Shown one piece after another: positions 1 to 64,000 of a DNA stretch of 64,000 nucleotides. The stretch is from Nocardioides sp. (lineage in GTDB: Bacteria; Actinomycetota; Actinomycetes; Propionibacteriales; Nocardioidaceae). The notes under the pieces are model-generated. The model worked only from the letters and a program-made list of their open reading frames with translations, searched no databases and was not told the origin of the DNA. The stretch is from assembly GCF_047607185.1 (NCBI RefSeq), contig NZ_JASGDQ010000086.1, positions 28,478-92,477 on the forward strand, given 5' to 3'. How positions within the stretch are numbered: the stretch's first letter is position 1; each line of letters starts with the position of its first letter. The position numbers were made by a program, and so were the translations under genes.

Positions 1-213
1 CCGCCGGGTGCGCATGTCGCGCGGCAGCCATTCGAGCTCATGGCCGAGCGCGAGCATGTGCTCGGCGAACACGATCTCGTCGCGCGTCATGGTCTCGCCG
101 TTGGTCTCGATGCCAAGGGCACCTTGCCGCAGCCGCCAATAGGTCGCAAAGGCAAAGCGATCGCGAGGGTCCCGCTCGTCCGGGCGGCTACCGTAGCCCG
201 ACTCGACCCTCAC
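1..213 (-). CDS. Partial hypothetical protein (N-terminal 71 codons, runs off the window start)
   Basis: GTG at 213-211 overlaps the comEC stop (GTGA overlap). Frame is open to position 1: VRVESGYGSRPDERDPRDRFAFATYWRLRQGALGIETNGETMTRDEIVFAEHMLALGHELEWLPRDMRTRR. Confidence 0.6.
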   Translation of the reverse strand, partial: MRVESGYGSRPDERDPRDRFAFATYWRLRQGALGIETNGETMTRDEIVFAEHMLALGHELEWLPRDMRTRR

Positions 214-2519
214 TGACTCACCGCGCGAACGCCGTCGGGTCCGGGGACGACGGCGAGGGAGCCGTCGCGGTCGGTGCGGTAGACGCGGGCGCCGGCAGCG
301 GCGAGCGGGTCGAGGGTGGTAGCGGCGGGGTGGCCGTAGGTGTTGCCGGCGCCGACCGAGGTCAGCGCGATGCTGGGGTGGAGCGAGAGCAGCCAGTCCT
401 CGTCCTGGAACCGGGAGCCGTGGTGAGGCACCTTCAGCACGTCGACGCGCAGGCCGGGCACGGTGGCAGCGATCCGGGCGGCGACGTCCGGCTCGATGTC
501 CCCGGTCAGCAGCAGCCGCAGGCCGCGGGTCTCGATCAGCAGCACGACCGAGCCGGCGTTCGACTCCAGCCCGTCCGGCAGGTCCGGGCGCGGCCACAGC
601 ACCTGTGCCCGCACCTCGCCGATCGAGATGGTCCGGCCGTACGGCGCCACCTCGGCAGCGAGGCCGGCGGCCGTCGCGGCGTCGTCGACCAGCCCGACGC
701 CGTACGACGGCTGCCGGATGCTGGTCGTCCACACCTCCCCCACCCGCCGACCCGAGAAGACGGCCGCGACGCCGCCGACATGATCGGCGTCGAAGTGGGT
801 GAGCACCAGCAGCGGCACCGTGGAGACGCCGAGCCGGTCGAGACAGGCGCCCATCGGGCCCGGGTCCGGGCCGGTGTCGACCACGAGCGCCGCCCCCGGC
901 CCGGTCGAGACGACCAGGCCGTCGCCCTGCCCCACGTCGCACATCACCATCGCCCAGCCGTCGGGCGGCCAGCCGCGCGACGGCAGCCGGATCACGACGA
1001 CGGCGACCATCAGCAGCGCGCAGCCGATGCCGAGGAGCGGATGGCGCAGCAGCCGGGGCCCGAGCAGCGCGATCGCCAGCACCAGGACGGTGAGCGCGAT
1101 CAGGGCGAGCTTGCCGGTCCCCCACGCGATCTCGGCGGTGGGCAGCGCCGCGCCACGGTGGGCGACGGCGATGATCCAGGCGCCGCACCACGAGGCCAGC
1201 GTGCCGGGCACCCGGCCGAGCGGGTCCCAGACCAGCCCGAGCAGGCCGGCCACGAGCCCGAGCACCGTCGCCGGGCCCACCGCCGGCTCGGCGAGCAGGT
1301 TGGCGACGACAGCCGCCAGGCTGACCTGCCCGGAGATGGCCGCGATCAGCGGGGTGCAGGCGAGCTGGGCGGCCAGCGGGACCGCGACCGCCTCGGCCAG
1401 CCAGCGCGGCAGCCAGCTCGCCAGCGCATCGCGCCAGGGCGGTCCCAGCATCAGGATGCCGGCGGTGGCGCTGACCGAGAGCGCGAAGCCGAGCGAGACT
1501 GCCAGCGAGGGATCGAGCAGCAGGAGCAGCACGACCGCCGCGCCGAGTCCGCGCAGCGCGCGGCCGCGGCCGTTGGAGCTCATGGCAACCAGCCCCACGG
1601 CGCCCATCGCCGCCGCCCTCACCACGCTCGGCTCGGTGCGCGCGAGCAGGATGAAGCCGACGATGCCGGCCGCCCCGACGAGATAGAGCCAACGGCCCCG
1701 GACGCCGCACCAGCGTGCGACGATCAGCAGGAATCCGACGACCAGCGTCAGATTGGTGCCCGACACCGCGAGAAGATGAGTCAGGCCGGTGGTCCGGAAG
1801 TCCTCCGCAAGCGGGACGGGCAACCGGCTGTCGTCGCCGTCCACCAGCGCCGGCACGAGGGCGCGGGGCTCCGCCGGCCGGTGCGCGACCGCATCCCGGA
1901 TCGCGTCCCTCACCGCGGCGGCACCGCGCCACCACAGATCGGGGCGCCGCACCACGATCGGGCCGTCACGTGGCCGCAGCGCGGCCGCCTCACCGGCCGA
2001 GCGGGCTGGCGAGAGCCGGGCGGTGAGGCGCACCGTGGCTCCCAGCGGCACCTCGGCCCAGGACCGGTCGCCGAGCACGAGCACCGGCGTCCGGAGCCTG
2101 AACCGGGTGCCGCCGGAGGAGACCGAGCGGGCGGTCAGCCGCACCATCACGGTGTCGGCGAACCCGCCGCTGATCAGGCGCGGGTCGGCGGTGACGGTGC
2201 CGGTCACCGCCACCAGGGCCCGTCGGTCGGCGAGGTCCGCAACCGGGCCGCCACCGATCTGCTCGGCTCGCAGCAGTCCGACCGCCGCGACACCGGCCAT
2301 CACCACCGCTGCGGCCACCGCCGTCAGCCGGGACGACGTGGACGCCCGTCGCAGCGCCGGAGCGAGAACGGCCGCGAGGAGCACCGCGGCGCCGACAACC
2401 ACACCCGTATGGTGTTCGGCCAGAGCCGCCACCCCGCCACCGAGCCAGGCCGCCACGCCGAGGATCGGCAGCCGGAGGTCGGCCCGGGAGTCCTGCTCAC
2501 GCCGGTCGTCCCGCCACAC
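210..2519 (-). CDS. comEC: ComEC/Rec2 competence channel with C-terminal metallo-beta-lactamase domain
   Basis: Multi-TM protein with HLLAVSGTN competence-domain motif; MBL motifs DVGQGD, THFDADH, KVPHHGS; directly downstream of comEA. Exact start uncertain. Confidence 0.93.
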   Translation of the reverse strand: MWRDDRREQDSRADLRLPILGVAAWLGGGVAALAEHHTGVVVGAAVLLAAVLAPALRRASTSSRLTAVAAAVVMAGVAAVGLLRAEQIGGGPVADLADRRALVAVTGTVTADPRLISGGFADTVMVRLTARSVSSGGTRFRLRTPVLVLGDRSWAEVPLGATVRLTARLSPARSAGEAAALRPRDGPIVVRRPDLWWRGAAAVRDAIRDAVAHRPAEPRALVPALVDGDDSRLPVPLAEDFRTTGLTHLLAVSGTNLTLVVGFLLIVARWCGVRGRWLYLVGAAGIVGFILLARTEPSVVRAAAMGAVGLVAMSSNGRGRALRGLGAAVVLLLLLDPSLAVSLGFALSVSATAGILMLGPPWRDALASWLPRWLAEAVAVPLAAQLACTPLIAAISGQVSLAAVVANLLAEPAVGPATVLGLVAGLLGLVWDPLGRVPGTLASWCGAWIIAVAHRGAALPTAEIAWGTGKLALIALTVLVLAIALLGPRLLRHPLLGIGCALLMVAVVVIRLPSRGWPPDGWAMVMCDVGQGDGLVVSTGPGAALVVDTGPDPGPMGACLDRLGVSTVPLLVLTHFDADHVGGVAAVFSGRRVGEVWTTSIRQPSYGVGLVDDAATAAGLAAEVAPYGRTISIGEVRAQVLWPRPDLPDGLESNAGSVVLLIETRGLRLLLTGDIEPDVAARIAATVPGLRVDVLKVPHHGSRFQDEDWLLSLHPSIALTSVGAGNTYGHPAATTLDPLAAAGARVYRTDRDGSLAVVPGPDGVRAVSQ

Positions 2520-2526
2520 CGCTCGC

Positions 2527-3459
2527 TCACACCGTCACGTGCGGGGCGATCTTGGCGAGAGTGGCCTCGCCGATGCCGGTGACGTCGAGAAGCTCCTCGA
2601 CAGCGGCGAACCCGCCGTGCTCGGCGCGGTAGTCGAGGATCGCCTGGGCCGTCACCGGCCCGACCTGGGGCAGGGTGTCCAGCTCCTCCGCGCTCGCCGT
2701 GTTGAGGTTGACCAGCACACCGGCGGCCGGGGTGGTGGCGCCGGGCGTCCCCGGCACGACCACCGGCGGCGAGGTAGCGCCGACGGCGATCTGCTCTCCG
2801 TCCACCAGCACTCGCGCCTGGTTGAGGCTGCCGAGGTCGACCCCGGGCTTGGCGCCACCGGCGGCGGCGAGCGCGTCCACGACCCGGGAGCCGGCGGGCA
2901 GGACGAGCACCCCGGGCCGCCTGACCTTGCCCGACACGTCGATCGTGACCGTCTGCGTCGAGGCGACCGAGGGTGTCGCCGATGCCGAGGGCGCCGGCGG
3001 GGAGTCGAGTTGGACCAGCGGCGAGGCGGCGGCGCTGCCGGCATCCGTCGATGGCGCGGCCGCGGGGATCACCGAGGCGTCGCTGCGCACCACCAGCCAG
3101 CAGGTGGTGGCGAGCGCGATCGCTACCAGGAGCGCGACCACCGCGACCTGCCACGGGCCGAGGCAGACCCGGCCGCGCAGCGTCTCCGGCAGCCGCTCGA
3201 CGAGCCAGGACCGTCGGGCCGCGTGCCTTCCGGGCACCGGCAGAGCGGGAGGGGTCTCAACGGGGTGAGTGGCCTCGACAGGCGCGAGGTCGATCACGGT
3301 GAGCTCCTCCCACCAGCGGCCGTCGGCAGCCCCCGGCGAGGTCGCCGCAGCGGGCTCGGGTGGCTCGGGCTCGGCTGCGGGCAGGGACAGCTCGGCGCGC
3401 AGCAGTTCGAGTCGCCGCGTGACCGCCTCACGGTGGGCGGAGTCAGGTCGGGTGCGCAT
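2527..3459 (-). CDS. comEA: ComEA DNA-binding protein (TM, SLBB, helix-hairpin-helix)
   Basis: IDVSGKVRRPG SLBB motif and VNLNTASAEELDTLPQVGPVTAQAILDYR HhH motif. Start placed at ATG 3459, 7 nt after a TAGCGT -10-like hexamer. Confidence 0.92.
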   Translation of the reverse strand: MRTRPDSAHREAVTRRLELLRAELSLPAAEPEPPEPAAATSPGAADGRWWEELTVIDLAPVEATHPVETPPALPVPGRHAARRSWLVERLPETLRGRVCLGPWQVAVVALLVAIALATTCWLVVRSDASVIPAAAPSTDAGSAAASPLVQLDSPPAPSASATPSVASTQTVTIDVSGKVRRPGVLVLPAGSRVVDALAAAGGAKPGVDLGSLNQARVLVDGEQIAVGATSPPVVVPGTPGATTPAAGVLVNLNTASAEELDTLPQVGPVTAQAILDYRAEHGGFAAVEELLDVTGIGEATLAKIAPHVTV

Positions 3460-3560
3460 GACGGCGACGCTAGGCACTCCCGCCGACGGTCACCGGCCCC
3501 GGCGACGGTGGCTGTGGAGAACGCTCTCGTACCGCCGGGTTGTGGAGAGAAAACGTCACA

Positions 3561-4424
3561 TCATGGGGCTGAAGTGACAGCCGGGGCGACACAGACCGCC
3601 AGCATCCCCGGCCCGACGTGGGCGCCGAGCGCAGCACCCAGCTCGCCGACCCGGATCGGCTCGGCGAGCGCGTCGCCGAGCCGCTCGGTGAGGTGGTCGG
3701 TCAGCGCCGCGGCGCGCTCCTCGCCGCGCAGATGCGCGACCGCGACCTCCACCTGCTGGTCGCCGGCCGCCTCCACGGCAAGCTCCTCCAGCCGTGCGAT
3801 CGCCCGGGCCGAGGTGCGCACTCGCTCCCGCGCCACCACCCGGCCGTCCTCGATCGCGAGCAGCGGCTTGACGGCCAGCGCCGAGCCCAGCAGGGCCGCG
3901 GCGGCTCCGATCCGGCCACCCCGACGAAGGAACTCCAAGGTGTCGACGTAGAAGTAGGAGGTCGAGGCGTTGGCCCGGTCCATTGCCGCTGCGGCCGCCT
4001 CGGACGCCGACGCCCCGGCGGCCGCAGCGGCAGCGGCGGCCTCGACGGCGAACCCCAGACACGGCCCGACCGCGAGCGTGTCGAGCGCGACCACGGGCAC
4101 CGGCGCCGTCCGTGCCGCCAGCTGGGCGGACTCGAAGGTGCCGCTCATCGCCCCCGACAGGTGCACCGAGACGATCTCGCTGGCGCCGCCGGCCGCGAGA
4201 GAGGAGTAGAGGGAGGCCAGCGCCGCTGGGGCGGGACGAGAGGTACTGACCGCCTTCCTCGCCTCCAGTGCAGCCGCGATGTCGGCCGGCGTGGTGCCTT
4301 CGGCACCGTCCTCGAACTCCTCGCCGTCGATCACCACGTGGACCGGTACGACGGTGATGCCGAGCGAGGCGGCGAGTGCCGCGGGAAGCATCGCTGTCGA
4401 GTCGGTGACGACTGCCACACCCAT
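3561..4424 (-). CDS. DegV family fatty-acid-binding protein
   Basis: VVTDSTA N-terminus, STSRP, LSGAMSGT, LRRGGRIG, HVGPG motifs; conventional position upstream of comEA-comEC. Confidence 0.93.
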   Translation of the reverse strand: MGVAVVTDSTAMLPAALAASLGITVVPVHVVIDGEEFEDGAEGTTPADIAAALEARKAVSTSRPAPAALASLYSSLAAGGASEIVSVHLSGAMSGTFESAQLAARTAPVPVVALDTLAVGPCLGFAVEAAAAAAAAGASASEAAAAAMDRANASTSYFYVDTLEFLRRGGRIGAAAALLGSALAVKPLLAIEDGRVVARERVRTSARAIARLEELAVEAAGDQQVEVAVAHLRGEERAAALTDHLTERLGDALAEPIRVGELGAALGAHVGPGMLAVCVAPAVTSAP

Positions 4425-4469
4425 GGCAGGGCACCCTACTCGCCCGCAGCCGCAGACCCCACTCGCCCG

Positions 4470-4524
4470 GTCACTGAGGGTTTGGCGGTGTTTGAGGCGG
4501 ATTGACCGCCAAACCTTCCGTGAC
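4470..4524. repeat. Intergenic imperfect palindrome (REP-like), GTCACTGAG family copy 1
   Basis: 20-bp arms GTCACTGAGGGTTTGGCGGT (4470-4489) and ACCGCCAAACCTTCCGTGAC (4505-4524), 2 mismatches, 15-nt loop. Confidence 0.8.
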
Positions 4525-4550
4525 TGCAGGAGGGGCCCGGCGGTCCTGGG

Positions 4551-5084
4551 CTACCGCGAGGAGTGACTCGCCAGCCAGGCGTCGGCCTGGGCGTGGGAGC
4601 GGAGGCGGACGACGAAGCCGGGCCGCTCGACGCAGAGCCGCTCCAGCCAGGGGTCGTACTCGTGCCGGGTGCGCCAGGCCCACCGGATGATGTGGTCGCG
4701 CTCGGTGAGGATCGCGAGCAGCGGCGGCTCGGTGTTGCCGGCCCAGAGCTCGACGCGGGCGAGCCGGCGTCGCAGCGTCCGCCGGGTGACCTGCAGCATC
4801 TTCCGCCAGGTGGGCAGGTCGAGCCACAGCATCACCTCGGCGCGGTCGATCATCAGCTGCCGGACCGCCGACCCCTGCCACTCCATCACCCACGCCTCAC
4901 CGGAGGTGAAGTCGTCGACATCGGCGACGAACGACTCCCGCACCGTCCAGCCGGGGCCGTGGTAGAGCGAGTCGGTCTCGGTGTAGGGCAGCCCGAGCCG
5001 GTCCGACGCCTTGCGGGCCAGCGTCGACTTGCCCGAGCCCGACGATCCGGCGACGAGGATCCGGCGGGGTCGGTGCACGGGCAT
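4551..5084 (-). CDS. Small P-loop NTPase (adenylate kinase / FlaR topology-modulation-like)
   Basis: ILVAGSSGSGKST Walker A followed by DSLYHGPGW. Start is ATG 5084 or GTG 5078. Confidence 0.8.
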   Translation of the reverse strand: MPVHRPRRILVAGSSGSGKSTLARKASDRLGLPYTETDSLYHGPGWTVRESFVADVDDFTSGEAWVMEWQGSAVRQLMIDRAEVMLWLDLPTWRKMLQVTRRTLRRRLARVELWAGNTEPPLLAILTERDHIIRWAWRTRHEYDPWLERLCVERPGFVVRLRSHAQADAWLASHSSR

Positions 5085-5142
5085 CGAGCCTAGGACGTCA
5101 TCCGAGTCGGTCGCCAGGGCAGCCAGCTCGGATGACGTCCGG

Positions 5143-7662
<2,520 letters not shown>

Positions 7663-7711
7663 GGCGCCCAAGCCTATCGACCGACCACCGGTATGACAGA
7701 CTTGGGCCACT

Positions 7712-7781
7712 CGCCGACCCGACGGCGAGCGCCCGCGTGAGAACCCCCCCATCTCTCGTGAGGCCTCACGTCGGGTCGGCG
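7712..7781. repeat. Intergenic inverted repeat (REP-like hairpin) between divergent leuS and thioredoxin
   Basis: Perfect 13-bp arms CGCCGACCCGACG (7712-7724) and CGTCGGGTCGGCG (7769-7781) enclosing 44 nt. Confidence 0.7.
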
Positions 7782-7810
7782 GCCCCGGCGAGGCACACAC
7801 GTCCCGGCAG

Positions 7811-7836
7811 GGAACACAACCCGCGCCCCGTGAGTT
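7811..7836 (+). promoter_or_regulatory. SigR/SigH-type thiol-stress ECF promoter
   Basis: GGAAC-N18-GTT ending 10 nt before the thioredoxin ATG; matches the known actinobacterial SigR/SigH consensus. Confidence 0.75.
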
Positions 7837-7845
7837 GGACCTGAC

Positions 7846-8208
7846 ATGGCCACCACCGACCTGACCGCCGCCACCTTCGAGCAGACCGTCCTCGACAACG
7901 AGATCGTCCTCGTCGACTTCTGGGCCTCCTGGTGCGGACCGTGCCGGAGGTTCTCGCCGATCTACGACGAGGCCTCGGGCAAGCACCCCGAGATCGTCTT
8001 CGGCAAGGTCGACACCGAGGCCGAGCAGGCGCTCGCCGGCGCCGCCAATATCACCTCGATCCCGACGCTGATGGCCTTCAAGAAGGGCCACCTCGTCTTC
8101 TCCCAGCCAGGAGCCCTCCCCGCGCCGGCGCTGCAGCAGGTGATCGACGCCGTCGTCGAGCTCGACGTCGACGCCGCCGTGGCCGAGCAGAAGGAGCAGT
8201 CCGAGTGA
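7846..8208 (+). CDS. Thioredoxin
   Basis: [12 protein letters not shown] active site and SIPT cis-Pro loop. Confidence 0.96.
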
Positions 8209-9248
8209 CTCTGACTGCCCGCGCCTACGGCGCTCCCGCCCCTGCCGCGCCGCTGGTGCCGCTCTCGATCGAGCGCCGTGAGTTGCGGCCCCACGACGTG
8301 CTGATCGAGATCGAGTACGCCGGCATCTGCCACTCCGACATCCACACCGTGCGCGGCGAGTGGGGCGAGCAGCCCTATCCGGTGGTGCCGGGCCACGAGA
8401 TCGCCGGCGTCGTGGCCGAGGTCGGTGCCGAGGTGACGAGGTACGTCGTGGGCGACCGGGTCGGCGTCGGCTGCATGGTCGACTCCTGCCGCGAGTGCGC
8501 GCCCTGCCTGGCCGGCCAGCAGCAGTACTGCGAGAACGGCTTCACCGGCACCTACGCGAACACCGACAAGCGCGGCGAGGTCACCCAGGGCGGCTACTCC
8601 ACCCACATCGTGGTCACCGAGGACTTCGTGCTGCGGATCCCCGACGGCCTCGGGCTCGACGTGGCCGCGCCGCTGCTGTGCGCCGGCATCACGACGTACT
8701 CCCCGTTGCGGCACTGGAGCGCCGGGCCCGGCAAGCGGGTCGCCATCGTCGGCCTCGGCGGCCTGGGCCATATGGGCGTCAAGCTCGCCCATGCGATGGG
8801 CGCCGAGGTGACGGTGCTGTCGCAGTCGTTGAAGAAGCGCGAGGACGGCCTGCGGCTCGGCGCCGACGACTACCACGCCACCGCCGACCCGGAGACGTTC
8901 AAGGAGCTGCGCCGGTCCTTCGACCTGATCGTCAACACCGTCAGCGCGCAGATCCCGCTCGACGCCTACCTCGCCCTGCTGAAGTGGGAGGGCACGCTGG
9001 TCAGCGTCGGCCTGCCGCCGGAGCCGCTCTCCCTGCGGGCCGGGGCGCTGATCAGCAGGCGCCGCTCCTTCGCCGGGTCCAATATCGGCGGCATCGCCGA
9101 GACCCAGGAGATGCTGGACTTCTGCGCCGAGCACGGCATCGGTGCGGAGATCGAGGTCATCCCCGGCAGCTACGTCAACGAAGCCTACGAACGGGTGCTC
9201 GCCTCCGACGTGCGCTACCGCTTCGTCATCGACGTGGCCACCATCTGA
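8205..9248 (+). CDS. Zn-dependent NAD(P) alcohol dehydrogenase (cinnamyl/YahK-like)
   Basis: GICHSD, GHE, CxxCxxCx7C structural Zn site, GLGGLG. GTG start overlaps the thioredoxin stop (GTGA). Confidence 0.94.
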
Positions 9249-9258
9249 GCGCCTCCGC

Positions 9259-9287
9259 TTGACGTCATATTCGAACAGGCGTACGAT
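9259..9287 (+). promoter_or_regulatory. SigA-type promoter overlapped by an actinobacterial LexA (SOS) box
   Basis: TTGACG (9259-64), 17-nt spacer, TACGAT (9282-87). TCGAACAGGCGTACGA (9271-9286) is one mismatch from TCGAAC-N4-GTTCGA. Confidence 0.85.
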
Positions 9288-9436
9288 CGTCGAAGGTGGT
9301 TCATCTGAGGTGGCGGGACCTGCGGGCCCGTCGAAAGACGTCCGTCAGTCGCGAGGGTAGGTAATAGTCCGGGTGCCGGGCCTCCAGGAGCGGCGCAGAG
9401 GTGTTGTTGCTGCGTGCTTGGAGGAGGTGTCTGCTC

Positions 9437-10693
9437 GTGTCCCATCCGATCTTGGCGTGTGCCGAGGCGGTGGCTGCGGCGCTAGGGAACGTGGCAGACG
9501 TGAACCCGACCTTCATGAGCACCAGTGAGAAGGCCACCGCGCTGACCCGGCTGGCGGCACTCAAGTCCCAGATGACCGAGCTCGAGCTGCGGGTCCTCGC
9601 CGCCGCGGCCGATGTCGCCGAGACCACCGCCGCCCGTGACGTGGGCGTGTGGCTGCACGCCCACACCCACAGCCGGCCCGAGGACGCCCGGGCCGACCTC
9701 GCCCTCGCGATAGCCCTCGACCGCGACCACCACGCCGTAGCCGCCGCGATCCGCCAAGGCGCCTGCAACCCCGCCCAAGCGCGAGTGATCGTGGACTGCC
9801 TCGACGACCTGCCCGGCCAGGTCGACACCGAGACCCGCACCCACGCCGAGGAGGCACTGGTCGACTACGCGACCCGCTTCGACCCCCACCAGCTCCGCCG
9901 CCTGGGCCGCCATATCCTCGACGTCATCGCCCCCGAGGTCGCCGAGCAGGTCGAAGCCGACCGGCTCCAAGACGAAGAGGCCCACGCCCGCACCCGGACC
10001 CGGCTCACCCTCCGGCCCCTCGGCGACGGCACCACCCAGATCACCGGCCTACTCCCCGACCCCATCGCCCACCGACTCGCCACCTACCTCCACGCCTACA
10101 CCAACCCCCGCAAGGGATTCGGCCAGACCGGCGATCGAGCCGGCGAGACCGACCGGGCCGGCGAGAGTCACGCCGGTCGGCTGCCCTATCCCCGCCGACT
10201 CGGCCAGGCCTTCTGCCAACTCCTGGAGACACTCGACCCCACCCGACTCCCCCTCCACGGCGGCGACGCCACCACCGTCACCATCACCATCACCCTGGAC
10301 TCCCTACGCCACGAACTCGGCCACGGCGCCATCATCGGCGGCGACACGATCTCAGCGGCCGAGGTCCGCCGCCTGGCCTGCACCGCCAACATCATCCCCC
10401 TCGTGCTCGGCGGTCACAGCGAGATCCTCGACCTCGGCCGCGCCCGCCGCGTCTTCGACAAGGCCCAACGCAAAGCCCTCCTGCTCCGAGACCAGACCTG
10501 CCGAGCCGAGGACTGCACCATCCCCGGCACCTGGTGCGAAGCCCACCACTGGGTCCCGTGGGCCAAAGGTGGATCCACCGACCTGGCCAACGCTGTCCTG
10601 CTCTGCAACCACCATCATCACCGCGCCCACGACCACACCTACGACAAGACCCGACTGCCCAACGGCGATGTCAGATTCGCCAGACGCAGATAG
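9437..10693 (+). CDS. DUF222 / HNH endonuclease (13E12 repeat family-like)
   Basis: C-terminal CRAEDC..CEAHHWVPWAKGGSTDLANAVLLCNHHHHRAH HNH motif after a helical DUF222-type region; GAGGAGG RBS before GTG 9437. Confidence 0.9.
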   Translation: MSHPILACAEAVAAALGNVADVNPTFMSTSEKATALTRLAALKSQMTELELRVLAAAADVAETTAARDVGVWLHAHTHSRPEDARADLALAIALDRDHHAVAAAIRQGACNPAQARVIVDCLDDLPGQVDTETRTHAEEALVDYATRFDPHQLRRLGRHILDVIAPEVAEQVEADRLQDEEAHARTRTRLTLRPLGDGTTQITGLLPDPIAHRLATYLHAYTNPRKGFGQTGDRAGETDRAGESHAGRLPYPRRLGQAFCQLLETLDPTRLPLHGGDATTVTITITLDSLRHELGHGAIIGGDTISAAEVRRLACTANIIPLVLGGHSEILDLGRARRVFDKAQRKALLLRDQTCRAEDCTIPGTWCEAHHWVPWAKGGSTDLANAVLLCNHHHHRAHDHTYDKTRLPNGDVRFARRR

Positions 10694-10710
10694 GTCTCCT
10701 AGAATGGGCG

Positions 10711-10808
10711 GCGAACGGGAGTAGTCCCTCGACCGGGTGTCGACATACTGGCCAGCTCGCTGGCCCGGTGCCCGGGGCCACCTATGGGTGGCTGGACGAG
10801 ACGTTCGG
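10711..10808 (+). ncRNA. yybP-ykoY manganese riboswitch
   Basis: P1 CGAACG/CGTTCG enclosing GGGAGTAG, GTCGACATAC and GACGAGAC blocks characteristic of the class; TAGAAT -10 at 10700-10705; lies directly upstream of a TMEM165/GDT1 gene. Confidence 0.82.
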
Positions 10809-10887
10809 ACAACCAGCACGCGTGCTGGCGTCCGAGCGCTCCCCCGGGATCCTTCGGACGGCAGCACGCCGAACCCGAAGGGCCACC

Positions 10888-11496
10888 ATGATCGACATCG
10901 CAGTCCTGCTGACTGCCTTCGCCCTCGTCTTCGTGGCCGAGCTGCCCGACAAGACGGCGATCGCCAGCCTGGTGCTCGGCACCCGGTTCCCGTGGCGCTG
11001 GGTCTTCGCCGGCATCGCCGCCGCGTTCCTGGTCCACGTCCTGGTCGCCATCGCCGCCGGGCAACTGCTCACGCTGCTGCCGGAGCGCGCCGTCGAGATC
11101 GTGGTCGCAGTGCTGTTCCTCCTCGGCGCGGTGCTGATCTGGCGGGAGGGCATGGAGGACCCGGACGACGAGGAGGCGGCCGAGGAGGCGGCCGTGGCCG
11201 ACGTACCGGACAATGCCGGCTTCTGGAAGGTCGCCGGCCTCGGCTTCGGCGTCATCTTCGTCGCCGAGTGGGGCGACCTGACCCAGATCATGACCGCCAA
11301 CCTCGCCGCGAAGTACGACGACCCGCTCTCCGTCGGCATCGGCGCCACCCTGGGGCTGTGGGGCGTGGGGCTCATCGCCATCCTGTTCGGCAAGACGCTG
11401 CTGCGGGTGCTGCCGATGAAGTGGATCACCCGGGTCGCCGCGGTGGGGCTGGTCGGGCTGAGCATCTGGAGCATCTACCGGGTCATCAGCGGCTGA
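10888..11496 (+). CDS. TMEM165/GDT1 (UPF0016) Mn2+/Ca2+ exporter
   Basis: Two copies of the ExGDKT-type signature (AELPDKT, AEWGDLTQ) in a ~6-TM protein. Confidence 0.92.
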   Translation: MIDIAVLLTAFALVFVAELPDKTAIASLVLGTRFPWRWVFAGIAAAFLVHVLVAIAAGQLLTLLPERAVEIVVAVLFLLGAVLIWREGMEDPDDEEAAEEAAVADVPDNAGFWKVAGLGFGVIFVAEWGDLTQIMTANLAAKYDDPLSVGIGATLGLWGVGLIAILFGKTLLRVLPMKWITRVAAVGLVGLSIWSIYRVISG

Positions 11497-11544
11497 GCGC
11501 TACCGCCGGCAGGTCTCGCCCGCTGCGCTGGCCGAGCACCCGGA

Positions 11545-11593
11545 GTCACTGAGACTTGGGGGTCATTTCGCTTAGCCCCCAAGCCTCAGTGAC
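11545..11593. repeat. Intergenic palindrome between convergent genes (REP-like or bidirectional terminator), GTCACTGAG family copy 2
   Basis: 19-bp arms GTCACTGAGACTTGGGGGT (11545-11563) and GCCCCCAAGCCTCAGTGAC (11575-11593), 11-nt loop. Confidence 0.8.
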
Positions 11594-11603
11594 CGGAGTC
11601 AGC

Positions 11604-13790
11604 TCACCTCAGGTCGAACCGGTCCGCGTCCATGACCTTCGCCCAGGCGGCGGCGAAGTCCTCGACGAACTTCCGCTGGGCATCCTCGGAGGCGTAGACC
11701 TCGGCCAGCGCCCGCAGCTCCGAGTTGGAGGCGAAGACGAGGTCGTTGCGGGTGCCGGTCAGGGTCTCGCCCGACTCCGTCGTACCGGTGAAGGTCTCGT
11801 TGGAGGAGTCGGTGGCGTGCCACTCCGTGCCCAGGTCGAGCAGCTTGACGAAGAAGTCGTTGGTCAGCACGCCGACCCGGTCGGTGAAGACGCCCGCCGG
11901 CGAGTCGCCGTAGTTGTTGCCGAGGACCCGCAGGCCGCCGATGAGGACGGTCAGCTCCGGCGCGCTGAGGCCGAGCAGATTGGCCTTGTCGACCAGCACG
12001 AACTCCGAGGGCAGCAGTGAGCCCTTGCCGAGGTAGTTGCGGAAGCCGTCCATCTTCGGGCGCAGGTAGTCGAACGACTCGACGTCGGTCTGCTCCTGGG
12101 TGGCGTCGCCACGGCCGGTGGTGACCTCGACGGTAACCGGGAAGCCCGCGTCGGCGGCCGCCTTCTCCACCGCGGCGGCACCGCCGAGCACGATGGTGTC
12201 GGCCAGCGAGATGCCGAACTGCTCCTTGACCGTGGTGAGCGTGGCCAGCACCTCGGCCAGCGCGGCCGGCTCGTTGATGTCCCAGCTCTTCTGCGGCTCC
12301 AGCGCGATACGGGCGCCGTTGGCGCCACCACGCTTGTCGGAGCTACGGAAGGTCGAGGCCGAGGCCCAGGCGGTCTTGACCAGCTGCGGCACGGACAGTC
12401 CGGTCTGCAGGATCGCGGCCTTGACCGCGGCCGGGTCCGCGACCGGCTGACCGGCCGGGATCGGGTCCTGCCAGATCAGGCTCTCCGCGGGCACCTCGGC
12501 GCCGAGGTAACGGGCCTTGGGGCCCATGTCGCGGTGAGTGAGCTTGAACCACGCCCGCGCGAACGCGTCGGTGAAGGCCTGCTGGTCGTCCTTGAACCGG
12601 CGCGAGATCGCGTCCATCTCGGGGTCGACGCGCAGCGCCAGGTCGGAGGTGAGCATCCGCGGCTCACGCCGCCCGTCACCCTGTGCCTGCGGCACCATGT
12701 CGGCGCCACCGCCGTCCTTGGGACGCCACTGGTGGGCGCCGGCCGGCGACTGGAACAGCTCCCACTCGTAGGCGTAGAGGATGTGGAAGAACTCGTTGTC
12801 CCAGCGGGTCGGGTGGTAGGTCCAGGTGACCTCGAGGCCGGAGGTGATGGCGTCGATGCCCTTGCCGGAGGCGTACGACGACGTCCAGCCGAGGCCCTGC
12901 TGCTCGATCGGCGCGCCCTCCGGCTCGGGGCCGACCAGGTCGGCGTCTCCGGCGCCGTGGGTCTTGCCGAAGGTGTGGCCCCCGGCGATCAGCGCGACCG
13001 TCTCCTCGACGGTCATGCCCATCCGGCCGAAGGTCTCCTTGATGTCGACCGCGGAGGCCAGCGGGTCGGGGTTGGCGTTGGGACCCTCGGGGTTGACGTA
13101 GATGAGGCCCATCTGGACGGCCGCGAGCGGCTCCTCCAGGTCGCGCACGCCGGTGTAGCGCTTGTCGTCGAGCCACTCGGTCTCCGGACCCCAGTAGACG
13201 TCGTCGTCGGGCTCCCAGACGTCGGGTCGGCCACCGCCGAAGCCGAAGGTGGGGAAGCCCATGTCCTCGAGTGCGACGTTGCCGGCCAGGATCATCAGGT
13301 CGGCCCAGGACAACGACTTGCCGTACTTCTTCTTCACCGGCCAGAGCAGTCGGCGGGCCTTGTCGAGGTTGCCGTTGTCGGGCCAGGAGTTGAGCGGCGC
13401 GAACCGCTGCTGGCCGGTGCCGCCACCGCCGCGGCCGTCGTGGACGCGGTAGGTGCCGGCGGAGTGCCAGGCCATCCTGATGAAGAGCGGGCCGTAGTTG
13501 CCGAAGTCGGCCGGCCACCAGTCCTTGGAGTCGTGCAGCACGGCCTGGATGTCAGCCTTGACCTCGGCCAGGTCGAGACTCAGGAACGCACTCTTGTAGT
13601 CGAAGTCGGTGCCATAGGGGTCGGCGACGGCGGGGTTCTTCGCCAGGATCTTCAGGTTGAGCCGGTTAGGCCACCACTGCTGGTTGGCGTCACCCCTGGT
13701 GGGGTGGACGAGGGTGTCGTGGGCCACCGGGCATTTGGCCTCGCTCTCCTCGTTGATCTCCGCGAGCACCGCGTCATCGTGGTCAGACAT
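11604..13790 (-). CDS. katG: Catalase-peroxidase
   Basis: RMAWHSAG distal triad, [10 protein letters not shown], proximal [10 protein letters not shown]. Start at ATG 13790 (MSDHDD). Confidence 0.98.
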
Positions 13791-13812
13791 GGGGTTTCCT
13801 TCCCATCGGGGT

Positions 13813-14241
13813 TCAATTCTTGTGGGCAAGACAATCGGGGCACAGGCCCCAGTAGATGACCTCGGCCTCGTCGATCCGGAAGCCGCTGTCGTCCGCAGCC
13901 GTCAGGCAGGGCGCCTCGCCGAGGGCGCAGTCGACATCGCCGATGGCGCCGCAGGAGCGGCACACGACGTGGTGGTGGTTGTCGCCCACCCGGGCCTCGT
14001 AGCGGGCCACCGACCCCGACGGCTGGATCCGCCGGACGAGGCCGTTGAGGGTGAGCGCACGGAGCACGTCGTAGACGGCCTGGTGGGAGACGTCGGGAAG
14101 CTCCTCCCGGACGGCGCCGAGGATGGAGTCGGTGTCGGCGTGCGGCAGCCGGTGCACGGCGCCCAGCACCGCCGTCCGGGGCCGCGTGACACGCAGTCCG
14201 GCGCCTCTCAGCATCTCCTGTAGCCGCAGCGTTCCGAGCAC
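13813..14241 (-). CDS. furA: FurA/CatR Fur-family regulator
   Basis: [27 protein letters not shown] motifs; furA-katG synteny. GTG start at 14241 chosen by analogy with mycobacterial furA. Confidence 0.95.
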
Positions 14242-14260
14242 ACCCCAGTCATATCGGTAT

Positions 14261-14279
14261 TTCTTGAATGAATCAAGAA
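14261..14279. promoter_or_regulatory. FurA operator (AT-rich inverted repeat) over the furA promoter
   Basis: TTCTTGA-ATGAA-TCAAGAA perfect 7-5-7 palindrome overlapping a minus-strand TTGATT -35-like hexamer. Confidence 0.78.
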
Positions 14280-14374
14280 CAACTCGCCCAACGGAGCGGT
14301 CGGCCAGAGCCGTGCCCCGGCGCCGAGGCTCGCGCAGCATCGAGACCCGTGCATCGATCATCTAGGCTCCCGTC

Positions 14375-15610
14375 ATGACCACGGATGGTTCTCAGGACGC
14401 TGCGGCCGCTGCCGCCCCGGCACCGCTGGCTCCGCCGGAGCCGGCCTTCACGCTGACCGCGCCCGAGGCGCCGCAGCCCGTCGTCGAGACGCAGGCGCCC
14501 CGGATGGCACCCCAGGTCTCGCCCGAACTGGTGCCCGAGCTGGACGCCAAGGTCGACGGGTTCCTGACCGCGCTGGCCAGCCAGCCCGCCGGCAGCCCGG
14601 AGTTCGCGAAGCAGGCCGAGAGCGTGCGGACCATGGGCGACGCCGACATCCGGCGCGCCGCGGAGACCTCCAACCGGATGCTCGACCAGCCGGTCAAGGC
14701 GCTCAAGGAGGGCGGCATCTCGCAGGGCTCCTCGGTCGGCAAGACCCTGCTGGACCTGCGGCGTACCGTCGAGGACCTCGACCCCAGCAACGCCACCGGA
14801 ATGAAGAAGCTGCTGAGCAAGCTGCCCTTCGTGGACAAGGTCGAGGACTACTTCCGCAAGTACCAGAGCGCGCAGAGCCACCTCAACGGCATCCTGCACA
14901 GCCTGCGCAGCGGCCAGGACGAGCTCAGCCGCGACAATGTGGCGCTCAACCTGGAGAAGACCAACCTCTGGGAGACCATGGCCCGGCTCAACCAGTACGT
15001 CTACATCGCCGAACGACTCGACACCCGACTCTCGGCGAAGATCGCCGAGTTGGAGCTCTCCGATCCGGAGACGGCCAAGACGCTGTCCCAGGACGTGCTG
15101 TTCTACGTGCGGCAGAAGCACCAGGATCTGCTGACCCAGCTGGCGGTGTCGATCCAGAGCTATCTCGCGATCGACGTGATCATCAAGAACAACATCGAGC
15201 TCATCAAGGGCGTCGACCGGGCGACCACGACGACCGTCTCCGCGCTGCGGACCGCCGTCATCGTGGCGCAGGCGCTCGGCAACCAGAAGCTGGTGCTCGA
15301 CCAGATCACCGCCCTCAACAGCACCACGGGCGGGCTGATCCAGCGCACCTCGGAGATGCTGCGCGAGAACTCCGCCGCCGTGCAGCAGCAGGCCGCCTCC
15401 TCGACGATAGGCATGGCCGAGCTGCAGGCGGCGTTCAACAACATCTACGCCACCATGGACTCCATCGACTCCTTCAAGCTCAAGGCCCTCGACACCATGT
15501 CGACCACGATCGGCGTGCTCGAGACCGAGGTCGCCAAGTCGCGCGCCTACCTGGACCGGGTCCAGCAGCACGACCAGCGCGCCGCCTCCGGTGTCCTCGA
15601 CCTCGGTTGA
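14375..15610 (+). CDS. telA: Toxic anion resistance protein (TelA/KlaA/YaaN family)
   Basis: Helical protein with YFRKYQSAQSHLNGIL, IIKNNIELIKGVDRA, TTVSALRTAVIVAQALGNQKLVLDQITAL blocks typical of TelA; TAGGCT -10 6 nt before ATG (leaderless). Confidence 0.85.
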   Translation: MTTDGSQDAAAAAAPAPLAPPEPAFTLTAPEAPQPVVETQAPRMAPQVSPELVPELDAKVDGFLTALASQPAGSPEFAKQAESVRTMGDADIRRAAETSNRMLDQPVKALKEGGISQGSSVGKTLLDLRRTVEDLDPSNATGMKKLLSKLPFVDKVEDYFRKYQSAQSHLNGILHSLRSGQDELSRDNVALNLEKTNLWETMARLNQYVYIAERLDTRLSAKIAELELSDPETAKTLSQDVLFYVRQKHQDLLTQLAVSIQSYLAIDVIIKNNIELIKGVDRATTTTVSALRTAVIVAQALGNQKLVLDQITALNSTTGGLIQRTSEMLRENSAAVQQQAASSTIGMAELQAAFNNIYATMDSIDSFKLKALDTMSTTIGVLETEVAKSRAYLDRVQQHDQRAASGVLDLG

Positions 15611-15629
15611 GGCGGCAGGGCGTGTTCCC

Positions 15630-16142
15630 GTGGGGCTGACATCGTGGTGGCGCCGGGTGCGCGGCACCACGACCGCGCCCGAGTACGCCGTGCCGGCGGC
15701 ACCGACGGAGCGCGACGTGCTCGCGGCACTGAACCGGGTCAACGACCTGCTGCACGAGGGCGGCGCGCCGCCGGTCGTGGTCTCCCGGGTGGTCCGGATC
15801 GCGCGCACCATCCAGCAGACCCTGCCGCGGCTGCGCGACCTGGGGCTGGGCAGCCAGGAGAGCTATTCAGTGGTGGCCACCGCCACCGACTATCTGCCCG
15901 AGGCGGTCGGCGGCTATCTGCGGCTGCCCCGGGAGTGGGCCGACACCCGACCGGTCGACGGCTCGAAGACCTCGCTGATGCTGCTCGTCGAGCAGCTCGA
16001 CCTGCTCGGCGCGACCATGGACAGGATCTTCGACGCGGCCAACCGGGCCGACGCGCAAGCGCTGGTGGCGCACAGCCGGTTCCTGGAGGCCAAGTTCGGG
16101 CACACCGCGACCGGCGGGGACCTCGGGCTGGGGACGCCATGA
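15630..16142 (+). CDS. Hypothetical helical protein, probable XpaC-like TelA partner
   Basis: ATDYLPEAVGGYLRLP core and position next to telA (xpaC-yaaN pairing is known). GTG start inferred. Confidence 0.6.
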   Translation: MGLTSWWRRVRGTTTAPEYAVPAAPTERDVLAALNRVNDLLHEGGAPPVVVSRVVRIARTIQQTLPRLRDLGLGSQESYSVVATATDYLPEAVGGYLRLPREWADTRPVDGSKTSLMLLVEQLDLLGATMDRIFDAANRADAQALVAHSRFLEAKFGHTATGGDLGLGTP

Positions 16143-17530
16143 CTACGCTGGCCCAGGCGCTGATCTCGCTCGCGTCGGTGGCGGAGGCCGCCGGTGCCGA
16201 CCCGGCGCAGGCGCGGGCCGAGGGCGAGGCGCTGGCCGCCACCGTCTCGGAGCCGGCCCGGGGCGCCTACCTCGACTGGGCCGAGCAGACCGGTCGCACG
16301 CCGTCCTCCGAGACCTACTTCGAGACCGCCTCGCGGGGCCGGCGCTACCGCAGCGCCCCGACTCCGACCATGGCGGCGCTCGCGCTCGCGCGCTCCCCGC
16401 ACGCCCCGGCGTACGCCGCCGCGCTCGGCGAGGTCGCCCAGGCCGGGGCCGGGCTCGGCGAGGCCAATCCGCGCTCGCTCGGCAACGCGGCGATGGCGAG
16501 CGCCGCCCAGCTCGCGCCGCCGGACCCGGACCTCCCCCGGGTCGATGCCCGGGTCGAACAGCGCCCGGGCAGCGTGGCGACAGCGCCCGCTGCCAACCCT
16601 CCGGCTACGCCGCCCGCCGAGGAGCCGGTCGAGGAGCCGGGCAAATCGGTGGAGGAGCTGCTGGCCGAGCTCGACGCCCTTGTCGGGCTGAGGGAGGTCA
16701 AGGCCGAGATCCACCGGCAGGCCGCCGTGCTGCGGGTGGAGGGGCTGCGCCGGGCCGCCGGTCTGGACACCCCGACCATCACTCGGCACCTGGTCTTCAA
16801 CGGCAATCCGGGCACCGGCAAGACCACCGTGGCCCGGCTGGTGGCCGGCATCTACCGTGCGCTCGGCCTGCTCTCCCGAGGCCAGTTGGTCGAGGTGGAC
16901 CGCTCCGATCTGGTCGCCGGCTATCTCGGGCAGACGGCCATGAAGACCGCCGAGGTGGTCGCCTCGGCCGTCGGCGGGGTGCTCTTCATCGACGAGGCCT
17001 ACTCCTTGACCGGCGACCAGTACGGCGCCGAGGCGGTCGACACGCTCGTCAAGGAGATGGAGGACAAGCGCGAGGATCTCGTCGTCATCGTGGCCGGCTA
17101 CCCGGTCCCGATGGCCCTCTTCATCGCGCAGAACCCCGGCCTGGAGAGCCGCTTCCGCACGGTCATCGACTTCGCCGACTACAGCGACGACGAGTTGGTC
17201 GCCATCTTCGTCACTATGGCCGCCGCCGCCGACTACGACCTCGGCGAGACCGACGACGAAGCCGGGGGGACCGGCGAGACCGGCGACGCTGGCCCGAACA
17301 CCGACAACCCGGTCCTCGCCCGGCTGCGTGCCCTGCTGGCGGAGGCCGAGCGCGGCCCGACCTTCGGCAACGCCCGCTATGTCCGCAACCTGCTGGAGGC
17401 CGCCATCGGCCGGCACGCCTGGCGGCTGCGCGAGGTCGAGTCGCCCACCGTCGAGCAGCTCCGGCTGCTCACTCCCGAGGATCTCGCCGACCCCGACTCA
17501 CCCCAGCCCGAATCTCAGGAGGACACGTGA
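16139..17530 (+). CDS. SpoVK/CbbX/EccA-type AAA+ ATPase with unknown N-terminal domain
   Basis: HLVFNGNPGTGKT Walker A, VLFIDEAY Walker B, NPGLESRF arginine finger; ATGA overlap with the upstream gene. Confidence 0.92.
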   Translation: MTTLAQALISLASVAEAAGADPAQARAEGEALAATVSEPARGAYLDWAEQTGRTPSSETYFETASRGRRYRSAPTPTMAALALARSPHAPAYAAALGEVAQAGAGLGEANPRSLGNAAMASAAQLAPPDPDLPRVDARVEQRPGSVATAPAANPPATPPAEEPVEEPGKSVEELLAELDALVGLREVKAEIHRQAAVLRVEGLRRAAGLDTPTITRHLVFNGNPGTGKTTVARLVAGIYRALGLLSRGQLVEVDRSDLVAGYLGQTAMKTAEVVASAVGGVLFIDEAYSLTGDQYGAEAVDTLVKEMEDKREDLVVIVAGYPVPMALFIAQNPGLESRFRTVIDFADYSDDELVAIFVTMAAAADYDLGETDDEAGGTGETGDAGPNTDNPVLARLRALLAEAERGPTFGNARYVRNLLEAAIGRHAWRLREVESPTVEQLRLLTPEDLADPDSPQPESQEDT

Positions 17531-18789
17531 GCGTGAGCCAGGCCGCGCCGGCCGCACCGGCGCCCACCCCGCCCGGCCCAGCCAACCAGCCCACCACGCG
17601 GCAGCCGGCCGGCTTCGTGGACACGCCCGGGCAACTCGACCGCTGGCAGAGCCTCGGCATGGCGGCGGCGATCCTCTTCGGCATCCTCAGCGCCCTGATC
17701 CAGGTGCTCAGCTGGAGTTCCGACGGCCGGGCGGCCGACGACACCGAGCAACTGGTGCGGGTGCAGGAGATCCAGTCCTCGCTGCTCCGCGCCGACGCGT
17801 TGACCACCAACGCCTTCCTGGTCGGCGGACTGGAGGACGCCGACCAGCGAGCCGAGTACGACGCCTCGATGACCGAGGCACTCCAGCTGATCACCGACGC
17901 CGCGGACGCGCAGCCGGCCGACCGGGCCGCGCTGGCCGCGCTCAACGTCGAGGTGAGCGACTACACCACGGCCGTCACCCAGGCCCGCACCAACGCCCGG
18001 CAGGGCTTCCCGGTCGGCGCCGCCTATCTCACCGAGGCCGGCGACGGCCTGCGGGGAGAGGCGCTGCCGATCCTGGACAAGCTCGTCGAGGCCAACACCG
18101 ACCGGTCCGGCTCGGCGATGTCCGGCCAGCACCCGCTATGGCTGCTGGGCATCGGCGTCCTGGCCTGCGCCACGTTGTGGTGGATCAACCGTGCCCTGGC
18201 CCGGCGGTTCCACCGCCGGGTCAACGTGGGCCTCGCCGTCGCCGCCGCGATCATCGCGGTGCTGACGCTGGTCACCACGGCGCTGGCCCTCGGGCGCGCG
18301 AGCAGCAACGACGACCTGCATGCCGGCGCCTATCGCACCGCCTCGGACGCCGCGACCGCTCGCACCGCGGCCAACGACGCCAAGGCCAACGAGAGCCTGC
18401 GGCTGATCAAGCGCGGGTCCGGGCAGGCCTACGAGACGGCCTGGACGGCGTCGGTCGACAAGGTCGACGCGCTCGGCGTCGGCACCAGCGACTGGGACGC
18501 CTACCTGGCTGCCCATCAGCAGATCGTGGACCTCGACGAGGGCGACCAGTGGCGCGAGGCGGTCACCCTCGCGACCACGTCCGAGGCAGAGGGATCCACG
18601 CCCGCCCTCAACGCCTTCGACACCCATCTGGAGCAGCAGGTGGCCACCGCCGGCAGCACCGCCACCCACGAGCTGCGCAGCGGTCGCGGCGCGGCGCTGA
18701 CGATCGCCGTGCTCACCCTGCTGCTCGGCATCGTCGCCGCCGTCGCCGTCGCGCGCGGCATCGGCACCCGGCGTCAGGAGTTCTCATGA
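17527..18789 (+). CDS. GlnX-like 4-TM membrane protein with two extracytoplasmic helical domains
   Basis: Four hydrophobic segments flanking two helical loops (LLRADALTTNAFL; NESLRLIKRGSG); immediately upstream of a GlnH-like SBP and a PknG-like kinase, as in glnX-glnH-pknG. Confidence 0.75.
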   Translation: MSVSQAAPAAPAPTPPGPANQPTTRQPAGFVDTPGQLDRWQSLGMAAAILFGILSALIQVLSWSSDGRAADDTEQLVRVQEIQSSLLRADALTTNAFLVGGLEDADQRAEYDASMTEALQLITDAADAQPADRAALAALNVEVSDYTTAVTQARTNARQGFPVGAAYLTEAGDGLRGEALPILDKLVEANTDRSGSAMSGQHPLWLLGIGVLACATLWWINRALARRFHRRVNVGLAVAAAIIAVLTLVTTALALGRASSNDDLHAGAYRTASDAATARTAANDAKANESLRLIKRGSGQAYETAWTASVDKVDALGVGTSDWDAYLAAHQQIVDLDEGDQWREAVTLATTSEAEGSTPALNAFDTHLEQQVATAGSTATHELRSGRGAALTIAVLTLLLGIVAAVAVARGIGTRRQEFS

Positions 18790-19736
18790 GAATCGGATTC
18801 GCCCTCGCCGCCCTGGCCGCCGGCCTGGTGCTGGCAGCCTGCGGGTACGACGCCACCGAGGTCCCCACCCCGGCTGCGGCGGACGCCTCGCTGACTCCCG
18901 CGCAGGAGCTGAGCTGCGACAACACCGCCGACTCGGTCCGCTCCTATGCCCCGGACGGCACCACCGACGGACCCGCGCTGCAGCGCATCAAGGAGCGCGG
19001 ACGGCTGATCGTCGGCGTCTCGGCCGACACCTATCTGCTGGGCTACAGCAACCCGTTCACCGCCGAGCTGGAGGGCTTCGACATCGACATCGCCCGCCAC
19101 GTCGCGGCGGCCATCTTCGGGGTCAAGGACGGCAAGGCCGACTCCTACCTCCAACTCCGGGTGATCACCGCCGCGGAACGGGTCAGCCTGCTGGAGTCCG
19201 GCGAGATCGACATGGTCGCCCGCAATATGACCATCAACTGCGAGCGCTGGCAGCAGGTCGGCTTCTCGGCGGTCTATTACGAGGCCGGCCAGAAGGTGCT
19301 GCTGCGCGAGGACCTGGCCGCCGACTACCACGAGCCCGGCGATCTCGACGGTCACACCGTGTGCGCCCCGACCGGCACCACCAGCCTGGACAACATCCGT
19401 GAGCTGGCGTCGGCCGCCGAGGTGGTGCCGGCCACCAACCACACCGGGTGCCTGGTGCTCTTCCAGAACGGCAAGGTCGACGCGATCACCGGCGACGACG
19501 CCGTGCTGGCCGGCCTGGCCGCCCAGGACCCCTACGCCGTCGTACCGGAGCAAGAGGCCTTCACCAGCGAGCCCTACGGGCTGGCCACCAACGCCTCGGA
19601 CGTGGACCTGCTGCGCTTCGTCAACGGCGTGCTGGAGCAGATGGCCGCCGACGGCAGCTGGCAGAGCATCTACGACACGTGGCTCGCTCCGACCCTCGGC
19701 GAAGGCACCCAGCCGACGCCGCAGTACGGCCGGTGA
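18786..19736 (+). CDS. GlnH-like amino-acid-binding lipoprotein (family 3 SBP)
   Basis: Lipobox LVLAAC; GRLIVGV, EGFDIDIA, MTINCER, GKVDAITGDD, EPYG motifs. No permease or ATPase adjacent. Confidence 0.88.
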   Translation: MRIGFALAALAAGLVLAACGYDATEVPTPAAADASLTPAQELSCDNTADSVRSYAPDGTTDGPALQRIKERGRLIVGVSADTYLLGYSNPFTAELEGFDIDIARHVAAAIFGVKDGKADSYLQLRVITAAERVSLLESGEIDMVARNMTINCERWQQVGFSAVYYEAGQKVLLREDLAADYHEPGDLDGHTVCAPTGTTSLDNIRELASAAEVVPATNHTGCLVLFQNGKVDAITGDDAVLAGLAAQDPYAVVPEQEAFTSEPYGLATNASDVDLLRFVNGVLEQMAADGSWQSIYDTWLAPTLGEGTQPTPQYGR

Positions 19737-20860
19737 CCACCGCCGTGGCCGCCACGCCCGCTCCTGCTCCCCCGGGGCGACTCGGCCAGGCGCCCGAGCC
19801 CGCCGAGATCCAGCGCTATCTGGCCGAGCTCGACACCTGGCTGCGCGACCGGCGTGTCGAGCTCGACGAGCTCGACACGGCGGCGCTGGCGGCGGGGCGA
19901 GGCGGCGAGGTGGCCGGCGACATGTCCCTGGCGCTGGCGCTGTGGAAGGCGATCACCGACCGCTACCAGCTCATCTTCGCGACCTGGGACGGCGGCCGGG
20001 TGCTGACCCAGGACCGGGAGCGGATCGCCGGGCTGATCTGGGGCCGGCTCGACGGCGCCAGCGAGATGCCCGGCGGCCTGGCGGTCTCGCTGCCCGAGGC
20101 CTCCCAGCTGCTCGACGCCCTCACCGGGCAGCTGCGCAGCCGGCTCGCGCTGCTGCCGGGCGCCGCCGACGCGGCCGCCAGGGTCAAGAGCCTGCGGGCA
20201 CAGCTGGAGCGGGTCCGCGACCAGGTCGGCCTGGAGCCGGCGCTCACCCGGGACCAGGCCGTCGACCGGCTCGCGGGCCTGCTGCTGCGACTCGACGACA
20301 TCGGCGAGCGGGCCAGCCGCGGCGCCGACGTCGCCGGCCTGCTCGGGCCGCTGGAGATCGAGGCGACCACGTTCGAGCGTGACCTGATCGTCGGTAACGC
20401 CCGCCGCCGCGACGCCCGCGACCAGATCCTCTCCGCGCGCGAGCTGCGCGCGGACCTGGAGGCGCGAGCGGACGCGCTGCGCAAGCTCGCGGAGGTCTGT
20501 GTGACGACCGTCGATCCTGCTCCCAACAACGCCGTCCCCGACGTGGCGGCACTCGGACCGGTGCCGGTCACGCCGGAGGAGATCGGCCCCTACCTGCAAC
20601 GGCTCGACCGGGTCTCCCAGGCGCTGGAGGTGGCCCAGCACCGCTACGCCGACGCGCTGGCCGAGCACACCGCGCTGGTCGAGCTGCTCGACGCCTACCG
20701 CGCCAAGGCCCGAGCGCTGGGCCTGGCCGACTCCGCCGACCTGGCCGAGACCGAGCGCCTGGCCCGCGAGGTGCTGGCCCGTCGGCCGGCGCCACTGGCC
20801 GTCGCCCGGCAGCTCGTCGCCCTCTACCAGACCTGGCTCGACAAGGAGACGCCTCGATGA
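19733..20860 (+). CDS. Conserved-looking hypothetical helical/coiled-coil protein
   Basis: 4-nt overlaps at both ends; high-GC codon pattern; no motif recognised. Confidence 0.75.
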   Translation: MTTAVAATPAPAPPGRLGQAPEPAEIQRYLAELDTWLRDRRVELDELDTAALAAGRGGEVAGDMSLALALWKAITDRYQLIFATWDGGRVLTQDRERIAGLIWGRLDGASEMPGGLAVSLPEASQLLDALTGQLRSRLALLPGAADAAARVKSLRAQLERVRDQVGLEPALTRDQAVDRLAGLLLRLDDIGERASRGADVAGLLGPLEIEATTFERDLIVGNARRRDARDQILSARELRADLEARADALRKLAEVCVTTVDPAPNNAVPDVAALGPVPVTPEEIGPYLQRLDRVSQALEVAQHRYADALAEHTALVELLDAYRAKARALGLADSADLAETERLAREVLARRPAPLAVARQLVALYQTWLDKETPR

Positions 20861-23199
20861 CCGCACCCACTTGCACGCAGCCCGGCTGTACCGGCTCCGT
20901 CGTCGACGGCTACTGCGACGTCTGCGGCATGGCGGGTGCCGCCGACGCTCCCACCCCTCCGACGGCCGGCGGCCGGTGTACGCAGCCCGGCTGCACCGGC
21001 TCGATCCTGGACGGCTACTGCGACGTCTGCGGCTCCCCCGCTGCCGCGGCCGGCTCGGGGTCCGCCGGAGAGACCAGCAGCGCGCCGGCTGGCGTCGGCA
21101 GTGAGCACTCCGTGGTCGCCTCCTCCTCGCGGGTCCAGTCGGCCGCCATCGGCTCGCGGCGCGCCGGGGGCACCGGTGCGACCCGTCGTACCCGCTCGGG
21201 CTCACAGCGGATGCGCGCCGCCCGGCTCGGCGCCGGGCTCACGACGGTGCCGCCGGCGCCGGCCGTCGACGCCGCCAGCGCGATCCTGGCCGACCCGCAG
21301 GTGCCCGAGGAGAAGAGGTGGTGCGCGAAGTGCGGAGCCGCCGTCGGCCGCGGCATCGACGGTACCCCCGGCCGCGCCGAGGGCTTCTGCCCGCAGTGCG
21401 GCAACCCGTTCTCCTTCACCCCGAAGCTGGTCGCCGGCGACCTGGTGGGCGGGCAGTACGAGGTCGCGGGGGCGCTCGCGCACGGCGGACTCGGCTGGAT
21501 CTACCTGGCCCGCGACCGCAACGTCTCCAACCGCTGGGTGGTGCTCAAGGGCCTGCTCAACTCCGGTGACCCCGACGCGCTCGCGGCGGCGATCGCCGAG
21601 CAGCAGTTCCTCGCCCAGGTCGAGCACCCCAATATCGTCGAGATCTACAACTTCGTCACCCACGAGGGTGCCGGCTATATCGTCATGGAGTACGTCGGCG
21701 GCAAGTCGCTCAAGCAGATCCTCAAGCAGCGGATGGCCGACAACGGCGGCGCCTACAGCCCGCTGCCGGTCGACCAGGCGCTGGCCTACATCCTGGAGCT
21801 GCTGCCGGCGTTCGGCTACCTGCACGACCTCGGCCTGGTCTACTGCGACTTCAAGCCCGACAACATGATCCAGGTCGGCGACGCGATGAAGCTGATCGAC
21901 CTCGGCGGGGTGCACCGCATCGACGACGAGGACTCGGCCATCTACGGCACGGTCGGCTATCAGGCGCCGGAAATCGCCGAGGTCGGCCCGAGCGTGGCCT
22001 CCGACATCTACACCATCGGCCGCACCCTGCTGGTGCTGTGCATGGAGTTCCGCGGCTATCAGGGTCGCTACCTGCACAGCCTGCCGGACGTGGCCGACAC
22101 GCCGCTGTTCCAGGACTACGACTCGCTGTACTGGCTGATCGCCAAGTGCTGCGCCCCCGACCCGGCGGACCGGTTCGCCTCGGTCGACGAGCTGCGCACC
22201 CAGATGCTCGGCGTGCTCCGCGAGGTGGTGGCTCGCAACCATGCCGGTCCGGCGACCACCTCCACCGCGTCGGTGCTCTTCGAGGCACCCGCCACCGCGA
22301 GCCCCATCACCGAGTGGACTCAGCTGCCGCGGCTGCGCGAGGACGTCACCGACCCGCAGTACGCCTGGCTGACCAGTATCCGCTCCGATGACCCGGCCGA
22401 GCACCTGCGCAACCTGCAGGATGCCCCCGCGGACTCGGCCGAGGTCTGGCTGACCCGGGCCCGGGCGGCGCTGCTGGTGGGCGACGCCGCTGCCGCCCGC
22501 CAGGCCACCGAGGCGCTGCTCGCCCAGGACCCGTGGGAGTGGCGGGCGCTGTGGCTCGACGGGCTCGCCGCCGTCCGCGCGGCGGACTGGGACGCCGCGA
22601 AGGCGGCCTTCAACGCCGTCTACCAGCAGGTGCCCGGCGAGCTGGCCGCCAAGCTCGCCCTCGCGCACGCCTGCGAGCAGGGCGGCCTCCCCGAGGTCGC
22701 CGAGAGCCTCTACCAGGTCTGCGTCCAGACCGACGCGGCCTACGTCGCCCCCGCCGCGTTCGGGATGGCCCGGGTGCGGGCCGCCCGGAGCGAGGTGACC
22801 GCCGCCGTCGAGGCGCTCGACCTGGTGCCGACGACCAGCCGGGGCTATCTCGAGAGCCGGCAGCTGCGCGCCGAGGTGCTGCTCGACGACACCTCCGCCT
22901 CCGCCGCGCCCGGACAACGGCTGGCCGTGCTCGACCAGGCCATGCGCACCATCGAGCAGGCCCAGCTCGACGGGCCGACCAGGCAGCGGTTCGCGGTCCG
23001 CATCCTCACCGAGGCGCTGCCTGTCGTGCAGGGTCAGGCCGCGGCCGGGACCATCGGCTCGGTGCCGGCCACCGAGACCGGCGTCCGGGACGGCCTGGAG
23101 CGGGCGCTGCGAGCACTGGCCCGCGACGCCGGGGAGGTCGAGGAGCGGGTCGACCTGGTCAACCAGGCCAATGCGGTGCGGAACTGGAGCCTGACGTGA
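20857..23199 (+). CDS. pknG: PknG-like soluble Ser/Thr kinase (tandem Cys4 ribbons, rubredoxin-like domain, non-RD kinase, TPR-like C-terminus)
   Basis: GGLGWIYL glycine loop, VVLKGL, YCDFKPDN non-RD catalytic loop, IDLG, GTVGYQAPE; CAKCG...CPQCG rubredoxin-like motif; helical repeat tail. Confidence 0.88.
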   Translation: MTAPTCTQPGCTGSVVDGYCDVCGMAGAADAPTPPTAGGRCTQPGCTGSILDGYCDVCGSPAAAAGSGSAGETSSAPAGVGSEHSVVASSSRVQSAAIGSRRAGGTGATRRTRSGSQRMRAARLGAGLTTVPPAPAVDAASAILADPQVPEEKRWCAKCGAAVGRGIDGTPGRAEGFCPQCGNPFSFTPKLVAGDLVGGQYEVAGALAHGGLGWIYLARDRNVSNRWVVLKGLLNSGDPDALAAAIAEQQFLAQVEHPNIVEIYNFVTHEGAGYIVMEYVGGKSLKQILKQRMADNGGAYSPLPVDQALAYILELLPAFGYLHDLGLVYCDFKPDNMIQVGDAMKLIDLGGVHRIDDEDSAIYGTVGYQAPEIAEVGPSVASDIYTIGRTLLVLCMEFRGYQGRYLHSLPDVADTPLFQDYDSLYWLIAKCCAPDPADRFASVDELRTQMLGVLREVVARNHAGPATTSTASVLFEAPATASPITEWTQLPRLREDVTDPQYAWLTSIRSDDPAEHLRNLQDAPADSAEVWLTRARAALLVGDAAAARQATEALLAQDPWEWRALWLDGLAAVRAADWDAAKAAFNAVYQQVPGELAAKLALAHACEQGGLPEVAESLYQVCVQTDAAYVAPAAFGMARVRAARSEVTAAVEALDLVPTTSRGYLESRQLRAEVLLDDTSASAAPGQRLAVLDQAMRTIEQAQLDGPTRQRFAVRILTEALPVVQGQAAAGTIGSVPATETGVRDGLERALRALARDAGEVEERVDLVNQANAVRNWSLT

Positions 23200-24317
23200 C
23201 CACGACCCCGACCGCCGCGGCGGCGGCGTGCCCGGCCTGCGGCGCGAGCGTCCCGCCGAGGGCCCGGTTCTGCGAGTCCTGCGGCGCCGGCCTCGATCAG
23301 GCCGCCGGGGGCGCGGCGAGCCCGACCACCCCCGACGCTGCCGAGGACAGTCACGAGATCGCTCCGATCAGCGCGCCCACCCGGCGGCCGTCGGGCGCGC
23401 TGCCCGACCCCCAGGTCCAGGCCGGCGCCGTGGACCGCTGCGCCGACTGCGGTGCCACGGTCGGGCCGGACGGCTACTGCACCGAGTGCGGCGCCAAAGC
23501 GCCCAGCCCACGCGACCACTTCCGCGAGCAACCGGCCAGCTGGGTCGCGGGGGTGTGCGACAAGGGCGTCGGCAAAGCCGGCAACGAGGACGCGATGGCG
23601 CTCCTCGCCGGCCGCGAGCCTGGCTCGCGGGCGGTGCTGATCGTGCTCGACGGGGTGTCCAACTCGCTGCACTCCGCCAAGGCGTCCCTGGCCGGGGCGA
23701 AGGCCGCCCGCGACGTGCTCCGGCTGCCGCTGCCGACCGGACTCGGCACCCCCGCCGGGCGTGAGGCCGCCGTGACGAAGGTGCTCACGACCGCGGTGAG
23801 CGCCGCCAACAACGCCATCGTCGCCGGCACCGACCCCGGCTCGCCCAACCCGGCCTCGGCGACGATCGTCTTCGCCGTGCTGGAGGGCCGCCGGATCCAC
23901 TATGCCGGGGTCGGGGACTCACGGGCCTACTGGCTGCCCGACACCGAGCCCGGCGTCCAGCTGACGGTCGACGACTCGCTCGCGCAGGACCAGATCGCGG
24001 CCGGCGTGCCGCGCCAGGACGCCGAGGCCTCCCCCCAGGCCCACGCCATCACCAAGTGGCTCGGCCGCGACGCGGAGGACATCGCGCCCCGGATCGGCCA
24101 CCTCGACGTCACCGCGGCGGGCTGGCTGCTGGTCTGCTCCGACGGGCTGTGGAACTACGCCTCCGAGCCGGCCGCGCTGCAGCGGCAGATCGCCGCCAGC
24201 GGTACGACGGACCCTGCCGAGCTCGCGCTCGCCCTGGTCGGTTTCGCCAACGCCGCGGGCGGGCATGACAACATCACCGTCGCCCTGGCTCGCGTCAAGG
24301 CCGAACTCGACGGGTAG
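23196..24317 (+). CDS. PP2C/PPM Ser/Thr phosphatase with N-terminal double zinc ribbon
   Basis: NED, VLDG, GDSRAY, CSDGLW, GHDNIT metal motifs; CPACG..FCESCG and CADCG..YCTECG. Confidence 0.92.
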   Translation: MTTTPTAAAAACPACGASVPPRARFCESCGAGLDQAAGGAASPTTPDAAEDSHEIAPISAPTRRPSGALPDPQVQAGAVDRCADCGATVGPDGYCTECGAKAPSPRDHFREQPASWVAGVCDKGVGKAGNEDAMALLAGREPGSRAVLIVLDGVSNSLHSAKASLAGAKAARDVLRLPLPTGLGTPAGREAAVTKVLTTAVSAANNAIVAGTDPGSPNPASATIVFAVLEGRRIHYAGVGDSRAYWLPDTEPGVQLTVDDSLAQDQIAAGVPRQDAEASPQAHAITKWLGRDAEDIAPRIGHLDVTAAGWLLVCSDGLWNYASEPAALQRQIAASGTTDPAELALALVGFANAAGGHDNITVALARVKAELDG

Positions 24318-24346
24318 GTTGGCCGACACCACACTGCACGGAGAGG

Positions 24347-25648
24347 ATGGCCATGGCCGAGTTCACCGCCGCCGTCTACCAGAACGAGTTCCTGCCCGAC
24401 GGCGGGACCGACGTCCATGCCATCGTCACCATCACCAGCTCGGGGGCGGGCACGGCCGGGCAGTCCGGCTCGGGCGAAGCCGGCGAGATCATCATCGTCG
24501 ACACCTCCGGGTCGATGGGGATCGAGACCATGGCGGCGGCCCGGGATGGCGCCCAGGCGGCGCTCGCGGAGATCCTCGACGGCACCTGGTTCGCCGTCGT
24601 CGCCGGGACCGACCAGGCAGCTCTGGCCTATCCTCCCGTGCGCAGCGGCCCGGGCCTGGTGCGGATGTCGGAGGCGACCCGGCACGAGGCCGCCACCGCG
24701 ATCGGCAAGCTCAAGTCGGGCGGCGGCACCGCCATCAGCACCTGGCTCGATCTAGCCGGCCAGCTGTTCAGCTCGGTGCCGGAGGTCACCCAGCGGCATG
24801 CGCTGTTGCTCACCGACGGCGAGAACCAGGAGAGCGGCAGCCTCCTCGCCGATGCGATCGGGCGAGCCACCGGCTACTTCCAGTGCGACTGCCGGGGTGC
24901 CGGGACCGACTGGAAGGTGGCCGAGCTGCGCACCATCGCCCAGGCGCTGCTGGGCACCGTGGACATCATCCCCGCGCCCAAGCAGATGCGGGCGCAGTTC
25001 CAGGAGATCATGCGGGCCTCGATGGCGCGCGGCATCGCCGACGCGAAGCTGCGGGTGTGGGCGCCACAGGGTGCCCAGATCCTGTTCGTCCGCCAGGTCG
25101 CTCCCACGCTGGAGGAGCTCACCGACCGTCGCGTCGAGGTCAATCCGCTGACCGGCGACTACCCCACCGGGGCATGGGCCGACGAGTCCCGGGACTATCA
25201 CATCGCGGTCCGCGTCGCCGCCAAGGCGATCGGCCAGGAGCAGCTCGCCGCCCGGGTGCAGCTGGTGCTGCCCGGCGCCGAGCCGGAGGTGGCCGCCCAG
25301 GGTCTCGTCAAGGCGACCTGGTCGAACAACTCCGAGCTCACCGCGCGGATCGACCAGCAGGTCGCGCACTACACCGGACAGGCCGAGCTGGCCGCCGCGA
25401 TCCAGGAGGGTCTGGCGGCTCGGGCCGCGGGCGACGACGCCACCGCGACCACCAAGCTGGGCCGGGCGGTGCAGCTCGCCGCCCAGACCGGCAATGAGGA
25501 GGCCACCACCCGGCTGCGCAAGGTGGTCGACATCGAGGACGAGGCCGAGGGCACCGTGCGACTCAAGCGGACGGTGGACAAGGCCGACGAGATGGCCCTC
25601 GACACCGCCTCCACCAAGACCACCCGTATCGGGAAGAGCGGCACCTGA
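24347..25648 (+). CDS. von Willebrand factor A domain protein
   Basis: MIDAS IIVDTSGSM, GGGT, LLTDGEN. Start is ATG 24347 or 24353. Confidence 0.92.
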   Translation: MAMAEFTAAVYQNEFLPDGGTDVHAIVTITSSGAGTAGQSGSGEAGEIIIVDTSGSMGIETMAAARDGAQAALAEILDGTWFAVVAGTDQAALAYPPVRSGPGLVRMSEATRHEAATAIGKLKSGGGTAISTWLDLAGQLFSSVPEVTQRHALLLTDGENQESGSLLADAIGRATGYFQCDCRGAGTDWKVAELRTIAQALLGTVDIIPAPKQMRAQFQEIMRASMARGIADAKLRVWAPQGAQILFVRQVAPTLEELTDRRVEVNPLTGDYPTGAWADESRDYHIAVRVAAKAIGQEQLAARVQLVLPGAEPEVAAQGLVKATWSNNSELTARIDQQVAHYTGQAELAAAIQEGLAARAAGDDATATTKLGRAVQLAAQTGNEEATTRLRKVVDIEDEAEGTVRLKRTVDKADEMALDTASTKTTRIGKSGT

Positions 25649-26406
25649 TGTCGAGCCCTCACCGGTGTCCCGCCGGGCACGACTCGGCCGCCGAGGACTA
25701 CTGCGACGTCTGCGGCCTGGCGATCCTCGCCGGGGCTACGACGAGCGCCCCGCCCGTGCCCGACCCGGTCGCGGAGTCGGCCCAAGCGTCGACCGTGGCG
25801 GGCGATGCCCAGGCGGCGCCCGCCACGCCAGTCACGGCCCAGTGCCCCAGCTGCCAGGCCGACAACCCGGCCAATGCGCTGTTCTGCGAGGCATGCGGCT
25901 ACGACTTCACGACCGGCAGCCTGCCCCGCCCGGCGGCCCCGCCAACGAGCACGCCAGCGGCCACCCCGCCGAGCAGCCCCGGCGAGGTCGCTCCGCCGCT
26001 GCCGGACGGCTGGGTGGCGGAGGTCTGGATCGACCCTGACTGGTATGTCGACCAGGCCAGCACCGACCCGCTCCCCTCGGCCGGCGCCCCCGTCGTCGTA
26101 GCGCTGCGGGCGACCTCGATCCTGATCGGCCGCACCTCCCAGAGCCGCAACATCCATCCCGACCTCGAGCTCGGCTCCGATCCGGGCATCAGCCGTCGAC
26201 ACTGCCAGCTCACCACCGACGGCACCCGCTGGTGGGTCGAGGATCTCGGCTCCTCCAACGGGACCTATGTCGGGGCCGCCGTCGGCGGGCTGCCGACCGC
26301 GCCGGTCCAGCCGGGCACCAAGCGCGAGATCGGCCCCCAGGAATGTCTCTTCCTCGGCGCTTGGACGCGGGTCGTGCTGCGCCGGGCAACGCCGGGCGAG
26401 ATCTGA
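25648..26406 (+). CDS. FHA domain protein with N-terminal zinc ribbons
   Basis: IGR, SRRH, DLGSSNGT phosphothreonine-binding residues; CPAGH..YCDVCG and CPSC..FCEACG. Confidence 0.93.
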   Translation: MSSPHRCPAGHDSAAEDYCDVCGLAILAGATTSAPPVPDPVAESAQASTVAGDAQAAPATPVTAQCPSCQADNPANALFCEACGYDFTTGSLPRPAAPPTSTPAATPPSSPGEVAPPLPDGWVAEVWIDPDWYVDQASTDPLPSAGAPVVVALRATSILIGRTSQSRNIHPDLELGSDPGISRRHCQLTTDGTRWWVEDLGSSNGTYVGAAVGGLPTAPVQPGTKREIGPQECLFLGAWTRVVLRRATPGEI

Positions 26407-27243
26407 TCACGACGCCGGCCGGGGCTCGATCCGCTCCGCGCCGGCGTAGACGTTCATCGAGGAGCCGCGCAGGAAGCCGACCAGGGTCAGGCCGTTGTCC
26501 TCGGCGAGCTCGACGGCCAGCGAGGACGGCGCCGAGACGGCCGCCAGTGCCGGGATGCCGGCCATGACCGCCTTCTGCACCAGCTCGAAGGAGGCCCGGC
26601 CGCTGACCGCCAGCACGGTGCCGCGCAACGGCAGCATCCCCTCGCGGGCGGCGTGGCCGACCACCTTGTCCACCGCATTGTGACGACCGACGTCCTCGCG
26701 GGCGCAGAGCAGCTCGCCGTCGGCGGCGAAGAGCCCGGCGGCGTGCAGCCCGCCGGTGCTGTCGAAGACCCGCTGCGCGGCGCGCAGCCGCTCGGGCAGC
26801 GAGGACAGCAGCGCCGGGGCGATCCGCAGCGGGTCCTCGGCGACCGACCATGCCGACGCGGTGCGCACCGCCTCCAGCGACGCCTTGCCACACAGGCCGC
26901 ACGAGGAGGTGGTGTAGAAGCTGCGCTCCAGCGAGGCGCTGGGCGCGGGCACCGCCGGGTCCAGCACCACGTCGACCACGTTGTAGGTGTTGACGCCGTC
27001 GGCGGTGGCGCCCAGGCAGTAGCGCACCCCGGCGACGTCGGCGCTCGCGTGCACCACGCCCTCGCTCACCAGGAAGCCCACCGCCAGGTCGAAGTCGTCG
27101 CCGGGCGTGCGCATGGTGACGGTCAGCGGCCGGCCGTCGACCCGGATCTCCATCGGTTCCTCGGCGGCCAGCGTGTCGGGTCGCTGGGAGAGGGCGCCGT
27201 CGCGCACCCGCAGCACCCGTCGTCGTACCGTCACCCGGCCCAT
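26407..27243 (-). CDS. fdhD: Formate dehydrogenase accessory sulfurtransferase
   Basis: EEPMEIRV, MRTPG, SSCGLCG, TGGLHAA, REDVGRHNAVDK. Confidence 0.96.
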   Translation of the reverse strand: MGRVTVRRRVLRVRDGALSQRPDTLAAEEPMEIRVDGRPLTVTMRTPGDDFDLAVGFLVSEGVVHASADVAGVRYCLGATADGVNTYNVVDVVLDPAVPAPSASLERSFYTTSSCGLCGKASLEAVRTASAWSVAEDPLRIAPALLSSLPERLRAAQRVFDSTGGLHAAGLFAADGELLCAREDVGRHNAVDKVVGHAAREGMLPLRGTVLAVSGRASFELVQKAVMAGIPALAAVSAPSSLAVELAEDNGLTLVGFLRGSSMNVYAGAERIEPRPAS

Positions 27244-27247
27244 CGGC

Positions 27248-29533
<2,286 letters not shown>

Positions 29534-29606
29534 AGTCAGCCGACCAGGGTGACGGTGTCGGGGAAGGCGGCGGCGACTCCCGGCTCACTGGACTCAGAGC
29601 GTGTTC

Positions 29607-30062
29607 TCATGCCGCCTCTGCCACCGCCTTCATGCGCTCCAGGGTCCGCAGCATCCCGCGGCGGTTGGTGCGACCGCGCAACAGCCCGAAGGCCGCCCAG
29701 TAGACCCGGGTCAGCGCATTGGTCTGCAGCGCGAACGACTCGGTGACCTCGGTGCCCTCGCCGTCCGGGCGGAGCTGGTAGCGCCAGTTGTTGATGCGGG
29801 CGCCGGCGCCGTAGACGGTGAAGCCGAAGTCGCGCTCGGGGATGCAGGAGGTCACCTTGCAGGAGGTCCAGTAGACCGGTCCGATGCCATTGCGCCGGAC
29901 GTGACCGCGGAAGTGGGCGCCGAGCTCGGGGCCGGTGGCCCCGTCGACCCACTCGGCCTCGAAGGTCTCGGGGCTGAACTCGCCGATCCTGGTGACGTCG
30001 CTGATCAGGTCCCAGACGACCGAGGGTGGTGCCGCGATGCGGAGTGTCACTGAGCCTTTCAC
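29607..30062 (-). CDS. SRPBCC/polyketide cyclase-like ligand-binding protein
   Basis: VWDLISDVTRIGEFSPE...FRG...W.Y.L pattern; TAGGCT 7 nt upstream of the GTG. Confidence 0.85.
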   Translation of the reverse strand: MKGSVTLRIAAPPSVVWDLISDVTRIGEFSPETFEAEWVDGATGPELGAHFRGHVRRNGIGPVYWTSCKVTSCIPERDFGFTVYGAGARINNWRYQLRPDGEGTEVTESFALQTNALTRVYWAAFGLLRGRTNRRGMLRTLERMKAVAEAA

Positions 30063-30114
30063 GCTCCAGAGCCTAGTAGCCTGTCGCGGCTAGCCGCGTC
30101 GGGAACGCCAGGCG

Positions 30115-30891
30115 TCACACCGCGAAGAGCGGCGTGACGAGGGCGACCGGCGCGTCGGGGAGGCCGACCGTCTGCGGGCTGCCGACCGGGAGGAGCCCGC
30201 GCAGCCGTGCCAGCAAGGCCGACCTCACCTGGTGGACGTCCACCCCGGGGACGGTGTCCATGACCGAGCCGACCGTCTCCGGCCGGAGGTCGAGTCCCAG
30301 CTCGTCGTACCCGACCGCAAGCGCCGCCCGGACTCGGTCGACCGGGCCGATCGAGACCACGGCGCTGAGCAGATAGCCCGCCCGAACGATGCGCTGGCCG
30401 ACCCCGACCAGCTTGGCGCGACCGGCGTCGCTGACACTGAACTCGCCATCGCAGTACTCCCCCGGCACCGGACCGACCCGGGCATCGACGCCGAGGTCGC
30501 GCAGCCCGTCGGCCAGGACCTCGGAGAACGCGGCGAACCGCTCCCGGACGTGCTCTCGAGGCGCCCGGTGCGGGGCCATCAGGTGGATGACGAGCGCGCC
30601 CTCGTCGTAGATCGCGAGGTGTCCGCCGACCGGGCGCACCATCGGCACGAAGCCACGCTCCAGGAGCACCCGCCGTGCCGCCGGATAGCCTGGCCGTCGC
30701 GCGTCGCGGCCGCTGAACGCCGCCGTCGGCGGCGGCACCATCAGTTCGAGCCTGGCCTCGACCGAGCCGCTCACCAAGTCGTCGAGCCGGCGGCGGACCC
30801 AGCGCACGTCGTCCGGGCCGGCACGGGGAGGCACCAGATGTGCGACGGCCCGGCCGTGACCGAAGGCGTCGCCCCGGGGAGCGATGGTCAC
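30115..30891 (-). CDS. Lipoate-protein ligase / octanoyltransferase-like protein (LplA/LipM fold)
   Basis: VRPVGGHLAI and KLVGVGQR motifs, EYCDGEFSV; GTG start overlaps the stop of the kinase gene. Confidence 0.8.
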   Translation of the reverse strand: MTIAPRGDAFGHGRAVAHLVPPRAGPDDVRWVRRRLDDLVSGSVEARLELMVPPPTAAFSGRDARRPGYPAARRVLLERGFVPMVRPVGGHLAIYDEGALVIHLMAPHRAPREHVRERFAAFSEVLADGLRDLGVDARVGPVPGEYCDGEFSVSDAGRAKLVGVGQRIVRAGYLLSAVVSIGPVDRVRAALAVGYDELGLDLRPETVGSVMDTVPGVDVHQVRSALLARLRGLLPVGSPQTVGLPDAPVALVTPLFAV

Positions 30892-32381
30892 GAGGCTGTT
30901 CCGGTCACGGTGCGCACGGCGGTGGTCCAGCCGGCGTAGAGACCGTCTCGCCGGTCCGCGGACATCCGGGGCTCGAAGACACGGTCGGCCGCCCAGCGCT
31001 CGGCGAGATCGCCCAGCTTCCACAGACCGCCCGCGACTCCGGCGACATGAGCCACGCCGAGCGCGGTCTGCTCGAGCAGCCGGGGACGCAGCACCGGCAC
31101 GCCGAGGATGTCGGCCTGGAACTGGCAGAGCAGCTCGTTGGCGACGGCACCCCCGTCGACGCGCAGCTGCGGCACCGCGACACCGCCGGCCTGGAACGCC
31201 TCGACGACGTCCCGGGTCTGGTAGGCCAGCGACTCCAGCCCGGCGCGTACGACGTGCTCGCGACCGCTCTCGAGGGTCAGTCCCACGATCGCGGCGCTGG
31301 CCTCGCGCACCCAGTGCGGCGCGCAGATACCGGCGAAGGCCGGCACGACGTAGACCCCGTCGGTGTCGGGGACCCGGCCGGCGACGTCCTCGACGCGCTC
31401 GCCGGGGCCGAGCACGCCCAGCTTCTCGCGTAGCCACTGCAGCGTCTGCCCGCAGTGGAAGACGACGCCCTCGGCCTCGTAGTCGGTGCGGCCTTCGAGG
31501 GTCCATCCCACGCTGGCGGTCAGGCCGTCGAGGACGGCCGGCTGCCGGCCGGTGTTGGCGGTCACCACCCCGGCGGTGCCATAGGTGTTCTTGACCGTGC
31601 CGGGCGCCAGGCAGCCCTGGCCGAACATCCCGGCCATCTGGTCGCCCATCACCGCGGAGAGCGGGAACGGCGCGGTGCCGGGCAGGGCCAGGTCGCGGGG
31701 GCGGACCTCGTCGAAGTGGCCGTCGGAGGGGCGCACGTCGGGCAGCACCGACATCGGCACGCCGGTGGCGGCGCAGAGCTCCTCGTCCCAGGCCAGGTCG
31801 GCCAGCGAGAACAGCGCGGTTCGAGACGCCTCGCTCGGGTCGGTGGCGTGGCAGCGGCCGCCGGTGAGGTTCCAGATCAGCCAGCTGTCGAGGGTGCCGA
31901 AGGCGAGCTCCCCGGCCAGCGCCCGGTCGCGGGCGCCGGGCACGGTCTCGAGCAGCCAGGCCGCCTTGGCGGCGCTGAAGAAGGAGTCGTTGAAGAGGCC
32001 GGTGCGCTCGCGGAAGACCGGGTCCAGGCCCTCGGCGCGCCACCGCTCGACGATCGGGTCGGTCTGCTTCGAGAGCCACATGATCGCGTGGTGCACCGGC
32101 TCGCCGGTGGCCCGGTCCCAGAGCAGGCAGGTCTCCCGCGAGGTGGTGACTCCGGCCCCGGCGATGTCGTCGGTGGTCGCGCCCGCGTGGTCGAGCGCCT
32201 CGGCGAGCGAGTCGCGCAGCGCCCCCCACAGCTGCCAGGGGTCCAGCTCCACCCAGCCACGGTGCGGGAAGAGCGGCTCGGTGGGGCGCCGGGCCTCGGC
32301 GGCGATCTCGCCGTCGGCGCCGACCAGCACCGCCCGGGCGCTGGTCGAGCCGAGGTCCAGCGCCAGGGCGTAGCGGCTCAT
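30888..32381 (-). CDS. Glycerol-kinase-like FGGY kinase
   Basis: LDLGSTS, RET..WD, FGTLDSWLIW, ASRT, GDQ, KNTYGT, VDGG; several GlpK consensus positions are substituted. Confidence 0.88.
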   Translation of the reverse strand: MSRYALALDLGSTSARAVLVGADGEIAAEARRPTEPLFPHRGWVELDPWQLWGALRDSLAEALDHAGATTDDIAGAGVTTSRETCLLWDRATGEPVHHAIMWLSKQTDPIVERWRAEGLDPVFRERTGLFNDSFFSAAKAAWLLETVPGARDRALAGELAFGTLDSWLIWNLTGGRCHATDPSEASRTALFSLADLAWDEELCAATGVPMSVLPDVRPSDGHFDEVRPRDLALPGTAPFPLSAVMGDQMAGMFGQGCLAPGTVKNTYGTAGVVTANTGRQPAVLDGLTASVGWTLEGRTDYEAEGVVFHCGQTLQWLREKLGVLGPGERVEDVAGRVPDTDGVYVVPAFAGICAPHWVREASAAIVGLTLESGREHVVRAGLESLAYQTRDVVEAFQAGGVAVPQLRVDGGAVANELLCQFQADILGVPVLRPRLLEQTALGVAHVAGVAGGLWKLGDLAERWAADRVFEPRMSADRRDGLYAGWTTAVRTVTGTAS

Positions 32382-33991
32382 GACACGGCGACCGGCTGCG
32401 GCACGGCGAGCCGGCCGAGCCACTCGTCGTACTCCTCGACCTCGGCCGCGCAGCGCTGCTCGTCCCAGCCGAGCCGCGGCGCGAGCACGGCGAGGACGGC
32501 GTCGAGCGAGTCGCGGCCGTGGCCGGGCTCGAAGGCGAGCAGCACGCGACGGGCAAGCACGTCGGTCAGGGTACGCGCCAGCTCGTGGCGCACCGCGAAG
32601 AGCAGCTCGGCGCCGATCGCACCCGTGGGCTCGTGGACGACCTCAAGCAGCGTCGGGTCGTCATCGGCCTCCCGTACGACGTCGACGGCGCGGCCGCCGT
32701 AGAGGGCGAGCAGCCGATCCGCGGTCCGGGCCGCGAGGCCGCGGCCGAGCAGGAAGTCCCGCGAGCGACCGAGGTCACCGACGGCTCCCGGCAGCGGCAG
32801 CGAGGCGGTCACGCAGCGTGGCGCCGTGCGGCCGAGCCGCCGGAACGCGTCGTCGACGGCGTCCTCGGCCAGCTGGCGGTAGGTGGTCAGCTTGCCGCCG
32901 ACCACGGTGATCAGGCCGGGCAGCTCGGGTCCGTGGTCGTGCAGCACGTGGCTCCGCGGCACCTCCCACTCCTCGACGTCGGGGGCGTAGGGCAGCGGCC
33001 GGACGCCGGAGTAGGTGAACAGGACGTCACCGGGGGTGAGCCCCGCACCGGGCACCAGCTGGTTGACCTCGTCGAGCAGGTAGGTCATCTCGTCGACGTC
33101 GCAGCGCGCCTCGCCGGGATCCTCCTCGAACCGGCGGTCGGTGGTGCCGATCAGGTAGCGGCCCAGCCACGGGATCACCAGCACCAGCCGGCCGTCGGTC
33201 TTGGACTCGTAGTAGACGACGTCGTCCGGCGCGCCGGGGAACGGGTCGACGACGAGGTGGCTGCCCTTGGTGCCGCCGTTGAGGCGGGGCTGCGGCGGCG
33301 CGCCGCGCCGGAAGATCCGGTCGATCCAGGGTCCGGCGACGTTGAGCACGAGAGGGGCGCGGACCTCGTGCAGCTCGTCGGTGGTGGTGTCGCGGTAGCG
33401 CACGCCGACCACCCGGCCGAGCTCGAGCACCGGCTCCTCGACGCGGGCCTTGGTGCGGATCTCGGCACCGTCGCCCAGCGCGGCCAGCGCGACCTCGACG
33501 CAGAGCCGCTCGGCGTACTCGACCTGACCGTCGGTGAACACCGTCGCTCCGCTGAGCCCGTCGGTGCCGATCCCGGCGAAGCGGGCGCGGGTCTCCGCGG
33601 CCGAGAGCACCTCGTGGCGCCGGGTGCTCTTGTCGAAGGAGAGCACGTCGTAGGCGATCATGCCGACCCGGATCAGCCAGGCGGGGCGCCGGTTGTGCCG
33701 GTAGAGCGGCATGATCAGCCGCTTCGGCTTGACCAGGTGCGGCGCCAGCCGGAAGAGCCGCTCGCGCTCGCGCAGCGACTCGCGCACCAGCGCGAAGTCG
33801 CGGTGCTCGAGGTAGCGCAGCCCGCCGTGGACCAGCCGGCCCGACCAGGCCGAGACGCCGCTGCAGAGGTCGTCCTGCTCCAGCAGGAGCACGCGCAGGC
33901 CGCGCAGGGCGGCGTCGCGGGCGATGCCGAGGCCGTTGATCCCCGCTCCCACGACGATCAGGTCGTAGGGCGTGCTCGTCTCGGTCACCAT
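32378..33991 (-). CDS. FAD-dependent glycerol-3-phosphate dehydrogenase/oxidase family protein
   Basis: VVGAGING FAD motif, HGGLRYLE, NVAGPW, KGSH, GVRPL, GGKLTTYR; GGAGAG RBS before ATG 33991. Confidence 0.92.
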   Translation of the reverse strand: MVTETSTPYDLIVVGAGINGLGIARDAALRGLRVLLLEQDDLCSGVSAWSGRLVHGGLRYLEHRDFALVRESLRERERLFRLAPHLVKPKRLIMPLYRHNRRPAWLIRVGMIAYDVLSFDKSTRRHEVLSAAETRARFAGIGTDGLSGATVFTDGQVEYAERLCVEVALAALGDGAEIRTKARVEEPVLELGRVVGVRYRDTTTDELHEVRAPLVLNVAGPWIDRIFRRGAPPQPRLNGGTKGSHLVVDPFPGAPDDVVYYESKTDGRLVLVIPWLGRYLIGTTDRRFEEDPGEARCDVDEMTYLLDEVNQLVPGAGLTPGDVLFTYSGVRPLPYAPDVEEWEVPRSHVLHDHGPELPGLITVVGGKLTTYRQLAEDAVDDAFRRLGRTAPRCVTASLPLPGAVGDLGRSRDFLLGRGLAARTADRLLALYGGRAVDVVREADDDPTLLEVVHEPTGAIGAELLFAVRHELARTLTDVLARRVLLAFEPGHGRDSLDAVLAVLAPRLGWDEQRCAAEVEEYDEWLGRLAVPQPVAVS

Positions 33992-34197
33992 CGGACTCTC
34001 CTTAAGCATCAATATTCATATCATGCATCTACATGTAGTGTAAGTGGCGTCACACCCGGGCTGTCAAGGATCCGCGGCAGCGACGGGGCGGCCAGCAGGC
34101 CGCGTCGCGGCGCAATGCAGGCCGGATCGATCGCCGCTCCCTAGAATGGCCCGGCCCTCCGCACCGGGGTGGCGGCGAACCCGGAGAGGCAGGACCG

Positions 34198-35154
34198 ATG
34201 GCCGACATCGAGAATCAGCGCCTGATGATCAAGGTCGCCCGGCTCTACCACACGCACGGGATGCGGCAGACCGACATCGCCGAGCGGCTGCAGATCTCGC
34301 AGTCGCGGGTCTCCCGGCTGCTGACCCAGGCCGAGGAGGCCGCCATCGTCCGCACCGTCGTGGCCGTGCCCCGGCACGTCCACGCCGAGCTGGAGGAGCA
34401 GATCGAGCGGCTCTACGACGTCAGCGAGGTGCACGTCGTCGACGCCGTGAGCAGCCGGCAGGACGAGCTCAACCGCGACCTGGCCCATGCCATGGCGGCG
34501 CTGCTGAACGAGATCACCGCGGACACCCCGGTCATCGGGTTCACCTCGTGGAGCCAGACGCTGCGCCTCGCCATCGACGCGCTGCAGCCGATGCGCACCC
34601 ACACCGAGCGGGTGGTCGAGCTGCTCGGCGACCTCGGCCCCCCCGACCTCCAGCACGACGCCGCCCGCTCGACGCAGCGCTTCGCCACCCTCACCGGTGC
34701 GCAGCCGGTCTTCCTGCGCACCCCCGGCGTGGTCACCTCGGTGGAGATGAAGGACCTGCTGCTCAGCCGCGATCTCCATGCCCGACAGGCACTGGAGATG
34801 CTCGACTCGATCGATCTCGCCCTGGTCGGCATCGGCGCCAACACGGTGGATCCGGCGCTGAGTCCGGGCGACAACTTCTTCACCGAGGAGCAGTTCGCCG
34901 CCATGCGCGAGCGGGGCGCGGTCGGCGAGGTCTGCCTGCACTTCCTCGACGAGCACGGTGAGCCGATCGCCGACGGCCTGGACGACCTGGTCGTGGGCGT
35001 CACGATGCAGCAGCTGCGATCGGCGCGCCGGCGCTGGGCCGTCGCAGGCGGAGTGCGCAAGCACGAGGCCATCGGCGCGGCGCTGCGCGGCGGCTGGATC
35101 GACACCCTGGTCACCGACGTCGCCACCGGCGAGCACCTGGTCGCCACCGGCTGA
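34198..35154 (+). CDS. SorC/DeoR/LsrR-family sugar-phosphate-binding regulator (copy 1)
   Basis: VARLYH..GMRQTDIA..SRVSRLL HTH plus sugar-binding domain ending GWIDTLVTD; TAGAAT -10 at 34142-47. Confidence 0.93.
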   Translation: MADIENQRLMIKVARLYHTHGMRQTDIAERLQISQSRVSRLLTQAEEAAIVRTVVAVPRHVHAELEEQIERLYDVSEVHVVDAVSSRQDELNRDLAHAMAALLNEITADTPVIGFTSWSQTLRLAIDALQPMRTHTERVVELLGDLGPPDLQHDAARSTQRFATLTGAQPVFLRTPGVVTSVEMKDLLLSRDLHARQALEMLDSIDLALVGIGANTVDPALSPGDNFFTEEQFAAMRERGAVGEVCLHFLDEHGEPIADGLDDLVVGVTMQQLRSARRRWAVAGGVRKHEAIGAALRGGWIDTLVTDVATGEHLVATG

Positions 35155-35207
35155 CACGGCGGCTGACACGGCGGCTGACACGGCGGCTGACGGCAGCTGA
35201 CGGCAGC
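35149..35207. repeat. Short tandem repeat between convergent genes
   Basis: GGCTGACACGGC x3, then two degenerate 10-mers (GGCTGACGGC, AGCTGACGGC); the first unit contains the regulator stop codon. Confidence 0.9.
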
Positions 35208-35214
35208 CCGTGGC

Positions 35215-36942
35215 TCAGTCCGGCCTGCCGTGTCCCGCCATCCGGCGCAGATCGGGGGCGCCCAGCCGGGCCCGCTCGGCGAGCACGTCGTCGTGCAACT
35301 CCTGGGAGGCCCGCTCGGCGGCCACCCGGACCTGATAGGCCTCCACCTCCCGGGCCGTCGTCGCCGCGTCCCAGCCCAGGACCGGGCCGGCGATCTCCGC
35401 GGCGGCCCGGGCGGTCTCGATGCCGCGGTGGCCGGTCTCGACCGAGATGCGAGTGCGGCGGGTGAGCACGTCGTCGAGGTGGAGCGCCCCCTCGTGGGTG
35501 ACCGCGTAGCGGATCTCGGCGCGCAGATACTCCGGCGCGCCCGGCATCGGCTCGAGCAGGGTGGCGTCCTCGACGGCGACCACCTCGGTGAGCAGGGTGC
35601 CGTAGCGGCGCAGCAGCCGGTCGATCTGGCCGGCCGGGAGGCCCAGCTCCAGCGCGAGGGAGTCGCGGCGCTCGGGCAGGCCGGCGAATCCCGCGCCGCC
35701 GAGCAGCGGCAGCCGGTCGGTCACCGACGGGGCGAGGTCCCCGCCGAGGTCGTCGGCGCAGGCATCGACGGCGTCGCGAGCCATCACCCGATAGGTCGTG
35801 TACTTCCCGCCGGCCACCGTGACCAGGCCCGGCACCGGCCGGCTCACGGCGTGCTCGCGGGAGACCTTGGCGGTGCTGGCCTCCTCGCCGGCCGAGAGCA
35901 GCGGCCGCAGCCCGGCGTAGACGCCGAGGATGTCGTCGTAGGTCAGCGGCCTGGTCAGCACGGCATTGACCCGGTCGAGCACGTAGTCGATGTCGCGCCG
36001 GCTCGCGGAGGGGTGGGCCAGGTCGAGGTTCCAGTCGGTGTCGGTCGTGCCGACGACCCAGCGGTCGCGCCACGGGATCACGAACAGCACCGACTTCTCG
36101 GTGCGCAGGATCAGCCCCGTCTCGGAGTCGATCCGGTCGCGGGCCACCACCAGATGGACGCCCTTCGAGGCCCGGATCCGGAAGTCGGCAGGGGCCTCGG
36201 CGAGGTCGTGCAGCCGGTCGCTCCACACGCCGGTGGCGCCGATCACCACCCGGGCCCGGACCTCGCACCGCTCGCCCGTGTCGGAGTCACGGAGCACGGC
36301 ACCGGCCACCCGCTCACCCTCGCGCAGCAGCCGCACCACCTCGGTGGAGGTGCGTACGACGGCGCCCTGCGCGGCCGCGGTGCGGGCCACCGTCATGGTG
36401 TGCCGGGCGTCGTCGGTCTGGGCGTCGTAGTAGAGGATGCCGCCGGCCAGCGCCGACCTGCGCAACGACGGGCACCGCCGCAGCGCCGCGGCACGGCTCA
36501 GGTGCCGGTGCCGCGGCAGCGAGGAGCGGCCGCCGAGGGTGTCGTAGAGCAGTAGGCCGGCGCCGACGTAGGGCCGCTCCCAGCGGTGCTGGATCGGGTA
36601 GAGGAAGGGGACCGGCTCCACCAGGTGGGGGGCGATCCGGGTGAGCATCAGCTCCCGCTCGCGCAGCGCCTCGCGCACCAGCGGGAACTCCAGCTGCTCC
36701 AGGTAGCGCAGGCCGCCGTGGAAGAGCTTGCTGGAGCGCGACGAGGTGCCGCTGGCCAGGTCGCGCGCCTCGACGAGCGCGGTGCGCAGGCCGCGCGAGG
36801 CGGCGTCGAGGGCGGCGCCGGCGCCGGTCACGCCGCCGCCGACGACCAGGACGTCGAAACGGCCACCGGCGAGCTCGGCCCAGGCGGCCCGGTGCTCGGC
36901 GGGCCCGAGCCGACCAGGCGTGGGACGGGTGCTGATGGTCAT
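35215..36942 (-). CDS. glpD: Glycerol-3-phosphate dehydrogenase/oxidase (actinobacterial GlpD2-type)
   Basis: VVGGGVTG, SGTSSRSSKLFHGGLRYLE, ASKGVH, AGLRPL, GGKYTTYR. Confidence 0.9.
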   Translation of the reverse strand: MTISTRPTPGRLGPAEHRAAWAELAGGRFDVLVVGGGVTGAGAALDAASRGLRTALVEARDLASGTSSRSSKLFHGGLRYLEQLEFPLVREALRERELMLTRIAPHLVEPVPFLYPIQHRWERPYVGAGLLLYDTLGGRSSLPRHRHLSRAAALRRCPSLRRSALAGGILYYDAQTDDARHTMTVARTAAAQGAVVRTSTEVVRLLREGERVAGAVLRDSDTGERCEVRARVVIGATGVWSDRLHDLAEAPADFRIRASKGVHLVVARDRIDSETGLILRTEKSVLFVIPWRDRWVVGTTDTDWNLDLAHPSASRRDIDYVLDRVNAVLTRPLTYDDILGVYAGLRPLLSAGEEASTAKVSREHAVSRPVPGLVTVAGGKYTTYRVMARDAVDACADDLGGDLAPSVTDRLPLLGGAGFAGLPERRDSLALELGLPAGQIDRLLRRYGTLLTEVVAVEDATLLEPMPGAPEYLRAEIRYAVTHEGALHLDDVLTRRTRISVETGHRGIETARAAAEIAGPVLGWDAATTAREVEAYQVRVAAERASQELHDDVLAERARLGAPDLRRMAGHGRPD

Positions 36943-36963
36943 GGCTGCTCCTCCTGGAGGCGA

Positions 36964-37815
36964 TCAGTCCGAAGCGTGGCGGCGGGCCAGGACCAGGCCG
37001 GCCAGTTGCGGCCAGGCGGTCGTGGCCCAGGGGCCGAAGGGGGTCTCGCCGGCGCTGACGCAGGCCGTAGCAGCCTCCGGGTCGACCCAGAGGAACGAGC
37101 CGGACTGGCCGAAGTGGCCGAAGGTCGCCGGGCTGGCGGTGGGAGCGGTCCAGTGCGGGCTCTTGGTGCCCCGGATCTCCAGGCCGAGCCCCCAGTCGTT
37201 GGGGTCCTGCCGGCCGAAGCCCGGGAGGATGCCGGCCAGCCCGGGAAAGGTCGTGGTGGCGGTGGCCCGCACCAGGTGGGCCGGCAGCCGCCGCGGCGCG
37301 AGCAGCTCCCGCGCCAGCAGGGCGAGGTCGCCGACCGGTCCCTGGCAGCCGTGGGCCGGCGAGCCGTGCAACACGGTGCCGGTCATCCCCAGCGGGGTCA
37401 GCACGGTCTCGGCCAGCAACTCGGCGAAAGGCCGGCCGGCCCGGGCCGCGACCCGGTCGGCGAGCAGTTCGATGCCGCGGTTGGAGTAGATCCGCCGACG
37501 GCCCGGCGCGGCGACGATCCGGTCCTCGTCGAAGGCGACCCCGGAGGCGTGGGCCAGCAGGTGCCGGACGGTGGCCCCGGGCGGGCCGGCCGGCTCGTCG
37601 AGGTCGAGGAGGCCGGCATCGGCGGCGAGGAGGGTGGTCAGCGCGGCCAGGATCTTGGTCACCGATGCCCAGCGACATGGCGTCGTCAGGTCGCCGGCCG
37701 AGGCCACCACGCCGTCGGCGTCCAGTACGGCGACGCCGGCGGCCCCTGGCCAGGCCGTGAGCTCCTCGGCCAGGAGGCCGGCCAGCACCGGGTCAGGCTG
37801 ATTCGAGGTGACCAC
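36964..37815 (-). CDS. Serine hydrolase (beta-lactamase class C / PBP-like fold)
   Basis: ASVTK (SxxK), HLLAHASG, YSN, GHFGQSG. Start uncertain. Confidence 0.88.
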   Translation of the reverse strand: MVTSNQPDPVLAGLLAEELTAWPGAAGVAVLDADGVVASAGDLTTPCRWASVTKILAALTTLLAADAGLLDLDEPAGPPGATVRHLLAHASGVAFDEDRIVAAPGRRRIYSNRGIELLADRVAARAGRPFAELLAETVLTPLGMTGTVLHGSPAHGCQGPVGDLALLARELLAPRRLPAHLVRATATTTFPGLAGILPGFGRQDPNDWGLGLEIRGTKSPHWTAPTASPATFGHFGQSGSFLWVDPEAATACVSAGETPFGPWATTAWPQLAGLVLARRHASD

Positions 37816-38452
37816 GGAGATCGGCGAGGAAGGCGGCGCCGGTGGCGCCGTCCACCGCACGGTGATCGCAGGTGAGGGTGAGCTCGGCGATCGGCCGCCA
37901 GGCCGGGTCGCCGCCGTTCCAGACCTGCCGCTGCGTCGTCGTGCCCACCGCGAGGATGGCGACCTGCGGCACGTTGAGGATCGCGTCGAACCGGTCGATC
38001 CCCATCATGCCCAGGTTGGAGACGGTGAAGGTGCCGCCGGTGACGTCGGCCATCTGCAGCCGGCCCTCGCGGGCCCGGCTGGTGACGTCGCGGCGGGCCG
38101 CGGCCATCGCGGTGAGGTCGAGCGCCTCGACGCCGTGCACGACCGGCACCATCAGCCCGGCCTCGGTCGCCACCGCGATGCCGAGGTTGACCGAGGCGAA
38201 GGAGGTCACCGCCTCCTCGCCGTAGTGGGCGTTGATGCCGGGGTGCGCCAGGAGTGCCCGGGCACAGGCCAGCAGCAGGGCGTCGGTCACGGTCGCGCCC
38301 GGCACCCGGTCCTTGACCCCGAGCGCCGCGGTCATGTCGGCGGCGACGGTGAGGTGGAAGACCGGCGCCTCCCAGGCGGTCACCATCCGCCGGGCCGCCG
38401 TACGACGGATGCCCTTGAGCGGGGTGAGGGTGCCGTCCTCGGACACGGTCAT
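37793..38452 (-). CDS. Stand-alone 2-oxo-acid dehydrogenase E2 acyltransferase catalytic domain (no lipoyl or PSBD domain)
   Basis: GGTFTVSNLG, AILNVPQVAIL, DHRAVDGA catalytic motif; about 219 aa; ATG overlaps the aldolase stop. Confidence 0.92.
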   Translation of the reverse strand: MTVSEDGTLTPLKGIRRTAARRMVTAWEAPVFHLTVAADMTAALGVKDRVPGATVTDALLLACARALLAHPGINAHYGEEAVTSFASVNLGIAVATEAGLMVPVVHGVEALDLTAMAAARRDVTSRAREGRLQMADVTGGTFTVSNLGMMGIDRFDAILNVPQVAILAVGTTTQRQVWNGGDPAWRPIAELTLTCDHRAVDGATGAAFLADLRGHLESA

Positions 38453-39309
38453 GCCGAGACCCGTGCGCTCGGCGCCTGGCCGGCGCAGCCGTAGAGCTTC
38501 ATCTTCTCCACGGTCGCGGCGATCATCCGCTCGCGGCCCTCGGCCACGGCCTCCTCGAACTGCCGGTCGCCCTGCTCCCAGACCGCTTCGATGCCGGCCC
38601 GGAACGCGTGCCGCAGGTCGGTGTCGGCGTTGAGCTTGGCGACGCCGGCCGCCATCGCCGCCCGGACCTCGTCCGGCGGCAGGCCGGAGGCGCCGTGGAG
38701 CACCAGCGGGATGCCGGTGGCTGCCTTGATCTGACCGATCCGCTCGATGTCGAGCGGCTGGGGCGCGGTGAGCGGCACGCCGTGGACGATGCCCACCGAG
38801 ACCGCGAGGTAGTCCACGCCGGTCTCGGCGACGAACCGCTCGGCCTCGGCGACGTCGGTGTAGTAGGAGGACCAGTCGACCTGCTGGTCCGCGTCCGGGA
38901 TCTTGCCGAGCTCGGCCTCGACCGGGATGCCGAAGTCGTGGGCGATCTCGACGATCCGCCGGGTGCTGCGGATGTTCTCCTCGAACGGCAGGTGCGCGCC
39001 GTCGTACATGACGGAGGTGAAGCCGAGCCTGATCGCCTCCAAGACCTCGTCCCACGGGCCGTGGTCGAGGTGGATGACGTAGTCGGCGGAGGACTCCTCG
39101 GCGACCCGCCTGGTCATCTCGTAAGCCTTGGCCAGCCCGAGGTGGGGGACGATGGCCCGGCCGACCTGGAGGAAGACCGGTGCGCTCGCCTGCTCCGCCG
39201 CACGCACCAGCGCCTCGGTGGTCTCGACGCTGTGCATGTTGAAGGCGCCGACGGCGTAGCCGCCGGACACCGCGTCCTGGATGAGGCCGCGCGGGTCGAC
39301 CTGCGTCAT
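38449..39309 (-). CDS. Class II (Zn) ketose-bisphosphate aldolase, Fba/GatY-like
   Basis: VGAFN, HLDHG, SVMYDG, EAELG, VHG, LVLHGASG, KLN. Confidence 0.93.
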   Translation of the reverse strand: MTQVDPRGLIQDAVSGGYAVGAFNMHSVETTEALVRAAEQASAPVFLQVGRAIVPHLGLAKAYEMTRRVAEESSADYVIHLDHGPWDEVLEAIRLGFTSVMYDGAHLPFEENIRSTRRIVEIAHDFGIPVEAELGKIPDADQQVDWSSYYTDVAEAERFVAETGVDYLAVSVGIVHGVPLTAPQPLDIERIGQIKAATGIPLVLHGASGLPPDEVRAAMAAGVAKLNADTDLRHAFRAGIEAVWEQGDRQFEEAVAEGRERMIAATVEKMKLYGCAGQAPSARVSA

Positions 39310-39337
39310 CGTGCTCTCCTCTCGACGACCGGGCCGC

Positions 39338-39580
39338 TCAGGCGGTCTCGATATAGGCGACGACGGTGCGCACCTCGACGGTCTCGCCCTCGGGTACGAC
39401 GATCTCGACGAGCGTCCCGCCGGCGGGCGACTCGAGGGTCTCCTCGACCTTCTCGGCCTCCACCTCGGCCAGCGGCTCGTCCTCGGCGACGGTGTCGCCG
39501 ACGGCCTTGAGCCAGCTCGTGATAGTGCCCTCGCTCATGCCCATCCCCCACTGGGGAAGCAGCACCTCGATCTTTGCCAT
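39338..39580 (-). CDS. Stand-alone lipoyl carrier domain (80 aa)
   Basis: LPQWGMGMSEGTITSWLKAVGD..EVEAEKV..ESPAGG; complete lipoyl fold with EAEK lysine and its own stop codon. Confidence 0.92.
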   Translation of the reverse strand: MAKIEVLLPQWGMGMSEGTITSWLKAVGDTVAEDEPLAEVEAEKVEETLESPAGGTLVEIVVPEGETVEVRTVVAYIETA

Positions 39581-39621
39581 GTCGTTGCTCCTGTCGCTTC
39601 TTCGGATGTCTGGTGGGTCGA

Positions 39622-40662
39622 TCAGCGGGACGCGAGCCGCTCGCGGGCCGCGTCGTCGGCCGGCGCGAAGCCGACCACCCGGCGGACGGCGTCGGCGATG
39701 CCCGCCCGGCTGGGGTAGAGCTGCTTCTCCAGCGCGGGGCTGAAGGGGATCTGCGTGTCGGGCGTGGTGACCCGGACGATCGGCGCGCGCAGCGAGGCGA
39801 ACGCCTCCTCGGCGACGATCGCCGAGATCTCGGCGGCGGCCGAGCAGGTGCGGTGCGCCGGGTCGGCCACCACCAGCCGGCCGGTGCGCTGCACCGAGGA
39901 GACCACTGTCTCGGCGTCGAAGGGGACCAGCGTGCGGGGGTCGATGACCTCGACCGAGAGGCCCTCCTCCGCGAACGCCTCGGCGGCGGCCAGCGCCTCC
40001 GGCACCGCGCTGGAGATCGCGACCACGGTGACGTCGTCGCCGGCCCGGGCGATCTTGGCCTGGCCGAACGGGATGCGGTACTCCTCCTCCGGCACCTCGC
40101 CCTTCGAGCCCCACAACATGCAGGCCTCGAAGGTGAGCACCGGGTCCTCGGAGTCGACCGCGGTGCGCAGCAGGCCCTTGGCGTCGTACGGCGTGGCGGG
40201 CACCACGATCTTCAGGCCCGGCACGTTCATGAACATCGGGTAGGGCCGGTCGGAGTGGTGCGCGCCGGTGTTGAGCCCGTAGAACATCGCCGAGCGGAAC
40301 ACCACCGGCAGCGAGGCCTGGCCGCCGAACATGTAGCGGTTCTTGGCCGCCTGGTTCACGAACTGGTCCATGGCCATGTAGAGGAAGCTGGAGTAGGACA
40401 GGTCGACGATCGGGCGCAGTCCGGTCATCGCCGCGCCGATGGCGGCCCCGACGATGACCTCCTCCGAGATCGGGGTGTTGCGGATCCGGTTGGCCCCGAA
40501 CATCTGCAGGAAGTCGCCCTTGTCCTGGCGCGACTTGCCGGCGCCGGTGGTGCCGTAGACATTGGCCTCGACGTCCTCGCCGATGATCACGACGCGGTCG
40601 TCGGACTCCATCGCCTCGCGCTGGGCGGCGCCGATGGCGCCGAGGTAGCTCATCACGGTCAT
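39622..40662 (-). CDS. ThDP-dependent dehydrogenase E1 beta subunit
   Basis: IIGEDV, NTPISEE, HHS, LKIVVP.TPYDAKGLL, IDPRTLVP. Confidence 0.94.
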   Translation of the reverse strand: MTVMSYLGAIGAAQREAMESDDRVVIIGEDVEANVYGTTGAGKSRQDKGDFLQMFGANRIRNTPISEEVIVGAAIGAAMTGLRPIVDLSYSSFLYMAMDQFVNQAAKNRYMFGGQASLPVVFRSAMFYGLNTGAHHSDRPYPMFMNVPGLKIVVPATPYDAKGLLRTAVDSEDPVLTFEACMLWGSKGEVPEEEYRIPFGQAKIARAGDDVTVVAISSAVPEALAAAEAFAEEGLSVEVIDPRTLVPFDAETVVSSVQRTGRLVVADPAHRTCSAAAEISAIVAEEAFASLRAPIVRVTTPDTQIPFSPALEKQLYPSRAGIADAVRRVVGFAPADDAARERLASR

Positions 40663-41645
40663 GCGGTCACTCCGATCGGCTCGGTGTAGAGGTCCTGGAA
40701 GGCGATGGCGGGGTCGGGGAAGGGACTCTCGTCGGTGAACCGGACGGCCTCCTCGACCTCGGCGCGCACCTCGGCGTCGAGCCGGTCCAGCTCCTCCTCG
40801 GTGGCGATGCCGTCGGCGACCAGGCGCTGCCGGAACAGCACGATCGGGTCGCGCTCGACCCAGGCCGCGCGCTCCTCGGCGTTGCGGTAGTCGGTGCCGA
40901 GCCGGAGCCCCTCGGAGTGCTCGTTGAAGCGGTAGGTGACGACCTCGACCAGGGTCGGGCCCTCGCTGCGGCGGGCTCGCTCCACGGCCTCGTGCACGGC
41001 GTCGTACACCGCGAGGACGTCCTGGCCGTCCTCGACCCGGACGCCAGGGATGCCGAAGCCGGCGGCGCGCTCGGCGATGACCCCGGAGGTGACGGTGTGC
41101 GCGGGGGTGGAGAGCGCGTACTGGTTGTTCTCGCAGAGGAAGACGACCGGCAGGCTCCAGACGCCGGCGAGGTTCATCGCCTCGTAGAGGCAGCCCTGGT
41201 TGGCGGCGCCGTCGCCGAAGAAGGCCAGCGACACCTTGCCGTTGCCGAGCACCCTGCTGGAGAGAGCCGCGCCGGTGGCGATCGGGATGGAGGAGCCGAC
41301 GATGCCGGACTCCCCGAGGCTGCCGACCGCGAAGTCGGCCAGGTGCAGCGAGCCGCCCTTGCCGCCACAGACGCCGGTGGCCTTGCCGACCAGCTCGGCC
41401 ATCAGCGGCCCGAGCGGCGAGCCCTTGCCGATGGGGTGGCCGTGGCTGCGGTGGTTGCCGGTCATGTAGTCCTGGCCGCCCAGTGCCATGCAGGCGCCGA
41501 CGACCTGGGCCTCCTGGCCGATGCTGGTGTGCACCGTCCCGGGGATCTGGCCGCGCTTGACCATCTTGGAGGCGCGCTCGTCGAAGTAGCGGATGCGAAG
41601 CATCCGGCGCTGCATCTCCAGCAGCACTGTGGGTGGAAGCGTCAT
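40659..41645 (-). CDS. ThDP-dependent dehydrogenase E1 alpha subunit (acetoin dehydrogenase-like)
   Basis: GQEA, NHRSHGH, GKGGSLH, GDGAANQG...ENNQYA ThDP motif. Confidence 0.94.
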   Translation of the reverse strand: MTLPPTVLLEMQRRMLRIRYFDERASKMVKRGQIPGTVHTSIGQEAQVVGACMALGGQDYMTGNHRSHGHPIGKGSPLGPLMAELVGKATGVCGGKGGSLHLADFAVGSLGESGIVGSSIPIATGAALSSRVLGNGKVSLAFFGDGAANQGCLYEAMNLAGVWSLPVVFLCENNQYALSTPAHTVTSGVIAERAAGFGIPGVRVEDGQDVLAVYDAVHEAVERARRSEGPTLVEVVTYRFNEHSEGLRLGTDYRNAEERAAWVERDPIVLFRQRLVADGIATEEELDRLDAEVRAEVEEAVRFTDESPFPDPAIAFQDLYTEPIGVTA

Positions 41646-41740
41646 GCCATCCTCACTTGGGTATTTATTCATTATTCGCATTTTCATGCTACGCGGCGTG
41701 CGCAGCAGTGACAAGAACCGCGCCGGTCGCTCTCGCGGCC

Positions 41741-42766
41741 TCAGGGTGCGGGGCTCTGAGGTGGGCTCTGAGGTGGGCCCTGCGGCGGTGGCGCCGTAGC
41801 GAGGTACGCCGCGGTGACCCGGTCGGTGACCAGCACGTCGACCCAGCCGCCGCGCAGCGCGGCCTCGATCGGCCGGTGCTTCTCGACTCCCCCGGCCACC
41901 ACGATCCGGCGCCGGGCCCGGCCGATATTGGCCAGCGTGCAGCCGACGACCAGGTCGTCCAGCGGCGTGAGGACCGCCGCGCCGCTGGCGTCCAGGAAGC
42001 GCTGGTCGAGCTGGCCGACCGCGCCGTCGGCCCGGGCCTGGGCGAGTTGGTCGTCGGTGAAGTAGCTCTCGCCCGGCTCCAGGCCGCTGTGCACCGCCGC
42101 CGGGCCGACCCCGACGAAGGCGACGTCGACCTGGTCGAGCAGGCCGAGCGCGCGTCGTACATGGGGGTCGGCCAGCACCGCGGCGCGGATCTCGGGCGTC
42201 GAGGTGACGCCCGGGGTTCGCAGGAAGACGGCGTCGGCGCCGAGCGCGCGCGCCATCGCCCGCGTCGACCGCGCGGCCGCATGCTGGAGCAGCGGCGAGC
42301 CCAGGTCGCCGATCATCTCCACGACGTACCTCGTCGTGGGCCGGCCGGCGAACCTGACCACGCCGGCCATCTCCTGCAGGGTCCGGCTCCACGAGGTGTA
42401 GCCGACGATCTCGGCGCTCAGCCCGGCCTCGCCCAGGTAGCGGGCGGCGGCACGGCCGAGCCCGGCGGCGGGGTCGACCACCGCCGGATCGAGGTCGACG
42501 ACATGGACCTCGGCAAGGTCGTAGCGGCGCTCGAGCTCCTCCTCGAGCTCGGGATCGAGCCCGTCGGGCACGGCGATGACGGTCGTGACCAGCCCCTGCC
42601 GCTCAGCCTGCTGCAGCACCCGCGAGACCCGCGCCTGCGAGATGCCGAGGCGAGCGCCGATGTCGCGCTGGCGCAGCCCGTGGACGTGGTAGAGCCGGGC
42701 GGCGGCGACCATGAGCCGGACCAGGTCGGGATCGGAAGGTCGCGGCGCCGGCGTGGTGGCTGCCAT
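41741..42766 (-). CDS. SorC/DeoR/LsrR-family regulator (copy 2)
   Basis: Same architecture as copy 1 (ARLYH, SRV, TSWSRTL, VFLRTPGV, GWVDVLVTD). Confidence 0.93.
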   Translation of the reverse strand: MAATTPAPRPSDPDLVRLMVAAARLYHVHGLRQRDIGARLGISQARVSRVLQQAERQGLVTTVIAVPDGLDPELEEELERRYDLAEVHVVDLDPAVVDPAAGLGRAAARYLGEAGLSAEIVGYTSWSRTLQEMAGVVRFAGRPTTRYVVEMIGDLGSPLLQHAAARSTRAMARALGADAVFLRTPGVTSTPEIRAAVLADPHVRRALGLLDQVDVAFVGVGPAAVHSGLEPGESYFTDDQLAQARADGAVGQLDQRFLDASGAAVLTPLDDLVVGCTLANIGRARRRIVVAGGVEKHRPIEAALRGGWVDVLVTDRVTAAYLATAPPPQGPPQSPPQSPAP

Positions 42767-42767
42767 G

Positions 42768-43568
42768 TCAGGCCACCGCCGAGGCGAGAAGCTCGTCGAT
42801 CCGGTGCAGCACCCAGGTCGGTCGCCGCCGCGCGGGCAGCGCGGCCACCATCTCCTCGGTGCTCTCCCCCGTCAGCACGAGCGCGGAGTCCAGGCCGGCG
42901 TCCACCGCCATGGCGATGTCGGTGTAGAGCCGGTCGCCCACCATCACACACTCGGCCGCGTCGAGACCGACGACCCGCAGCGCGGTCTCCAGCATCAGCG
43001 GCGACGGCTTCCCGACGTTGGCCTCGCAGCGCACGCCGGTGCTCGCCTCGATGGCCGCGATCACCGCCGCCGCGTCGGGCTCGCCGCGACCGCCCGGGAA
43101 TGGGCAGTAGGCGTCGGGGTTGGTGGCCACCAGCCGGGCCCGGCCATGCTGCCAGAGCGCGTCGAAGGCGATCTGGAGCTTGCGGTAGTCGAAGCCGCGG
43201 TCGTAGCTGGCCACGACGATGTCGATCTCCTCGGGCCGCTCGCTCAGCCGGAGGCCGGCGGCCTCGATGGCGCGGGCCAGCGGCGGCTCGCCGATCACGA
43301 ACACGGCGGCGTCCGGGGCCTCGGCGCGCAGCCAGGCGGCCATCGTCACGACCGGGTTCACGATGTGCGTCGTCGGGGTCGGCAGGCCGAGACCGGAGAG
43401 CTTCTCGGCGTACATCCGCGGGTCGCGGGTCGGGTTGTTGGACAAGAAGAGCGTCTCGCGGCCCTGCTCGCGCAGCGTGTGGACCAGCTCGTAGGCGCCC
43501 GGCAGCAGCTCGTCGCCCAGGTAGATGGTGCCGTCGAGGTCGAAGAGATAGCCCTGGTAGCCCCTCAC
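42768..43568 (-). CDS. HAD-IIA phosphatase (NagD/AraL-like)
   Basis: FDLDGT, LSNN, ATNPD, GKP, MVGDRLYTD; GTG start overlaps the kinase stop. Confidence 0.92.
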   Translation of the reverse strand: MRGYQGYLFDLDGTIYLGDELLPGAYELVHTLREQGRETLFLSNNPTRDPRMYAEKLSGLGLPTPTTHIVNPVVTMAAWLRAEAPDAAVFVIGEPPLARAIEAAGLRLSERPEEIDIVVASYDRGFDYRKLQIAFDALWQHGRARLVATNPDAYCPFPGGRGEPDAAAVIAAIEASTGVRCEANVGKPSPLMLETALRVVGLDAAECVMVGDRLYTDIAMAVDAGLDSALVLTGESTEEMVAALPARRRPTWVLHRIDELLASAVA

Positions 43569-45076
43569 GAGGTCACCTCCGCGAGCCGGGCGAACAGGGC
43601 GCGGTTGGCGGGGTAGATGTCGCGATAGACGTCGTAGAGCCGGTCGTAGGTCGCGGCGGCCGGCGCGCCGGGGTCGAACCACGCGCCCGACCCGCTCATC
43701 GCCGCGACCGCGGCGGGGATCGAGTCGTGGACGCCGACCGCGGCCGCGGCAAGGATGCCCGCGCCGAGGCAGGTGCTCTCGGGCTCGCGGACGATGTCGA
43801 CCCGGCGATGCATCACGTCGGCGATGATCTGGCACCAGACCGCGCTCCGCGCGCCGCCGCCCAGCACCACGATGTCGTCGATCGCGGTGCCCAGGGCCGC
43901 CTCCGTGCCCGAGGTGAGGAAGCGCTGCTCGAGCGCGATGCCCTCCAAGAGCGCACGGTAGACGTGCGCCTTGCCGTGGATGCCCGAGAGCCCGAGCAGC
44001 ACGCCGCGAGCGCTGTGGTCCCAATAGGGGGTGAGCGCGCCCGTCCAGTAGGGCAGCGCCAGCAGGCCCTCGGCGCCGGGCGGCAGGTTGGCCGCGGCGG
44101 TCTCCAGCACCTGCTCGGGGGTGAGGTCGAGACCGAGCACCCGGGAGTCGACACCGGAGAACTTCTCGACGAACCAGCTCAGGTTGAAGGTGCCGCCGCC
44201 GATGAAGGTCTCCAGCGTGTACGCCGCGGGGATCGCCGAGGCCAGGGTGCGGAACTCACGGCCGAAGGCGTAGCCGTCGCTGTGGGTGCCCGAGACGATG
44301 CCGGAGCCGAGGTTGAGATAGGCCCGGCCGGTGGTGGTCACCCCCGAGCCGAGCTGGGCGCACTGGCCGTCGCCGGCGCCGGCGACCACGGGAAGCCCCG
44401 CCGGCAGGCCGAGGTCACGGGCGACGTCGTCGGTGACGGTGCCGAGGATGCTGCCGGGCGGGCACAGCTCGCTGAACTGGTCGCGGCCCAGCCCGGCCTC
44501 GGCGAGGAGGCCGTCGTCGTAGTCGAAGGTGGCCATGTCGACGACGCCCAGCGGATCCGCGCTGGCCCAGGACGTCACCCACGCTCCGGTCAGCCGGTGG
44601 ACCAGGAAGCCGTGCACGTCGACGACCTTGCCGGTGCGGGCGATCGTCTCGGGTTCGTGGGCGGCGAGCCAGAGCAGCTTGTACCAGGCCGGCGTGGTGT
44701 TCGCGGGCTTGCCGGTGATCCGGTGGACCTCGTCGGTGCCGTGCTTGCGCACCTCCTCGGTGGCCCGGGTGTCGAGCCAGAGCATCGCCGGCCGCAACGG
44801 CTTGCCGGCCGGGTCGAGGCAGACGAAGGACTCCCGCTGATGGGTCAGGCAGATGGCGCGCAGCCGCGAGGTGTCGACGGTCTGCACCGCCCGGCGGATC
44901 GCCGTACAGGCCGCGGCCCACCAGTCCTCGGCGTTCTGCTCGCCCCAGCCGGGTCGCGGCTGGGCCAGCTCGAAGGCGCGGCGGTCCTGGGACTGGACCT
45001 CGCCCACCGCGTTCCACACGACGGCCTTCGCGGCCGTGGTGGAGCAGTCGACGCCGATCACGTAGTCCTCGGTCAT
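43565..45076 (-). CDS. FGGY carbohydrate kinase (xylulokinase-like)
   Basis: IGVDCSTT, HQRE, WLD, GAGDGQ, LPYWTG, LLEG, LGGG. Confidence 0.92.
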   Translation of the reverse strand: MTEDYVIGVDCSTTAAKAVVWNAVGEVQSQDRRAFELAQPRPGWGEQNAEDWWAAACTAIRRAVQTVDTSRLRAICLTHQRESFVCLDPAGKPLRPAMLWLDTRATEEVRKHGTDEVHRITGKPANTTPAWYKLLWLAAHEPETIARTGKVVDVHGFLVHRLTGAWVTSWASADPLGVVDMATFDYDDGLLAEAGLGRDQFSELCPPGSILGTVTDDVARDLGLPAGLPVVAGAGDGQCAQLGSGVTTTGRAYLNLGSGIVSGTHSDGYAFGREFRTLASAIPAAYTLETFIGGGTFNLSWFVEKFSGVDSRVLGLDLTPEQVLETAAANLPPGAEGLLALPYWTGALTPYWDHSARGVLLGLSGIHGKAHVYRALLEGIALEQRFLTSGTEAALGTAIDDIVVLGGGARSAVWCQIIADVMHRRVDIVREPESTCLGAGILAAAAVGVHDSIPAAVAAMSGSGAWFDPGAPAAATYDRLYDVYRDIYPANRALFARLAEVTS

Positions 45077-46536
45077 CGGGTTGCCTCCGCCGGCTCGGCA
45101 GCGGCCCGGGCGACCGCCTGGGCGGCCCGCGCCAGCACCTCGTCGACGTCCGCGTCGCGCCACCAGCCCAGCAGCATGAGCAGGTCCACCACAGTGACCC
45201 GGTTGCGCATCAGGGCGCAGTTGGCGACGGCCCAGCGCCACAGCTCGGCCGGGACCCGCGGGTCGAGCTCGTCGGGGGTGGCCGGGGCGCCGGCGGCGAG
45301 CAGGCCAGCGGCGATCTCGGCGCTGGGTCGCACCAGCCGACGCAGGCCGGGCTCGTGGGTCGGCCAGCCGGCCAGCAGGCCAGCCAGGCTGGTCGAGGCC
45401 CGCAGCGCGCCGAGCTTGCGCGCGTAGTCGCGCCAGCACTCGGCGGCGATGCCCTCGCCGAGGCCGGCGAACGCCTCCTCGACGCGGCGACGGGCCTGGT
45501 CGGCATCGCAGGCGGCGGCCTCGACACGGGCACCGGGACGCGCCGCCAGCCGTTCGAAGAGCAGCTCCCAGGCGGCTGCCGCCACGACCGCCGCGGCACC
45601 GACCTGGGCGCCGTGCAGGCCCATCGGCTGATGGTGGGCGGTGTGGTGCTGGTCGAGCATGTGGCTGACCAGATGCTCCACGCCCGAGAGCACTGCGGTG
45701 GTGCCGGAGACGCCGGTAACCACACCGCGCAGCGCGAGCGCCTTGGTGAGCGCGGCGACCGAGTCGGGATCCCCGGCCCGTACGCCGGGCGCCCAGGTCG
45801 TCAGGTCCTCGCCGACCATGCCCAGCAGCCGGATCGGGCCCTCGTGGAAGGTCGGATCGGTGCCGGCCAGCGAGGCGAGCCGCCAGTCGGCCGGTGCGGT
45901 CAGCATCGAGGTCATCTCGCCGAAGCCGGCCCGGTTCATCCGCGAAGGCGCCTGCGCGATGGTCTCCGAGTCGGCGACGACCGCGTCCGGCCAGCGCGCG
46001 GGGACGGTGCGCTTGACGCCGTCGCGCAGCAGCACCGAGACGTCGTCGGTGAAGCCGTCGACCGAGGCGGCCGTCTGCACGGTCACCACCACGGGCGGCT
46101 CCGCGCAGCCGGCCGCGGCCAGCTTGCCGATATCGCTGATGGTGCCGCCGCCGAGGGCGACCACCGCCGCAGCGCCGGTGCAGGCCTCGGTCGCCTGCCG
46201 GACCACGTCGTCGACGACGTGGAGCTCGGGGTGGCCGTCGTCGAGCACCACTCGCCGCACGTCGTACCGCTCGGCGAGCCGGTCCTCGACCAGCTGCTTG
46301 ACATCGACGCCGAGGCGCGTCATCGGCACCGGGTCGATCAGCAGGGTGACCGTGGCTGGCTGGTGGGCGGACCCGTCGCCGCCCACCAGCAGCTCGGCCA
46401 CGGTGTCCGCGACCGTCTCGATCGCGCCGGAGCCCAGGACGAGGCGTCGCAGCCCGCAGGCGGCGAGCCGCCCCTCGGGGTCGACCTGTGCGAGCAGGTC
46501 GCCGACCGGATAGACCTCGTGCGTCGGCACGATCAC
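45073..46536 (-). CDS. sn-glycerol-1-phosphate dehydrogenase (AraM/EgsA)-like polyol-phosphate dehydrogenase
   Basis: GGGTISDIGK, TAASVDG, SGVEHLVSH, LHGAQVG (dehydroquinate-synthase-like fold metal ligands). Confidence 0.85.
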   Translation of the reverse strand: MIVPTHEVYPVGDLLAQVDPEGRLAACGLRRLVLGSGAIETVADTVAELLVGGDGSAHQPATVTLLIDPVPMTRLGVDVKQLVEDRLAERYDVRRVVLDDGHPELHVVDDVVRQATEACTGAAAVVALGGGTISDIGKLAAAGCAEPPVVVTVQTAASVDGFTDDVSVLLRDGVKRTVPARWPDAVVADSETIAQAPSRMNRAGFGEMTSMLTAPADWRLASLAGTDPTFHEGPIRLLGMVGEDLTTWAPGVRAGDPDSVAALTKALALRGVVTGVSGTTAVLSGVEHLVSHMLDQHHTAHHQPMGLHGAQVGAAAVVAAAAWELLFERLAARPGARVEAAACDADQARRRVEEAFAGLGEGIAAECWRDYARKLGALRASTSLAGLLAGWPTHEPGLRRLVRPSAEIAAGLLAAGAPATPDELDPRVPAELWRWAVANCALMRNRVTVVDLLMLLGWWRDADVDEVLARAAQAVARAAAEPAEATR

Positions 46537-46572
46537 TCCTTCGGGTTCGTCAGACGAGTCGGTGACGGCTCG

Positions 46573-47658
46573 TCAGTGCGCTGCCTCGCGGGCGCGGCTG
46601 GCCCGGTCGGTGAGGACGGCGATGATGATCGCGATGCCGATGACCACGGGCTGGAGGTTCGGCGACACGTTGAGCAGCGACATCCCGTTGTTGAGCACGC
46701 CGATGATCAGCAGGCCGATGAAGGTGTTGAGCATGCTGCCCGAGCCGCCCGACAGGCTGGCGCCGCCGATGACGACGACCGCGATGACGTTGAGCAGGTC
46801 CCCGGTGCCGGCGGTCGGCTGCGCGGAGTCGAGCCGGGAGCCGACCACGCTGCCCGCGAGCGCGGCCAGCACGCCTGCCACGACGTAGACGCCGATCTTG
46901 ATCCGGGTGACGTTCAGGCCGGACAGCCGGGCCACCTCGGCGTTGCCGCCCACGGCGTACAGCGCGCGGCCGCTGGGCCGGTAGCGCAGCCAGAAGGCGG
47001 CGATGACGTAGCTGGCCACGAGCAGGAAGACGTCGAGCGGGATGCTGAGGATCTCCTTGCTGGTGATCGCGAGATACCAGTTCGGGAAGCCGTTGATCGG
47101 GTTGCCGTCGGTCAGGTAGAGCGCGAGGCCGGCAGCCGCGGACATGGTCGCCAGGGTGGCGACGAAGGGCTGGATCCGGCCGTACGTCGAGAGCACGCCG
47201 TTGACGAGGCCGACCAGCGCGCCGACCAGCAGGCCGGCCAGGACGCACAGGGTGAACGGGAGGTCGTGGGAGCGGTAGAGCCAGGCGCTGGTCATCAGCG
47301 AGAGCGCCAGCGTGGAGCCGACCGAGAGGTCGATGCCGCCGATGAGGATGACCAGGGCGGCGCCGACCGCCATGATCCCGATGTCGGCGTTCTGGCTCAC
47401 GATATTGGTGAGGTTCTGCCGGGTGAGGAAGTAGGGCGAGAGGAACGACAACACGATCATCACCACGACCAAGCCGACCAGCGGGCCGGGCAGCGCCCGG
47501 AAGATGGCCAACGCACTCGCCCGGGCGCCGTGGCCGCCGGGCTTGGCCGGCCCGGCGACGGTGTCAGTGCCGTTCTCGGTGCCGTTCTCGGTGCTCTGCG
47601 TCATGTCGATCGACCTCGTGGTGTTGCCGCCCGACGAGGCGGCCTGGTTCGTGGACAT
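46573..47658 (-). CDS. Sugar ABC transporter permease (RbsC-type)
   Basis: GGIDLSVG, PFVATL, GGNAEVARLSG, IAVVVIGGASLSGG. Confidence 0.95.
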   Translation of the reverse strand: MSTNQAASSGGNTTRSIDMTQSTENGTENGTDTVAGPAKPGGHGARASALAIFRALPGPLVGLVVVMIVLSFLSPYFLTRQNLTNIVSQNADIGIMAVGAALVILIGGIDLSVGSTLALSLMTSAWLYRSHDLPFTLCVLAGLLVGALVGLVNGVLSTYGRIQPFVATLATMSAAAGLALYLTDGNPINGFPNWYLAITSKEILSIPLDVFLLVASYVIAAFWLRYRPSGRALYAVGGNAEVARLSGLNVTRIKIGVYVVAGVLAALAGSVVGSRLDSAQPTAGTGDLLNVIAVVVIGGASLSGGSGSMLNTFIGLLIIGVLNNGMSLLNVSPNLQPVVIGIAIIIAVLTDRASRAREAAH

Positions 47659-47661
47659 CGG

Positions 47662-49224
47662 TCACCTTCCAGTGGCGGGTGTTGTGAGTCGGTCGCCGTC
47701 CACCGCGCTAGGCGGGGTCGACTCGTCGGTGGCCGCGGGAACGGCGAGGGCCATCACCCGCTGCGGCGTGGCCTCGTCGCGGCGGAGGATGCCGCGCTGG
47801 CGTCCCCCCGACATGACCAGCACGCGGTGGGAGAGCCCGAGGACCTCCTCGAGCTCGGAGGAGACGACCACGATCGCGATGCCCTGGTCCGCGAGCGAGC
47901 GCAGGAGCTCGTAGATCGCCATCTTCGCGCCGACGTCGACGCCTCGGGTGGGCTCGTCGACGATGAGCACCTTCGGGGTGTTGATCAGCCACTTGCCGAT
48001 CAGCACCTTCTGCTGGTTGCCGCCGGACATGGAGCGGACCGGCAGCGACATGTCGCCGCGGATGTCGAGGCGGGCGCGCTGCTCGGCGGCGATCCGCTTG
48101 ATCGTGCGCGGGGCGAGCACTCCGGCGGTCGTCAGGGTCGGCTCCCAGGGCAGCACCAGGTTGTCAGCGGCCGATCGCTCCAGGTGCAACCCCTGGCCCT
48201 TGCGGTCCTCCGGCACCAGCACGACCCCGGCGTCGATCGAGGAGCGCGGGCTGGTGCACGGGATGCGGTTGCCGTCGACCCGGACCTCGCCCGCGTCGGG
48301 CCGGTCCAGGCCGGCGATCGCCCGGACCACCTCGGTCCGGCCGGCACCGACCAGTCCGGCGATGCCGAGGACCTCGCCGCTGGCGACCTCGAAGTCGATG
48401 CCCTCGAAGGCGCCCTTGCGGCCCAGGCCGCGGACCGAGAGCACGGTCGTGTCGCGACTGGGTTTCGGGGCGCGGTGCTCGTAGGTGAACTCGCGGCCGA
48501 CCATGGCGTTGACCAGTTGCTCCTTGGGGACGTCGCGGTCCTGCCAGGAGGCGACCCGGGCACCGTCGCGCAGGCAGACGATCTCGTCGGAGACCTCGCG
48601 CACCTCGTCGAGCCGGTGGGAGATGTAGACGACGCCGGCGCCACGCTCGCGCAGGGCGCGGATCCGGTCGAGCACGTGGGCCGTCTCGGTCTCGCCCAGG
48701 GAGGCGGAGGGCTCGTCGAAGACGACATAGCGCGGCCGGCGGCTCAGCGCCTTGGCGATCTCGATCTCCTGCTGCACCGCCATCGAGAGCCCGCGGACCA
48801 GGCGGCGCGGATCGACGTCGACGCCGAGGGAGCCGAGCAGTTCGCGGGCGTCGCGGTTCATCTGCTCGCGGTCGATCCGGCCACGGCGGCGGGGCTGTCG
48901 GCCGAGGAAGATGTTCTCGGCGACCGAGAGGTCGGCCAGCAGCCGGATCTCCTGGTGGATCAGCACGACGCCCTCGCGCAGCGCCTCGGCGGGGCCGCCG
49001 GGGGCGTAGGGCGCGCCGTCGAGGGTCATCTGGCCGCCGTCGGGCTGGACGACGCCGGTGATCAGCGAGCTCAGCGTCGACTTCCCGGCGCCGTTCTCGC
49101 CGATCAGCCCGACGACCGTGCCAGGTGCGACGTCGAAGTCGACCGACTTCACGACGGTCACGCCGCTGTAGGACTTGACCAGGCCGCGGCAGTGCAGGCC
49201 CGGGTCCAGTGCTGGATCACTCAT
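47662..49224 (-). CDS. Sugar ABC transporter ATP-binding protein (RbsA-type, two domains)
   Basis: GENGAGKST, DEP, GLVGAG, PEDRK, MSGGNQQK, DEPTRGVDVGAK. Confidence 0.96.
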   Translation of the reverse strand: MSDPALDPGLHCRGLVKSYSGVTVVKSVDFDVAPGTVVGLIGENGAGKSTLSSLITGVVQPDGGQMTLDGAPYAPGGPAEALREGVVLIHQEIRLLADLSVAENIFLGRQPRRRGRIDREQMNRDARELLGSLGVDVDPRRLVRGLSMAVQQEIEIAKALSRRPRYVVFDEPSASLGETETAHVLDRIRALRERGAGVVYISHRLDEVREVSDEIVCLRDGARVASWQDRDVPKEQLVNAMVGREFTYEHRAPKPSRDTTVLSVRGLGRKGAFEGIDFEVASGEVLGIAGLVGAGRTEVVRAIAGLDRPDAGEVRVDGNRIPCTSPRSSIDAGVVLVPEDRKGQGLHLERSAADNLVLPWEPTLTTAGVLAPRTIKRIAAEQRARLDIRGDMSLPVRSMSGGNQQKVLIGKWLINTPKVLIVDEPTRGVDVGAKMAIYELLRSLADQGIAIVVVSSELEEVLGLSHRVLVMSGGRQRGILRRDEATPQRVMALAVPAATDESTPPSAVDGDRLTTPATGR

Positions 49225-49254
49225 GGTGCCCTCTCGGGAACGCGGGACCGGGGT

Positions 49255-49281
49255 GGGTGGCCGACCTGCCGCCGGCCACCC
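49255..49281 (-). terminator. Intercistronic stem-loop after the SBP gene
   Basis: GGGTGGCCG / CGGCCACCC 9-bp stem between SBP and ATPase genes. Confidence 0.5.
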
Positions 49282-49296
49282 AACCGGCCTGGGGTG

Positions 49297-50301
49297 TCAC
49301 TTGAAGGACTGGGCGTCCGGCCCGTAGAAGTCCTCGACCTTGTTCTCCTTGACCGTCTCCGCGTTGATCAGGACGGTGCTCTGGAGCTGTTCGGCGGGGA
49401 TGTCGTCACCCTCGCCGTTCATCAGCGCGATGGCGTTGCGCACCGCGAGCTGGCCCATCATGTAGGGCTGCTGGGCCATGGTCGCCTGGGTCAGGCCGCT
49501 GGCGACGGCGTCGAACATCGTCGGGAAGCCGTCGATGCCGACCGAGAAGATGTCCTTGTTGCTGGCCTGCGCGGCCTTGGAGGCGCCCATGGACATCGCG
49601 TCGCTCTCGCCGAACACGGCGGTCAGGTCGGGGTGAGCGGTCAGGATGTTCTGGGTCGCCTTGTAGGCCTCGGTCTCGTCCCAGTTGGCCGTCTCCTCGG
49701 CGACGACCTCGATGCCCGGGTTCTCGGCGATGGCCTTCTCACAGCCCTCGGTCCGCTGGATCTCCGCGGTGGAGCCCAGCACGCCGTGGAGGATGGCGAT
49801 CTCTCCCTGGCCACCGATCTGCTCGAACATCCAGGTGCACAGGTCGTAGGCCGCCTTCACGCTGTCGGTCGCGATATACGTCGCGAGCTCTCCCTGGCCC
49901 GACTCGGGCCGCTGGTCGACCGCGACGACCGGCACGTCGGCCTGGTTGGCGGCCTTGACGCCGGCGGCGGCCGCCGTGGAGTCCTGCGAGGTGAAGATGA
50001 GAGCGCCGACCTGCTGGGTGAGCAGGTCGTTGACCTGCTTGACCTGAGCCGAGGAGTCGTTGTTGGCCGAGGTGATCTTGACCTCGTAGCCCTGCTTCTC
50101 GGCCTCGTCCTTGATGCCGGCCACTTCGGCCACGTAGAACAACGACTTCTGATCGGCGACCGAGACACCGATGGTCTTCTTGCTGCCGCTGCTGCCGCCG
50201 CCGCCGGCGGAATCCTCCCCGCAGCCGGCCAGGGAGGTGGCGGCAAGGCCGAGGACGACCACCGCACCTGCAGCGGATAGGGCGGATGAACGATGAGCCA
50301 T
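49297..50301 (-). CDS. Sugar ABC transporter substrate-binding lipoprotein (RbsB-type)
   Basis: Lipobox LAGC, VPVVAVD, ANWD, ESDAM, GIDG, AQQP. Confidence 0.94.
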   Translation of the reverse strand: MAHRSSALSAAGAVVVLGLAATSLAGCGEDSAGGGGSSGSKKTIGVSVADQKSLFYVAEVAGIKDEAEKQGYEVKITSANNDSSAQVKQVNDLLTQQVGALIFTSQDSTAAAAGVKAANQADVPVVAVDQRPESGQGELATYIATDSVKAAYDLCTWMFEQIGGQGEIAILHGVLGSTAEIQRTEGCEKAIAENPGIEVVAEETANWDETEAYKATQNILTAHPDLTAVFGESDAMSMGASKAAQASNKDIFSVGIDGFPTMFDAVASGLTQATMAQQPYMMGQLAVRNAIALMNGEGDDIPAEQLQSTVLINAETVKENKVEDFYGPDAQSFK

Positions 50302-50345
50302 CGAGTCTCTCCTTATGTCACCTGATGACCGAATCACCGTCGGGA

Positions 50346-50361
50346 ATGAATTTTTATTCAT
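50346..50361. promoter_or_regulatory. Candidate SorC-family operator
   Basis: Perfect ATGAAT-TTTT-ATTCAT palindrome upstream of the ABC operon; related sites at 50437-50452 and 34004-34019. Confidence 0.55.
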
Positions 50362-50508
50362 GCCTTTAATGACGATGCTGATAGTTTGTGTCACCCGTCA
50401 CACCCGCGTCAAGGGTTTGGAAATTTCTTTCGATATACGAATGAATATTCGGAGACCGGGCGCGCTCGACGCGCTCCTCGCTGGGACCGACGGCCGCTCT
50501 GCGGAGGG

Positions 50509-51327
50509 TCAGGACAGGAAGTCGGAGATGGCCGGGACGATCCGGTCGGGCTCCAGCAGCGGGTCGAGGTGGCCGCCGCGATAGACGTGGAGCCGGGCCC
50601 GAGGGATGAGCGTGGCCATGATCCGGGCGTTGACCAGCGGGATGATCGGGTCGTCGTCGCCGGCCAGGATCAGCGTCCGCTGCGCGATCGTGGGCAGCCA
50701 CGGCAGGCTGGTCCAGACCGCCCCGGCGAGGAGTTGGTAGGCGTAGCCACGCCGCGATCCGCCGTGCAGGTGCCGGTAGAGGCCGCCGACGTCGTCGCTG
50801 TGCTGGCGGGCGCTGCCGCCGTAGAGCCGGGCCGCGATCCCGGCCGCGTAGGAGGCGTCGCGGAACCGCCGCGGCGAGAGCATCGTGGCCAGCACCTCCG
50901 GCCGGCCGGGCACCATCATCGCTCCGGTGCCGGTGGCGAGGAGCACCAGTCGTCGTACCCGGGCGCGGTGCTGCCAGGCGATCTGCTGGGCGAGCCCGCC
51001 ACCCCAGGAGTAGCCCAGCACGTCGTAGCGGGAGTGTCCCAGCCGGCGCATCAGCGCGTCGGCGAGACAGCCGATCTGCTGGAAGGTGTAGGGCAGCGCG
51101 GGGGTCGGCGAGCGGCCGACGCCGGGCACGTCGAAGCGGACCACCGGGATCGCCGCGTCCAGGGTGTCGACCACCGGCTGCAGCGCCTCCTGGCTGGCGC
51201 CGATCCCGCAGCACATCAGCAGCGGGACGCGGTCGGGCGATCCCTCCCGTATCCGGGCGAGGACGGTACGGCGCCCCAGCCGGAGCACCCGCTCCTCCTC
51301 GGCCGGGGAAGGCGGTGGCGTCGTCAT
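50509..51327 (-). CDS. phaZ: Poly(3-hydroxyalkanoate) depolymerase-like alpha/beta hydrolase
   Basis: GIGAS, FDVPGVG.SP, GYSWGG nucleophile elbow, GDDDPIIP, GGH; similar to Pseudomonas-type intracellular PhaZ. Confidence 0.82.
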   Translation of the reverse strand: MTTPPPSPAEEERVLRLGRRTVLARIREGSPDRVPLLMCCGIGASQEALQPVVDTLDAAIPVVRFDVPGVGRSPTPALPYTFQQIGCLADALMRRLGHSRYDVLGYSWGGGLAQQIAWQHRARVRRLVLLATGTGAMMVPGRPEVLATMLSPRRFRDASYAAGIAARLYGGSARQHSDDVGGLYRHLHGGSRRGYAYQLLAGAVWTSLPWLPTIAQRTLILAGDDDPIIPLVNARIMATLIPRARLHVYRGGHLDPLLEPDRIVPAISDFLS

Positions 51328-53129
51328 CAGGTGTCGCGGACGTAGCTGCCGGGGGCGGGCGCCAGCGGATAGAGGCCGCCGCCGCCCAGCGCCCCGGGCG
51401 CGTCGACGAGGTCGCCGCCGCGCTCGGCGAGGAAGGCGGCGTGGTCGGGCCACCAGGAGCCCTGCCGGGGGTCGGCGGTGGCCAGCCATTGCTCCGGGTC
51501 GGCCGGGTGGTCGCCCTGCTCCGGGGTGACGTGGAAGCTCGCCTTGGGGTTGCCGGGCGGGTTGACCATCGAGGCGACGTGGCCACTGCTGGAGAGCACG
51601 AAGCGGACCTCGCCGCCGAGCAGCCGGGTGGTGCGATAGCAGGACTGCCAGGGCGAGATGTGGTCGGCGATCCCGGCGACGACGTACGTCGGCACCGTCA
51701 CCTCGCGCAGGTCGACCGGGCTGCCCAGCATGGTGGCCGCGCCGGGGACGGTCAGCGAGTTGCCCAGCGCGACGGTGACGAAGTCGCGGTGCAGCCCGGC
51801 GGCCATCCTGGTGGTGTCGGCGTTCCAGTAGAGGACGTCGAAGGCGGCGGGCTTGCGGCCCTGCAGGTAGTTGTTGACCCAGTAGCTCCAGATCAGGTCG
51901 TTGGGCCGCAGCCAGGCGAAGACCTCGGCCAGGGCGCGGCCGTCGAGATATCCCTTGGCCTGGGACTTGGCGACGGCGGCGCGAGCGACCCGCTCGTCGG
52001 CGAGGGCCATGGTGGTGCCGGCCTTGCTGTTGTCGATCACCGAGACCGCCAGTCCGAGGCTGGCGATCCGGTCGAGTCGGCCCAGCCGCGCCAGATGCGC
52101 CAGCGTCATCACGGTGAGCATTCCCCCCGAGCAGATGCTCATGACATGCGTCCGGTCGGCGCCGGTGACGCGGGTGGTGGCGTCGAGTGCGTCGAGGATC
52201 GCCTGGCCGTAGGTGTCGAAGTCCCACTCGCGGTGCCGGGCGTCGGGGTTGCGCCACGAGATCGCGAAGACCTGGTGACCCTGCTCCAGGTAGTGCTCGA
52301 CCATGCTGCGACCGGGGGCGAGATCGACGACGTAGTACTTGTTGATCACCGGCGGCACCATCAGCAGCGGCACCTGGCGGACCTGCTCGGTCCGGGGCGC
52401 GTACTGGATGAGCTCGAAGACCTCGGTCCGCAGCACCACCGCGCCGGGGGTGGCCGCCAGCGACTCCCCGACGGCGAAGGCGCCGCGCTCGACCATCCGG
52501 GGCACCCGGGGGGCGGTGGCCAGGTCCTCGACCAGGTTGCGGACCCCGGAGACGACATTGCCGCCGCCGGTGTCGATCACCGCCCGCCAGAAGGCCGGGC
52601 TGATCAGCGGCATATTGCTGGGGGCCAGCAGGTCGAGGACGTTGTCGACGGCGAAGTCGACCTTCTCCCGGTCCCGCCACTCCAGGTCGACGTCGGCGGC
52701 CAGGCTCTGGAGCGTCTCGGCCGAGGCGAGGTAGGCCTGCAGCACCCGGCGCAGCCAGGGGTTCTGGCTCCAACCGGGGTCGGTGAACCGGCGGTCCCGG
52801 CCGGAGGGCGCGCGGGTGGCGGTGCCCAGCCCGATCGCGACCAGCTCGGCGGCGAGGTCGGCGCTGCGACGGACCAGGGTGCCGGGCTGGCGGGCCAGCC
52901 CGGCGCCGAGCCGTCCCCAGGTGCGCAGCGAGAGCATCCGGGCCACCGGCCCCGCCGCGGCCGAGGTGAGGACCAGGTCGAGCGGCGTCGCCAGCTCGTC
53001 CGGGTCGGTCGTGGTCGTGGTGTCGATGGCTGTGCTCCTTCGCTCCTGGCCAGTCTTCGGCGGCGCGGAGGCGTGGCGACACGGACCGAGACGACAACAT
53101 CGACGAGCGATTTTGGTCCACGGAGACAA
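51327..53129 (-). CDS. phaC: PHA synthase (class I/II-like alpha/beta hydrolase)
   Basis: VPPVINKYYVVDL, SWRNPD, SICSGG (catalytic Cys), DVLYWNAD, DHISPW, SSGH. Start ambiguous (GTG 53129 or ATC 53027). Confidence 0.9.
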   Translation of the reverse strand: MSPWTKIARRCCRLGPCRHASAPPKTGQERRSTAIDTTTTTDPDELATPLDLVLTSAAAGPVARMLSLRTWGRLGAGLARQPGTLVRRSADLAAELVAIGLGTATRAPSGRDRRFTDPGWSQNPWLRRVLQAYLASAETLQSLAADVDLEWRDREKVDFAVDNVLDLLAPSNMPLISPAFWRAVIDTGGGNVVSGVRNLVEDLATAPRVPRMVERGAFAVGESLAATPGAVVLRTEVFELIQYAPRTEQVRQVPLLMVPPVINKYYVVDLAPGRSMVEHYLEQGHQVFAISWRNPDARHREWDFDTYGQAILDALDATTRVTGADRTHVMSICSGGMLTVMTLAHLARLGRLDRIASLGLAVSVIDNSKAGTTMALADERVARAAVAKSQAKGYLDGRALAEVFAWLRPNDLIWSYWVNNYLQGRKPAAFDVLYWNADTTRMAAGLHRDFVTVALGNSLTVPGAATMLGSPVDLREVTVPTYVVAGIADHISPWQSCYRTTRLLGGEVRFVLSSSGHVASMVNPPGNPKASFHVTPEQGDHPADPEQWLATADPRQGSWWPDHAAFLAERGGDLVDAPGALGGGGLYPLAPAPGSYVRDT

Positions 53130-53138
53130 ACAACCGGG

Positions 53139-54395
53139 TCAGTCGGCGAGCACCGCCGTGCCGAACCACTTGCAGGCCAGCAGCGCGAGCTCGAGATCGA
53201 GCCGGTCCTCGTCGACCGGTCTGCCGCGGGCCTCGATCGCCTTGTGGACCCGATACTTGACGGTGTTCTTGTGGAGGTGGAGCCGCTCGGCGGTGGTGAC
53301 ATAGCTGCCGTTCTCCTCCACCAGGGCGAGCAGCGTCTCGCGCAGCCGCGCCGCCGTCGCCGTGTCGGCCGCGAGGTCGCCCAGCGCTCTCGTCACCAGT
53401 CGGCGGGCGCTCGGGAGGTCGGCCGCCAGCAGTGCGGCGGCGCGGACGCCGTAGTCGTCGTACGACGTGACGGGCGGGGCGAGGTCGCCGGCGATGGCCG
53501 CCACCTGCCGGGCCTGGGCCGCCTCCCGCTGGGTCACCCGGAACCCGTCGATGCCGGCGCCGAGGCTGCCCACCGCGACGCGGACCGTCGGCCGGGCGCG
53601 CAGCGCCTCGCCCAGCGCCGCCATCGGTACGACGGCAGGCTCCCGTCCGATCGGCAGCCAGCCGAAGGCGGAGGTGGCGTCCTGCGGCCACAGCAGCGGC
53701 GTGCCGGCGCCGACGGCATGGGCGAGCCGGCCGAGCACCGACTCGAACAGCCCGGGCTCCGGGCGCTGCTGCGCGGGGTCGGCCGTCCAGAGCACCATCC
53801 CCAGATGCCGCTGCCGCAGCCGGTAGCCCAGCACCCGCTCGGCGGTGTCGATCTCGACGCTCTCCCCCGCCACCAGCCGGGTCAGCACGTCGGCGCGGGC
53901 CCGGTCGCGGTGGGCCAGCCAGCGCTCGCGCTCGGTGTCGTACTCGGCGATCACCTGCTCGGAGATCGAGTCGATATAGCCCGACGTGGTACGGATCAGC
54001 TCCCCGACGGTGGCCAGCGGCACCGGCCGCCCCGTCGGCGCGACGATGTCGCGCTCCCACTCCTCCAGCGCCCACTCCACCAGCCGGCGCTGGCCCAGCC
54101 GGTAGGCCCGCACCAGGGCGGTGACCGAGACGCCGTGCTGGGCGAGCCGGCGGGCATACTCCCGGGCACCCAGCGGGGTGGGCACCTGATCCGGCTCGAT
54201 CTGGTAGCTGAACACCTGCACCAGCGCCGCCAGGTTGCTCTGGATGCTGACCCGGAGGAGCTCGACCAACCCATGGTCGCCGCGCAGCTCGACGATGCGC
54301 TCGATCATCTCCTCGTGCATCGCCTCGGTCAGCTCGGGCAGCACCCGCTCCAGCTCACCGCCGAGCGCGACCATCGTCTCGTTCGCCTCGACCAC
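53139..54395 (-). CDS. PucR/CdaR-family transcriptional activator
   Basis: YARRLAQ..LVRAYRLGQ N-terminal region, GGDEF-like middle, C-terminal TAERLHLHKNTVKYR HTH; AGGAG RBS before GTG 54395. Confidence 0.9.
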   Translation of the reverse strand: MVEANETMVALGGELERVLPELTEAMHEEMIERIVELRGDHGLVELLRVSIQSNLAALVQVFSYQIEPDQVPTPLGAREYARRLAQHGVSVTALVRAYRLGQRRLVEWALEEWERDIVAPTGRPVPLATVGELIRTTSGYIDSISEQVIAEYDTERERWLAHRDRARADVLTRLVAGESVEIDTAERVLGYRLRQRHLGMVLWTADPAQQRPEPGLFESVLGRLAHAVGAGTPLLWPQDATSAFGWLPIGREPAVVPMAALGEALRARPTVRVAVGSLGAGIDGFRVTQREAAQARQVAAIAGDLAPPVTSYDDYGVRAAALLAADLPSARRLVTRALGDLAADTATAARLRETLLALVEENGSYVTTAERLHLHKNTVKYRVHKAIEARGRPVDEDRLDLELALLACKWFGTAVLAD

Positions 54396-54463
54396 CCGAC
54401 ACGCTCCTGTCCTGTGCCGCGGCTGCCCGGGACGACGACCCGGGCCAACGCGGTCGAGAAACA

Positions 54464-54480
54464 TTGTCCTCCGGGGACAG
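54464..54480. promoter_or_regulatory. Candidate PucR-type operator in the divergent intergenic region
   Basis: TTGTCC-TCCGG-GGACAG palindrome; a related site TTGGTC-CACGG-AGACAA lies at 53113-53129 upstream of phaC. Confidence 0.5.
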
Positions 54481-54550
54481 TGATCCCCGCCACACCCATT
54501 TCCTAGCGTGCTCGACAACCGCCCTTTCGTCCGAGTGCCGAGGAGTTCCC

Positions 54551-56029
54551 ATGAGCCACCAGTCCGCGCTGGCGCATCTGCCTTGGAACAGCCCCGCCGC
54601 GGCCGAGGCCCGTGACTGCGTCGGCGACGACCGGCACACGCTGACCTTCGGCGAGTTCGCCCGGCGGGTCGAGGCGGCCGCCGAGCAGCTCGCCGAGTAC
54701 GGCGTCGGACCCGGCGGGGCGGTGGCGGTGATGCTGCCGAACCGGGTCGAGCTGCTGGTCGGGCTGGCGGCCGCCTGGCGCCTCGGGGCCGCCGCGACGC
54801 CGATCAACCCGACCTTCACCGCCCGCGAGGCCGAGTACCAGATCGAGGACTCCGGCGCCGTCGTGGTCCTCGGCGACAACCCGGGCACCCACAGCGCCGG
54901 CCGGCCGCTGCTGCTGGCCGACGAGCTGCGCCGCGAGCCCGCCGGCACGCTGCCGCCGCCGGCCACCACCGGAGACGAGATCGCCCTCCTCATCTACACC
55001 AGCGGCTCCACCGGCCGGCCCAAGGGCGTCATGCTCAGCCACGCCAACCTCGACGCGATGAGCTCGATGATCGTGGAGCGGATGCTGCTCGGTCCCGAGG
55101 ACCGCTGCCTGCTGTTCCTGCCGCTATTCCACGTCAACGCACTGCTGGTCAGCTTCCTGGCGCCGTTCCGGGTCGGGGCGCAGACCCGGGTGATGGGCCG
55201 GTTCTCGGTGGCCGGCTTCTTCGCGGCACTGACGGACTTCCGGCCGACGTACTTCTCGGCGGTGCCCACGATCTACTCGATGCTGGTCTCCCAGCCGGTC
55301 GACGGCGACTTCTCCTCGGTGCGCTTCGGCGTCTGCGGTGCGGCACCGGCCTCGGCGGAGCTGCTGACCGCCACCCAGGAGCGGTTCGGCTTCGGTCTGG
55401 TCGAGGGCTACGGGCTGACCGAGGGCTGCTGCGCCTCCTGCGTCAACCCGGTCGACGGCGTCCGCAAGCTGGGCACGGTCGGCCCGGCGCTGCCCGGGCA
55501 GCGGGTGGAGGTGATGGCGCCGGACGGCACCATCCTGCCGCCCGGCGAGCGCGGCGAGGTGGTGATCCAGGGCCCGAACGTGATGGTCGGCTATCTCAAC
55601 CGCCCCGAGGCGACCGCCGAGACGCTGCGCGAGGGCTGGCTGCACACCGGGGACGTCGGGATCCTCGACGAGGACGGCTACCTGCGCATCGTCGACCGGA
55701 TCAAGGACATGATCATCCGGGGCGGGGAGAACATCTACCCCAAGGAGATCGAGACCGTCCTCCACGGCCACCCCGGCGTCCTCGAGGCCGCCGTCGTCGG
55801 CCAGCCCGACGAGACGTACGGCGAGGTGGTGGTCGCCTACGTCGCCGGCTACCCCGACGCCGAGCTGCGGGTCGAGGACCTGCTCGAGACCTGCCGCGCC
55901 AACCTCACCAAGGTCAAGGTGCCGGCCGCGATCCACCTGGTCGACGCGCTGCCCAAGAACCCCGTCGGGAAGGTCGACAAGCCCACCCTGCGCAGCCGCC
56001 TGGCCGCGCCCTCTCAGACATCCGCCTAG
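54551..56029 (+). CDS. Acyl-CoA synthetase (AMP-binding, FadD-like)
   Basis: IYTSGSTGRPKG, EGYGLTE, TGD, DRIKDMIIRGGENIYP, GKVDK. Confidence 0.95.
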   Translation: MSHQSALAHLPWNSPAAAEARDCVGDDRHTLTFGEFARRVEAAAEQLAEYGVGPGGAVAVMLPNRVELLVGLAAAWRLGAAATPINPTFTAREAEYQIEDSGAVVVLGDNPGTHSAGRPLLLADELRREPAGTLPPPATTGDEIALLIYTSGSTGRPKGVMLSHANLDAMSSMIVERMLLGPEDRCLLFLPLFHVNALLVSFLAPFRVGAQTRVMGRFSVAGFFAALTDFRPTYFSAVPTIYSMLVSQPVDGDFSSVRFGVCGAAPASAELLTATQERFGFGLVEGYGLTEGCCASCVNPVDGVRKLGTVGPALPGQRVEVMAPDGTILPPGERGEVVIQGPNVMVGYLNRPEATAETLREGWLHTGDVGILDEDGYLRIVDRIKDMIIRGGENIYPKEIETVLHGHPGVLEAAVVGQPDETYGEVVVAYVAGYPDAELRVEDLLETCRANLTKVKVPAAIHLVDALPKNPVGKVDKPTLRSRLAAPSQTSA

Positions 56030-56045
56030 ACAGGAGTCATCGAAG

Positions 56046-57830
56046 ATGCCTTTCAAGACACCGGTGGTGCCGCAGGTCGATCCTGCGGAGTTCCTCGCCC
56101 GTCCTCACCAGGAGCGGCTCCGCTTCCTGGCCACCTTCTGGGCGGAGAACGGCTTCGGCACGCCGAAGATGGTGCACACCATCTACATCGTGAAGCTGAT
56201 CGTCCTCTACATCGGCGGCGGCGTGGCGCTGGCCACGCTCACCTCCGGCTTCGGGATGTTCGCCATCTCCGACTGGTGGGACCAGGCGATCGTCTACCAG
56301 AAGCTGGTGATGTGGACGCTCTTCCTGGAGCTGTTCGGGATCGGCGGCACCTGGGGGCCGCTGGCCGCCCACTTCAAGCCGATGACCGGCGGCATCGCCT
56401 ACTGGGCCAGGCCGAACACCATCCGGCTGCCACCGTGGCCGCGGGTGGTGCCGCTGACCCGGGGCGACAACCGCAGCGTCCTCGACGTGGTGCTCTACCT
56501 CGCCTGCCTGGTCGGCTTCGCCTTCCCCATCTTCGGCCCCACGACCGAGGTCGACGGCCAGAAGATGCTGAGCCCGACGGCACTCGTCGTCAGCGTGGCC
56601 CTGCTGATCCTGTGCGGCCTACGGGACAAGATCCTGTTCCTGGCGGCGCGCGGGGAGCAGCACCTGCCGATCCTGGTGATCTCGATCCTGGCCGGCTACG
56701 GCGTCTTCACCTTCGTCGACTTCATCGTCGCGGCGAAGCTCGTCATGGTGGTGATCTGGGTGGGCGCCGCGGTCTCGAAGATGAACCTGCACTTCGAGAA
56801 CGTCGTACCGCCGATGGTGTCGAACGCGCCCTTCGTGCCGACCTTCCTGAAGAAGGCGCACTACCGCTCGATCCCCGACGACCTCAAACCGTCCCGGCTC
56901 GCCTGGTTCATGGCGCACATCATGGGCACCCTCGCCGAGCTCGCCGTGCCGCTGGTGATGCTGCTGAGCCCCTGGCCGTGGCTGACGATCGTGGCGGTGG
57001 GCTGCATGGTGCTCTTCCACCTGTTCATCACCCAGACCTTCCCGCTGGCGGTGCCGCTGGAGTGGAACATCCTGTTCGCCTATGTCGCGGTCTTCCTGTT
57101 CGCGGGGCACCAGGCGCACGACGGCTACGGCGTCGCGGACTTCAGCCAGGCCTGGATGCTCCCGGTGGTCGTCGTCCTGCTGCTGGTCTTCCCGGTGCTG
57201 GGCAACCTGCGCCCCGACCTGGTCTCCTTCCTGCCCTCCATGCGGCAGTACGCCGGCAACTGGGCCTCGGCGACCTGGGCCTTCAAGCCGGGCGCGGAGG
57301 CTCGCCTCAACGAGCTGACCAAGGGCGCGGACAACCAGATCGACCAGCTGATCGGCGGCATGGGCTACCCGCCGGACGTCGCCGAGATGACGCTGCAGCT
57401 GACCATCGGCTGGCGGTCGATGCACAGCCAGGGGCGCGGGCTGTTCTCGGTGCTGCAGAACTACCTGGGCGAGGAGTACGACGGCTACTCACTGCGCGAG
57501 GCGGAGTTCTGTTGCAATAGCGTCATCGGCTGGAACTTCGGCGACGGCCATCTGCACGACGACCAGCTCATCGAGGCGATCCAGCGGCGGCTGCACTTCC
57601 AGCCCGGCGAGTTCGTGGTGGTGTGGGTCGAGTCGCAGCCGATCCACAAGAAGTATCAGGAGTACTACGTGATGGACGCGGCCCTCGGCATCGTCGAGCG
57701 CGGCCGGTGGAACGTCAGGGACGCGGTCGACGCGCAGCCGTGGCTGCCCGACGGCCCCATCCCGGTCGAGGTGACCTGGCGAGCGGACACCGGTCGCAGC
57801 GCCGGGCGGCATACGGTGGTCCCCTCCTGA
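56046..57830 (+). CDS. DUF3556-like polytopic membrane protein
   Basis: Many TM segments with WAENGFGTP, FPLAVPLEWN, SMRQYAGNW, GWNFGDGHLH blocks recalled for DUF3556; family call from memory. Confidence 0.75.
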   Translation: MPFKTPVVPQVDPAEFLARPHQERLRFLATFWAENGFGTPKMVHTIYIVKLIVLYIGGGVALATLTSGFGMFAISDWWDQAIVYQKLVMWTLFLELFGIGGTWGPLAAHFKPMTGGIAYWARPNTIRLPPWPRVVPLTRGDNRSVLDVVLYLACLVGFAFPIFGPTTEVDGQKMLSPTALVVSVALLILCGLRDKILFLAARGEQHLPILVISILAGYGVFTFVDFIVAAKLVMVVIWVGAAVSKMNLHFENVVPPMVSNAPFVPTFLKKAHYRSIPDDLKPSRLAWFMAHIMGTLAELAVPLVMLLSPWPWLTIVAVGCMVLFHLFITQTFPLAVPLEWNILFAYVAVFLFAGHQAHDGYGVADFSQAWMLPVVVVLLLVFPVLGNLRPDLVSFLPSMRQYAGNWASATWAFKPGAEARLNELTKGADNQIDQLIGGMGYPPDVAEMTLQLTIGWRSMHSQGRGLFSVLQNYLGEEYDGYSLREAEFCCNSVIGWNFGDGHLHDDQLIEAIQRRLHFQPGEFVVVWVESQPIHKKYQEYYVMDAALGIVERGRWNVRDAVDAQPWLPDGPIPVEVTWRADTGRSAGRHTVVPS

Positions 57831-59245
57831 TGAGCACCGCCACGGTGGTCGGCAGCGGGCCCAACGGGCTCGCTGCCGCCCTCACCCTGGCCGCCGCCGG
57901 GCTCCGGGTCACCGTGATCGAGGCGGCCGGCACCCTCGGCGGCGGCACCCGCTCCAGCGAGCTCACCCTGCCGGGGCTGATCCACGACGAGTGCTCCGGG
58001 CTGCACCCGCTAGGACCCGCCTCGCCGTTCGCGCAGCGGTTCGACCTCGCCGGGGCCGGGCTGCGGTGGCGCTGGGCCGAGCACGAGTACGCCCACCCGC
58101 TCGAGGACGGCCGGGGTGCGGTGGCGGAGCGCTCGGTCGCCGCCACCGCCGCCGCGCTCGGTGCCGGCGGTCGGGGCTGGCGGCAGGTCTTCGGGGCACT
58201 GGACGACCGGTTCGACACCATCGGCCCGGAGTTCATGCAGCCGATCCTGCATGTCCCCCACCACCCGGTTCACCTGGCGCGCTTCGGCCTCTACTCCGGC
58301 CTGCCCGCCACCGTGCTGGCCCGGCGGTTCCGCTCCCCGGAGGCGGCCGCGCTGTTCATCGGCGTCGCCGCGCACGCCTTCCGGCCACTGAACACGCTCG
58401 CCTCCTCGGCGATCGGCGTCGCGCTGGGCACCGCCGCCCACCACTACGGCTGGCCGGCGGCCGAGGGCGGCTCGGTGGCGATCCGGGACGCGGTGCTCAA
58501 GCGGTGCGCCGAGCACGGCGTGCAGTTCGAGACCGGTCGCCGGGTGGGCTCCCTCGAGGAGCTGGGCGAACAGGACGTCGTCATGCTCGACACCACCCCG
58601 CGGGCGGCCGTGGAGATCCTGGGCGACCGGCTGCCCGGCCGGGTACGTCGCGCCTACACCCGCTTCCGGCACGGACCGGGCACCTTCAAGGTCGACTTCG
58701 CGGTCGAGGGCGGGGTGCCCTGGAGGCACGAGCCGTCCCGCTCGGCCAGCACCGTCCACGTCACCGGCTCGGTCGCCGAGACGGTGGCCGCGGAGAAGGC
58801 GGTCAGCGCCGGCCGGATGCCCGAGCACCCCTTCATCCTGGTCGGGCAGCAGTACGTCGCCGACCCCACCCGCTCCAACGGCGACCTCCACCCGCTCTAC
58901 TCCTACGCCCACGTGCCCGCCGGCTACCAGGGCGACGCGACCCAGGCGATCATCGACCGGATCGAGCACTTCGCCCCCGGCTTCCGCGACCGGATCCGGG
59001 CCACCGCGGTACGCACCACGACCGAGACCGCCCGCTACAACGAGAACTACGTCGGCGGCGATGTCACTACCGGCGCCAACGACGCGCTCCAGCTCGTCTT
59101 CCGGCCACGCGCCACCGTCCACCCCTACGACACCGGCGTGCCCGGGGTCTACCTGTGCTCGGCGGCGACCCCACCCGGCGCCGGGGCACACGGGATGTGC
59201 GGCTACAACGCGGCCGAGCGGGCGCTGGCGAGGCTCGCCCGCTGA
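57830..59245 (+). CDS. Phytoene desaturase-like FAD oxidoreductase
   Basis: VVGSGPNGL, GGG.RS, HD.CS, LCSAATPPGAGAHGMCG; TGATG overlap with the upstream gene. Confidence 0.9.
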   Translation: MSTATVVGSGPNGLAAALTLAAAGLRVTVIEAAGTLGGGTRSSELTLPGLIHDECSGLHPLGPASPFAQRFDLAGAGLRWRWAEHEYAHPLEDGRGAVAERSVAATAAALGAGGRGWRQVFGALDDRFDTIGPEFMQPILHVPHHPVHLARFGLYSGLPATVLARRFRSPEAAALFIGVAAHAFRPLNTLASSAIGVALGTAAHHYGWPAAEGGSVAIRDAVLKRCAEHGVQFETGRRVGSLEELGEQDVVMLDTTPRAAVEILGDRLPGRVRRAYTRFRHGPGTFKVDFAVEGGVPWRHEPSRSASTVHVTGSVAETVAAEKAVSAGRMPEHPFILVGQQYVADPTRSNGDLHPLYSYAHVPAGYQGDATQAIIDRIEHFAPGFRDRIRATAVRTTTETARYNENYVGGDVTTGANDALQLVFRPRATVHPYDTGVPGVYLCSAATPPGAGAHGMCGYNAAERALARLAR

Positions 59246-59254
59246 GCCTGGCGA

Positions 59255-60844
59255 TCAGCGCTCGTGGACGAGCTCGCCGGCGAACCAGGTCTGCGCCACC
59301 TGCCGGCTCGGGAGCTGCTCGATCGGCTCGGCGAAGATGTCACCGTCGAGCACGACGAAGTCGGCCGAGCGGCCGGGCCGGAGCACGCCGGTCACGTCGT
59401 CGACACCGATCGCCTCGGCTCCGTTCCGGGTGAAGACGGCGATCGCCTCCGGCAAGGTCAGCGCCTGCTCGGGCCACAGCCGGCCGGCTCGCTCACCGGT
59501 CGGGTCGGCCCGGGTCACCAGGCCGTAGATCGCGTGGAGCGCGTTCGGTGAGTCGCTCACCGGCCAGTCCGAGCCCGCGCAGATCAGCACTCCGGCGTCC
59601 CATAGCGCCCGGTTGGGATGGAGCCGCGCGGCACGCTCGGCGGGCAGCACCGTGCCCAGTGCCTCCGGGATCACGCCCGGGAACCAGACGTACGGCGAGA
59701 TCTCGGCGCTCACGCCGAGCGCGGCGAGCCGCGCGATGTCGCCGTCCTCGACGTACTGGCCGTGGGCGATGTGGAAGCGCGGCCGCGAGTGTCCCTCGCC
59801 GCGGACCGCCTCGATCGCGTCGAGCGTTGCCCGCACCGCCGCGTCGCCGGTGCAGTGCACCTTCACCGAGATGTCGGCCGCCGCCAGCTCGCGCAGCCAG
59901 GAGACCAGCTCCTCCTGGGACATCGTCAACTCGCCTCGCTGGTCGGCCTGCCCCGGCGCGCCGAGATAGGGCTCGAGGAAGGCGGCCGTGCGCATCGGCG
60001 GGATGCCGTCGAGGAAGATCTTGGCGAAGGTCGGCCGGTGGTGGCGGCTCGCGGTCGTCGTACGGGCGTGGAGAAGGTCCCAGCCGATCGGGTCGGCGCC
60101 GAACAGCGGGTCGTTGGCCAGCGCGCAGGTCACCACCCAGGCGCGGAGCAGCCCGTCGTCGTCGAGAGCGTGCAGTGCTCTCATCAGCGGCAGCGAGGCG
60201 CCGGCGTCCTGGAAGGCGGTGACGCCGTGGCTGTGGAGCCGGGCGATGGCCGTGAGCGAGGCCCGCGACCACATCTGCGCCGAGCGGCTTCTGGCCGCGG
60301 CGAGCACGCGCTCCACGGCCAGTCCCTCGGCCTCCGCGAGCAGTCCTGAGCCGAGCGATCCGGCACGCCCCGCGGCGCCGAGCGCGGCGCTGTTGACCCA
60401 GCGGTTGTGCAGGCTCTGGTCCCGCAGCACCGTCGGTCGCCCGGCGGTGACCTGATCGAGCAGCACGCGACTCTCCGCCGTGGCGAGCTCGTCCAGGAGC
60501 AGCGGCGACCAGCCGTTGCCGACGATCCACTCCCCGGGTGGGCACTCGGCCGCCTGTGCCGCGACCAGCGCGAGGATCTCCCGGACCCCGCCGGTCACGG
60601 GCAGGGCGATCTCGTACAGCTCGCCCAGCCCCGCCAGCGCATGGTGATTGTGGGCGTCGACGAAGCCGGGCAGGACCAGCCTGCCACCCAGATCGGCGGC
60701 GCCGGCGGTGGTCGCGAGCGGCGGATCCAGCTCCGCGATCACGCCGTCCGCGACCGTGAACGAGCTCGCCCAGGGACGCGCCGGATCGCCGGTGTACACC
60801 CGTGCGTTGACGAACTGGCGCTGACCCTCCTCGCTCCTCATCAC
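59255..60844 (-). CDS. Amidohydrolase 3 family (YtcJ/NfdA-like)
   Basis: PGFVDAHNH, KIFLDG, VHCTGD, HIAH, AGSDWPV, G.SADFVVLD. Confidence 0.92.
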   Translation of the reverse strand: MMRSEEGQRQFVNARVYTGDPARPWASSFTVADGVIAELDPPLATTAGAADLGGRLVLPGFVDAHNHHALAGLGELYEIALPVTGGVREILALVAAQAAECPPGEWIVGNGWSPLLLDELATAESRVLLDQVTAGRPTVLRDQSLHNRWVNSAALGAAGRAGSLGSGLLAEAEGLAVERVLAAARSRSAQMWSRASLTAIARLHSHGVTAFQDAGASLPLMRALHALDDDGLLRAWVVTCALANDPLFGADPIGWDLLHARTTTASRHHRPTFAKIFLDGIPPMRTAAFLEPYLGAPGQADQRGELTMSQEELVSWLRELAAADISVKVHCTGDAAVRATLDAIEAVRGEGHSRPRFHIAHGQYVEDGDIARLAALGVSAEISPYVWFPGVIPEALGTVLPAERAARLHPNRALWDAGVLICAGSDWPVSDSPNALHAIYGLVTRADPTGERAGRLWPEQALTLPEAIAVFTRNGAEAIGVDDVTGVLRPGRSADFVVLDGDIFAEPIEQLPSRQVAQTWFAGELVHER

Positions 60845-60981
60845 GCTCAGGACGGTCCCATCACGGCGCGGAGAGTGCCATAGAGAAATCCTTACTCGAC
60901 CGGTTCCGCCTACCTATTGTGACCGTCGCGAGGGCTCGGCGACGATCACGTCCTGGTTTCCGAATATCGGGCTAGAAGACC

Positions 60982-62642
<1,661 letters not shown>

Positions 62643-62646
<4 letters not shown>

Positions 62647-63872
62647 GAATCGGCTATCGACGCCTCCTCGCGATCTGCTCCGCCGGGGTGGTGCTCGCGG
62701 GGGTGGCCGGCTGCGGCGGTGAGGCCAAGAGCAGCGGCTCGTCCTCGTCGGGCGCCATCGTCCTCGGGGCCAGCCTGCCGTTGAGCGGTTCGCTGGGCCA
62801 GACGGGAATCGACCTCCAGGCCGGCTACCAGCAGGCCGTGGACGAGGTCAACGCCGACGGCGGTCTGACCGTCGACGGCGAGAAGCGCGAGGTCACCTTG
62901 GAGATCCTCGACAACCGCACCGACGCCACCACCGCCACCCAGCAGGTCCGCCAGCTCATCGACGAGAGCGGCGCGACCGCGATCCTCGGCTCCTGCACGC
63001 CGACTCTCGTGGTGCCCCAGGCGCTGGTGGCCGAGCAGCTGCAGGTCCCCTATGTGACCTCCTGCAACCCGGTCCAGTCCTTCACGAGCGGGAACGAGGA
63101 GGGCTGGAAGTACTCCTGGGATCTCTTCTTCGACGAGACCGCGCAGGCGACCGCCGTGGCCGACGGCCTGGCCCAGGCCGACACCAACAAGAAGGTGGCG
63201 CTGTTCACCGACACCGAGCCCGATGGCGTCGCCGAGCGGACGCTCTACCAGGCCGCCTTCGCCGAAGCCGGGCTGACCGTGGTCGGGGACTACACCTTCC
63301 CGGTCGGGACGACCGACTTCTCCTCGTTCATCAACGACGCGAAGAGCGCCGGCGCCGAGATCGTGGTCGGTCAGATGATCCCGCCGGACGGCATCACGCT
63401 GTGGAAGCAGATGAAGGCGCTGAAGTTCAGCCCCAAGGTGGCCTTCGTGTCCAAGGCGGCGGCGAACGCCGAGTGGACCAGCGCCCTGGCCGAGATCGCC
63501 GAGGGCACCCTCACCGACGGTCTGTGGGACCTCACCGCCAACCCGACCGCGAGCCAGGAGATCCTCGACGGCCCGCTGGGCGAGAAGTTCTCCTCCAGCT
63601 TCGCCGACCTGACCATCGCGCTGCTGGGCTACACGGTCGTCCAGATCACCGCCGACGCGATCGAAAGCGCCGGCAGCACCGAGGCGGCCGCCCTGAACAC
63701 GGCCATCGGCGAGACCAACGGCGACTACGCGCTGGGGACGGTCACCTTCGACGACCAGCACACCTACGCCACGAAGTACGTCCTGGAGCAGTGGCAGAGC
63801 GACGTCATGCGCCAGGTCATCCCATCGGTGGACGGCGCCACCCTGCAGGTTCCCGCCGCCGGGCTCCAGTAG
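62643..63872 (+). CDS. LivJ/K-type ABC substrate-binding lipoprotein
   Basis: Lipobox VAGC, LGASLPLSG, AVDEVNADGG, DFSS.I. Confidence 0.92.
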
Positions 63873-63891
63873 GCCCATCCATCTCGGCGGT

Positions 63892-63927
63892 CCGGCGGCG
63901 ATGCTCCCACGAGGACGTCGCCGCCGG
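63892..63927 (+). terminator. Intercistronic stem-loop after the SBP gene
   Basis: CCGGCGGCGAT / GTCGCCGCCGG 11-bp stem. Confidence 0.55.
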
Positions 63928-63956
63928 GCCACCGATCGCACCCAGGAGGTGACGCC

Positions 63957-64000
63957 TTGTACGCGGCCATCATCAACGGCCTATTGATCGGCGGCTTCTA
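63957..64000 (+). CDS. Partial LivH-type permease (N-terminus only)
   Basis: AGGAGG RBS, TTG start, LYAAIINGLLIGGF matches the NG+xxGxxY start of LivH. Confidence 0.75.
   Translation, partial: MYAAIINGLLIGGF

Follow-up and report, generated by a model that had tools for sequence, protein, structure and literature searches.

A conserved leader RNA that probably restrains translation of SOS-linked DUF222-HNH nuclease genes in Nocardioides

The 5′ leader of a DUF222-HNH endonuclease gene in Nocardioides sp. appears to hold a conserved cis-acting RNA that controls translation of this SOS-inducible, multi-copy nuclease gene, a reading to which we assign a probability of about 0.7. Judging from comparison of its copies, the element would most likely serve as a translational brake behind a LexA-box promoter, limiting the output of a risky enzyme.

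The window, that is, the whole 64,000-nucleotide stretch of DNA that was analysed, carries the gene and its predicted control region downstream of an alcohol dehydrogenase-like gene that ends at 9248. The parts are as follows.

9259–9287, + strand: predicted sigma-70-type promoter, TTGACG-N17-TACGAT (9 of 12 consensus matches; 0.1 expected in shuffles)
9271–9286, strand not assigned: LexA-like SOS box TCGAAC-AGGC-GTACGA, matching 11 of 12 positions of the actinobacterial consensus TCGAAC-N4-GTTCGA and overlapping the −10 hexamer
9294–9436, + strand: predicted 5′ untranslated leader of the HNH gene, as deduced from the promoter and the GTG at 9437
9343–9429, + strand: conserved RNA element, from its core through the Shine-Dalgarno (SD) sequence
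9437–10693, + strand: DUF222-HNH endonuclease gene of the 13E12-repeat type, 418 aa, GTG start (Pfam DUF222, 1.3e-30; HNH, 2e-4)

The GTG at 9437 was set as the start by the N-termini of homologues, which read M/V-(S/T)-H-P-(I/V)-L. A second in-frame GTG occurs at 9401, 10 nt past a conserved AGGAG, and its use would give an HNH protein longer by 12 residues; it is probably unused, since the homologous sequences lack such an extension. From the promoter at 9259–9287, transcription is predicted to start near 9293–9295, which makes a leader of about 143 nt plausible. A search of public RNA and DNA sequencing runs turned up none that contained the stretch. No promoter-like site was found within 9288–9436, a span that includes the RNA core. 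Past the gene, a partial match to the yybP-ykoY Mn2+ riboswitch lies at 10717–10793 (28.9 bits, below the gathering score of 45), behind a promoter-like site at 10677–10705 whose −35 hexamer falls in the last codons of the HNH gene, and ahead of a GDT1/UPF0016 cation transporter gene (10888–11496). This is probably a divergent Mn2+ riboswitch.

LexA-like boxes matching at least 10 of 12 positions precede 53 of 109 family copies, whereas none of 104 control windows placed inside coding sequence contains one. In M. tuberculosis, the 13E12 (DUF222-HNH) genes are bound and controlled by LexA (PMC3381160). For the gene in the window, the box match together with this family-wide enrichment suggests LexA control. 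Promoters at the equivalent place in related loci have a −10 of the TAGGNT type (TAGGCT, TAGGGT or TAGGAT), and the TTGAC-N17-TACGAT promoter sequence is preserved in the HNH loci of group (b). Some 60–90 nt ahead of the HNH start, three other DUF222-HNH loci that have no leader motif (L003, L005 and L041) carry TGTCGGTG-N8-TAnnnT, the DNA-damage promoter motif of RecA_NDp/PafBC type from mycobacteria.

A protein-relative search recovered 43 homologous DUF222-HNH loci, nearly all from Nocardioides, at 43–64% protein identity. In 25 of them, a block of about 50 nt equivalent to 9344–9395 is 79–94% identical, although the proteins at these loci are just 48–64% identical, and the block always lies 40–100 nt upstream of the start codon. 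With a degenerate DNA pattern drawn from this block, we gathered at least 118 genome-contig loci and 46 metagenome stretches; with an earlier, looser pattern, 3 of 120 matches were real and the remainder were mostly chance. With chance matches taken out, distinct copies number at least 117 in genome contigs and 38 in metagenomes, many of them related paralogues, so that these counts do not represent independent events. Nearly all of the copies listed come from Nocardioides or Nocardioidaceae, and among the matches listed the RNA core was found in these taxa only. No copy was found in phage records, plasmids or viral contigs.

We aligned 104 distinct copies from core to SD with MAFFT (alignment A1) and derived a covariance model from them (R1). 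The model matches the window at 9343–9429 with 58.1 bits (E = 7.7e-12), has no second significant match in the 64 kb, and does not match the HNH leaders of groups (b) and (c). A third leader type, seen at seven further loci (L021, L024–L028 and L030), stands behind a near-identical LexA-box promoter (TTGAC..TATTCGAACAGGTGTACGAT) and carries a different conserved sequence, GAGGUGAUAGUGAUGCUGGGGCCUCGG; it has no covariance-model match, and its SD is not sequestered. Rfam 15 returned no match, whether to LOOT RNA (RF03000) or to any other family, for the leader in the window (E up to 10) or for four typical family members (E up to 1). The literature that we searched describes LexA control of 13E12 genes and no leader RNA for the mycobacterial copies. 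This RNA of about 85 nt has no counterpart in Rfam or in the papers searched.

The leader comprises the following parts, all on the + strand.

9329–9340: hairpin CGUC-GAAA-GACG, present in this copy only, in a 5′ domain that cannot be aligned across subfamilies
9348–9356: SD mimic GUCGCGAGG (family GUYGCGAGGG), the 5′ strands of the alternative helices Pa (9348–9352) and Pb (9353–9355)
9357–9366: purine- and A/U-rich bulge, GUAGGUAAUA in the window and G-UGA-GUAAUA in most copies, near-invariant in its A1 columns
9367–9381: hairpin Pc, with GUCCGG (9367–9372) and CCGGGC (9376–9381) paired around a GUG loop; it covaries
9381–9386: sequestor (anti-SD) CCUCCA, with CCUCC invariant in A1, pairing with the SD
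9386–9390: SD-like AGGAG internal loop between the anti-SD helix and P4, near-invariant in A1 columns 51–55
9393–9398: 5′ strand of P4, GCGCAG, pairing with 9410–9415 and overlapping the 3′ strand of Pa (9390–9394)
9410–9415: 3′ strand of P4, CUGCGU, seen in folds of the window and in the family pairing
9419–9428: SD region UGGAGGAGGU, with a mean unpaired probability of 0.15 in the window

The sequence-only reading had proposed a search for covariation among homologous leaders, and in the 104 distinct copies helices Pc, P4 and P5 do covary. Three pairs of Pc have changed on both sides, and 93.7% of its cells are paired; its sequence is highly variable, the 95 distinct cores having 78 different hairpin sequences, and in 87 of these cores it folds into a closed hairpin. 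At pair 58–121 of P4 the copies read A-U (82), G-C (9) or G-U (6). P5, a hairpin nested within P4 in most copies, shows covariation at all seven of its pairs; the copy in the window is without P5 and has an 11-nt loop instead. The CCUCC:GGAGG helix, with 91% of its cells paired, does not vary in sequence, as is unavoidable for an SD helix, and across the P4 and anti-SD set 91–92% of cells are paired. None of 500 shuffles reached the covariation score, and shifting the partner column by 1–3 positions lowered pairing from about 90% to about 30–60%.

The alternative helices join 9348–9352 with 9390–9394 (Pa) and 9353–9355 with 9382–9384 (Pb). Among the 104 copies, 98% of cells in Pa are paired (U-A 87, U-G 14, C-G 2 and one C-A mismatch), with changes that are mostly one-sided, and Pb does not vary at all. 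Covariation cannot prove Pa, Pb or the anti-SD helix, since their sequences hardly vary; the invariance itself is partly circular for the several core bases that the collecting pattern fixes. G-U pairs are frequent (U-G in 63 of 104 copies at one Pc pair and in 69 of 104 in Pa), and the pairing therefore fits the + strand RNA only.

These comparisons separate the two domains that had been drawn by hand in the sequence-only reading. The strings on which that drawing relied are all in place: CGUC-GAAA-GACG at 9329–9340, ACCU at 9318–9321, AGGU at 9359–9362, CCUCCA at 9381–9386, GCGCAG at 9393–9398, CUGCGU at 9410–9415 and UGGAGG at 9419–9424. The 3′ domain, in which CCUCCA and GCGCAG pair with CUGCGU and the SD (9419–9428), is found again in over 100 copies, among which P4 shows compensatory changes. 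The 5′ domain (9314–9371) is not a conserved fold, and the region 5′ of 9343 differs between subfamilies. Its suggested closure by ACCU and AGGU would use conserved bulge bases and has no upstream partner in other copies, and the second GNRA loop placed within it drew no support from the comparison.

Comparison supports structure in the 3′ domain and part of the middle; thermodynamics gives no support to the description of the leader as highly structured. Against dinucleotide shuffles, folding of segments of the window gave z-scores of +0.66 (9294–9445), +1.31 (9249–9460), −0.36 (9343–9440), −0.88 (9376–9432) and −0.20 (9343–9400); as the leader folds no better than shuffled sequence, the claim of structure must rest on comparison with other copies. 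Minimum free energy (MFE) folds of the 104 full-length copies contain P4 in 81, the anti-SD:SD helix in 79, and Pa and Pb in none. Folded alone, as it would be during transcription, the core forms Pa in 82 of 104 copies and Pc in 89 of 104.

Folding also predicts that the ribosome-binding site is hidden. The mean unpaired probability of the SD is 0.15 in the window and does not exceed 0.04 in 11 of 14 leaders with the motif. Thirty control genes from the window have a median of 0.38 and a 10th percentile of 0.26; among seven HNH leaders of a different type, six reach about 0.5–0.8 and one 0.11. The earlier proposal of a translational brake that buries the SD is accordingly supported, by the conservation of the SD helix and the adjoining stem and by an SD predicted to be less accessible than in control genes. 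On the strength of the alignment, comparison establishes the predicted hiding of the ribosome-binding site in what we call the off state.

The 5′ half of the core is its most conserved part, though the full-length fold leaves it unused. Within it, the mimic GUYG-C-GAGG resembles the SD-proximal strand GUCGUCG-AGA-GGAGG, and both can pair with the same partner. Since the 3′ strand of Pa overlaps the 5′ strand of P4, and Pb uses the sequestor, the two folds are mutually exclusive. This layout of mimic, sequestor and SD suggests a two-state switch. After LexA-controlled transcription from 9259–9287, the mRNA would take its most stable, off fold, in which CCUCC (9381–9385) pairs with GGAGG of the SD (9420–9427), P4 extends the helix and, in most copies, P5 is nested within it. 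In the on fold, the mimic (9348–9356) would instead pair with the sequestor and the first bases of P4 through Pa and Pb, leaving the SD free. The mimic is transcribed first, and the on fold may thus form first and then give way to the off fold, which is more stable, if no factor keeps it in place; candidate triggers are a kinetic window in the nascent transcript, a protein, a small molecule, a standby ribosome or RNA processing. When forced, the on fold is less stable than the off fold by a median of 13.8 kcal/mol, so that it could matter only kinetically or transiently, or with a strong stabilising partner.

The 10-nt bulge, which reads UGAGUAAUAG in most copies, is paired in neither fold model. 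That it and the CAGGAG loop are near-invariant without a role in either fold is our main reason to suspect a bound factor, and hints that the bulge binds one. An upstream open reading frame ending at the conserved UAA/UGA-UAG of the bulge was considered and rejected, as it showed no consistent frame or start and several copies are without any in-frame start.

Downstream of the element, a DUF222-HNH homologue follows in 98 of the at least 117 genome copies, with the gene start 40–80 nt past the core in about 80. A gene of 333–343 aa encoding a DUF1016_N plus YhcG_C PD-(D/E)xK nuclease follows in nine copies, seven from genomes and two from metagenomes (L175, L177, L187, L191, L217, L241, L266, L384 and L403); in these, Pc is fully compensated as GCGCC/GGCGC, and P4 and P5 are present in versions of their own. 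The other 12 of the listed genome copies are five chance matches, four at contig ends, two before fragments of HNH pseudogenes and one degenerate locus, L202, in which neither nuclease gene is recognisable. All copies with enough downstream sequence, L202 excepted, are followed by a DUF222-HNH gene, a DUF1016 gene or a broken remnant. Many DUF222-HNH paralogues are without the RNA motif.

In related genomes, paralogue pairs from the same assembly share a unit of 1.3–1.55 kb at 73–99% identity, promoter and leader included. Where the upstream part is included, the unit begins about 205–260 nt ahead of the start codon, spans the box, the promoter and the leader, and ends a few bases beyond the stop codon; the pairs L014/L020, L007/L009, L006/L010 and L012/L013 exemplify a shared unit of 1.4–1.55 kb within one genome. 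An empty-site comparison through the neighbouring alcohol dehydrogenase gene, intended to define the insertion, found that 80 loci were not syntenic. The element travels, as seen in related genomes, in a promoter-leader-gene unit of 1.4–1.55 kb, and it also stands before DUF1016/YhcG nuclease genes.

How the leader acts may be read in other ways. It is possible, as a tentative proposal, that the leader is a riboswitch or a protein-responsive switch, in which Pa, Pb, Pc, the UGAGUAAUAG bulge and the CAGGAG loop form an aptamer and a DNA-damage-related ligand or host protein stabilises the on fold, so that the nuclease would be translated only if a second signal comes with SOS induction. The bases of the bulge and loop are near-invariant though the off fold has no need of them, the adjacent Pc keeps its structure and not its sequence, the mutually exclusive helices leave an unpaired GAC toehold as in riboswitch expression platforms, and one core serves two unrelated nuclease families. 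Set against this are the absence of any known ligand or protein, associated genes that give no metabolic clue, and an on fold that lies about 14 kcal/mol uphill; no tertiary contact or pseudoknot was found, and no known aptamer or riboswitch class in Rfam 15 matched. The more specific version, in which the mimic-bulge-hairpin core is a new aptamer for a DNA-damage-linked small molecule or host protein and provides a second checkpoint after LexA release, licensing translation of selfish and repair-type nucleases, is doubtful. That the two-fold arrangement has no part in regulation, and the 5′ half is instead a standby or tethering site for the ribosome, or the off helix a processing site for RNase III or RNase E/J, strikes us as improbable; either would set the translation rate or the half-life of the mRNA without an alternative fold. 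In its favour, every full-length MFE fold leaves the 5′ half unpaired (Pa and Pb in 0 of 104), this half carries SD-like GAGGG and AGGAG, and the off helices, stacked together, exceed 20 bp. A parallel exists in tisB and other SOS-controlled type I toxin mRNAs, which combine a standby site with 5′ processing. However, standby binding has no obvious need of near-invariance in 20 bases or of a covarying hairpin between the site and the sequestor.

Two further accounts place the function outside the control of translation. We give very little probability to conservation at the level of DNA, where the element might be the operator of a further repressor, a site for recombination or targeting of the repeat unit, or a hairpin in single-stranded DNA; what favours this is that the element sits within a repeated stretch of DNA and near a LexA box. 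The core lies 60–110 nt inside the unit rather than at its ends, each G-U pair would read as a C-A mismatch on the opposite strand, the element contains no promoter-like site, and the helices join the core to the SD, an arrangement that is sensible only in a transcript. The G-U pairs, being strand-specific, and the connection with the SD make a DNA-level role unlikely. Least credible of all is the speculation, raised in the sequence-only reading, that the leader RNA serves the DUF222-HNH protein as cofactor or guide, in a ribonucleoprotein of the IscB/HEARO kind. Position is all that favours it, a conserved and structured RNA lying immediately upstream of an HNH nuclease gene and moving with it. 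Neither HEARO nor any other Rfam family matched the RNA, which has no evident variable, single-stranded, guide-like segment and ends in the SD of the gene itself, as is typical of cis regulation. In the protein, Pfam finds DUF222 and HNH only, with RuvC and PLMP absent. An AlphaFold2 model of the HNH protein is all-helical over residues 1–187 (pLDDT about 90) and poorly predicted over residues 198–338; this model of the DUF222-HNH fold, confident only in part, matched nothing significantly in the PDB and gave no link to the RNA-guided nucleases solved there, and structural and sequence comparison yielded nothing significant outside the HNH motif. The Foldseek search gave a local similarity to ParB/Noc over about 75 residues, which is weak and not significant (E = 0.36). 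The core also precedes DUF1016 PD-(D/E)xK nuclease genes, and many DUF222-HNH paralogues do without it. A core common to HNH and DUF1016/YhcG nucleases points to a portable cis-regulatory leader rather than an HNH-specific RNA cofactor.

In actinobacteria, with M. tuberculosis among them, few genes are induced by the SOS response as consistently as those of the DUF222-HNH (13E12) family. An RNA leader that gates translation of the nuclease would add a post-transcriptional layer to the SOS regulon, and such a brake would help to explain how cells tolerate many copies of a nuclease gene. If the invariant bulge does bind a factor, it would represent a new class of sensor linked to DNA damage; were the aptamer reading true, a riboswitch-like sensor would be wired into the actinobacterial SOS response. 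For experiments, the comparison provides a defined motif, about 85 nt long and represented by more than 150 copies. A theme so far familiar mainly from phage homing-endonuclease genes, in which nuclease cassettes bring with them a leader that hides the ribosome site, is here extended to bacterial chromosomes.

In the homing endonuclease genes of the phage T4 family (I-TevI, I-TevII, I-TevIII, seg and mob), leader hairpins sequester the ribosome-binding site, and relief comes from a late promoter inside the hairpin. The Nocardioides element would resemble these in pairing a selfish nuclease gene with its own promoter and an SD-burying leader hairpin, such that most transcripts might yield little protein. 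It differs in having no promoter-like site within (9288–9436), in being chromosomal and actinobacterial, in its place behind a LexA box and in its extra mimic-bulge-hairpin module, and it has no sequence similarity to the T4 hairpins. The type I toxin mRNAs tisB and dinQ encode small membrane peptides and are governed by antisense sRNA and 5′ processing; the likeness there would lie in LexA control of a potentially harmful product whose ribosome site is structurally hidden on the primary transcript. With translational riboswitch platforms, the element shares the layout of mimic, CCUCC sequestor and SD, the overlapping helices and a conserved bulged hairpin upstream. Unlike riboswitches, it matches no aptamer class in Rfam 15, and the genes downstream encode nucleases and not metabolic or transport functions. 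IscB omega-RNA and HEARO also consist of a structured RNA upstream of an HNH-containing nuclease in a mobile unit, but the present RNA matches no HEARO model in Rfam and overlaps the SD of the gene, the protein is without RuvC and PLMP domains, and the RNA stands before non-HNH nucleases as well.

The REP13E12 elements of M. tuberculosis, whose gene family is under LexA and RecA_NDp control (PMC3381160), differ in that a structured leader is undescribed for the mycobacterial copies in the literature searched. They have in common with the Nocardioides loci the DUF222-HNH architecture, a multi-copy unit of about 1.4–1.5 kb (seen here in related genomes) and SOS-box promoters, together with the RecA_NDp-like motif at some Nocardioides paralogues. 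By analogy, the closest counterparts of the leader itself would be the T4 homing-endonuclease hairpins, with type I toxin mRNAs and riboswitch platforms as more distant relatives in design.

Follow-up and report, generated by a model that had tools for sequence, protein, structure and literature searches.

ArnA and ArnB form a motility-repression module in Sulfolobus acidocaldarius, together with the kinases ArnC/ArnD and the phosphatase PP2A (PDB 5A8I, 8S05; PMC6509490, PMC12852372). ArnC is a Hanks-type kinase with TPR repeats that phosphorylates the C-terminus of the vWA protein (PMC5300886). [quoted passage not shown] PDB entry 4FX5 has the ArnB/ArnE three-domain fold (PMC6509490). The GlnH-GlnX-PknG-GarA/OdhI system is described from Mycobacterium and Corynebacterium (PMC6069109, PMC9769921, PMC8546545), and a text search of two PknG papers turned up neither zinc nor ribbons in connection with the kinase's N-terminal extension. 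The TerY-P triad comprises the vWA protein TerY, a PP2C and a Ser/Thr kinase with a C-terminal zinc ribbon (Anantharaman et al. 2012, as cited in PMC10542128). For DRA0331-DRA0334 of Deinococcus radiodurans, the authors suggest the vWA protein as a scaffold (bioRxiv 10.64898/2026.01.23.701218), and zinc gave no hit in a text search of that paper. Literature searches returned no paper on the operon described here, nor on the genes downstream of pknG.

The window, meaning the whole 64-kb stretch of Nocardioides DNA that was analysed, carries a conserved operon with the gene order TelA, AAA+, GlnX, GlnH, a gene without assigned function, PknG, PP2C, vWA and FHA. Its upstream part was annotated as follows:

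14375..20860, + strand: upstream part of the operon, TelA through the 367-aa protein (Pfam, NCBIfam; stop/start codon overlaps)
14375-15610, + strand: TelA, first gene of the operon (Pfam/NCBIfam)
15591-16142, + strand: small ORF in the upstream part of the operon
about 16103-17530, + strand: AAA+ (Pfam/NCBIfam)
17527-18789, + strand: GlnX (Pfam/NCBIfam)
18789-19736, + strand: GlnH (Pfam/NCBIfam)
19757-20860, + strand: 367-aa protein without assigned function, between the GlnH and PknG genes

The operon and its ribbons were found again in 80 loci, from Nocardioidaceae to Acidimicrobiia, and the synteny, checked from the AAA+ through the FHA gene, was kept in these 80 loci. The operon with all ribbon positions is retained in Nocardioidaceae, Intrasporangiaceae, Cellulomonas, Ilumatobacteraceae and Actinocrinis; it is a conserved chromosomal locus, not a defence island. 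The furA-katG genes lie just upstream of it. The ribbon-bearing kinase, PP2C and FHA genes are located at the 3' end of the operon:

20857..23199, + strand: PknG-type Ser/Thr kinase, 780 aa (Pfam PknG_rubred, Pkinase, PknG_TPR)
20872..20928, + strand: kinase type A ribbon copy 1, CTQPGCTGSVVDGYCDVCG, at the extreme N-terminus
20977..21033, + strand: kinase type A ribbon copy 2, CTQPGCTGSILDGYCDVCG, the second repeat
21322..21402, + strand: PknG rubredoxin-like CxxCG...CxxCG site (C156, C159, C178, C181)
23196..24317, + strand: PP2C phosphatase, 373 aa, two ribbons at the N-terminus (Pfam DZR, PP2C_2)
23229..23285, + strand: PP2C type B ribbon, CPACGASVPPRARFCESCG (Zn_Ribbon_1 27.3 bits, cut-off 25)
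23439..23492, + strand: PP2C type A-like ribbon, CADCGATVGPDGYCTECG, conserved in 66 loci
24347..25648, + strand: vWA protein, 433 aa (Pfam VWA_3, VWA_3_C), proposed docking platform and phospho-substrate
25648..26406, + strand: FHA protein, 252 aa (Pfam FHA, Zn_Ribbon_1)
25666..25716, + strand: FHA type A-like ribbon, CPAGHDSAAEDYCDVCG, Cys-His-Cys-Cys (orthologue alignment)
25843..25899, + strand: FHA type B ribbon, CPSCQADNPANALFCEACG, corresponding to ArnA's zinc finger

The ribbon regular expression gave six matches in the six frames of the window against 0.005 expected by chance (200 random sequences drawn from a Markov model fitted to the trinucleotide composition of the window), and all six fall within the kinase, PP2C and FHA genes. 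Likewise, the six-frame survey of the 80 loci showed ribbons only in these three genes. The sequence statements of the preliminary description were all exact, with the PP2C, FHA and rubredoxin motifs in the places it gave, and the co-conservation of ribbons on writer, eraser and reader extends over at least two classes of Actinomycetota. Its view that all three proteins carry the same two types of Cys4 ribbon was true in part. Type A is present on the kinase, PP2C and FHA protein, but type B only on the latter two, and the kinase has the rubredoxin site besides type A; moreover, the FHA type A-like ribbon is Cys-His-Cys-Cys instead of Cys4.

PP2C ribbon 1 and FHA ribbon 2, both type B, gave HMM cross-scores of 31-38 bits and are, judged by these scores, one family. 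Both pass the threshold of Pfam Zn_Ribbon_1 (PF13240; 27.3 and 27.9 bits vs. 25), and the PP2C ribbon pair passes that of DZR (PF12773; 40.2 vs. 27.3). The kinase ribbon differs in having no significant Pfam match. Type A is a looser class than type B: the kinase-ribbon HMM scored PP2C ribbon 2 and FHA ribbon 1 with 16-19 bits (median of 16 bits for the former), a modest likeness across the three proteins that is in part due to generic zinc-ribbon features. No characterised relative of the type A ribbons was found. The kinase-type ribbon, with the pattern C-x4-C-x8-C-x2-C (CxQPGCxGxIxDGYCDxCG), forms its own family, matched in 597 representative clusters. It also occurs in 2-4 copies at the N-terminus of single-pass membrane proteins whose genes have no PknG or vWA gene nearby (locus L081), and therefore its partner need not be the vWA protein. 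By its distribution, this ribbon is a portable module.

In the kinase, two N-terminal type A ribbons on flexible linkers are followed by the rubredoxin, kinase and TPR domains, and M. tuberculosis PknG (2PZI, E 3e-139) is the top hit in the PDB. The rubredoxin site belongs to PF16919 (E 7e-25) and aligns with the rubredoxin of M. tuberculosis PknG; all four of its cysteines are invariant in the alignment of 55 orthologues. The number of type A ribbons on the kinase varies from 1 to 3 across the loci, and the non-Cys ribbon positions P9, G10, G13, G18, Y19 and G24 are invariant or nearly so. The GTG start of the PP2C gene overlaps the kinase stop (GTGA), and its product matches NCBIfam Stp1_PP2C with 101 bits. 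The FHA protein consists of the type A-like ribbon, a linker, the type B ribbon with its invariant YDFTTG tail, a second linker and an extended FHA domain; in the first ribbon, C7, P8, G10, H11, C19, D20, C22 and G23 are invariant among 59 orthologues. The AF2 model of the kinase has a pLDDT of 86 overall, about 70 in the ribbons and below 50 in the linkers, and that of the FHA protein (pLDDT 86) shows both ribbons as confident and the linkers as disordered. The ribbons are thus predicted to be ordered beads on disordered linkers.

In the PDB, the FHA-family profile matched ArnA best (8S05_C and 5A8I), whose zinc finger, KCNLCGYENDDDALFCIKCG, aligns with the FHA type B ribbon (domain E 1e-3). 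The ArnA zinc finger scored 23.7 bits on the FHA type B HMM and 20.2 bits on that of PP2C, whereas the type A HMMs gave it 0.7-10.5 bits. Within the operon, conservation is highest for the vWA protein, which has about 80% identity across Nocardioides and is the only one of the kinase, PP2C, vWA and FHA proteins without a ribbon. Its MIDAS site is intact, DTSGS, T126 and D155 are invariant, and the Thr-rich C-terminus, of the helical VWA_3_C type, is conserved. It is a close homologue of PDB 4FX5 (E 4e-110). The direct sequence similarity to ArnB (8S05_A) is marginal (E 0.12); the link between the two rests on the published structural comparison of 4FX5.

We regard it as somewhat probable that the ribbons serve as tethered tags for docking on a bacterial switch, ArnA/ArnB-like and driven by PknG, in which we infer every physical contact and the phosphorylation targets as follows. 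The ribbons would be small structural zinc-binding modules on flexible tethers, holding the kinase (writer), PP2C (eraser) and FHA protein (reader) on one assembly around the vWA protein, and the vWA-FHA gene pair would correspond in bacteria to the ArnB-ArnA phospho-switch of archaea. On the FHA protein and PP2C, the type B ribbon may be equivalent to the ArnA zinc finger, in which case reader and eraser would share, and perhaps compete for, the vWA site that matches the one on ArnB. PknG would phosphorylate the Thr-rich C-terminal bundle of the vWA protein, and the FHA domain would then bind that bundle. The type A ribbon may be a further portable module, by which all three proteins dock on one shared partner; another face of the vWA protein, the 367-aa protein and GlnX are candidates. 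The input would be supplied by the amino-acid sensor GlnH/GlnX. Of the shared tag suggested in the preliminary description, common docking is the best supported part.

The same description offered a collective redox or metal switch, possibly tellurite-reactive. In such a switch, the Cys clusters and the rubredoxin site would respond together to stress, and oxidation, metal loss or metal exchange would alter the activity of writer, eraser and reader jointly. Six Cys-based sites in three adjacent proteins are consistent with it, as are TelA at the head of the operon, furA-katG just upstream, and the loss of kinase activity when electrophiles target the PknG rubredoxin domain (Gil et al. 2013, as cited in PMC8546545). 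However, the non-Cys ribbon positions are conserved as strongly as the cysteines, which a simple thiol sensor would not need and which fits an interface better. Moreover, His is one ligand of the FHA ribbon in 59/59 orthologues, and the ArnA zinc finger, the closest characterised relative, is a structural docking module (PMC12852372). TelA is tied to the ribbons by gene neighbourhood only, and neither the vWA protein nor the PP2C matches a TerY-P model in PADLOC. Such a switch, which could coexist with docking, is without specific support, and we consider it unlikely.

Binding of the ribbons to nucleic acid, taking the phospho-signalling proteins to RNA or DNA, seems decidedly improbable. In its favour, Pfam gives the FHA type B ribbon a weak RanBP-type hit (E 1e-3 to 4e-3), binding to ssRNA is possible for RanBP2-type fingers (as cited in PMC6509490), and Bell et al. 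consider nucleic acid as a possible ligand of the TerY-P kinase ribbon. Against this, no sign of DNA binding by ArnA/ArnB was seen by the authors, and the zinc finger is occupied by ArnB (PMC12852372); among the operon's genes, the Pfam, NCBIfam and gene-neighbourhood reading found neither an enzyme nor a regulator that acts on nucleic acids, and the kinase ribbon, neutral to acidic in character (D17, D21), lacks a basic patch.

The kinase ribbon had also been described as recently duplicated, and a recent tandem duplication, or gene conversion keeping the two copies alike, would agree with their identity at 51/57 nt (exact on recount) and 17/19 aa, a likeness that ends at the ribbon edges. 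Over the shared residues, identity slightly exceeds the codon-usage expectation (48 vs. 44.3 nt), a few loci have still more similar copies (L018, 19/19 aa), and in one Nocardioides subclade the residues downstream of copy 2 are copy-1-like. The 19-mer CTACTGCGACGTCTGCGGC, common to the kinase and FHA genes, was likewise exact and is present at 20910, 21015 and 25698; with this operon's codon usage, any two YCDVCG peptides would show such identity with a probability of about 10%. However, in 40 of the 65 loci that could be read, from several families, the kinase has two ribbon copies whose flanks are copy-specific: Met directly follows copy 1 in 32/40, as in the window, vs. 9/40 for copy 2, and [DEN]G.. 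precedes copy 1 in 0/40 vs. 31/40 for copy 2. Between the copies, linker sequences are unrelated and linker lengths vary. The nearest match of window copy 2 is copy 2 of Nocardioides endophyticus (L072; 55/57, vs. 51/57 with its own copy 1), and window copy 1 matches copy 1 of Phycicoccus (52/57) as closely as it does copy 2 of its own gene. An identity of 51/57 is ordinary between species, where ribbon pairs with 17/19 aa share 48.7 ± 2.2 nt and 20% reach at least 51. By these comparisons the duplication is old, and a recent origin or gene conversion is very unlikely.

Compared with the described systems, the locus resembles DRA0331-DRA0334 in that vWA, STPK, FHA and FHA-PP2C genes share one operon there, but the Deinococcus kinase is a membrane kinase, not PknG, and its phosphatase is tethered via a KI-FHA domain, not a ribbon. 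With TerY-P, as far as the cited account goes, it has in common a vWA protein, PP2C and Hanks kinase in one operon, a ribbon fused to a component and a TelA/Ter neighbourhood. It differs in its VWA_3 plus VWA_3_C (ArnB/4FX5) type of vWA protein, in a vWA protein and PP2C matched by none of the PADLOC TerY-P models, in a PknG kinase with N-terminal ribbons of a different family, in the presence of an FHA reader and in being a conserved chromosomal locus instead of a defence island. The GlnH-GlnX-PknG-GarA/OdhI system shares the order glnX-glnH-...-pknG, the rubredoxin, kinase and TPR domains of PknG (E 3e-139 to the M. tuberculosis protein), a flexible N-terminal extension and an FHA-protein partner. 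Here, in contrast, glnH and pknG are separated by a gene of unknown function, 1-3 zinc ribbons sit on the extension, and PP2C, vWA and ribbon-FHA genes are added downstream and TelA and AAA+ genes upstream. Unlike ArnA-ArnB, the window system is bacterial and without an archaellum, its vWA protein is only marginally similar to ArnB, its FHA protein has two ribbons instead of one, its phosphatase is an operon-encoded PP2C with the same ribbon type as the FHA protein, and its kinase, an orthologue of PknG, has a ribbon type of its own and is wired to the GlnH/GlnX sensor. Like ArnA-ArnB, it has a zinc-ribbon-plus-FHA gene adjoining a gene for a vWA protein that has a beta-sandwich, a helical bundle and a MIDAS site; the type B ribbon can be aligned with the ArnA zinc finger, and 4FX5, the homologue of the window vWA protein, shares the ArnB/ArnE fold.

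Many actinobacteria, ranging from Nocardioidaceae to Acidimicrobiia, encode PknG in an enlarged operon under very tight conservation. This operon brings its own phosphatase and an ArnA/ArnB-like pair of vWA and FHA switch proteins, and its kinase, PP2C phosphatase and FHA protein all carry zinc-ribbon handles. In the window, where the G + C content is 69-75%, the genes form a plus-strand run from TelA to the FHA protein in which stops and starts overlap or nearly abut.

Gene run from TelA to the FHA protein (coordinates, strand, identification)
14375-15610, plus: TelA (PF05816, E 9e-91)
15591-16142, plus: small ORF of 183 aa, without a family match
about 16103-17530, plus: AAA+ gene, SpoVK/CbxX-type
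17527-18789, plus: GlnX (NF058618, 239 bits, just below the 250-bit cut-off)
18789-19736, plus: GlnH (matches SBP_bac_3)
19757-20860, plus: protein of 367 aa encoded between glnH and pknG, without a match in Pfam, NCBIfam or PADLOC
20857-23199, plus: PknG-type kinase (PF16919, 87 bits; PF00069, 98 bits; PF16918, 174 bits)
23196-24317, plus: PP2C phosphatase
24347-25648, plus: vWA protein
25648-26406, plus: FHA protein

The kinase has the full PknG set of domains (rubredoxin, kinase and PknG-type TPR), and among solved structures it comes closest to PknG of M. tuberculosis (2PZI, E 3e-139). An identity of about 80% between the vWA protein and Nocardioides proteins marks the host as a Nocardioides-like actinobacterium; the vWA gene overlaps the FHA gene at 25648. 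The stop of the 367-aa gene likewise overlaps the kinase start (ATGA); its product is conserved in nearly all loci (31-79% identity) despite having no family match. TelA, the 183-aa ORF and the AAA+ gene (14375-17530) sit upstream of glnX on the same strand, and the loci L082 and L083 show the same TelA-x-x-AAA-GlnX order. The minus strand at 11604-14361 holds a furA-katG pair, made up of a Fur-family regulator and a catalase-peroxidase-like gene (PF00141 in two stretches, 741 aa), which lies just upstream of TelA and diverges from it. In the metagenomic operon copy L082, a low-molecular-weight phosphotyrosine phosphatase gene (PF01451, L082:15455-15952) overlaps and follows the FHA gene.

The comparison was based on 80 loci retrieved by a scan with a vWA profile, with one genome per species. 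Nocardioidaceae, Intrasporangiaceae/Dermatophilaceae and Cellulomonas with its relatives share the order AAA+-GlnX-GlnH-unknown-kinase-PP2C-vWA-FHA, and Ilumatobacteraceae and other Acidimicrobiia share it without an AAA+ gene in the flank examined; the four downstream genes are retained in Actinocrinis and Streptosporangiaceae. Within the set, conservation is highest in the vWA protein. The motif CxQPGCxGxIxDGYCDxCG stands at the start of every readable kinase, with 7 columns invariant and 3 further ones at least 90% conserved, non-ligand residues among them. All PP2Cs show CPxCG...FCExCG followed by C..CGG..(D)GYC..CG, and all FHA proteins CPxGH...D[YFW]CDxCG followed by CPxC...ALFCExCGYDFTTG. 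The ribbons of kinase, PP2C and FHA protein are thus co-conserved across the surveyed homologous operons, as the idea of a shared tag put forward in the preliminary description demanded.

The ribbons of that description were also recovered in the window itself. The two 57-nt kinase repeats (20872-20928 and 20977-21033) are identical at 51/57 nt and 17/19 aa, and their likeness stops at the ribbon edges; the shared 19-mer CTACTGCGACGTCTGCGGC was found at 20910, 21015 and 25698, and the PP2C and FHA motifs lie where they had been placed. A ribbon regular expression gave 6 matches in the six frames of the 64-kb window, against 0.005 in random sequences with the window's trinucleotide composition. 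Its matches in the 80 related loci were confined to the kinase, PP2C and FHA genes; no ribbon was found in TelA, the AAA+ protein, GlnX, GlnH, the 367-aa protein or the vWA protein, either in those loci or in the whole window.

The assignment of the same two Cys4 ribbon types to all three proteins needs qualification. The kinase has type A ribbons only, in addition to its rubredoxin site, and lacks type B; the type A ribbon of the FHA protein (ribbon 1) carries Cys-His-Cys-Cys instead of four cysteines. The division into two classes stands for type B, formed by PP2C ribbon 1 (23229-23285) and FHA ribbon 2 (25843-25899), while type A is the looser class according to the median HMM cross-scores.

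Median HMM cross-scores between ribbons
31-38 bits: type B pair, PP2C ribbon 1 and FHA ribbon 2
16-19 bits: type A, kinase ribbon against PP2C ribbon 2 or FHA ribbon 1
6-11 bits: type A to type A, PP2C ribbon 2 against FHA ribbon 1
1-16 bits: between classes, type A against type B

As the two non-kinase type A ribbons are only weakly alike, it is mainly the kinase ribbon that unites type A, and no sharp line divides the classes; the top between-class score (15.8 bits) joins PP2C ribbon 2 to PP2C ribbon 1. The type B ribbons pass the gathering threshold of Pfam Zn_Ribbon_1, and the PP2C pair that of DZR. The kinase ribbons have no Pfam match, the best hit being Notch LNR at 21.1 bits, below its cut-off of 21.2, which we judged spurious.

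The preliminary description had taken the kinase ribbon to be recently duplicated. Ribbon copies were counted in the 65 kinases with a readable N-terminus, among which two copies is the commonest state.

Type A ribbon copies per kinase
2 copies: 40 loci
1 copy: 19 loci (Acidimicrobiia, Cellulomonas, others)
3 copies: 2 loci (Lapillicoccus)
0 copies: 4 loci, all frameshifted or truncated

In the Lapillicoccus kinases (L041:5160-7709 and L043:5125-7059) the third type A ribbon lies between the usual copies 1 and 2, and copy number has therefore changed more than once. The presence of the AAA+ gene was considered as a correlate of copy number and rejected, since Cellulomonas has the AAA+ gene but one ribbon.

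The copies keep their own flanks. In 32/40 loci a Met comes directly after copy 1, and in 9/40 after copy 2; [DEN]G.. precedes copy 2 in 31/40 loci and copy 1 in none of the 40. The window's copy 2 is closest to copy 2 of N. endophyticus (55/57 nt), and its copy 1 matches Phycicoccus copy 1 at 52/57 nt, about the same as the 51/57 to its own copy 2. Ribbon pairs from different species with 17/19 identical residues share 48.7 +/- 2.2 nt on average, with 20% reaching at least 51, and an independent pair of YCDVCG peptides would have identical codons with a chance of about 10% under the codon usage of this operon. These between-species identities and the codon coincidence attribute the nucleotide similarity to purifying selection and codon bias. 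Copy counts, flanking motifs and nucleotide comparisons together led us to reject a recent origin of the duplication, which is older than the divergence of these families.

A profile of 67 kinase ribbons, searched against 1.84 billion representative proteins at E <= 1e-3, returned only 597 matches, most of them PknG-type kinases or their fragments and some of them frameshifted calls from the same operon. Many apparently new architectures were likewise frameshifted or mis-called kinases in the same operon (proteins P0175 and P0224; loci L082 and L083), leaving only a membrane-anchored family and one LCP-family protein (P0217). At least 10 of the best 150 matches have the membrane-protein architecture (P0126, P0127, P0131, P0174, P0178, P0184 and P0196; locus L081:8001-10112): their 2-4 N-terminal ribbons have the kinase consensus and are followed by acidic repeats, a single transmembrane helix and, at the C-terminus, a conserved beta-rich domain. 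After the acidic repeats comes a motif like LPDxVRxxAxxEVxKLERxSDQSPESxDIRxWLDTxLDLPW, which we take to resemble the Lon protease N-domain/AAA junction. L081 has 60% G + C; the P0131 gene adjoins a sortase gene there, and its 12-kb neighbourhood contains no PknG gene, vWA gene or operon homologue. The membrane and LCP architectures therefore mark the kinase ribbon as a distinct, portable module, one that defines a new small domain family without a Pfam model.

When the FHA-family profile A3 was compared with the PDB, the two best matches were ArnA structures (8S05_C and 5A8I), the FHA partner in the Sulfolobus ArnA/ArnB phospho-switch, ahead of GarA and OdhI. The match includes the ArnA FHA domain (E 5e-8) and the ArnA zinc finger KCNLCGYENDDDALFCIKCG, which aligns to the type B ribbon of the FHA protein (22 bits, E 1e-3). 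The finger scores 23.7 bits on the FHA type B model and 20.2 bits on the PP2C one, and no more than 0.7-10.5 bits on those of type A. Foldseek, queried with the FHA model, retrieved FHA domains only and gave nothing on the ribbons. The vWA protein is closely homologous to the Catenulispora structure 4FX5 over residues 5-428 (E 4e-110), its MIDAS residues are invariant, and its C-terminus is Thr-rich and conserved. According to Hoffmann et al., 4FX5 shares a three-domain fold and an intact MIDAS site with ArnB and its paralogue ArnE (PMC6509490). In a 2026 co-crystal the zinc finger of ArnA is docked on unphosphorylated ArnB, at its beta-sandwich and helical bundle; once ArnC has phosphorylated this bundle, the ArnA FHA domain takes over (PMC12852372).

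In the AF2 models, both with a pLDDT of 86, the two FHA ribbons are confident (blocks of 84-95) with disordered linkers between them, and the kinase ribbons lie near 70 with linkers below 50, which depicts the ribbons as beads on flexible tethers. One segment of the otherwise disordered kinase tether, the conserved SSRVQSAAIGS (residues 90-100, 21124-21156), has a pLDDT of 84; it may fold back on the kinase or TPR domain, or serve for docking or autophosphorylation.

By analogy with ArnA/ArnB, we read the ribbons as tethered docking tags. The GlnH/GlnX-controlled PknG would write the phospho-mark; type B would dock reader (FHA protein) and eraser (PP2C) to the vWA protein in the way the ArnA finger docks to ArnB, and type A, shared by kinase, PP2C and FHA protein, would be a second tag for a common partner, perhaps another face of the vWA protein, the 367-aa protein or GlnX. 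A redox or tellurite switch is an improbable reading, drawn only from the TelA and katG neighbourhood and the known properties of the PknG rubredoxin domain, and could operate alongside docking. There is little support for nucleic-acid binding by the ribbons. Membership of a TerY-P defence triad had no support from PADLOC, where the vWA protein had no match, PP2C matched only PDC-M21C (16.6 bits) and the kinase gave generic PD-T4-6 kinase matches; the label is unfitting given the results for vWA and PP2C.

The docking-tag reading has a bolder form, which we consider improbable. CxQPGCxGxIxDGYCDxCG would be an undescribed portable docking domain through which PknG, PP2C, FHA and the single-pass membrane proteins share one site on the ArnB-like vWA protein, possibly by offering the invariant Asp before an aromatic residue to the MIDAS metal; the ancestral actinobacterial PknG pathway would have been a vWA-centred phospho-switch, of which Mycobacterium and Corynebacterium would keep a reduced remnant in their three-gene operon.

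PknG, a heavily studied kinase, controls metabolism in Corynebacterium; in M. tuberculosis it is both a drug target and a virulence factor. The PknG papers whose text was searched describe its N-terminal extension as divergent and disordered, and the search turned up neither zinc nor Streptomyces or Nocardioides in them. Literature searches combining PknG with FHA, vWA, PP2C and zinc ribbon brought up no account of this operon. For Deinococcus, a vWA-kinase-FHA-PP2C operon is on record (bioRxiv 10.64898/2026.01.23.701218), in a paper whose text, when searched, gave no mention of zinc. The present operon touches on how GlnX reaches PknG and what else PknG controls, and the solved structure of a vWA homologue, 4FX5, makes the proposed ribbon docking experimentally accessible.

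Compared with known systems, the locus resembles the GlnH-GlnX-PknG pathway in that its glnX and glnH genes precede the kinase gene within one operon, an arrangement syntenic in related loci, and in that the kinase has the PknG rubredoxin, kinase and TPR domains. Its FHA protein scores 25.9 bits on the OdhI model against a cut-off of 200. Directly after the type B ribbon this protein carries GYDFTTGxxP (residues 85-93, 25900-25926), invariant in 59 orthologues at D86, T88, T89 and P93; the Thr-Thr pair after an acidic residue resembles the ETTS phospho-switch of GarA/OdhI, and GYDFTTG could be a kinase target that permits self-binding by the protein's own FHA domain. The VWA_3_C region of the vWA protein (residues 362-433, 25430-25645) contains TATTKLGR, EATTRLRK, GTVRLK and ALDTASTKTTR, found from Nocardioides to Acidimicrobiia, and these Thr-rich motifs resemble the ETTRR phospho-sites of the ArnB helical bundle. 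The FHA protein is ArnA-like in its N-terminal RanBP2-like zinc ribbon and FHA domain, and the vWA protein is ArnB-like in its intact MIDAS, its homology to 4FX5, which has the ArnB/ArnE fold, and its gene beside the FHA gene, the direct match to ArnB being only at E 0.12. The archaeal ArnA/ArnB switch is in this way tied to the bacterial PknG pathway.

Follow-up and report, generated by a model that had tools for sequence, protein, structure and literature searches.

The closest described relative of the locus reported here is the D-apiose cluster of Escherichia coli SE15 (ECSF_RS02670-02715; Carter et al. 2018, as cited in PMC13001218), which follows a transketolase route. It is composed of two SDRs, a CUT2 ABC importer, the kinase AplK, a SorC regulator and a split transketolase, AptA/AptB. 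Our locus occupies positions 30115-50301 of a 64,000-nt stretch of Nocardioides DNA (the window, within which all coordinates are given). It shares with the apiose cluster an ABC importer for sugars, a regulator of the SorC family, an FGGY kinase related to GlpK, one or more dehydrogenases, and a two-subunit ThDP enzyme expected to take a C2 unit off a keto-sugar phosphate, leaving a C3 phosphate. On the other hand it has neither the SDR pair nor AptA/AptB, and it carries in addition an aldolase of class II, a phosphatase of the HAD type, a second kinase, an AraM-like and a GlpD-like enzyme. Unlike the apiose transketolase, its ThDP enzyme is an E1 of the 2-oxoacid-dehydrogenase type that has a lipoyl carrier and E2 core as partners, so that the transfer would be oxidative and directed to CoA, in place of the aldose acceptor of the apiose route. 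It is unusual to find a PDH-like enzyme with a free-standing lipoyl carrier at a step that transketolase catalyses in related sugar pathways.

Gene calling by codon-position GC, Pfam scan and NCBIfam scan gives 18 genes within the locus (Table 1). All gene families listed in the initial annotation are present, and its observation as a whole is confirmed. Its borders are also right, since conservation with the locus does not extend to the neighbouring genes, which encode FdhD, a Mo-oxidoreductase and an SRPBCC protein to the left, and an alpha/beta hydrolase and PhaC to the right. It placed all genes on the minus strand, which is true for 17 of them but not for a second SorC gene that it missed. 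The E2 that it reported exists, but as a split catalytic core and not as a complete E2: Pfam and NCBIfam detect neither a lipoyl nor an E3-binding domain in it, and the aldolase gene separates this core from the 80-aa lipoyl carrier, a split previously overlooked. The same scans reveal no E3 gene in the locus. Catalytic motifs are intact, including the metal and NAD motifs of the AraM-like protein and the Zn and DHAP ligands of the aldolase, invariant in 52 orthologues. Among solved enzymes, the aldolase is nearest to sulfofructose-1-phosphate aldolases. The true start of the serine hydrolase is probably near 37812-37815. The proteins of the locus bear only generic names in databases, and we found neither a characterised orthologue for any of them nor a published description of the locus.

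Table 1. Genes and promoter regions of the locus, in coordinates of the 64,000-nt window.
Feature	Position	Strand	Remarks
AT-rich promoter region, transporter/AraM-like/FGGY/HAD/SorC unit	50277..50472	-	two WWTATTCAT motifs; CGTCACACCCG..TCAAGG element
SBP, CUT2 family, ribose-binding-protein-like lipoprotein	49297-50301	-	lipobox LAGC
ABC transporter ATPase, two ABC domains	47662-49224	-	Pfam/NCBIfam
ABC transporter permease, BPD_transp_2	46573-47658	-	Pfam/NCBIfam
AraM/sn-glycerol-1-phosphate-dehydrogenase-like NAD/metal dehydrogenase, 485 aa	45073-46530	-	best structural match B. subtilis AraM
FGGY sugar kinase	43565-45076	-	xylulokinase closest; under every equivalog cut-off
HAD-IIA sugar-phosphate phosphatase, AraL/NagD/PGP-like	42768-43568	-	Pfam/NCBIfam
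SorC/DeoR-type regulator 1, sugar-phosphate-sensing type	41741-42766	-	Pfam/NCBIfam
AT-rich promoter patch upstream of E1 alpha	41620..41718	-	TTGTCA-17-TAGCAT site; one WWTATTCAT motif
ThDP-dependent dehydrogenase E1 alpha	40659-41645	-	Pfam/NCBIfam
E1 beta	39622-40662	-	76-92% identity across 80 loci, several orders
Free-standing lipoyl carrier, 80 aa	39338-39580	-	PF00364; lipoyl-lysine in EAEKV
Class II (Zn) DHAP-dependent aldolase	38449-39309	-	Pfam/NCBIfam
E2 acyltransferase catalytic core, 219 aa	37793-38452	-	CDHRAVDG motif (DHRxxDG)
Beta-lactamase-fold serine hydrolase, accessory	36964-37860	-	SVTK (SxxK) and YSN (YxN) motifs
GlpD-like FAD dehydrogenase 1 (GlpD1)	35215-36942	-	accessory; few related loci have one
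SorC/DeoR-type regulator 2	34198-35154	+	divergent from GlpD-like/GlpK-like unit
AT-rich divergent promoter patch, glpD-like 2 / sorC2	33970..34068	.	one WWTATTCAT motif
GlpD-like FAD dehydrogenase 2 (GlpD2)	32378-33991	-	member of conserved core
GlpK-like kinase (GlpK2), separate clade	30888-32381	-	Pfam/NCBIfam
LplA/LipB-family lipoate/octanoate protein ligase-like	30115-30891	-	K-x-x-G-x-G-Q motif present

Related loci, collected through E1 beta (47 of them full-length), belong to Actinomycetota and Hyphomicrobiales or lie on two plasmids. E1 alpha, E1 beta, lipoyl carrier, aldolase and E2 core are present in 37/47 full-length loci, and within these 37 most partners are kept: the HAD phosphatase in 35, the AraM-like enzyme and the FGGY kinase in 34 each, GlpD2 in 28 and GlpK2 in 27. 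In many loci all eleven are fused into one operon, with the order E1a-E1b-lipoyl-GlpD2-GlpK2-aldolase-E2-LplAB-AraM-FGGY-HAD in Nakamurella-type and other loci; plasmids of Shinella and Rubrobacter carry variants of it. Sporadic occurrence is confined to GlpD1 and the serine hydrolase, so that these two, initially counted within a unit, are accessory and not core. No E2 core was found nearby in alphaproteobacterial class B loci or on the Rubrobacter plasmid, thus transfer to CoA is not universal in cis.

Between 29.5 and 51 kb, 50-nt windows with a GC content of 50% or less occur only in the three patches of Table 1; each lies just upstream of one unit, as had been announced, and together they are the three promoter regions. 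An element of about 20 nt, CGTCACACCCG..TCAAGG, is common to two of the three regions, its second copy (34048-34069) beginning inside the patch of the divergent promoter. The WWTATTCAT motif is found in the three patches only, but it was defined post hoc, after the sites had been seen, and in a local-shuffle control a 7-mer shared by all three arises in 11% of trials. Lack of co-conservation between the units was looked for and the contrary was found. The co-conservation, frequently in a single operon, and the element shared by two promoters support the view of the initial annotation that this is a single catabolic locus, not three unrelated units.

The link with apiose comes from a sister class, the class C loci (Streptosporangium, Nonomuraea, Glaciibacter, Herbiconiux and MAGs), where the module E1a-E1b-lipoyl-E2-LplAB adjoins homologues of the E. 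coli D-apiose cluster: SDR1 (52-57% identity, in 3/7 loci), SDR2 (46-48%), AplK (37-39%, with the same pocket signature) and SorC (33-40%). E1 active sites are conserved identically across classes, and no position of E1a or E1b distinguishes class C from classes A and B. The SBP pocket (S13, F15, Y16, D89, Q90, R141, W164, S190, D215 and Q235 in RbsB numbering) is changed compared with ribose binders, and its distinctive signature is common to class A and class C loci. The SBP has no more than about 27% identity with the known family of apiose-binding proteins, and the GlpK2 pocket is unlike that of AplK. The ligand of apiose-type clusters, or a compound closely related to it, is probably also the substrate here. 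The apiose transketolase route had been set aside as no match, yet it is the closest known relative. The earlier proposal that a branched polyol is split into a C3 phosphate and an acyl-CoA gains support from the embedding of the module among homologues of a cluster for D-apiose, a branched pentose, although neither a longer chain nor a glycerol content is established. The initial interpretation is thus upheld for the existence of one catabolic locus, and revised for the apiose route, the E2, the strand and the accessory genes.

We give a probability of about 0.5 to a single pathway acting on a small, neutral sugar or polyol that resembles apiose, in which the E1/lipoyl/E2 module oxidatively moves a two-carbon unit to CoA. 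The substrate, all reactions and the order of E1 and aldolase are what we infer from the genes. The compound would be taken up by the lipoprotein SBP and the ABC importer; it, or its stereoisomers, could then be converted to keto-sugar phosphates by two kinase/dehydrogenase pairs, FGGY kinase plus AraM/G1PDH-like NAD enzyme and GlpK-like kinase plus GlpD-like FAD enzyme. E1 alpha/beta, dependent on ThDP, would break the C-C bond adjoining the keto group and put a two-carbon fragment (glycolyl, acetyl being less likely) on the free 80-residue lipoyl protein, presumably lipoylated by its dedicated LplA/B-like ligase; the core-only E2 would hand the fragment to CoA, and a housekeeping E3 would reoxidise the reduced carrier. 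The module might in this way fill the place of transketolase in the D-apiose pathway. However, if E1 merely replaces transketolase on apulose-4-phosphate, the role of the aldolase is unexplained, DHAP being already the product; besides, two class C loci retain a transketolase subunit resembling AptB next to the E1 module, so that E1 may act downstream of transketolase instead of replacing it. The class II aldolase and the GlpD-like enzyme may yield DHAP, or the aldolase may use it, the remaining carbon entering glycolysis, while the HAD phosphatase would strip or relocate phosphate. The locus holds no gene for the fate of glycolyl-CoA. The pathway is predicted to be inducible, with two sugar-phosphate-sensing SorC repressors governing the three promoters.

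That the locus matches neither glycerol nor AI-2 (Lsr) pathways, as initially stated, holds: curated cut-offs fail or defining genes are missing, and it is likewise for acetoin/PDH systems. An ordinary acetoin/2,3-butanediol (AcoABC-type) or PDH complex, lying beside independent glycerol (glpK/glpD) and ribose/xylulose units with known substrates, might be suggested by PDH E1 models being the top scorers for E1 alpha and E1 beta, by GlpK2 clearing the GlpK subfamily cut-off (543 vs 498 bits) and by the SBP best resembling ribose-binding proteins (161 bits). This is nevertheless very unlikely. Both E1 subunits score too low for the PDH models at equivalog and subfamily level (322 vs 394 and 297 vs 321 bits), the E2, which is split, is devoid of lipoyl and E3-binding domains, and no E3, acoR, acoX or butanediol dehydrogenase gene is detected in the locus by Pfam/NCBIfam; moreover the units are co-conserved across phyla, in one operon with glpD- and glpK-like genes between lipoyl and aldolase. 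GlpK2 fails the GlpK equivalog cut-off, its glycerol pocket is changed in 40/40 orthologues (F270V in all, Y135F in most), and five of the ten ribose-pocket positions are altered in every SBP orthologue. Import and destruction of AI-2 (DPD) in the Lsr manner, the FGGY kinase phosphorylating DPD and phospho-DPD giving DHAP and acetyl-CoA by a way other than LsrF/LsrG, would account for the SorC/LsrR-like regulator, FGGY kinase and CUT2 importer, and for possible end products DHAP and acyl-CoA. We consider it extremely improbable: scores are far under the equivalog cut-offs (LsrK 176 vs 528, LsrR 97 and 80 vs 486, LsrB 38 vs 384), LsrF and LsrG homologues are absent, the nearest gene-cluster relatives are apiose-type and not lsr, and 18 genes with two kinases are excessive for DPD.

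Two other schemes, each rather unlikely in our opinion, keep the enzymes of the main model and assign them otherwise. One is a specific version of it for tetritols or tetruloses (erythritol, threitol, erythrulose): AraM-like enzyme and FGGY kinase would form erythrulose-4-phosphate, which E1/lipoyl/E2 would cut into glycolyl-CoA and glycolaldehyde phosphate; the aldolase would trap the latter, a reactive aldehyde, with DHAP, giving a pentulose-1,5-bisphosphate that the HAD phosphatase would turn into pentulose-5-phosphate. The presence of the aldolase in classes A and B and its absence from class C, whose predicted E1 product is already DHAP, are consistent with this scheme, as are kinase, aldolase and phosphatase in a single operon, which suit a bisphosphate intermediate, the xylulokinase-like FGGY kinase, and Arg51, invariant in the aldolase loop which holds the distal anion in related enzymes. 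But it leaves GlpK2 and GlpD2 without a role, the AraM fold suggests oxidation adjoining the phosphate and not at the far end, and no class-specific E1 residue appears, though the substrate would differ from that of class C by a hydroxymethyl branch. The SBP is no nearer to the solved CUT2 polyol-type structural-genomics entries 4rs3 and 4rsm (about 105-110 bits), whose bound ligand we take to be threitol or xylitol, than to the ribose binders (161 bits). In the other scheme, equally doubtful, both pairs oxidise epimeric polyol phosphates beside the phosphate (G1PDH-type and GlpD-type) to the same ketose-1-phosphate. The aldolase would split it into DHAP and a short hydroxy-aldehyde, e.g. glycolaldehyde, and E1/lipoyl/E2 would oxidise this aldehyde, or its 2-oxo-acid/ketol isomer (e.g. 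hydroxypyruvate), to glycolyl-CoA. Here the regiochemistry fits, the nearest fold of the AraM-like enzyme being G1P dehydrogenase and GlpD2 a G3P-dehydrogenase homologue; each kinase gene adjoins its dehydrogenase gene, and the pairs look interchangeable (GlpK2/GlpD2 only on the Rubrobacter plasmid, FGGY/AraM only in class B). The aldolase gene is always inside the E1-lipoyl-E2 block, suiting the handling of a toxic aldehyde, and the aldolase is without the Arg by which FBP aldolases hold the 6-phosphate. However, class C, with an indistinguishable E1, has no aldolase and a front end that predicts a phosphorylated ketose; an E1 of this family would not ordinarily act on an aldehyde, and the HAD phosphatase stays unexplained.

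The oxidative transfer to CoA that we favour can finally be set against other known systems. The Brucella/Rhizobium erythritol pathway (kinase EryA, dehydrogenase EryB, regulator EryD, CUT2 ABC importer), likened here by family and not by orthology, has in common an FGGY kinase, a GlpD-like FAD polyol-phosphate dehydrogenase, a SorC regulator and a CUT2 transporter; in place of its tetrulose-phosphate racemase and isomerases (EryC/H/I) our locus has the E1/lipoyl/E2 module and the aldolase. Bacillus subtilis araB-araL-araM, within a sugar operon, likewise unites an FGGY kinase, an AraL-like HAD-IIA phosphatase and a dehydrogenase of the AraM family, but the 485-aa dehydrogenase is only about 20% identical to AraM with some 90 extra residues, and the locus has other partner enzymes, without AraA or AraD. 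With acetoin dehydrogenase (AcoA/AcoB/AcoC/AcoL) and PDH-type complexes it shares a heteromeric ThDP E1 alpha/beta, lipoyl acyl transfer and an E2 core, and, like some aco clusters, a nearby lipoate ligase/lipoyl synthase gene. Acetoin dehydrogenase is a precedent for an E1 cleaving a ketol and not decarboxylating a 2-oxo acid. Unlike these complexes, the E2 function is divided between the 80-aa carrier and the 219-aa core, E3-binding domain, E3 gene and aco regulator are lacking, and the block holds an aldolase gene and is embedded in a sugar operon. The chemistry proposed here is also like that of the QncN/QncL- and NapB/NapD-type systems of tetrahydroisoquinoline antibiotic biosynthesis, likened by description and not by sequence: these E1-/E2-like proteins reportedly convert the two-carbon glycolaldehyde unit of a ketose phosphate, via ThDP and lipoyl, to a glycolyl thioester. 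There the acceptor of the unit is an ACP, in NRPS assembly, whereas in our locus it would be CoA, within a catabolic sugar operon.

Because the G+C content of the window is about 72%, genes were called from codon-position GC; they were assigned with Pfam and NCBIfam. The calls bear out the three minus-strand units described in the initial annotation, which had overlooked a plus-strand SorC gene divergent from unit 3. The locus is real and its borders had been correctly drawn: the genes on the left (FdhD, a Mo-oxidoreductase and an SRPBCC protein) and on the right (an alpha/beta hydrolase and PhaC) are unrelated to it and, compared across related loci, are not conserved with it. Many genes of the locus overlap by 4 nt, an arrangement that suggests translational coupling. 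The longest open reading frame of the serine hydrolase runs 68 nt into the E2 core gene; its start is likely the GTG near 37812-37815, and in one related locus (L012; L-numbers designate related loci) the two genes abut, with an overlap of 1 or 2 nt.

Genes of the sugar/polyol locus, with their coordinates in the window
Unit	Gene	Coordinates	Strand	Feature
1	CUT2 binding protein (SBP), lipoprotein	49297-50301	-	lipobox LAGC
1	ABC ATPase	47662-49224	-	
1	permease	46573-47658	-	
1	AraM/G1PDH-like dehydrogenase, 485 aa	45073-46530	-	
1	FGGY kinase	43565-45076	-	
1	HAD-IIA phosphatase	42768-43568	-	
1	SorC regulator	41741-42766	-	
2	E1 alpha	40659-41645	-	
2	E1 beta	39622-40662	-	
2	lipoyl protein, 80 aa	39338-39580	-	PF00364
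2	class II aldolase	38449-39309	-	
2	E2 catalytic core, 219 aa	37793-38452	-	CDHRAVDG, PF00198
2	beta-lactamase-fold serine hydrolase	36964-37860	-	SVTK and YSN motifs
2	GlpD-like dehydrogenase (GlpD1)	35215-36942	-	
	second SorC	34198-35154	+	divergent from unit 3
3	GlpD-like dehydrogenase (GlpD2)	32378-33991	-	
3	GlpK-like kinase (GlpK2)	30888-32381	-	
3	LplA/LipB-like ligase	30115-30891	-	

What looks like a small polyhydroxyalkanoate operon lies directly upstream of the locus (50509-52946, minus strand): a gene for a class I-type PHA synthase (PhaC_N and Abhydrolase_1) overlaps, at its stop codon, with that of the alpha/beta hydrolase. Elsewhere in the window, the plus strand encodes a PknG-type Ser/Thr kinase (rubredoxin, kinase, TPR) with a zinc-ribbon/PP2C-like and a VWA-domain protein downstream of it (20857-25648). 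Also on the plus strand, at 54551-59245, stand in a row the genes of an AMP-binding enzyme, of a membrane protein with a full-length DUF3556 match (783 bits) and of an FAD/NAD-binding oxidoreductase, adjoined by a PucR-type regulator (53139-54464, minus strand).

Between 29.5 and 51 kb only three stretches have a GC of 50% or less; each sits right in front of one of the three units, which had all been said to follow an AT-rich patch. The patch of E1 contains a sigma-70-like site. The element CGTCACACCCG-N(2-5)-TCAAGG is found in the 64-kb window only in the promoter regions of the SBP gene and of glpD2/sorC2; its copies, at 50396-50414 and 34048-34069 respectively, have the same orientation and stand upstream of the SBP and second glpD-like genes. 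The TTGAC(A/G) in its reverse complement makes it a probable -35/operator region common to both. The motif WWTATTCAT, defined after its sites had been seen, has four copies in the window, all inside the three patches, but as an operator motif it is not significant alone, a three-way shared 7-mer arising in 11% of local-shuffle trials. Co-regulation of the units finds some support in these promoter sequences.

A scan of a genome collection with E1 beta returned 80 loci (76-92% identity), onto which all window proteins were mapped. They come from Arthrobacter, Pseudarthrobacter, Sinomonas, Kocuria, Nocardioides, Marmoricola, Nakamurella, Cryobacterium, Geodermatophilus, Kineococcus, Streptosporangium and Nonomuraea, and also from a Nanopelagicales MAG, Acidimicrobiales and several Hyphomicrobiales; the module is widespread in soil and freshwater Actinomycetota and in Hyphomicrobiales. 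The aldolase and the E2 core, which together define class A, are present in 37 of the 47 loci with full 10-kb flanks. These class A loci mostly also hold HAD (35/37), AraM-like (34/37), FGGY (34/37), GlpD2 (28/37), GlpK2 (27/37) and LplA/B-like genes (21/37); the serine hydrolase (6/37) and GlpD1 (3/37) are rare. In many loci, including L036, L050, L052, L061, L063, L068 and L018, all core genes form one operon in the order E1a-E1b-lipoyl-GlpD2-GlpK2-aldolase-E2-LplAB-AraM-FGGY-HAD, and on an Acidimicrobiales chromosome (L056) the whole set, transporter included, makes a single string. The class A counts, the single operons and the string of L056 thus show that the units are conserved together; the lack of such conservation had been named in the initial annotation as what would refute it. 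The window sequence itself was not found in public sequencing runs (best word share 0.06).

The gene order is further permuted on a Shinella plasmid and on a Rubrobacter plasmid. Class B loci, of the Hyphomicrobiales, read AraM-FGGY-SorC-E1a-E1b-lipoyl-aldolase-LplAB; they lack the E2 core and HAD, and usually GlpK2/GlpD2. The Rubrobacter plasmid carries E1a-E1b-lipoyl-ABC-GlpD2-GlpK2-aldolase and a divergent Zn-dehydrogenase, AraM and FGGY being absent. From these two gene sets, the two kinase/dehydrogenase pairs appear to behave as interchangeable front ends. The transporter is exchangeable too: a second CUT2 system, accompanied by a PepD-like M20 protein (TIGR01893, 405 bits) and an epoxide-hydrolase-like protein (EHN and alpha/beta hydrolase), is used or added in about 20 loci (L002-L011, L014, L016, L026, L037, L050, L057, L059, L061 and L063; e.g. 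L037:1558-8911). Its M20 protein, of the 'beta-Ala-His dipeptidase' family, and the epoxide-hydrolase-like protein hint that a conjugated form of the substrate might also be used. A search of the recurrent neighbours for genes that could take glycolyl-CoA further brought up only BKACE (PF05853), beside the core operon in 10 loci (e.g. L018:16964-17911), and nothing decisive; BKACE may have a part in what becomes of the acyl-CoA.

The ThDP/lipoyl complex recognized in the initial annotation is there, with E1 alpha, E1 beta, a lipoyl protein and E2, but it is not a complete complex of the usual form. Whereas an E2 of the acetoin/PDH type joins lipoyl domain(s), a peripheral-subunit-binding domain and the core in one chain, the E2 of the window is the PF00198 core only, its lipoyl domain is a separate 80-aa protein, and the aldolase gene stands between carrier and core. 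No dedicated E3 (AcoL/Lpd), aco-type regulator or butanediol gene is encoded in the locus or appears among the recurrent families of the 80 loci. The E1 subunits score under the family cut-offs, with 322 bits for E1 alpha (TIGR03182, 394) and 297 for E1 beta (NF006667, 321). The family of the lipoyl carrier counts at least 1300 clusters, and among the members listed all are stand-alone proteins of 80-81 aa (one of 94). Among the top 120 relatives of the carrier, of the aldolase and of the AraM-like protein we found no Rosetta-stone fusion, all being single-domain proteins of constant length. Distant triads of E1 alpha, E1 beta (46-53% identical) and a lipoyl protein of about 80 aa, with no annotated E2, also occur on Sphingobium plasmids, so that the pairing of a free lipoyl carrier with E1 may be a wider, unstudied architecture. 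These triads lie at 7989-10245 on a plasmid of Sphingobium sp. RAC03 (L084) and at 8037-10220 on pSRL1 of S. indicum B90A (L085); one is accompanied by SDRs, a cupin, an M24 peptidase and a PQQ dehydrogenase, the other by an AMP-binding enzyme.

The aldolase was compared with the Zn and DHAP ligands described for sulfofructose-phosphate aldolases (PMC10665668). In the window protein and 51 orthologues, the Zn ligands His83/His180/His208, the catalytic Asp82 and Glu134 and the DHAP contacts Ser211/Asn230/Asp232/Thr233 (YaSqiA numbering) are all invariant. The score of 224 bits exceeds the cut-off of TIGR00167 (216), and that of 257 falls short of TIGR01859 (343), the model of fructose-1,6-bisphosphate aldolase proper. 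FBP aldolases bind the 6-phosphate with an Arg (Arg280, H. pylori numbering); at the aligned position the 52 orthologues have Ala or Glu, never Arg, and an invariant Arg replaces Gln51 in the distal-anion loop. By these residues the protein is predicted to be a competent DHAP aldolase.

The AraM-like protein gave a model of pLDDT 92.6, whose best Foldseek match is AraM of B. subtilis (9H4X, TM 0.81 on target), followed by archaeal G1P dehydrogenases. It has the metal and NAD motifs, about 20% identity with AraM, some 90 extra residues, and 119 bits against a cut-off of 413 for the G1PDH equivalog. The model suggests that the oxidation takes place beside a phosphorylated carbon; neither PDB sequence searches nor the fold search with this model revealed the substrate. 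The FGGY kinase is xylulokinase-like, under every cut-off. GlpD2, a homologue of G3P dehydrogenase, and GlpD1 score 351 and 347 bits, both just under the 360 of NF008899.

The strongest clue to the E1 reaction came from sister loci (class C: L031, L040, L042, L043, L046, L051 and L060) of Streptosporangium, Nonomuraea, Glaciibacter, Herbiconiux and MAGs. They have neither aldolase nor AraM; directly upstream of E1a-E1b-lipoyl-E2-LplAB are a GlpK-like kinase, SDRs, an ABC importer and SorC (e.g. L031:244-11600). Compared with the D-apiose genes of E. coli SE15 (PMC13001218), SDR1 is 52-57% identical in 3/7 loci and SDR2 46-48% in 6/7, with 37-39% for AplK, 33-40% for SorC and about 40% for the permease. 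The kinases carry the substitutions of AplK at the glycerol-pocket positions, and an AptB-like transketolase subunit is retained only in L031 and L051. Class C loci may thus represent an undescribed fifth route for D-apiose. In the E1 alignments (155/328 invariant positions in alpha, 180/346 in beta) not one position tells class C apart from classes A and B; besides, the binding proteins of classes A and C, about 40% identical, have in common a pocket (S13 F15 Y16 D89 R141 W164 D215 Q235) that differs from RbsB and from the apiose binder of E. coli/R. etli. We infer that the substrate of E1 differs little or not at all between the classes, and that the ligands imported in classes A and C would be close relatives.

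The pathway might then run as follows. The ABC system would import the substrate, and one or both kinase/dehydrogenase pairs would phosphorylate and oxidise it. E1 would cleave it next to the keto group with ThDP and reductively acylate the free lipoyl carrier; the E2 core would move the acyl group to CoA, a housekeeping E3 reoxidising the carrier. The aldolase and a GlpD-like enzyme would form DHAP, the HAD enzyme would handle a phosphate, and the SorC repressors would exert control. E1 might act before the aldolase, which would trap glycolaldehyde phosphate (a tetrulose-type scheme), or after it, oxidising the C2 aldehyde (a ketose-1-phosphate scheme). That E1 is the oxidative, CoA-linked counterpart of transketolase is possible, with odds that reach evens at best; the main argument is that the module replaces or flanks the apiose transketolase in class C. 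Our complete reading has a probability of about 0.35: E1 alpha/beta, the free lipoyl carrier and the E2 core would form a lipoate-dependent 'oxidative transketolase' acting on a keto-sugar phosphate, apulose-4-phosphate or one much like it, and releasing the C2 unit as glycolyl-CoA rather than handing it to an aldose; this would be a fifth apiose-type route and, in the window, part of a larger pathway with its own aldolase branch.

If this reading is true, a function would be found for a large and widespread gene set, whose lipoyl carrier alone counts at least 1300 sequence clusters in public data, and 2-oxoacid-dehydrogenase machinery would have a catabolic use not described before. In breaking down sugars, bacteria could use lipoyl/CoA-linked cleavage instead of transketolase; glycolyl-CoA, or an equivalent acyl-CoA, would be a natural catabolic intermediate, relevant to engineered C2 and photorespiration-bypass pathways; and after the LbpA proteins of sulfur oxidation this would be a second case of free lipoyl carriers with their own ligases. 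At present these genes carry only the names 'pyruvate dehydrogenase E1', 'fructose-bisphosphate aldolase', 'glycerol kinase' and 'iron-containing alcohol dehydrogenase'; in detail, the labels of glycerol kinase, G3P dehydrogenase and FBP aldolase in these loci are probably incorrect.

Several other readings were weighed. A sulfosugar pathway, to which the nearest solved aldolases, those of sulfofructose phosphate, would point, was rejected: sulfoquinovosidase, isomerase and sulfonate exporter are absent from the locus, and the distal pocket differs, with Gln51 changed to Arg and Lys52 to Ala. An Lsr (AI-2) system is contradicted by the scores, set against the equivalog cut-offs, of LsrK (176 against 528), LsrR (97 and 80 against 486) and LsrB (38 against 384), and the LsrF/LsrG families have no match in the locus. 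For glycerol, GlpK2 passes the subfamily cut-off (543 bits, NF000756, 498) but not the equivalog (514, TIGR01311, 590), and in its glycerol pocket (R83 E84 W103 Y135 D245 Q246 F270) F270 is Val in 40/40 orthologues and Y135 is Phe in most. On paper, none of the 2-C-methylerythritol, DXP, AI-2, 6-deoxy-sugar and sugar-acid schemes employs all conserved enzymes. A DXR-like (DRL) gene and a riboflavin operon (DHBP synthase) each adjoin one locus only, L058 and L052 respectively. In the former, from Hyphomicrobiaceae, the DXR-like gene (DRL_cat), a class II FucA-type aldolase and a rhamnulokinase-like FGGY kinase (1290-4891) precede AraM-FGGY-E1, and a second FGGY/AraM-like pair and a CUT1 ABC system follow.

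The apiose-transketolase route is the closest comparison. By tblastn of the SE15 proteins, the window has no match for AptA, and AptB matches E1 beta only (23%); the locus lacks the SDRs present in class C. GlpK2 is 34% identical to AplK, with F135/Q246/G268/V270 against L/S/S/S in the pocket, and the binding protein, 27% identical to the apiose-binding family (ECSF_RS02695 / PDB 5IBQ type), has a different pocket signature. The mismatch with glycerol, AI-2 and apiose-transketolase pathways noted at the outset thus holds for the defining features, and the idea of one sugar/polyol pathway leading to a C3 phosphate and an acyl-CoA comes out strengthened; the apiose route, dismissed at that time, turns out to be the nearest relative.

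No function is assigned to the module in curated families, structure entries, database names or the searchable literature, nor was a description of it found in full texts. We rate it as a case in which a sugar pathway has taken over a complex of the 2-oxoacid-dehydrogenase type. This would not be categorically new chemistry, since acetoin dehydrogenase and the QncN/L-type systems, which perform glycolyl transfer, are precedents. Judged by the defining features of its predicted proteins, the locus is a member of none of the acetoin/PDH, Lsr, glycerol and apiose-transketolase systems; it would nevertheless work in part like the first and in part like the last.

Follow-up and report, generated by a model that had tools for sequence, protein, structure and literature searches.

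The locus analysed here raises the question of why a gene set resembling a 2-oxoacid dehydrogenase complex should carry its E2 as two free proteins, and on which substrate such a complex would act. A preliminary description had read it as a system cleaving a sugar-derived ketol. In the window, that is, the whole 64-kb stretch of DNA that was analysed, ORF and profile searches placed the genes for E1alpha, E1beta, a lipoyl protein, a class II aldolase and the E2 catalytic domain (E2cat) on the minus strand at 41645-37793, and the gene order given earlier was confirmed for all five (Table 1). The DHRAVDGA motif, already reported as intact in E2cat, was found together with the catalytic-Ser motif GGTFTVSNLG. 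The E1alpha/E1beta and aldolase/E2cat pairs share ATGA overlaps, as do FGGY kinase no. 2 and its upstream gene; the five core genes are translationally coupled. The beta-lactamase-fold hydrolase, whose start codon was taken from the sequence, begins 4 nt past the E2cat stop. The predicted promoter was the sole match in 37500-42000 (shuffled-sequence mean, 0.0), and no terminator-like site was found inside the operon.

Table 1. Positions of the core genes and their neighbours in the window.
Feature	Position	Strand	Size and evidence
LplA/LipB-family lipoate (octanoate) protein ligase-like gene	30115..30891	-	PF21948 35 bits vs cut-off 27
Glycerol-kinase-like (GlpK-like) FGGY kinase, altered substrate pocket	30888..32381	-	NF000756 543 bits vs cut-off 498
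GlpD-like FAD dehydrogenase 2	32378..34012	-	PF01266 + PF16901; NF008899 351 bits vs cut-off 360
SorC/DeoR-type regulator 2, divergent	34198..35154	+	NF053881 186 bits, under cut-off
GlpD-like FAD dehydrogenase 1	35215..36942	-	PF01266 + PF16901; NF008899 347 bits vs cut-off 360
Beta-lactamase-fold serine hydrolase	36964..37788	-	PF00144 E 3e-27; SxxK = SVTK, YSN
Free E2 catalytic (acyltransferase) domain, E2cat	37793..38452	-	219 aa; PF00198 only
Class II (Zn) ketose-phosphate aldolase, distinct subfamily	38449..39309	-	286 aa; PF01116 E 5e-83
Free lipoyl carrier protein, E2-type lipoyl domain	39338..39580	-	80 aa; PF00364 only
E1beta	39622..40662	-	346 aa; PF02779 + PF02780
E1alpha (ThDP-binding), acetoin/pyruvate dehydrogenase type	40659..41645	-	328 aa; PF00676 E 7e-81
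Sigma-70-like promoter, predicted	41686..41714	-	TTGTCA-17-TAGCAT in AT-rich 95-nt gap 5' of E1alpha
SorC/DeoR-type sugar-binding transcriptional regulator 1	41741..42766	-	PF04198 E 8e-45
HAD-IIA (NagD/AraL-like) sugar-phosphate phosphatase	42768..43568	-	PF13344 + PF13242; above TIGR01460 cut-off
FGGY kinase no. 2 (xylulokinase-like)	43565..45076	-	FGGY_N/C; TIGR01312 286 bits vs cut-off 380
sn-Glycerol-1-phosphate-dehydrogenase-like (G1PDH-like, Fe-ADH_2) polyol(-phosphate) dehydrogenase	45073..46536	-	487 aa; PF13685 E 3e-21
ABC transporter permease	46573..47658	-	ORF; orthologues adjoin relatives' clusters
ABC transporter ATPase	47662..49224	-	ORF; orthologues 58-79% identical adjoin relatives' clusters
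CUT2-type sugar/polyol ABC substrate-binding protein (RbsB-like)	49297..50394	-	PF13407 E 4e-57

Conservation and parts of the split E2

The loci with an E1alpha at least 65% identical were compared, 120 in number and about 100 once doubly fetched contigs were removed. The lipoyl protein (Lip) and E2cat were separate ORFs in every one of them, in agreement with the earlier statement that the split is no frameshift; such regularity goes far past what chance would give. The distinct genomes, about 100 in number and with an E1alpha at least 69% identical, belong to two phyla, the Actinomycetota and the Alphaproteobacteria; a decay confined to one strain, which had been considered at the outset, is not what was found in them. 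The commonest layout among the relatives is Lip-GlpD-GlpK-Ald-E2cat. The aldolase described between the E2 halves is therefore true of this locus, but other inserts occur elsewhere. In L020 and L035, Lip adjoins E2cat across a gap of 20-53 nt, in a different frame, and the two are still unfused. E2 is fused in the nearest outgroup (E1alpha 40%, E2cat about 50%) and shows the canonical LE[ED]PGLAL tail there. The gene set recurs independently in a second, divergent lineage (E1 about 42%, Lip 40%, Ald 33%, GlpD 45%, GlpK 40%), where it stands back-to-back with Bla-LipA-E3-E2cat. Full-text searching of the literature found no paper describing the split-E2 layout.

Such conservation supports the view that the split E2 is genuine, ancient and functional-looking, and is neither a frameshift nor a strain-specific decay. 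There is next to no chance that it is the decaying, non-functional remnant of a pseudogenised complex, a reading whose sole support is the odd architecture. Both halves are clean ORFs in about 100 genomes, their catalytic and lipoyl-lysine motifs are at least 90-95% conserved, and dedicated lipoylation genes are co-located with them, all of which argues against decay. A decaying remnant was refuted by the lengths of the E2cat homologues taken with the conserved split and the conserved lipoyl-Lys and catalytic motifs.

The 88 unique orthologues of the lipoyl carrier are 77-81 aa long, with the Lys of EAEKV conserved in at least 90%, and AcoC was the second-best NCBIfam match. The carrier had been called a GcvH-like shuttle; it is indeed free, but it is an E2-type lipoyl domain and no relative of GcvH. 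GcvH of glycine cleavage and LbpA of sHdr sulfur oxidation are likewise small soluble lipoylated shuttles among separate enzymes, and LbpA is accompanied by dedicated lipoate-assembly genes. However, the two are members of another protein family, whereas the carrier here matches only PF00364 and has E1alpha-beta and an E2 acyltransferase as its partners.

E2cat covers positions 5-226 of the 232 in the PF00198 profile, and its best 120 homologues are 213-238 aa long. It is closest to the acetyl-transferring E2p, with a score of 172 against an equivalog cut-off of 445. Its alignment to human E2p stops at residue 641 of 647, and the C-terminal tails were also compared; residues 642-647 of human E2p form the helix joining the trimers (PMC12995895). 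Since E2cat has no linker, PSBD, lipoyl domain or C-terminal inter-trimer helix, by which trimers are linked into 24/60-mer cores, we infer that it is probably not a 24/60-mer scaffold but a free trimer. Among actinobacteria, E2 cores other than 24/60-mers have a precedent in the corynebacterial/mycobacterial PDH-ODH supercomplex, in which E2p is trimeric or hexameric (PMC12995895). In that supercomplex the lipoyl domains and the PSBD stay on a full-length E2p (AceF/DlaT), whereas no full-length E2 is present here. A further precedent is OdhA of PDH-ODH, whose E2 catalytic domain is lipoyl-less and is served by a lipoyl domain on another polypeptide.

Profile search of the five proteins gave no PSBD (E3_binding) domain, tblastn with a relative's E3 as the query gave no match within the 64-kb window, and no second E2 or second lipoyl gene was found there. 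The absence of PSBD and E3 noted earlier thus holds for this window; that of E3 does not hold for the family, since a genuine dihydrolipoyl dehydrogenase is encoded in some relatives' clusters, alphaproteobacterial ones and some of Microbacteriaceae (TIGR01350, 512 bits vs cut-off 409). An LplA-like gene, which here contains the motif AKLVGVGQR, was present in 58 of the 120 loci, placed after E2cat or GlpK, and LipA (lipoyl synthase) in 19; alphaproteobacterial and certain actinobacterial clusters have the lipoyl synthase alongside E3.

E1 and the 2-oxoacid question

The GDG...NN ThDP motif and the loop His are present in E1alpha, whose family consensus is extremely conserved, and E1beta has the Glu of TPISE and the catalytic His (AHHSD). 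The loop that had been singled out as unusual, TYRFNEHSEG here, was confirmed and marks the whole family (TYR..EHSEGL, at least 95% conserved), but by itself it says nothing on the substrate. E1beta has an insertion specific to the family, and its C-terminal tail varies. Beside the catalytic His, H135, D138, R139 and Y141 of the beta subunit are invariant and are missing in the fused outgroup, as are the invariant K43 and R45 in the beta insertion and E242 of the alpha subunit. Judged from these residues, the E1 active-site region is family-specific.

Pyruvate dehydrogenase of the E1alpha-beta type (Geobacillus, human) gave the best sequence and structure matches for E1alpha, E1beta and E2cat, and shares with this set the ThDP motif, the catalytic His residues and DHRxxDG. 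These NCBIfam and PDB matches, and an E3 in some clusters, for which a normal oxidative cycle is expected, would suit an ordinary 2-oxoacid dehydrogenase. Such an enzyme would take pyruvate, hydroxypyruvate or another small 2-oxoacid from the pathway end and would have been recruited to push carbon to acyl-CoA, the split E2 being a mere architectural oddity. We consider this unlikely. The set differs from pyruvate dehydrogenase in lacking a covalent link between lipoyl domain and E2, a PSBD and an equivalent of the 642-647 helix, in missing every equivalog cut-off (322 bits vs 394 of TIGR03182 for E1alpha, besides the E2cat score above) and in its polyol-island setting. Furthermore, minimal clusters consisting only of a transporter, a GlpK-like kinase, an SDR, SorC and E1ab-Lip-E2cat encode no source of a 2-oxoacid. 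The invariant differences from the fused outgroup near the active site also speak against it, and identity of 70-90% across two phyla, always in the company of polyol genes, favours a dedicated substrate.

The polyol-gene neighbourhood

The CUT2 substrate-binding protein adjoins the cluster in 52 of the 120 loci. Its nearest solved relatives are ribose-binding proteins, and the polyol-binding 4rs3/4rsm are weaker matches; this nearness to ribose-binding proteins rather than known polyol binders counts against a polyol-derived substrate. The G1PDH-like dehydrogenase is co-located in 89 loci, FGGY kinase no. 2 in 71, the HAD-IIA phosphatase in 60 and GlpD-like dehydrogenase 2 in 90, the last of which most relatives have between Lip and the aldolase, with the SorC/DeoR-type regulator 2 conserved opposite to it. 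The beta-lactamase-fold hydrolase adjoins E2cat or E3 in L001-L004, L010, L023 and L030. At 119 bits against a cut-off of 413, the G1PDH-like dehydrogenase is not an NF002022 equivalog. The GlpK-like kinase scored 514 bits against TIGR01311, under the cut-off of 590; a conserved Val stands where E. coli has F270, and the Y135 position varies. Such residues indicate that it is no glycerol kinase and that its pocket is altered family-wide.

The aldolase comes directly before E2cat in about 95 of 96 loci. It clears only the TIGR00167 subfamily cut-off; the Zn His residues and NADTDLR are conserved, and IPDADQQ replaces IGGxED in the mobile loop. It retains the Arg that we take to be the distal-phosphate binder of class IIb enzymes. 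An aldolase with this Arg fits a bisphosphate, and the E1 step would then be superfluous, which counts against ketol cleavage. The roles of the aldolase, the HAD phosphatase, the second kinase, the second GlpD and the beta-lactamase-fold hydrolase do not fit one linear pathway, a further difficulty for that reading.

The position of the aldolase gene, with its ATGA overlap here, could also mean that the complex oxidises an aldehyde released by the aldolase (glycolaldehyde from pentulose-1-P or formaldehyde from erythrulose-1-P) to acyl-CoA, as a detoxifying dehydrogenase and no C-C lyase. A propionibacterium route from erythrulose-1-P to DHAP and formaldehyde has been described. Nevertheless, the chance of this is slight: the complex occurs without a nearby aldolase in four unrelated lineages, and single-protein CoA-acylating aldehyde dehydrogenases already do such work. 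Formation of the ThDP carbanion from an aldehyde also requires C-H deprotonation, a step that known E1 enzymes perform poorly. Because the minimal clusters do without it, the aldolase is dispensable for the complex.

The comparison of loci shows E1ab-Lip-E2cat as the constant core, around which the modules that would turn a polyol into a ketose phosphate are interchangeable. These modules are the GlpK-like kinase with the GlpD-like dehydrogenase, the FGGY kinase with the G1PDH-like dehydrogenase, and an SDR with a kinase; CUT2 sugar ABC transporters and SorC regulators go with them. From the gene content of the minimal clusters, the E1 substrate should be the product of a dehydrogenase and a kinase acting on a polyol.

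The minimal clusters encode an SDR whose nearest relatives are acetoin reductase and butanediol/acetoin dehydrogenases, and classical AcoABC sets lie nearby in some Rhodobacterales. Along with the AcoC-like lipoyl domain, this is what a true acetoin or methyl-ketol dehydrogenase would have in its favour, one acting on acetoin, methylacetoin or hydroxy-butanones with the sugar genes as mere neighbours. However, essentially no cluster type is without at least one FGGY kinase, a sugar-type ABC transporter and SorC regulators; the part of the operon between Lip and E2cat contains GlpD, GlpK and the aldolase; translational coupling runs across the whole island; and no acoR/acoX-type genes were seen. 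We find such an enzyme very improbable.

A candidate ketol-cleaving route

Acetoin dehydrogenase (AcoA/AcoB/AcoC/AcoL) has a heterotetrameric ThDP E1alpha-beta, a lipoyl carrier, an E3 and transfer of an acyl group to CoA in common with this system, whose lipoyl domain gives a good score on the AcoC model; in acetoin dehydrogenase it is a ketol that is cleaved and not a 2-oxoacid, as we propose here. Pelobacter-type acetoin clusters carry their own lipoate-synthesis gene. In contrast, AcoC is one polypeptide (its classical form, lipoyl, PSBD-like and alpha/beta-hydrolase, is found at 4127-5647 of L100), whereas here two proteins without a PSBD, the carrier and a catalytic domain of E2p type, take its place. 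The context also differs, with sugar-alcohol kinases, dehydrogenases and an aldolase here and no butanediol genes.

The neighbourhood resembles erythritol/tetritol catabolism in its FGGY kinase with a GlpD-type dehydrogenase, or dehydrogenase with kinase, leading to a tetrulose 1-phosphate, in its SorC (EryD-like) regulators and CUT2 transporter, and in the propionibacterial aldolase step. In Brucella (EryA/EryB) and M. smegmatis (EltD/LerK), L-erythrulose 1-phosphate is made by a kinase and a dehydrogenase in either order, and the actinobacterial route of Propionibacterium pentosaceum proceeds through erythrulose-1-P to an aldolase (PMC10733421, PMC4437456). The described routes continue via isomerases to erythrose-4-P, or via the aldolase to DHAP and formaldehyde, and have no ThDP/lipoate complex; unlike in them, no EryC/EryH/EryI-type isomerase was seen here.

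The earlier sugar-ketol reading stands as far as the context is concerned, which is one of sugar-alcohol and ketose-phosphate genes and not of pyruvate or branched-chain keto acids; the cleavage itself we infer, together with the substrate class, the order of the steps and the identity of the acyl-CoA. The complex may, as further put forward there, be an oxidative analogue of transketolase/phosphoketolase that acts on ketose phosphates. Given the FGGY kinases, dehydrogenases, aldolase, transporter and SorC regulators, acetoin-dehydrogenase-like ketol cleavage is the most economical reading. We therefore lean, with somewhat better than even confidence, towards a ThDP/lipoate system that converts a polyol-derived phosphorylated ketose into a C2 acyl-CoA and an aldehyde by means of a diffusible carrier.

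In this proposal, the CUT2 transporter would import the polyol, and a kinase/dehydrogenase pair (in the window, GlpK-like with GlpD-like or FGGY with G1PDH-like) would turn it into a phosphorylated ketose. E1alpha-beta would add ThDP to the keto carbon and cut the bond to the neighbouring carbinol carbon, releasing an aldehyde as acetoin dehydrogenase does. The lipoyl-lysine of the free carrier would take the two-carbon ThDP adduct, E2cat would pass the acyl group to CoA, and the cell's dihydrolipoyl dehydrogenase would recycle the carrier. The coupled class II aldolase may act on the ketose phosphate or its product, at the DHAP level.

The five genes would thus form a working ThDP- and lipoate-dependent dehydrogenase of the heterotetrameric-E1 type, with its E2 resolved into two free proteins and its 80-aa carrier lipoylated by the ligase of the same island. 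The complex would be the part that stays constant in a mobile catabolic island, whose sugar alcohol would most plausibly be a tetritol, a pentitol or a close derivative.

The five-gene core

As listed in the table, the core is a minus-strand block of five genes, in which a free lipoyl carrier (Lip) and a free E2 catalytic domain (E2cat) stand on either side of a class II aldolase (Ald). The E1alpha/E1beta and aldolase/E2cat pairs overlap by ATGA, and the remaining two gaps in 41645-37793 are 41 and 28 nt. By sequence reading, E1 has its GDG...NN motif, activating Glu and catalytic His residues, all of them at least 95% conserved in the family of split-E2 clusters. E2cat keeps the GGTFT.SNLGM motif with the catalytic Ser and LTCDHRA.DGA across the family. 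Lip is strongly conserved among 88 unique orthologues of 77-81 aa, with the consensus VLLPQWGMGMSEG...EAEKV...LESPA; the Lys of EAEKV at the hairpin tip, the predicted lipoylation site, is kept in at least 90% of them. No PSBD was detected in any core protein by domain search, and no E3, second E2 or second lipoyl gene was found in the 64-kb window. The preliminary description of the block was thus borne out in every checkable detail (ORFs, domains, overlaps, and absence of PSBD and E3).

The gap preceding E1alpha is remarkably rich in A+T (ATGAAAATGCGAATAATGAATAAATACCC), against a G+C content of approximately 72% for the window and 72% for the genome. It holds the single promoter-like site within 37500-42000, and no terminator-like site was found inside the five-gene operon in the same range. 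This gap is likely the operator region for the adjacent SorC regulator.

Coordinates of the core, the surrounding island and related features (window positions unless a relative's locus, marked L, is named)
Feature	Locus	Position	Strand	Length, domains and remarks
Island	window	30115-50394		20 kb, contains the core
RbsB-like ABC substrate-binding protein (SBP)	window		-	at 49297-50394, upstream of core; overlaps among the upstream genes mostly 4 nt
ABC ATPase	window		-	upstream of core
Permease	window		-	upstream of core
Glycerol-1-phosphate-dehydrogenase-like protein (G1PDH)	window		-	upstream of core; 487 aa
Xylulokinase-like FGGY kinase	window		-	upstream of core
HAD-IIA phosphatase (HAD)	window		-	upstream of core
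SorC regulator	window		-	upstream of core
AT-rich gap	window	41646-41740		95 nt, upstream of E1alpha
E1alpha	window	41645-40659	-	328 aa; PF00676; start of the 41645-37793 block
E1beta	window	40662-39622	-	346 aa; PF02779 + PF02780
Lip	window	39580-39338	-	80 aa; PF00364 alone, E 2e-19
Class II aldolase	window	39309-38449	-	286 aa; PF01116
E2cat	window	38452-37793	-	219 aa; PF00198 alone, profile positions 5-226 of 232, E 1e-64
Beta-lactamase-fold serine hydrolase (Bla)	window	36964-37788	-	downstream of core; SVTK and YSN motifs; starts 4 nt past the E2cat stop
GlpD-like dehydrogenase	window			downstream of core
Second SorC regulator	window			downstream of core; divergent
Second GlpD-like dehydrogenase	window			downstream of core
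Glycerol-kinase-like FGGY kinase (GlpK-like)	window			downstream of core
LplA/LipB-family ligase-like gene	window	30115-30891	-	downstream of core; last of island, overlaps the GlpK-like stop; motif AKLVGVGQR
PhaC-type polyhydroxyalkanoate synthase	window	51327-53129	-	island flank
PucR-type regulator	window	53139-54803	-	island flank
Molybdopterin oxidoreductase	window	27248-29584	-	other island flank
SRPBCC (polyketide-cyclase-fold) protein	window	29607-30062	-	other island flank
Second-lineage cluster	L023	43-10666
PepD-like set	L086	2041-9731
PepD-like set	L132	14266-15900
PepD-like set	L007	11367-19625
BKACE gene	L021	10658-11626		PF05853
DXR-like/AcoABC set	L100	985-5647
DXR-like/AcoABC set	L088	2292-6986
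DXR-like/AcoABC set	L053	614-1981

Like the 2-oxoacid and acetoin dehydrogenases, the system has a ThDP E1alpha-beta, a lipoyl domain and a DHRxxDG E2 catalytic domain. In the textbook complexes of these families, a multidomain E2 serves as swinging arm, scaffold and acyltransferase. Such a tethering E2, with lipoyl, PSBD and catalytic domains in one chain, is absent here and in every relative. In the alignment, E2cat ends at the position of residue 641 of the 647 in human E2p. In the human protein, residues 642-647 make up a C-terminal helix, which reaches into the adjacent trimer to build the icosahedral core, and an equivalent C-terminal turn plays the same part in octahedral E2 cores (PMC12995895). 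The core-forming C-terminal helix of 24- and 60-mers is absent from E2cat. The tails of the split-family E2cat proteins are short, variable and mostly polar (23-31 residues past DHR), and the nearest group with a fused E2, used as the outgroup, has the canonical hydrophobic LE[ED]PGLAL. We infer that E2cat would be a free trimer, like Corynebacterium E2p. The E1beta C-terminal tail is variable, at 5-25 residues, and the outgroup is without such a tail. In Geobacillus E1, PSBD docks at the beta C-termini, so the variable tail fits a PSBD-less system. We regard the whole as a predicted acetoin/2-oxoacid-dehydrogenase-type system that fails two defining tests of that family, the multidomain PSBD-bearing E2 and the core-forming helix.

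Conservation of the E2 split

To establish how far the split extends, two scans with one genome per species were used, which gave 160 loci, 120 of them with an E1alpha at least 65% identical; these 120 represent approximately 100 distinct contigs once those fetched twice were dropped. Lip and E2cat were separate ORFs in every one of them, and the best 120 E2cat homologues are all of 213-238 aa with PF00198 alone. The carriers belong to Actinomycetota (Nocardioides, Kocuria, Arthrobacter/Pseudarthrobacter, Sinomonas, Microbacterium, Cryobacterium, Nakamurella, Geodermatophilus, Streptosporangium, Conexibacter and Acidimicrobiia) and Alphaproteobacteria (Paracoccus, Gemmobacter, Palleronia, Rhizobium, Aureimonas and Lichenihabitans). 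The fear that the split was a strain-specific decay was therefore dispelled, since it holds in all of these contigs and in two phyla. In Glaciibacter (locus L020) and Streptosporangium (L035), Lip and E2cat are direct neighbours in different frames, 20 and 53 nt apart, respectively, and still unfused, so their separation is independent of any inserted gene. The outgroup (mostly Gaiellaceae; E1alpha approximately 40% and E2cat approximately 50% identical) has an ordinary fused E2 with a linker region of 100-130 residues. This fusion in the next-closest group locates the origin of the split and shows that a fusion is detected where there is one. Judged from these comparisons, the split is a conserved and old trait specific to the family. 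Among the 150 best E2cat representatives at 50% identity, approximately 27 are no longer than 260 aa, with the others at 290-840 aa; the short ones are inseparable from contig-end fragments, so this count is indicative only. The E1alpha identity between Actinomycetota and Alphaproteobacteria is 69-91%, and the split-E2 family is large and horizontally spread.

A second, divergent lineage ("system B"; L019, L022, L023 and L030) was found in Arthrobacter agilis, Paeniglutamicibacter, Agreia and Salinibacterium. Its identities span 33-47% (E1 approximately 42%, Lip 40%, aldolase 33%, GlpD 45% and GlpK 40%), and its order is GlpD-Ald-E1a-E1b-Lip-GlpK-SorC, back-to-back with Bla-LipA-E3-E2cat, for example in L023. 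The recurrence of the gene set in two lineages argues that the association is functional rather than accidental, and, as far as gene content tells, it makes a normal lipoyl redox cycle likely. The statement that the system comes with no E3 held within the 64-kb window. For the family, it had to be given up, because E3 lies inside the clusters of some relatives, in L060 (TIGR01350, 512 bits against a cut-off of 409), L023, L114, L133 and L159. Moreover, E3 directly follows E2cat in three Microbacteriaceae loci.

The genes for lipoylation follow a similar pattern. An LplA-like gene is located after E2cat or GlpK in 58 of the 120 loci. The copy in the window scored only 35 bits on PF21948 and matched no NCBIfam model, suggesting a divergent lipoate or octanoate transferase. 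In the alphaproteobacterial clusters, its place is taken by a lipoyl synthase (TIGR00510, 362 bits against a cut-off of 310), with a dihydrolipoyl dehydrogenase at the far end (TIGR01350, 512 bits against 409).

The island and its interchangeable front ends

Translational coupling is pervasive across 30888-50394 on the minus strand, where ATGA overlaps join E1a/E1b, Ald/E2cat, G1PDH/FGGY and GlpD2/GlpK, and GTGA overlaps join FGGY/HAD and GlpK/LplA. The GlpK-like kinase scored below the glycerol kinase equivalog cut-off (TIGR01311, 514 bits against 590), and both GlpD-like proteins missed theirs (351 and 347 bits against 360). In E. coli GlpK, the glycerol-binding residues are R83, E84, W103, Y135, D245 and F270. 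The R, E, W and D are kept in the GlpK-like pocket; F270 is replaced by Val throughout the family, and the residue at the place of Y135 varies. The missed score and the altered F270 and Y135 positions ruled out a true glycerol kinase. The nearest solved relatives of the SBP are ribose binders, with the polyol binders 4rs3 and 4rsm as weaker matches, which is not decisive for the substrate. In loci of Kocuria and Nocardioidaceae, as well as in L023 and L030 of the divergent system B, the Bla-fold hydrolase adjoins E2cat or E3; conceivably it is a pathway thioesterase or esterase. Neither island flank had any link to the finding that could be seen. No public sequencing run was found to contain the window, with at most 6% of the sampled words matched.

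Across the clusters, E1alpha-E1beta-Lip plus E2cat is constant and the partner genes are interchangeable front ends. The first, (a), is the GlpK-like kinase with the GlpD-like flavoprotein, most commonly in the order E1a-E1b-Lip-GlpD-GlpK-Ald-E2cat-LplA-G1PDH-FGGY-HAD. The second, (b), consists of the FGGY kinase, the G1PDH-like dehydrogenase and HAD, and in Sinomonas, Arthrobacter and Microbacterium it is the sole one near the complex. The third, (c), found in four unrelated lineages, pairs a GlpK-like kinase with an SDR nearest to butanediol/acetoin dehydrogenases and is without aldolase, GlpD and G1PDH. On predicted functions, each front end is equipment for turning a polyol into a phosphorylated ketose. 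In tetritol catabolism, Brucella uses a kinase and then a GlpD-type dehydrogenase, and Mycobacterium smegmatis a dehydrogenase and then a kinase, to reach L-erythrulose 1-phosphate; the propionibacterial route goes on via an aldolase to DHAP and formaldehyde (PMC10733421, PMC4437456). The window resembles the erythritol loci (PMC10733421) in having an FGGY kinase with a GlpD-type dehydrogenase, a SorC regulator and a CUT2 transporter. Unlike those loci, which have EryC/EryH/EryI or LerI/DerI isomerases, the island has no isomerase-type gene that we could see.

The aldolase directly precedes E2cat in approximately 95 of the 96 loci having both. Its Zn-binding His triad and DHAP phosphate site are intact (IHLDHG, VHG, LHGASG and NADTDLR line up with their counterparts in solved class IIb enzymes), and the motif NxDTDLR is kept family-wide. 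The mobile loop carries the family signature IP[DN][AV][DG].. in place of IGGxED with its proton-abstracting Glu; acidic residues are always present somewhere in this variant loop, at shifting positions. The idea of a catalytically dead aldolase was rejected on the strength of its intact Zn ligands and DHAP site and the ever-present acidic loop residue. The protein passed only the generic ketose-bisphosphate-aldolase subfamily TIGR00167 (224 bits against 216) and missed all FBA/TBA equivalog cut-offs; by these scores it is a distinct subfamily of class II enzymes. The best 120 homologues are all of 282-309 aa with PF01116 only, and no Rosetta-stone fusion with E2cat or Lip was found among them. 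Since type (c) clusters are without it, the aldolase is dispensable for the complex.

Several further genes stand beside the relatives' clusters. A PepD-like Xaa-His dipeptidase (passing TIGR01893), an epoxide-hydrolase-like alpha/beta hydrolase and a second CUT2 transporter recur in both phyla (22 and 26 loci), and in Palleronia the set runs directly into E1alpha on the same strand. A gene for a BKACE/DUF849 beta-keto-acid cleavage enzyme lies a few kb from E2cat or LplA in 18 loci and is absent from the window; BKACE enzymes take acetyl-CoA as co-substrate. Some Rhodobacterales have a second set, of the classical AcoA/AcoB/AcoC type, which begins with a DXR-like oxidoreductase (PF21135, 224 bits) and adjoins the split-E2 cluster's divergent FGGY kinase; this hints at deoxy- or branched-ketose-phosphate chemistry nearby. 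As substrate markers, the PepD-like, epoxide-hydrolase-like, BKACE and DXR-like neighbours were set aside because they occur in relatives and are absent from the window.

The substrate of the complex and its significance

One candidate is that E1 takes a plain 2-oxoacid. The E1, lipoyl and E2 modules are those of the 2-oxoacid dehydrogenases, and public annotations call E2cat "pyruvate dehydrogenase E2" and the aldolase "fructose-bisphosphate aldolase". The PDH equivalog cut-offs were all missed, however, by E1alpha (322 bits against 394), E2cat (172 against 445) and E1beta (291 against 454, and 297 against 321 on the subfamily model). Compared with AcoABC, Lip alone matched NF011457, at 71 bits against a cut-off of 307, and the classical AcoC, with lipoyl, PSBD-like and alpha/beta-hydrolase domains in one chain, was seen in L100 and not in the split-E2 family. 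The likeness of the carrier to GcvH proposed earlier was not upheld, as the 80-aa Lip matched PF00364 only and no GcvH family. For hundreds of genomes, the current labels (pyruvate dehydrogenase E1/E2, fructose-bisphosphate aldolase) are probably mistaken.

Near the E1 catalytic elements, the family differs from the fused outgroup by several invariant residues. In E1alpha these are E242, G63/N64 and E112, of which E242 is the G-to-E change in the YR..EHS loop. In E1beta, the EDV motif is followed by a five-residue insertion, in which K43 and R45 are invariant, and the stretch around the catalytic beta His reads AHHSDRPYPM against AQHSQ..EAW in the outgroup. The extra invariant basic residues are at most suggestive of a phosphorylated substrate. 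The YR..EHS loop, to which the preliminary description had drawn attention, was rejected as a sign of a non-oxoacid substrate, because the catalytic His is kept; loops of this type vary among ordinary E1s.

In the type (c) clusters, E1-Lip-E2cat is the sole enzyme past the ketose (phosphate), which is the strongest argument that the complex may be a ketol-cleaving enzyme like acetoin dehydrogenase. In one candidate reaction of this kind, a ketose phosphate, either 1-deoxy or ordinary, would be split oxidatively into acetyl- or glycolyl-CoA and an aldose phosphate. A GlpD-type beside a G1PDH-type dehydrogenase would be a fitting pair for polyol phosphates with opposite configurations at the position adjoining the phosphate, and cleavage between C2 and C3 would erase the remaining stereocentre, an attractive rationale for tetritols.

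The cleavage might also be redox-neutral and phosphoketolase-like, linked to lipoate and CoA, with a ketose 1-phosphate giving acetyl-CoA, Pi and an aldehyde; we consider this joint reading improbable. The substrate would be, for example, D- or L-erythrulose 1-phosphate, which the two kinase/dehydrogenase pairs could make from a tetritol of any stereochemistry. Once the C2-C3 bond is broken, the fragment left on ThDP would bear a beta-phosphate, whose elimination would yield 2-acetyl-ThDP. The acetyl group would then pass to the reduced free lipoyl carrier and on to CoA, and the sole part of E3 would be to keep the carrier reduced. The chemistry has a precedent: 3-fluoropyruvate on PDH E1 reportedly gave, in the Frey laboratory, acetyl-ThDP, which acetylates dihydrolipoamide.

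In the literature found, neither a split E2 with a free lipoyl protein nor an E1/E2 system in polyol catabolism was described, and prior work in subscription journals is possible for both. The split-E2 family dismantles the textbook E2 into a diffusible lipoyl protein and an acyltransferase without any assembly element, and some relatives hold E1, E3 and private lipoylation genes all in one cluster. The system is thus a natural test case of how much channelling and tethering such complexes need. The island is common both in Paracoccaceae and Rhizobiales and in Actinomycetota from soil, cold habitats and lichens, and the complex is the invariant core of this sugar-alcohol island. If a ketose phosphate is indeed converted directly to a C2 acyl-CoA, the family would provide a new entry of polyols into central metabolism, bypassing pyruvate, and would be of interest for the design of carbon-conserving pathways.
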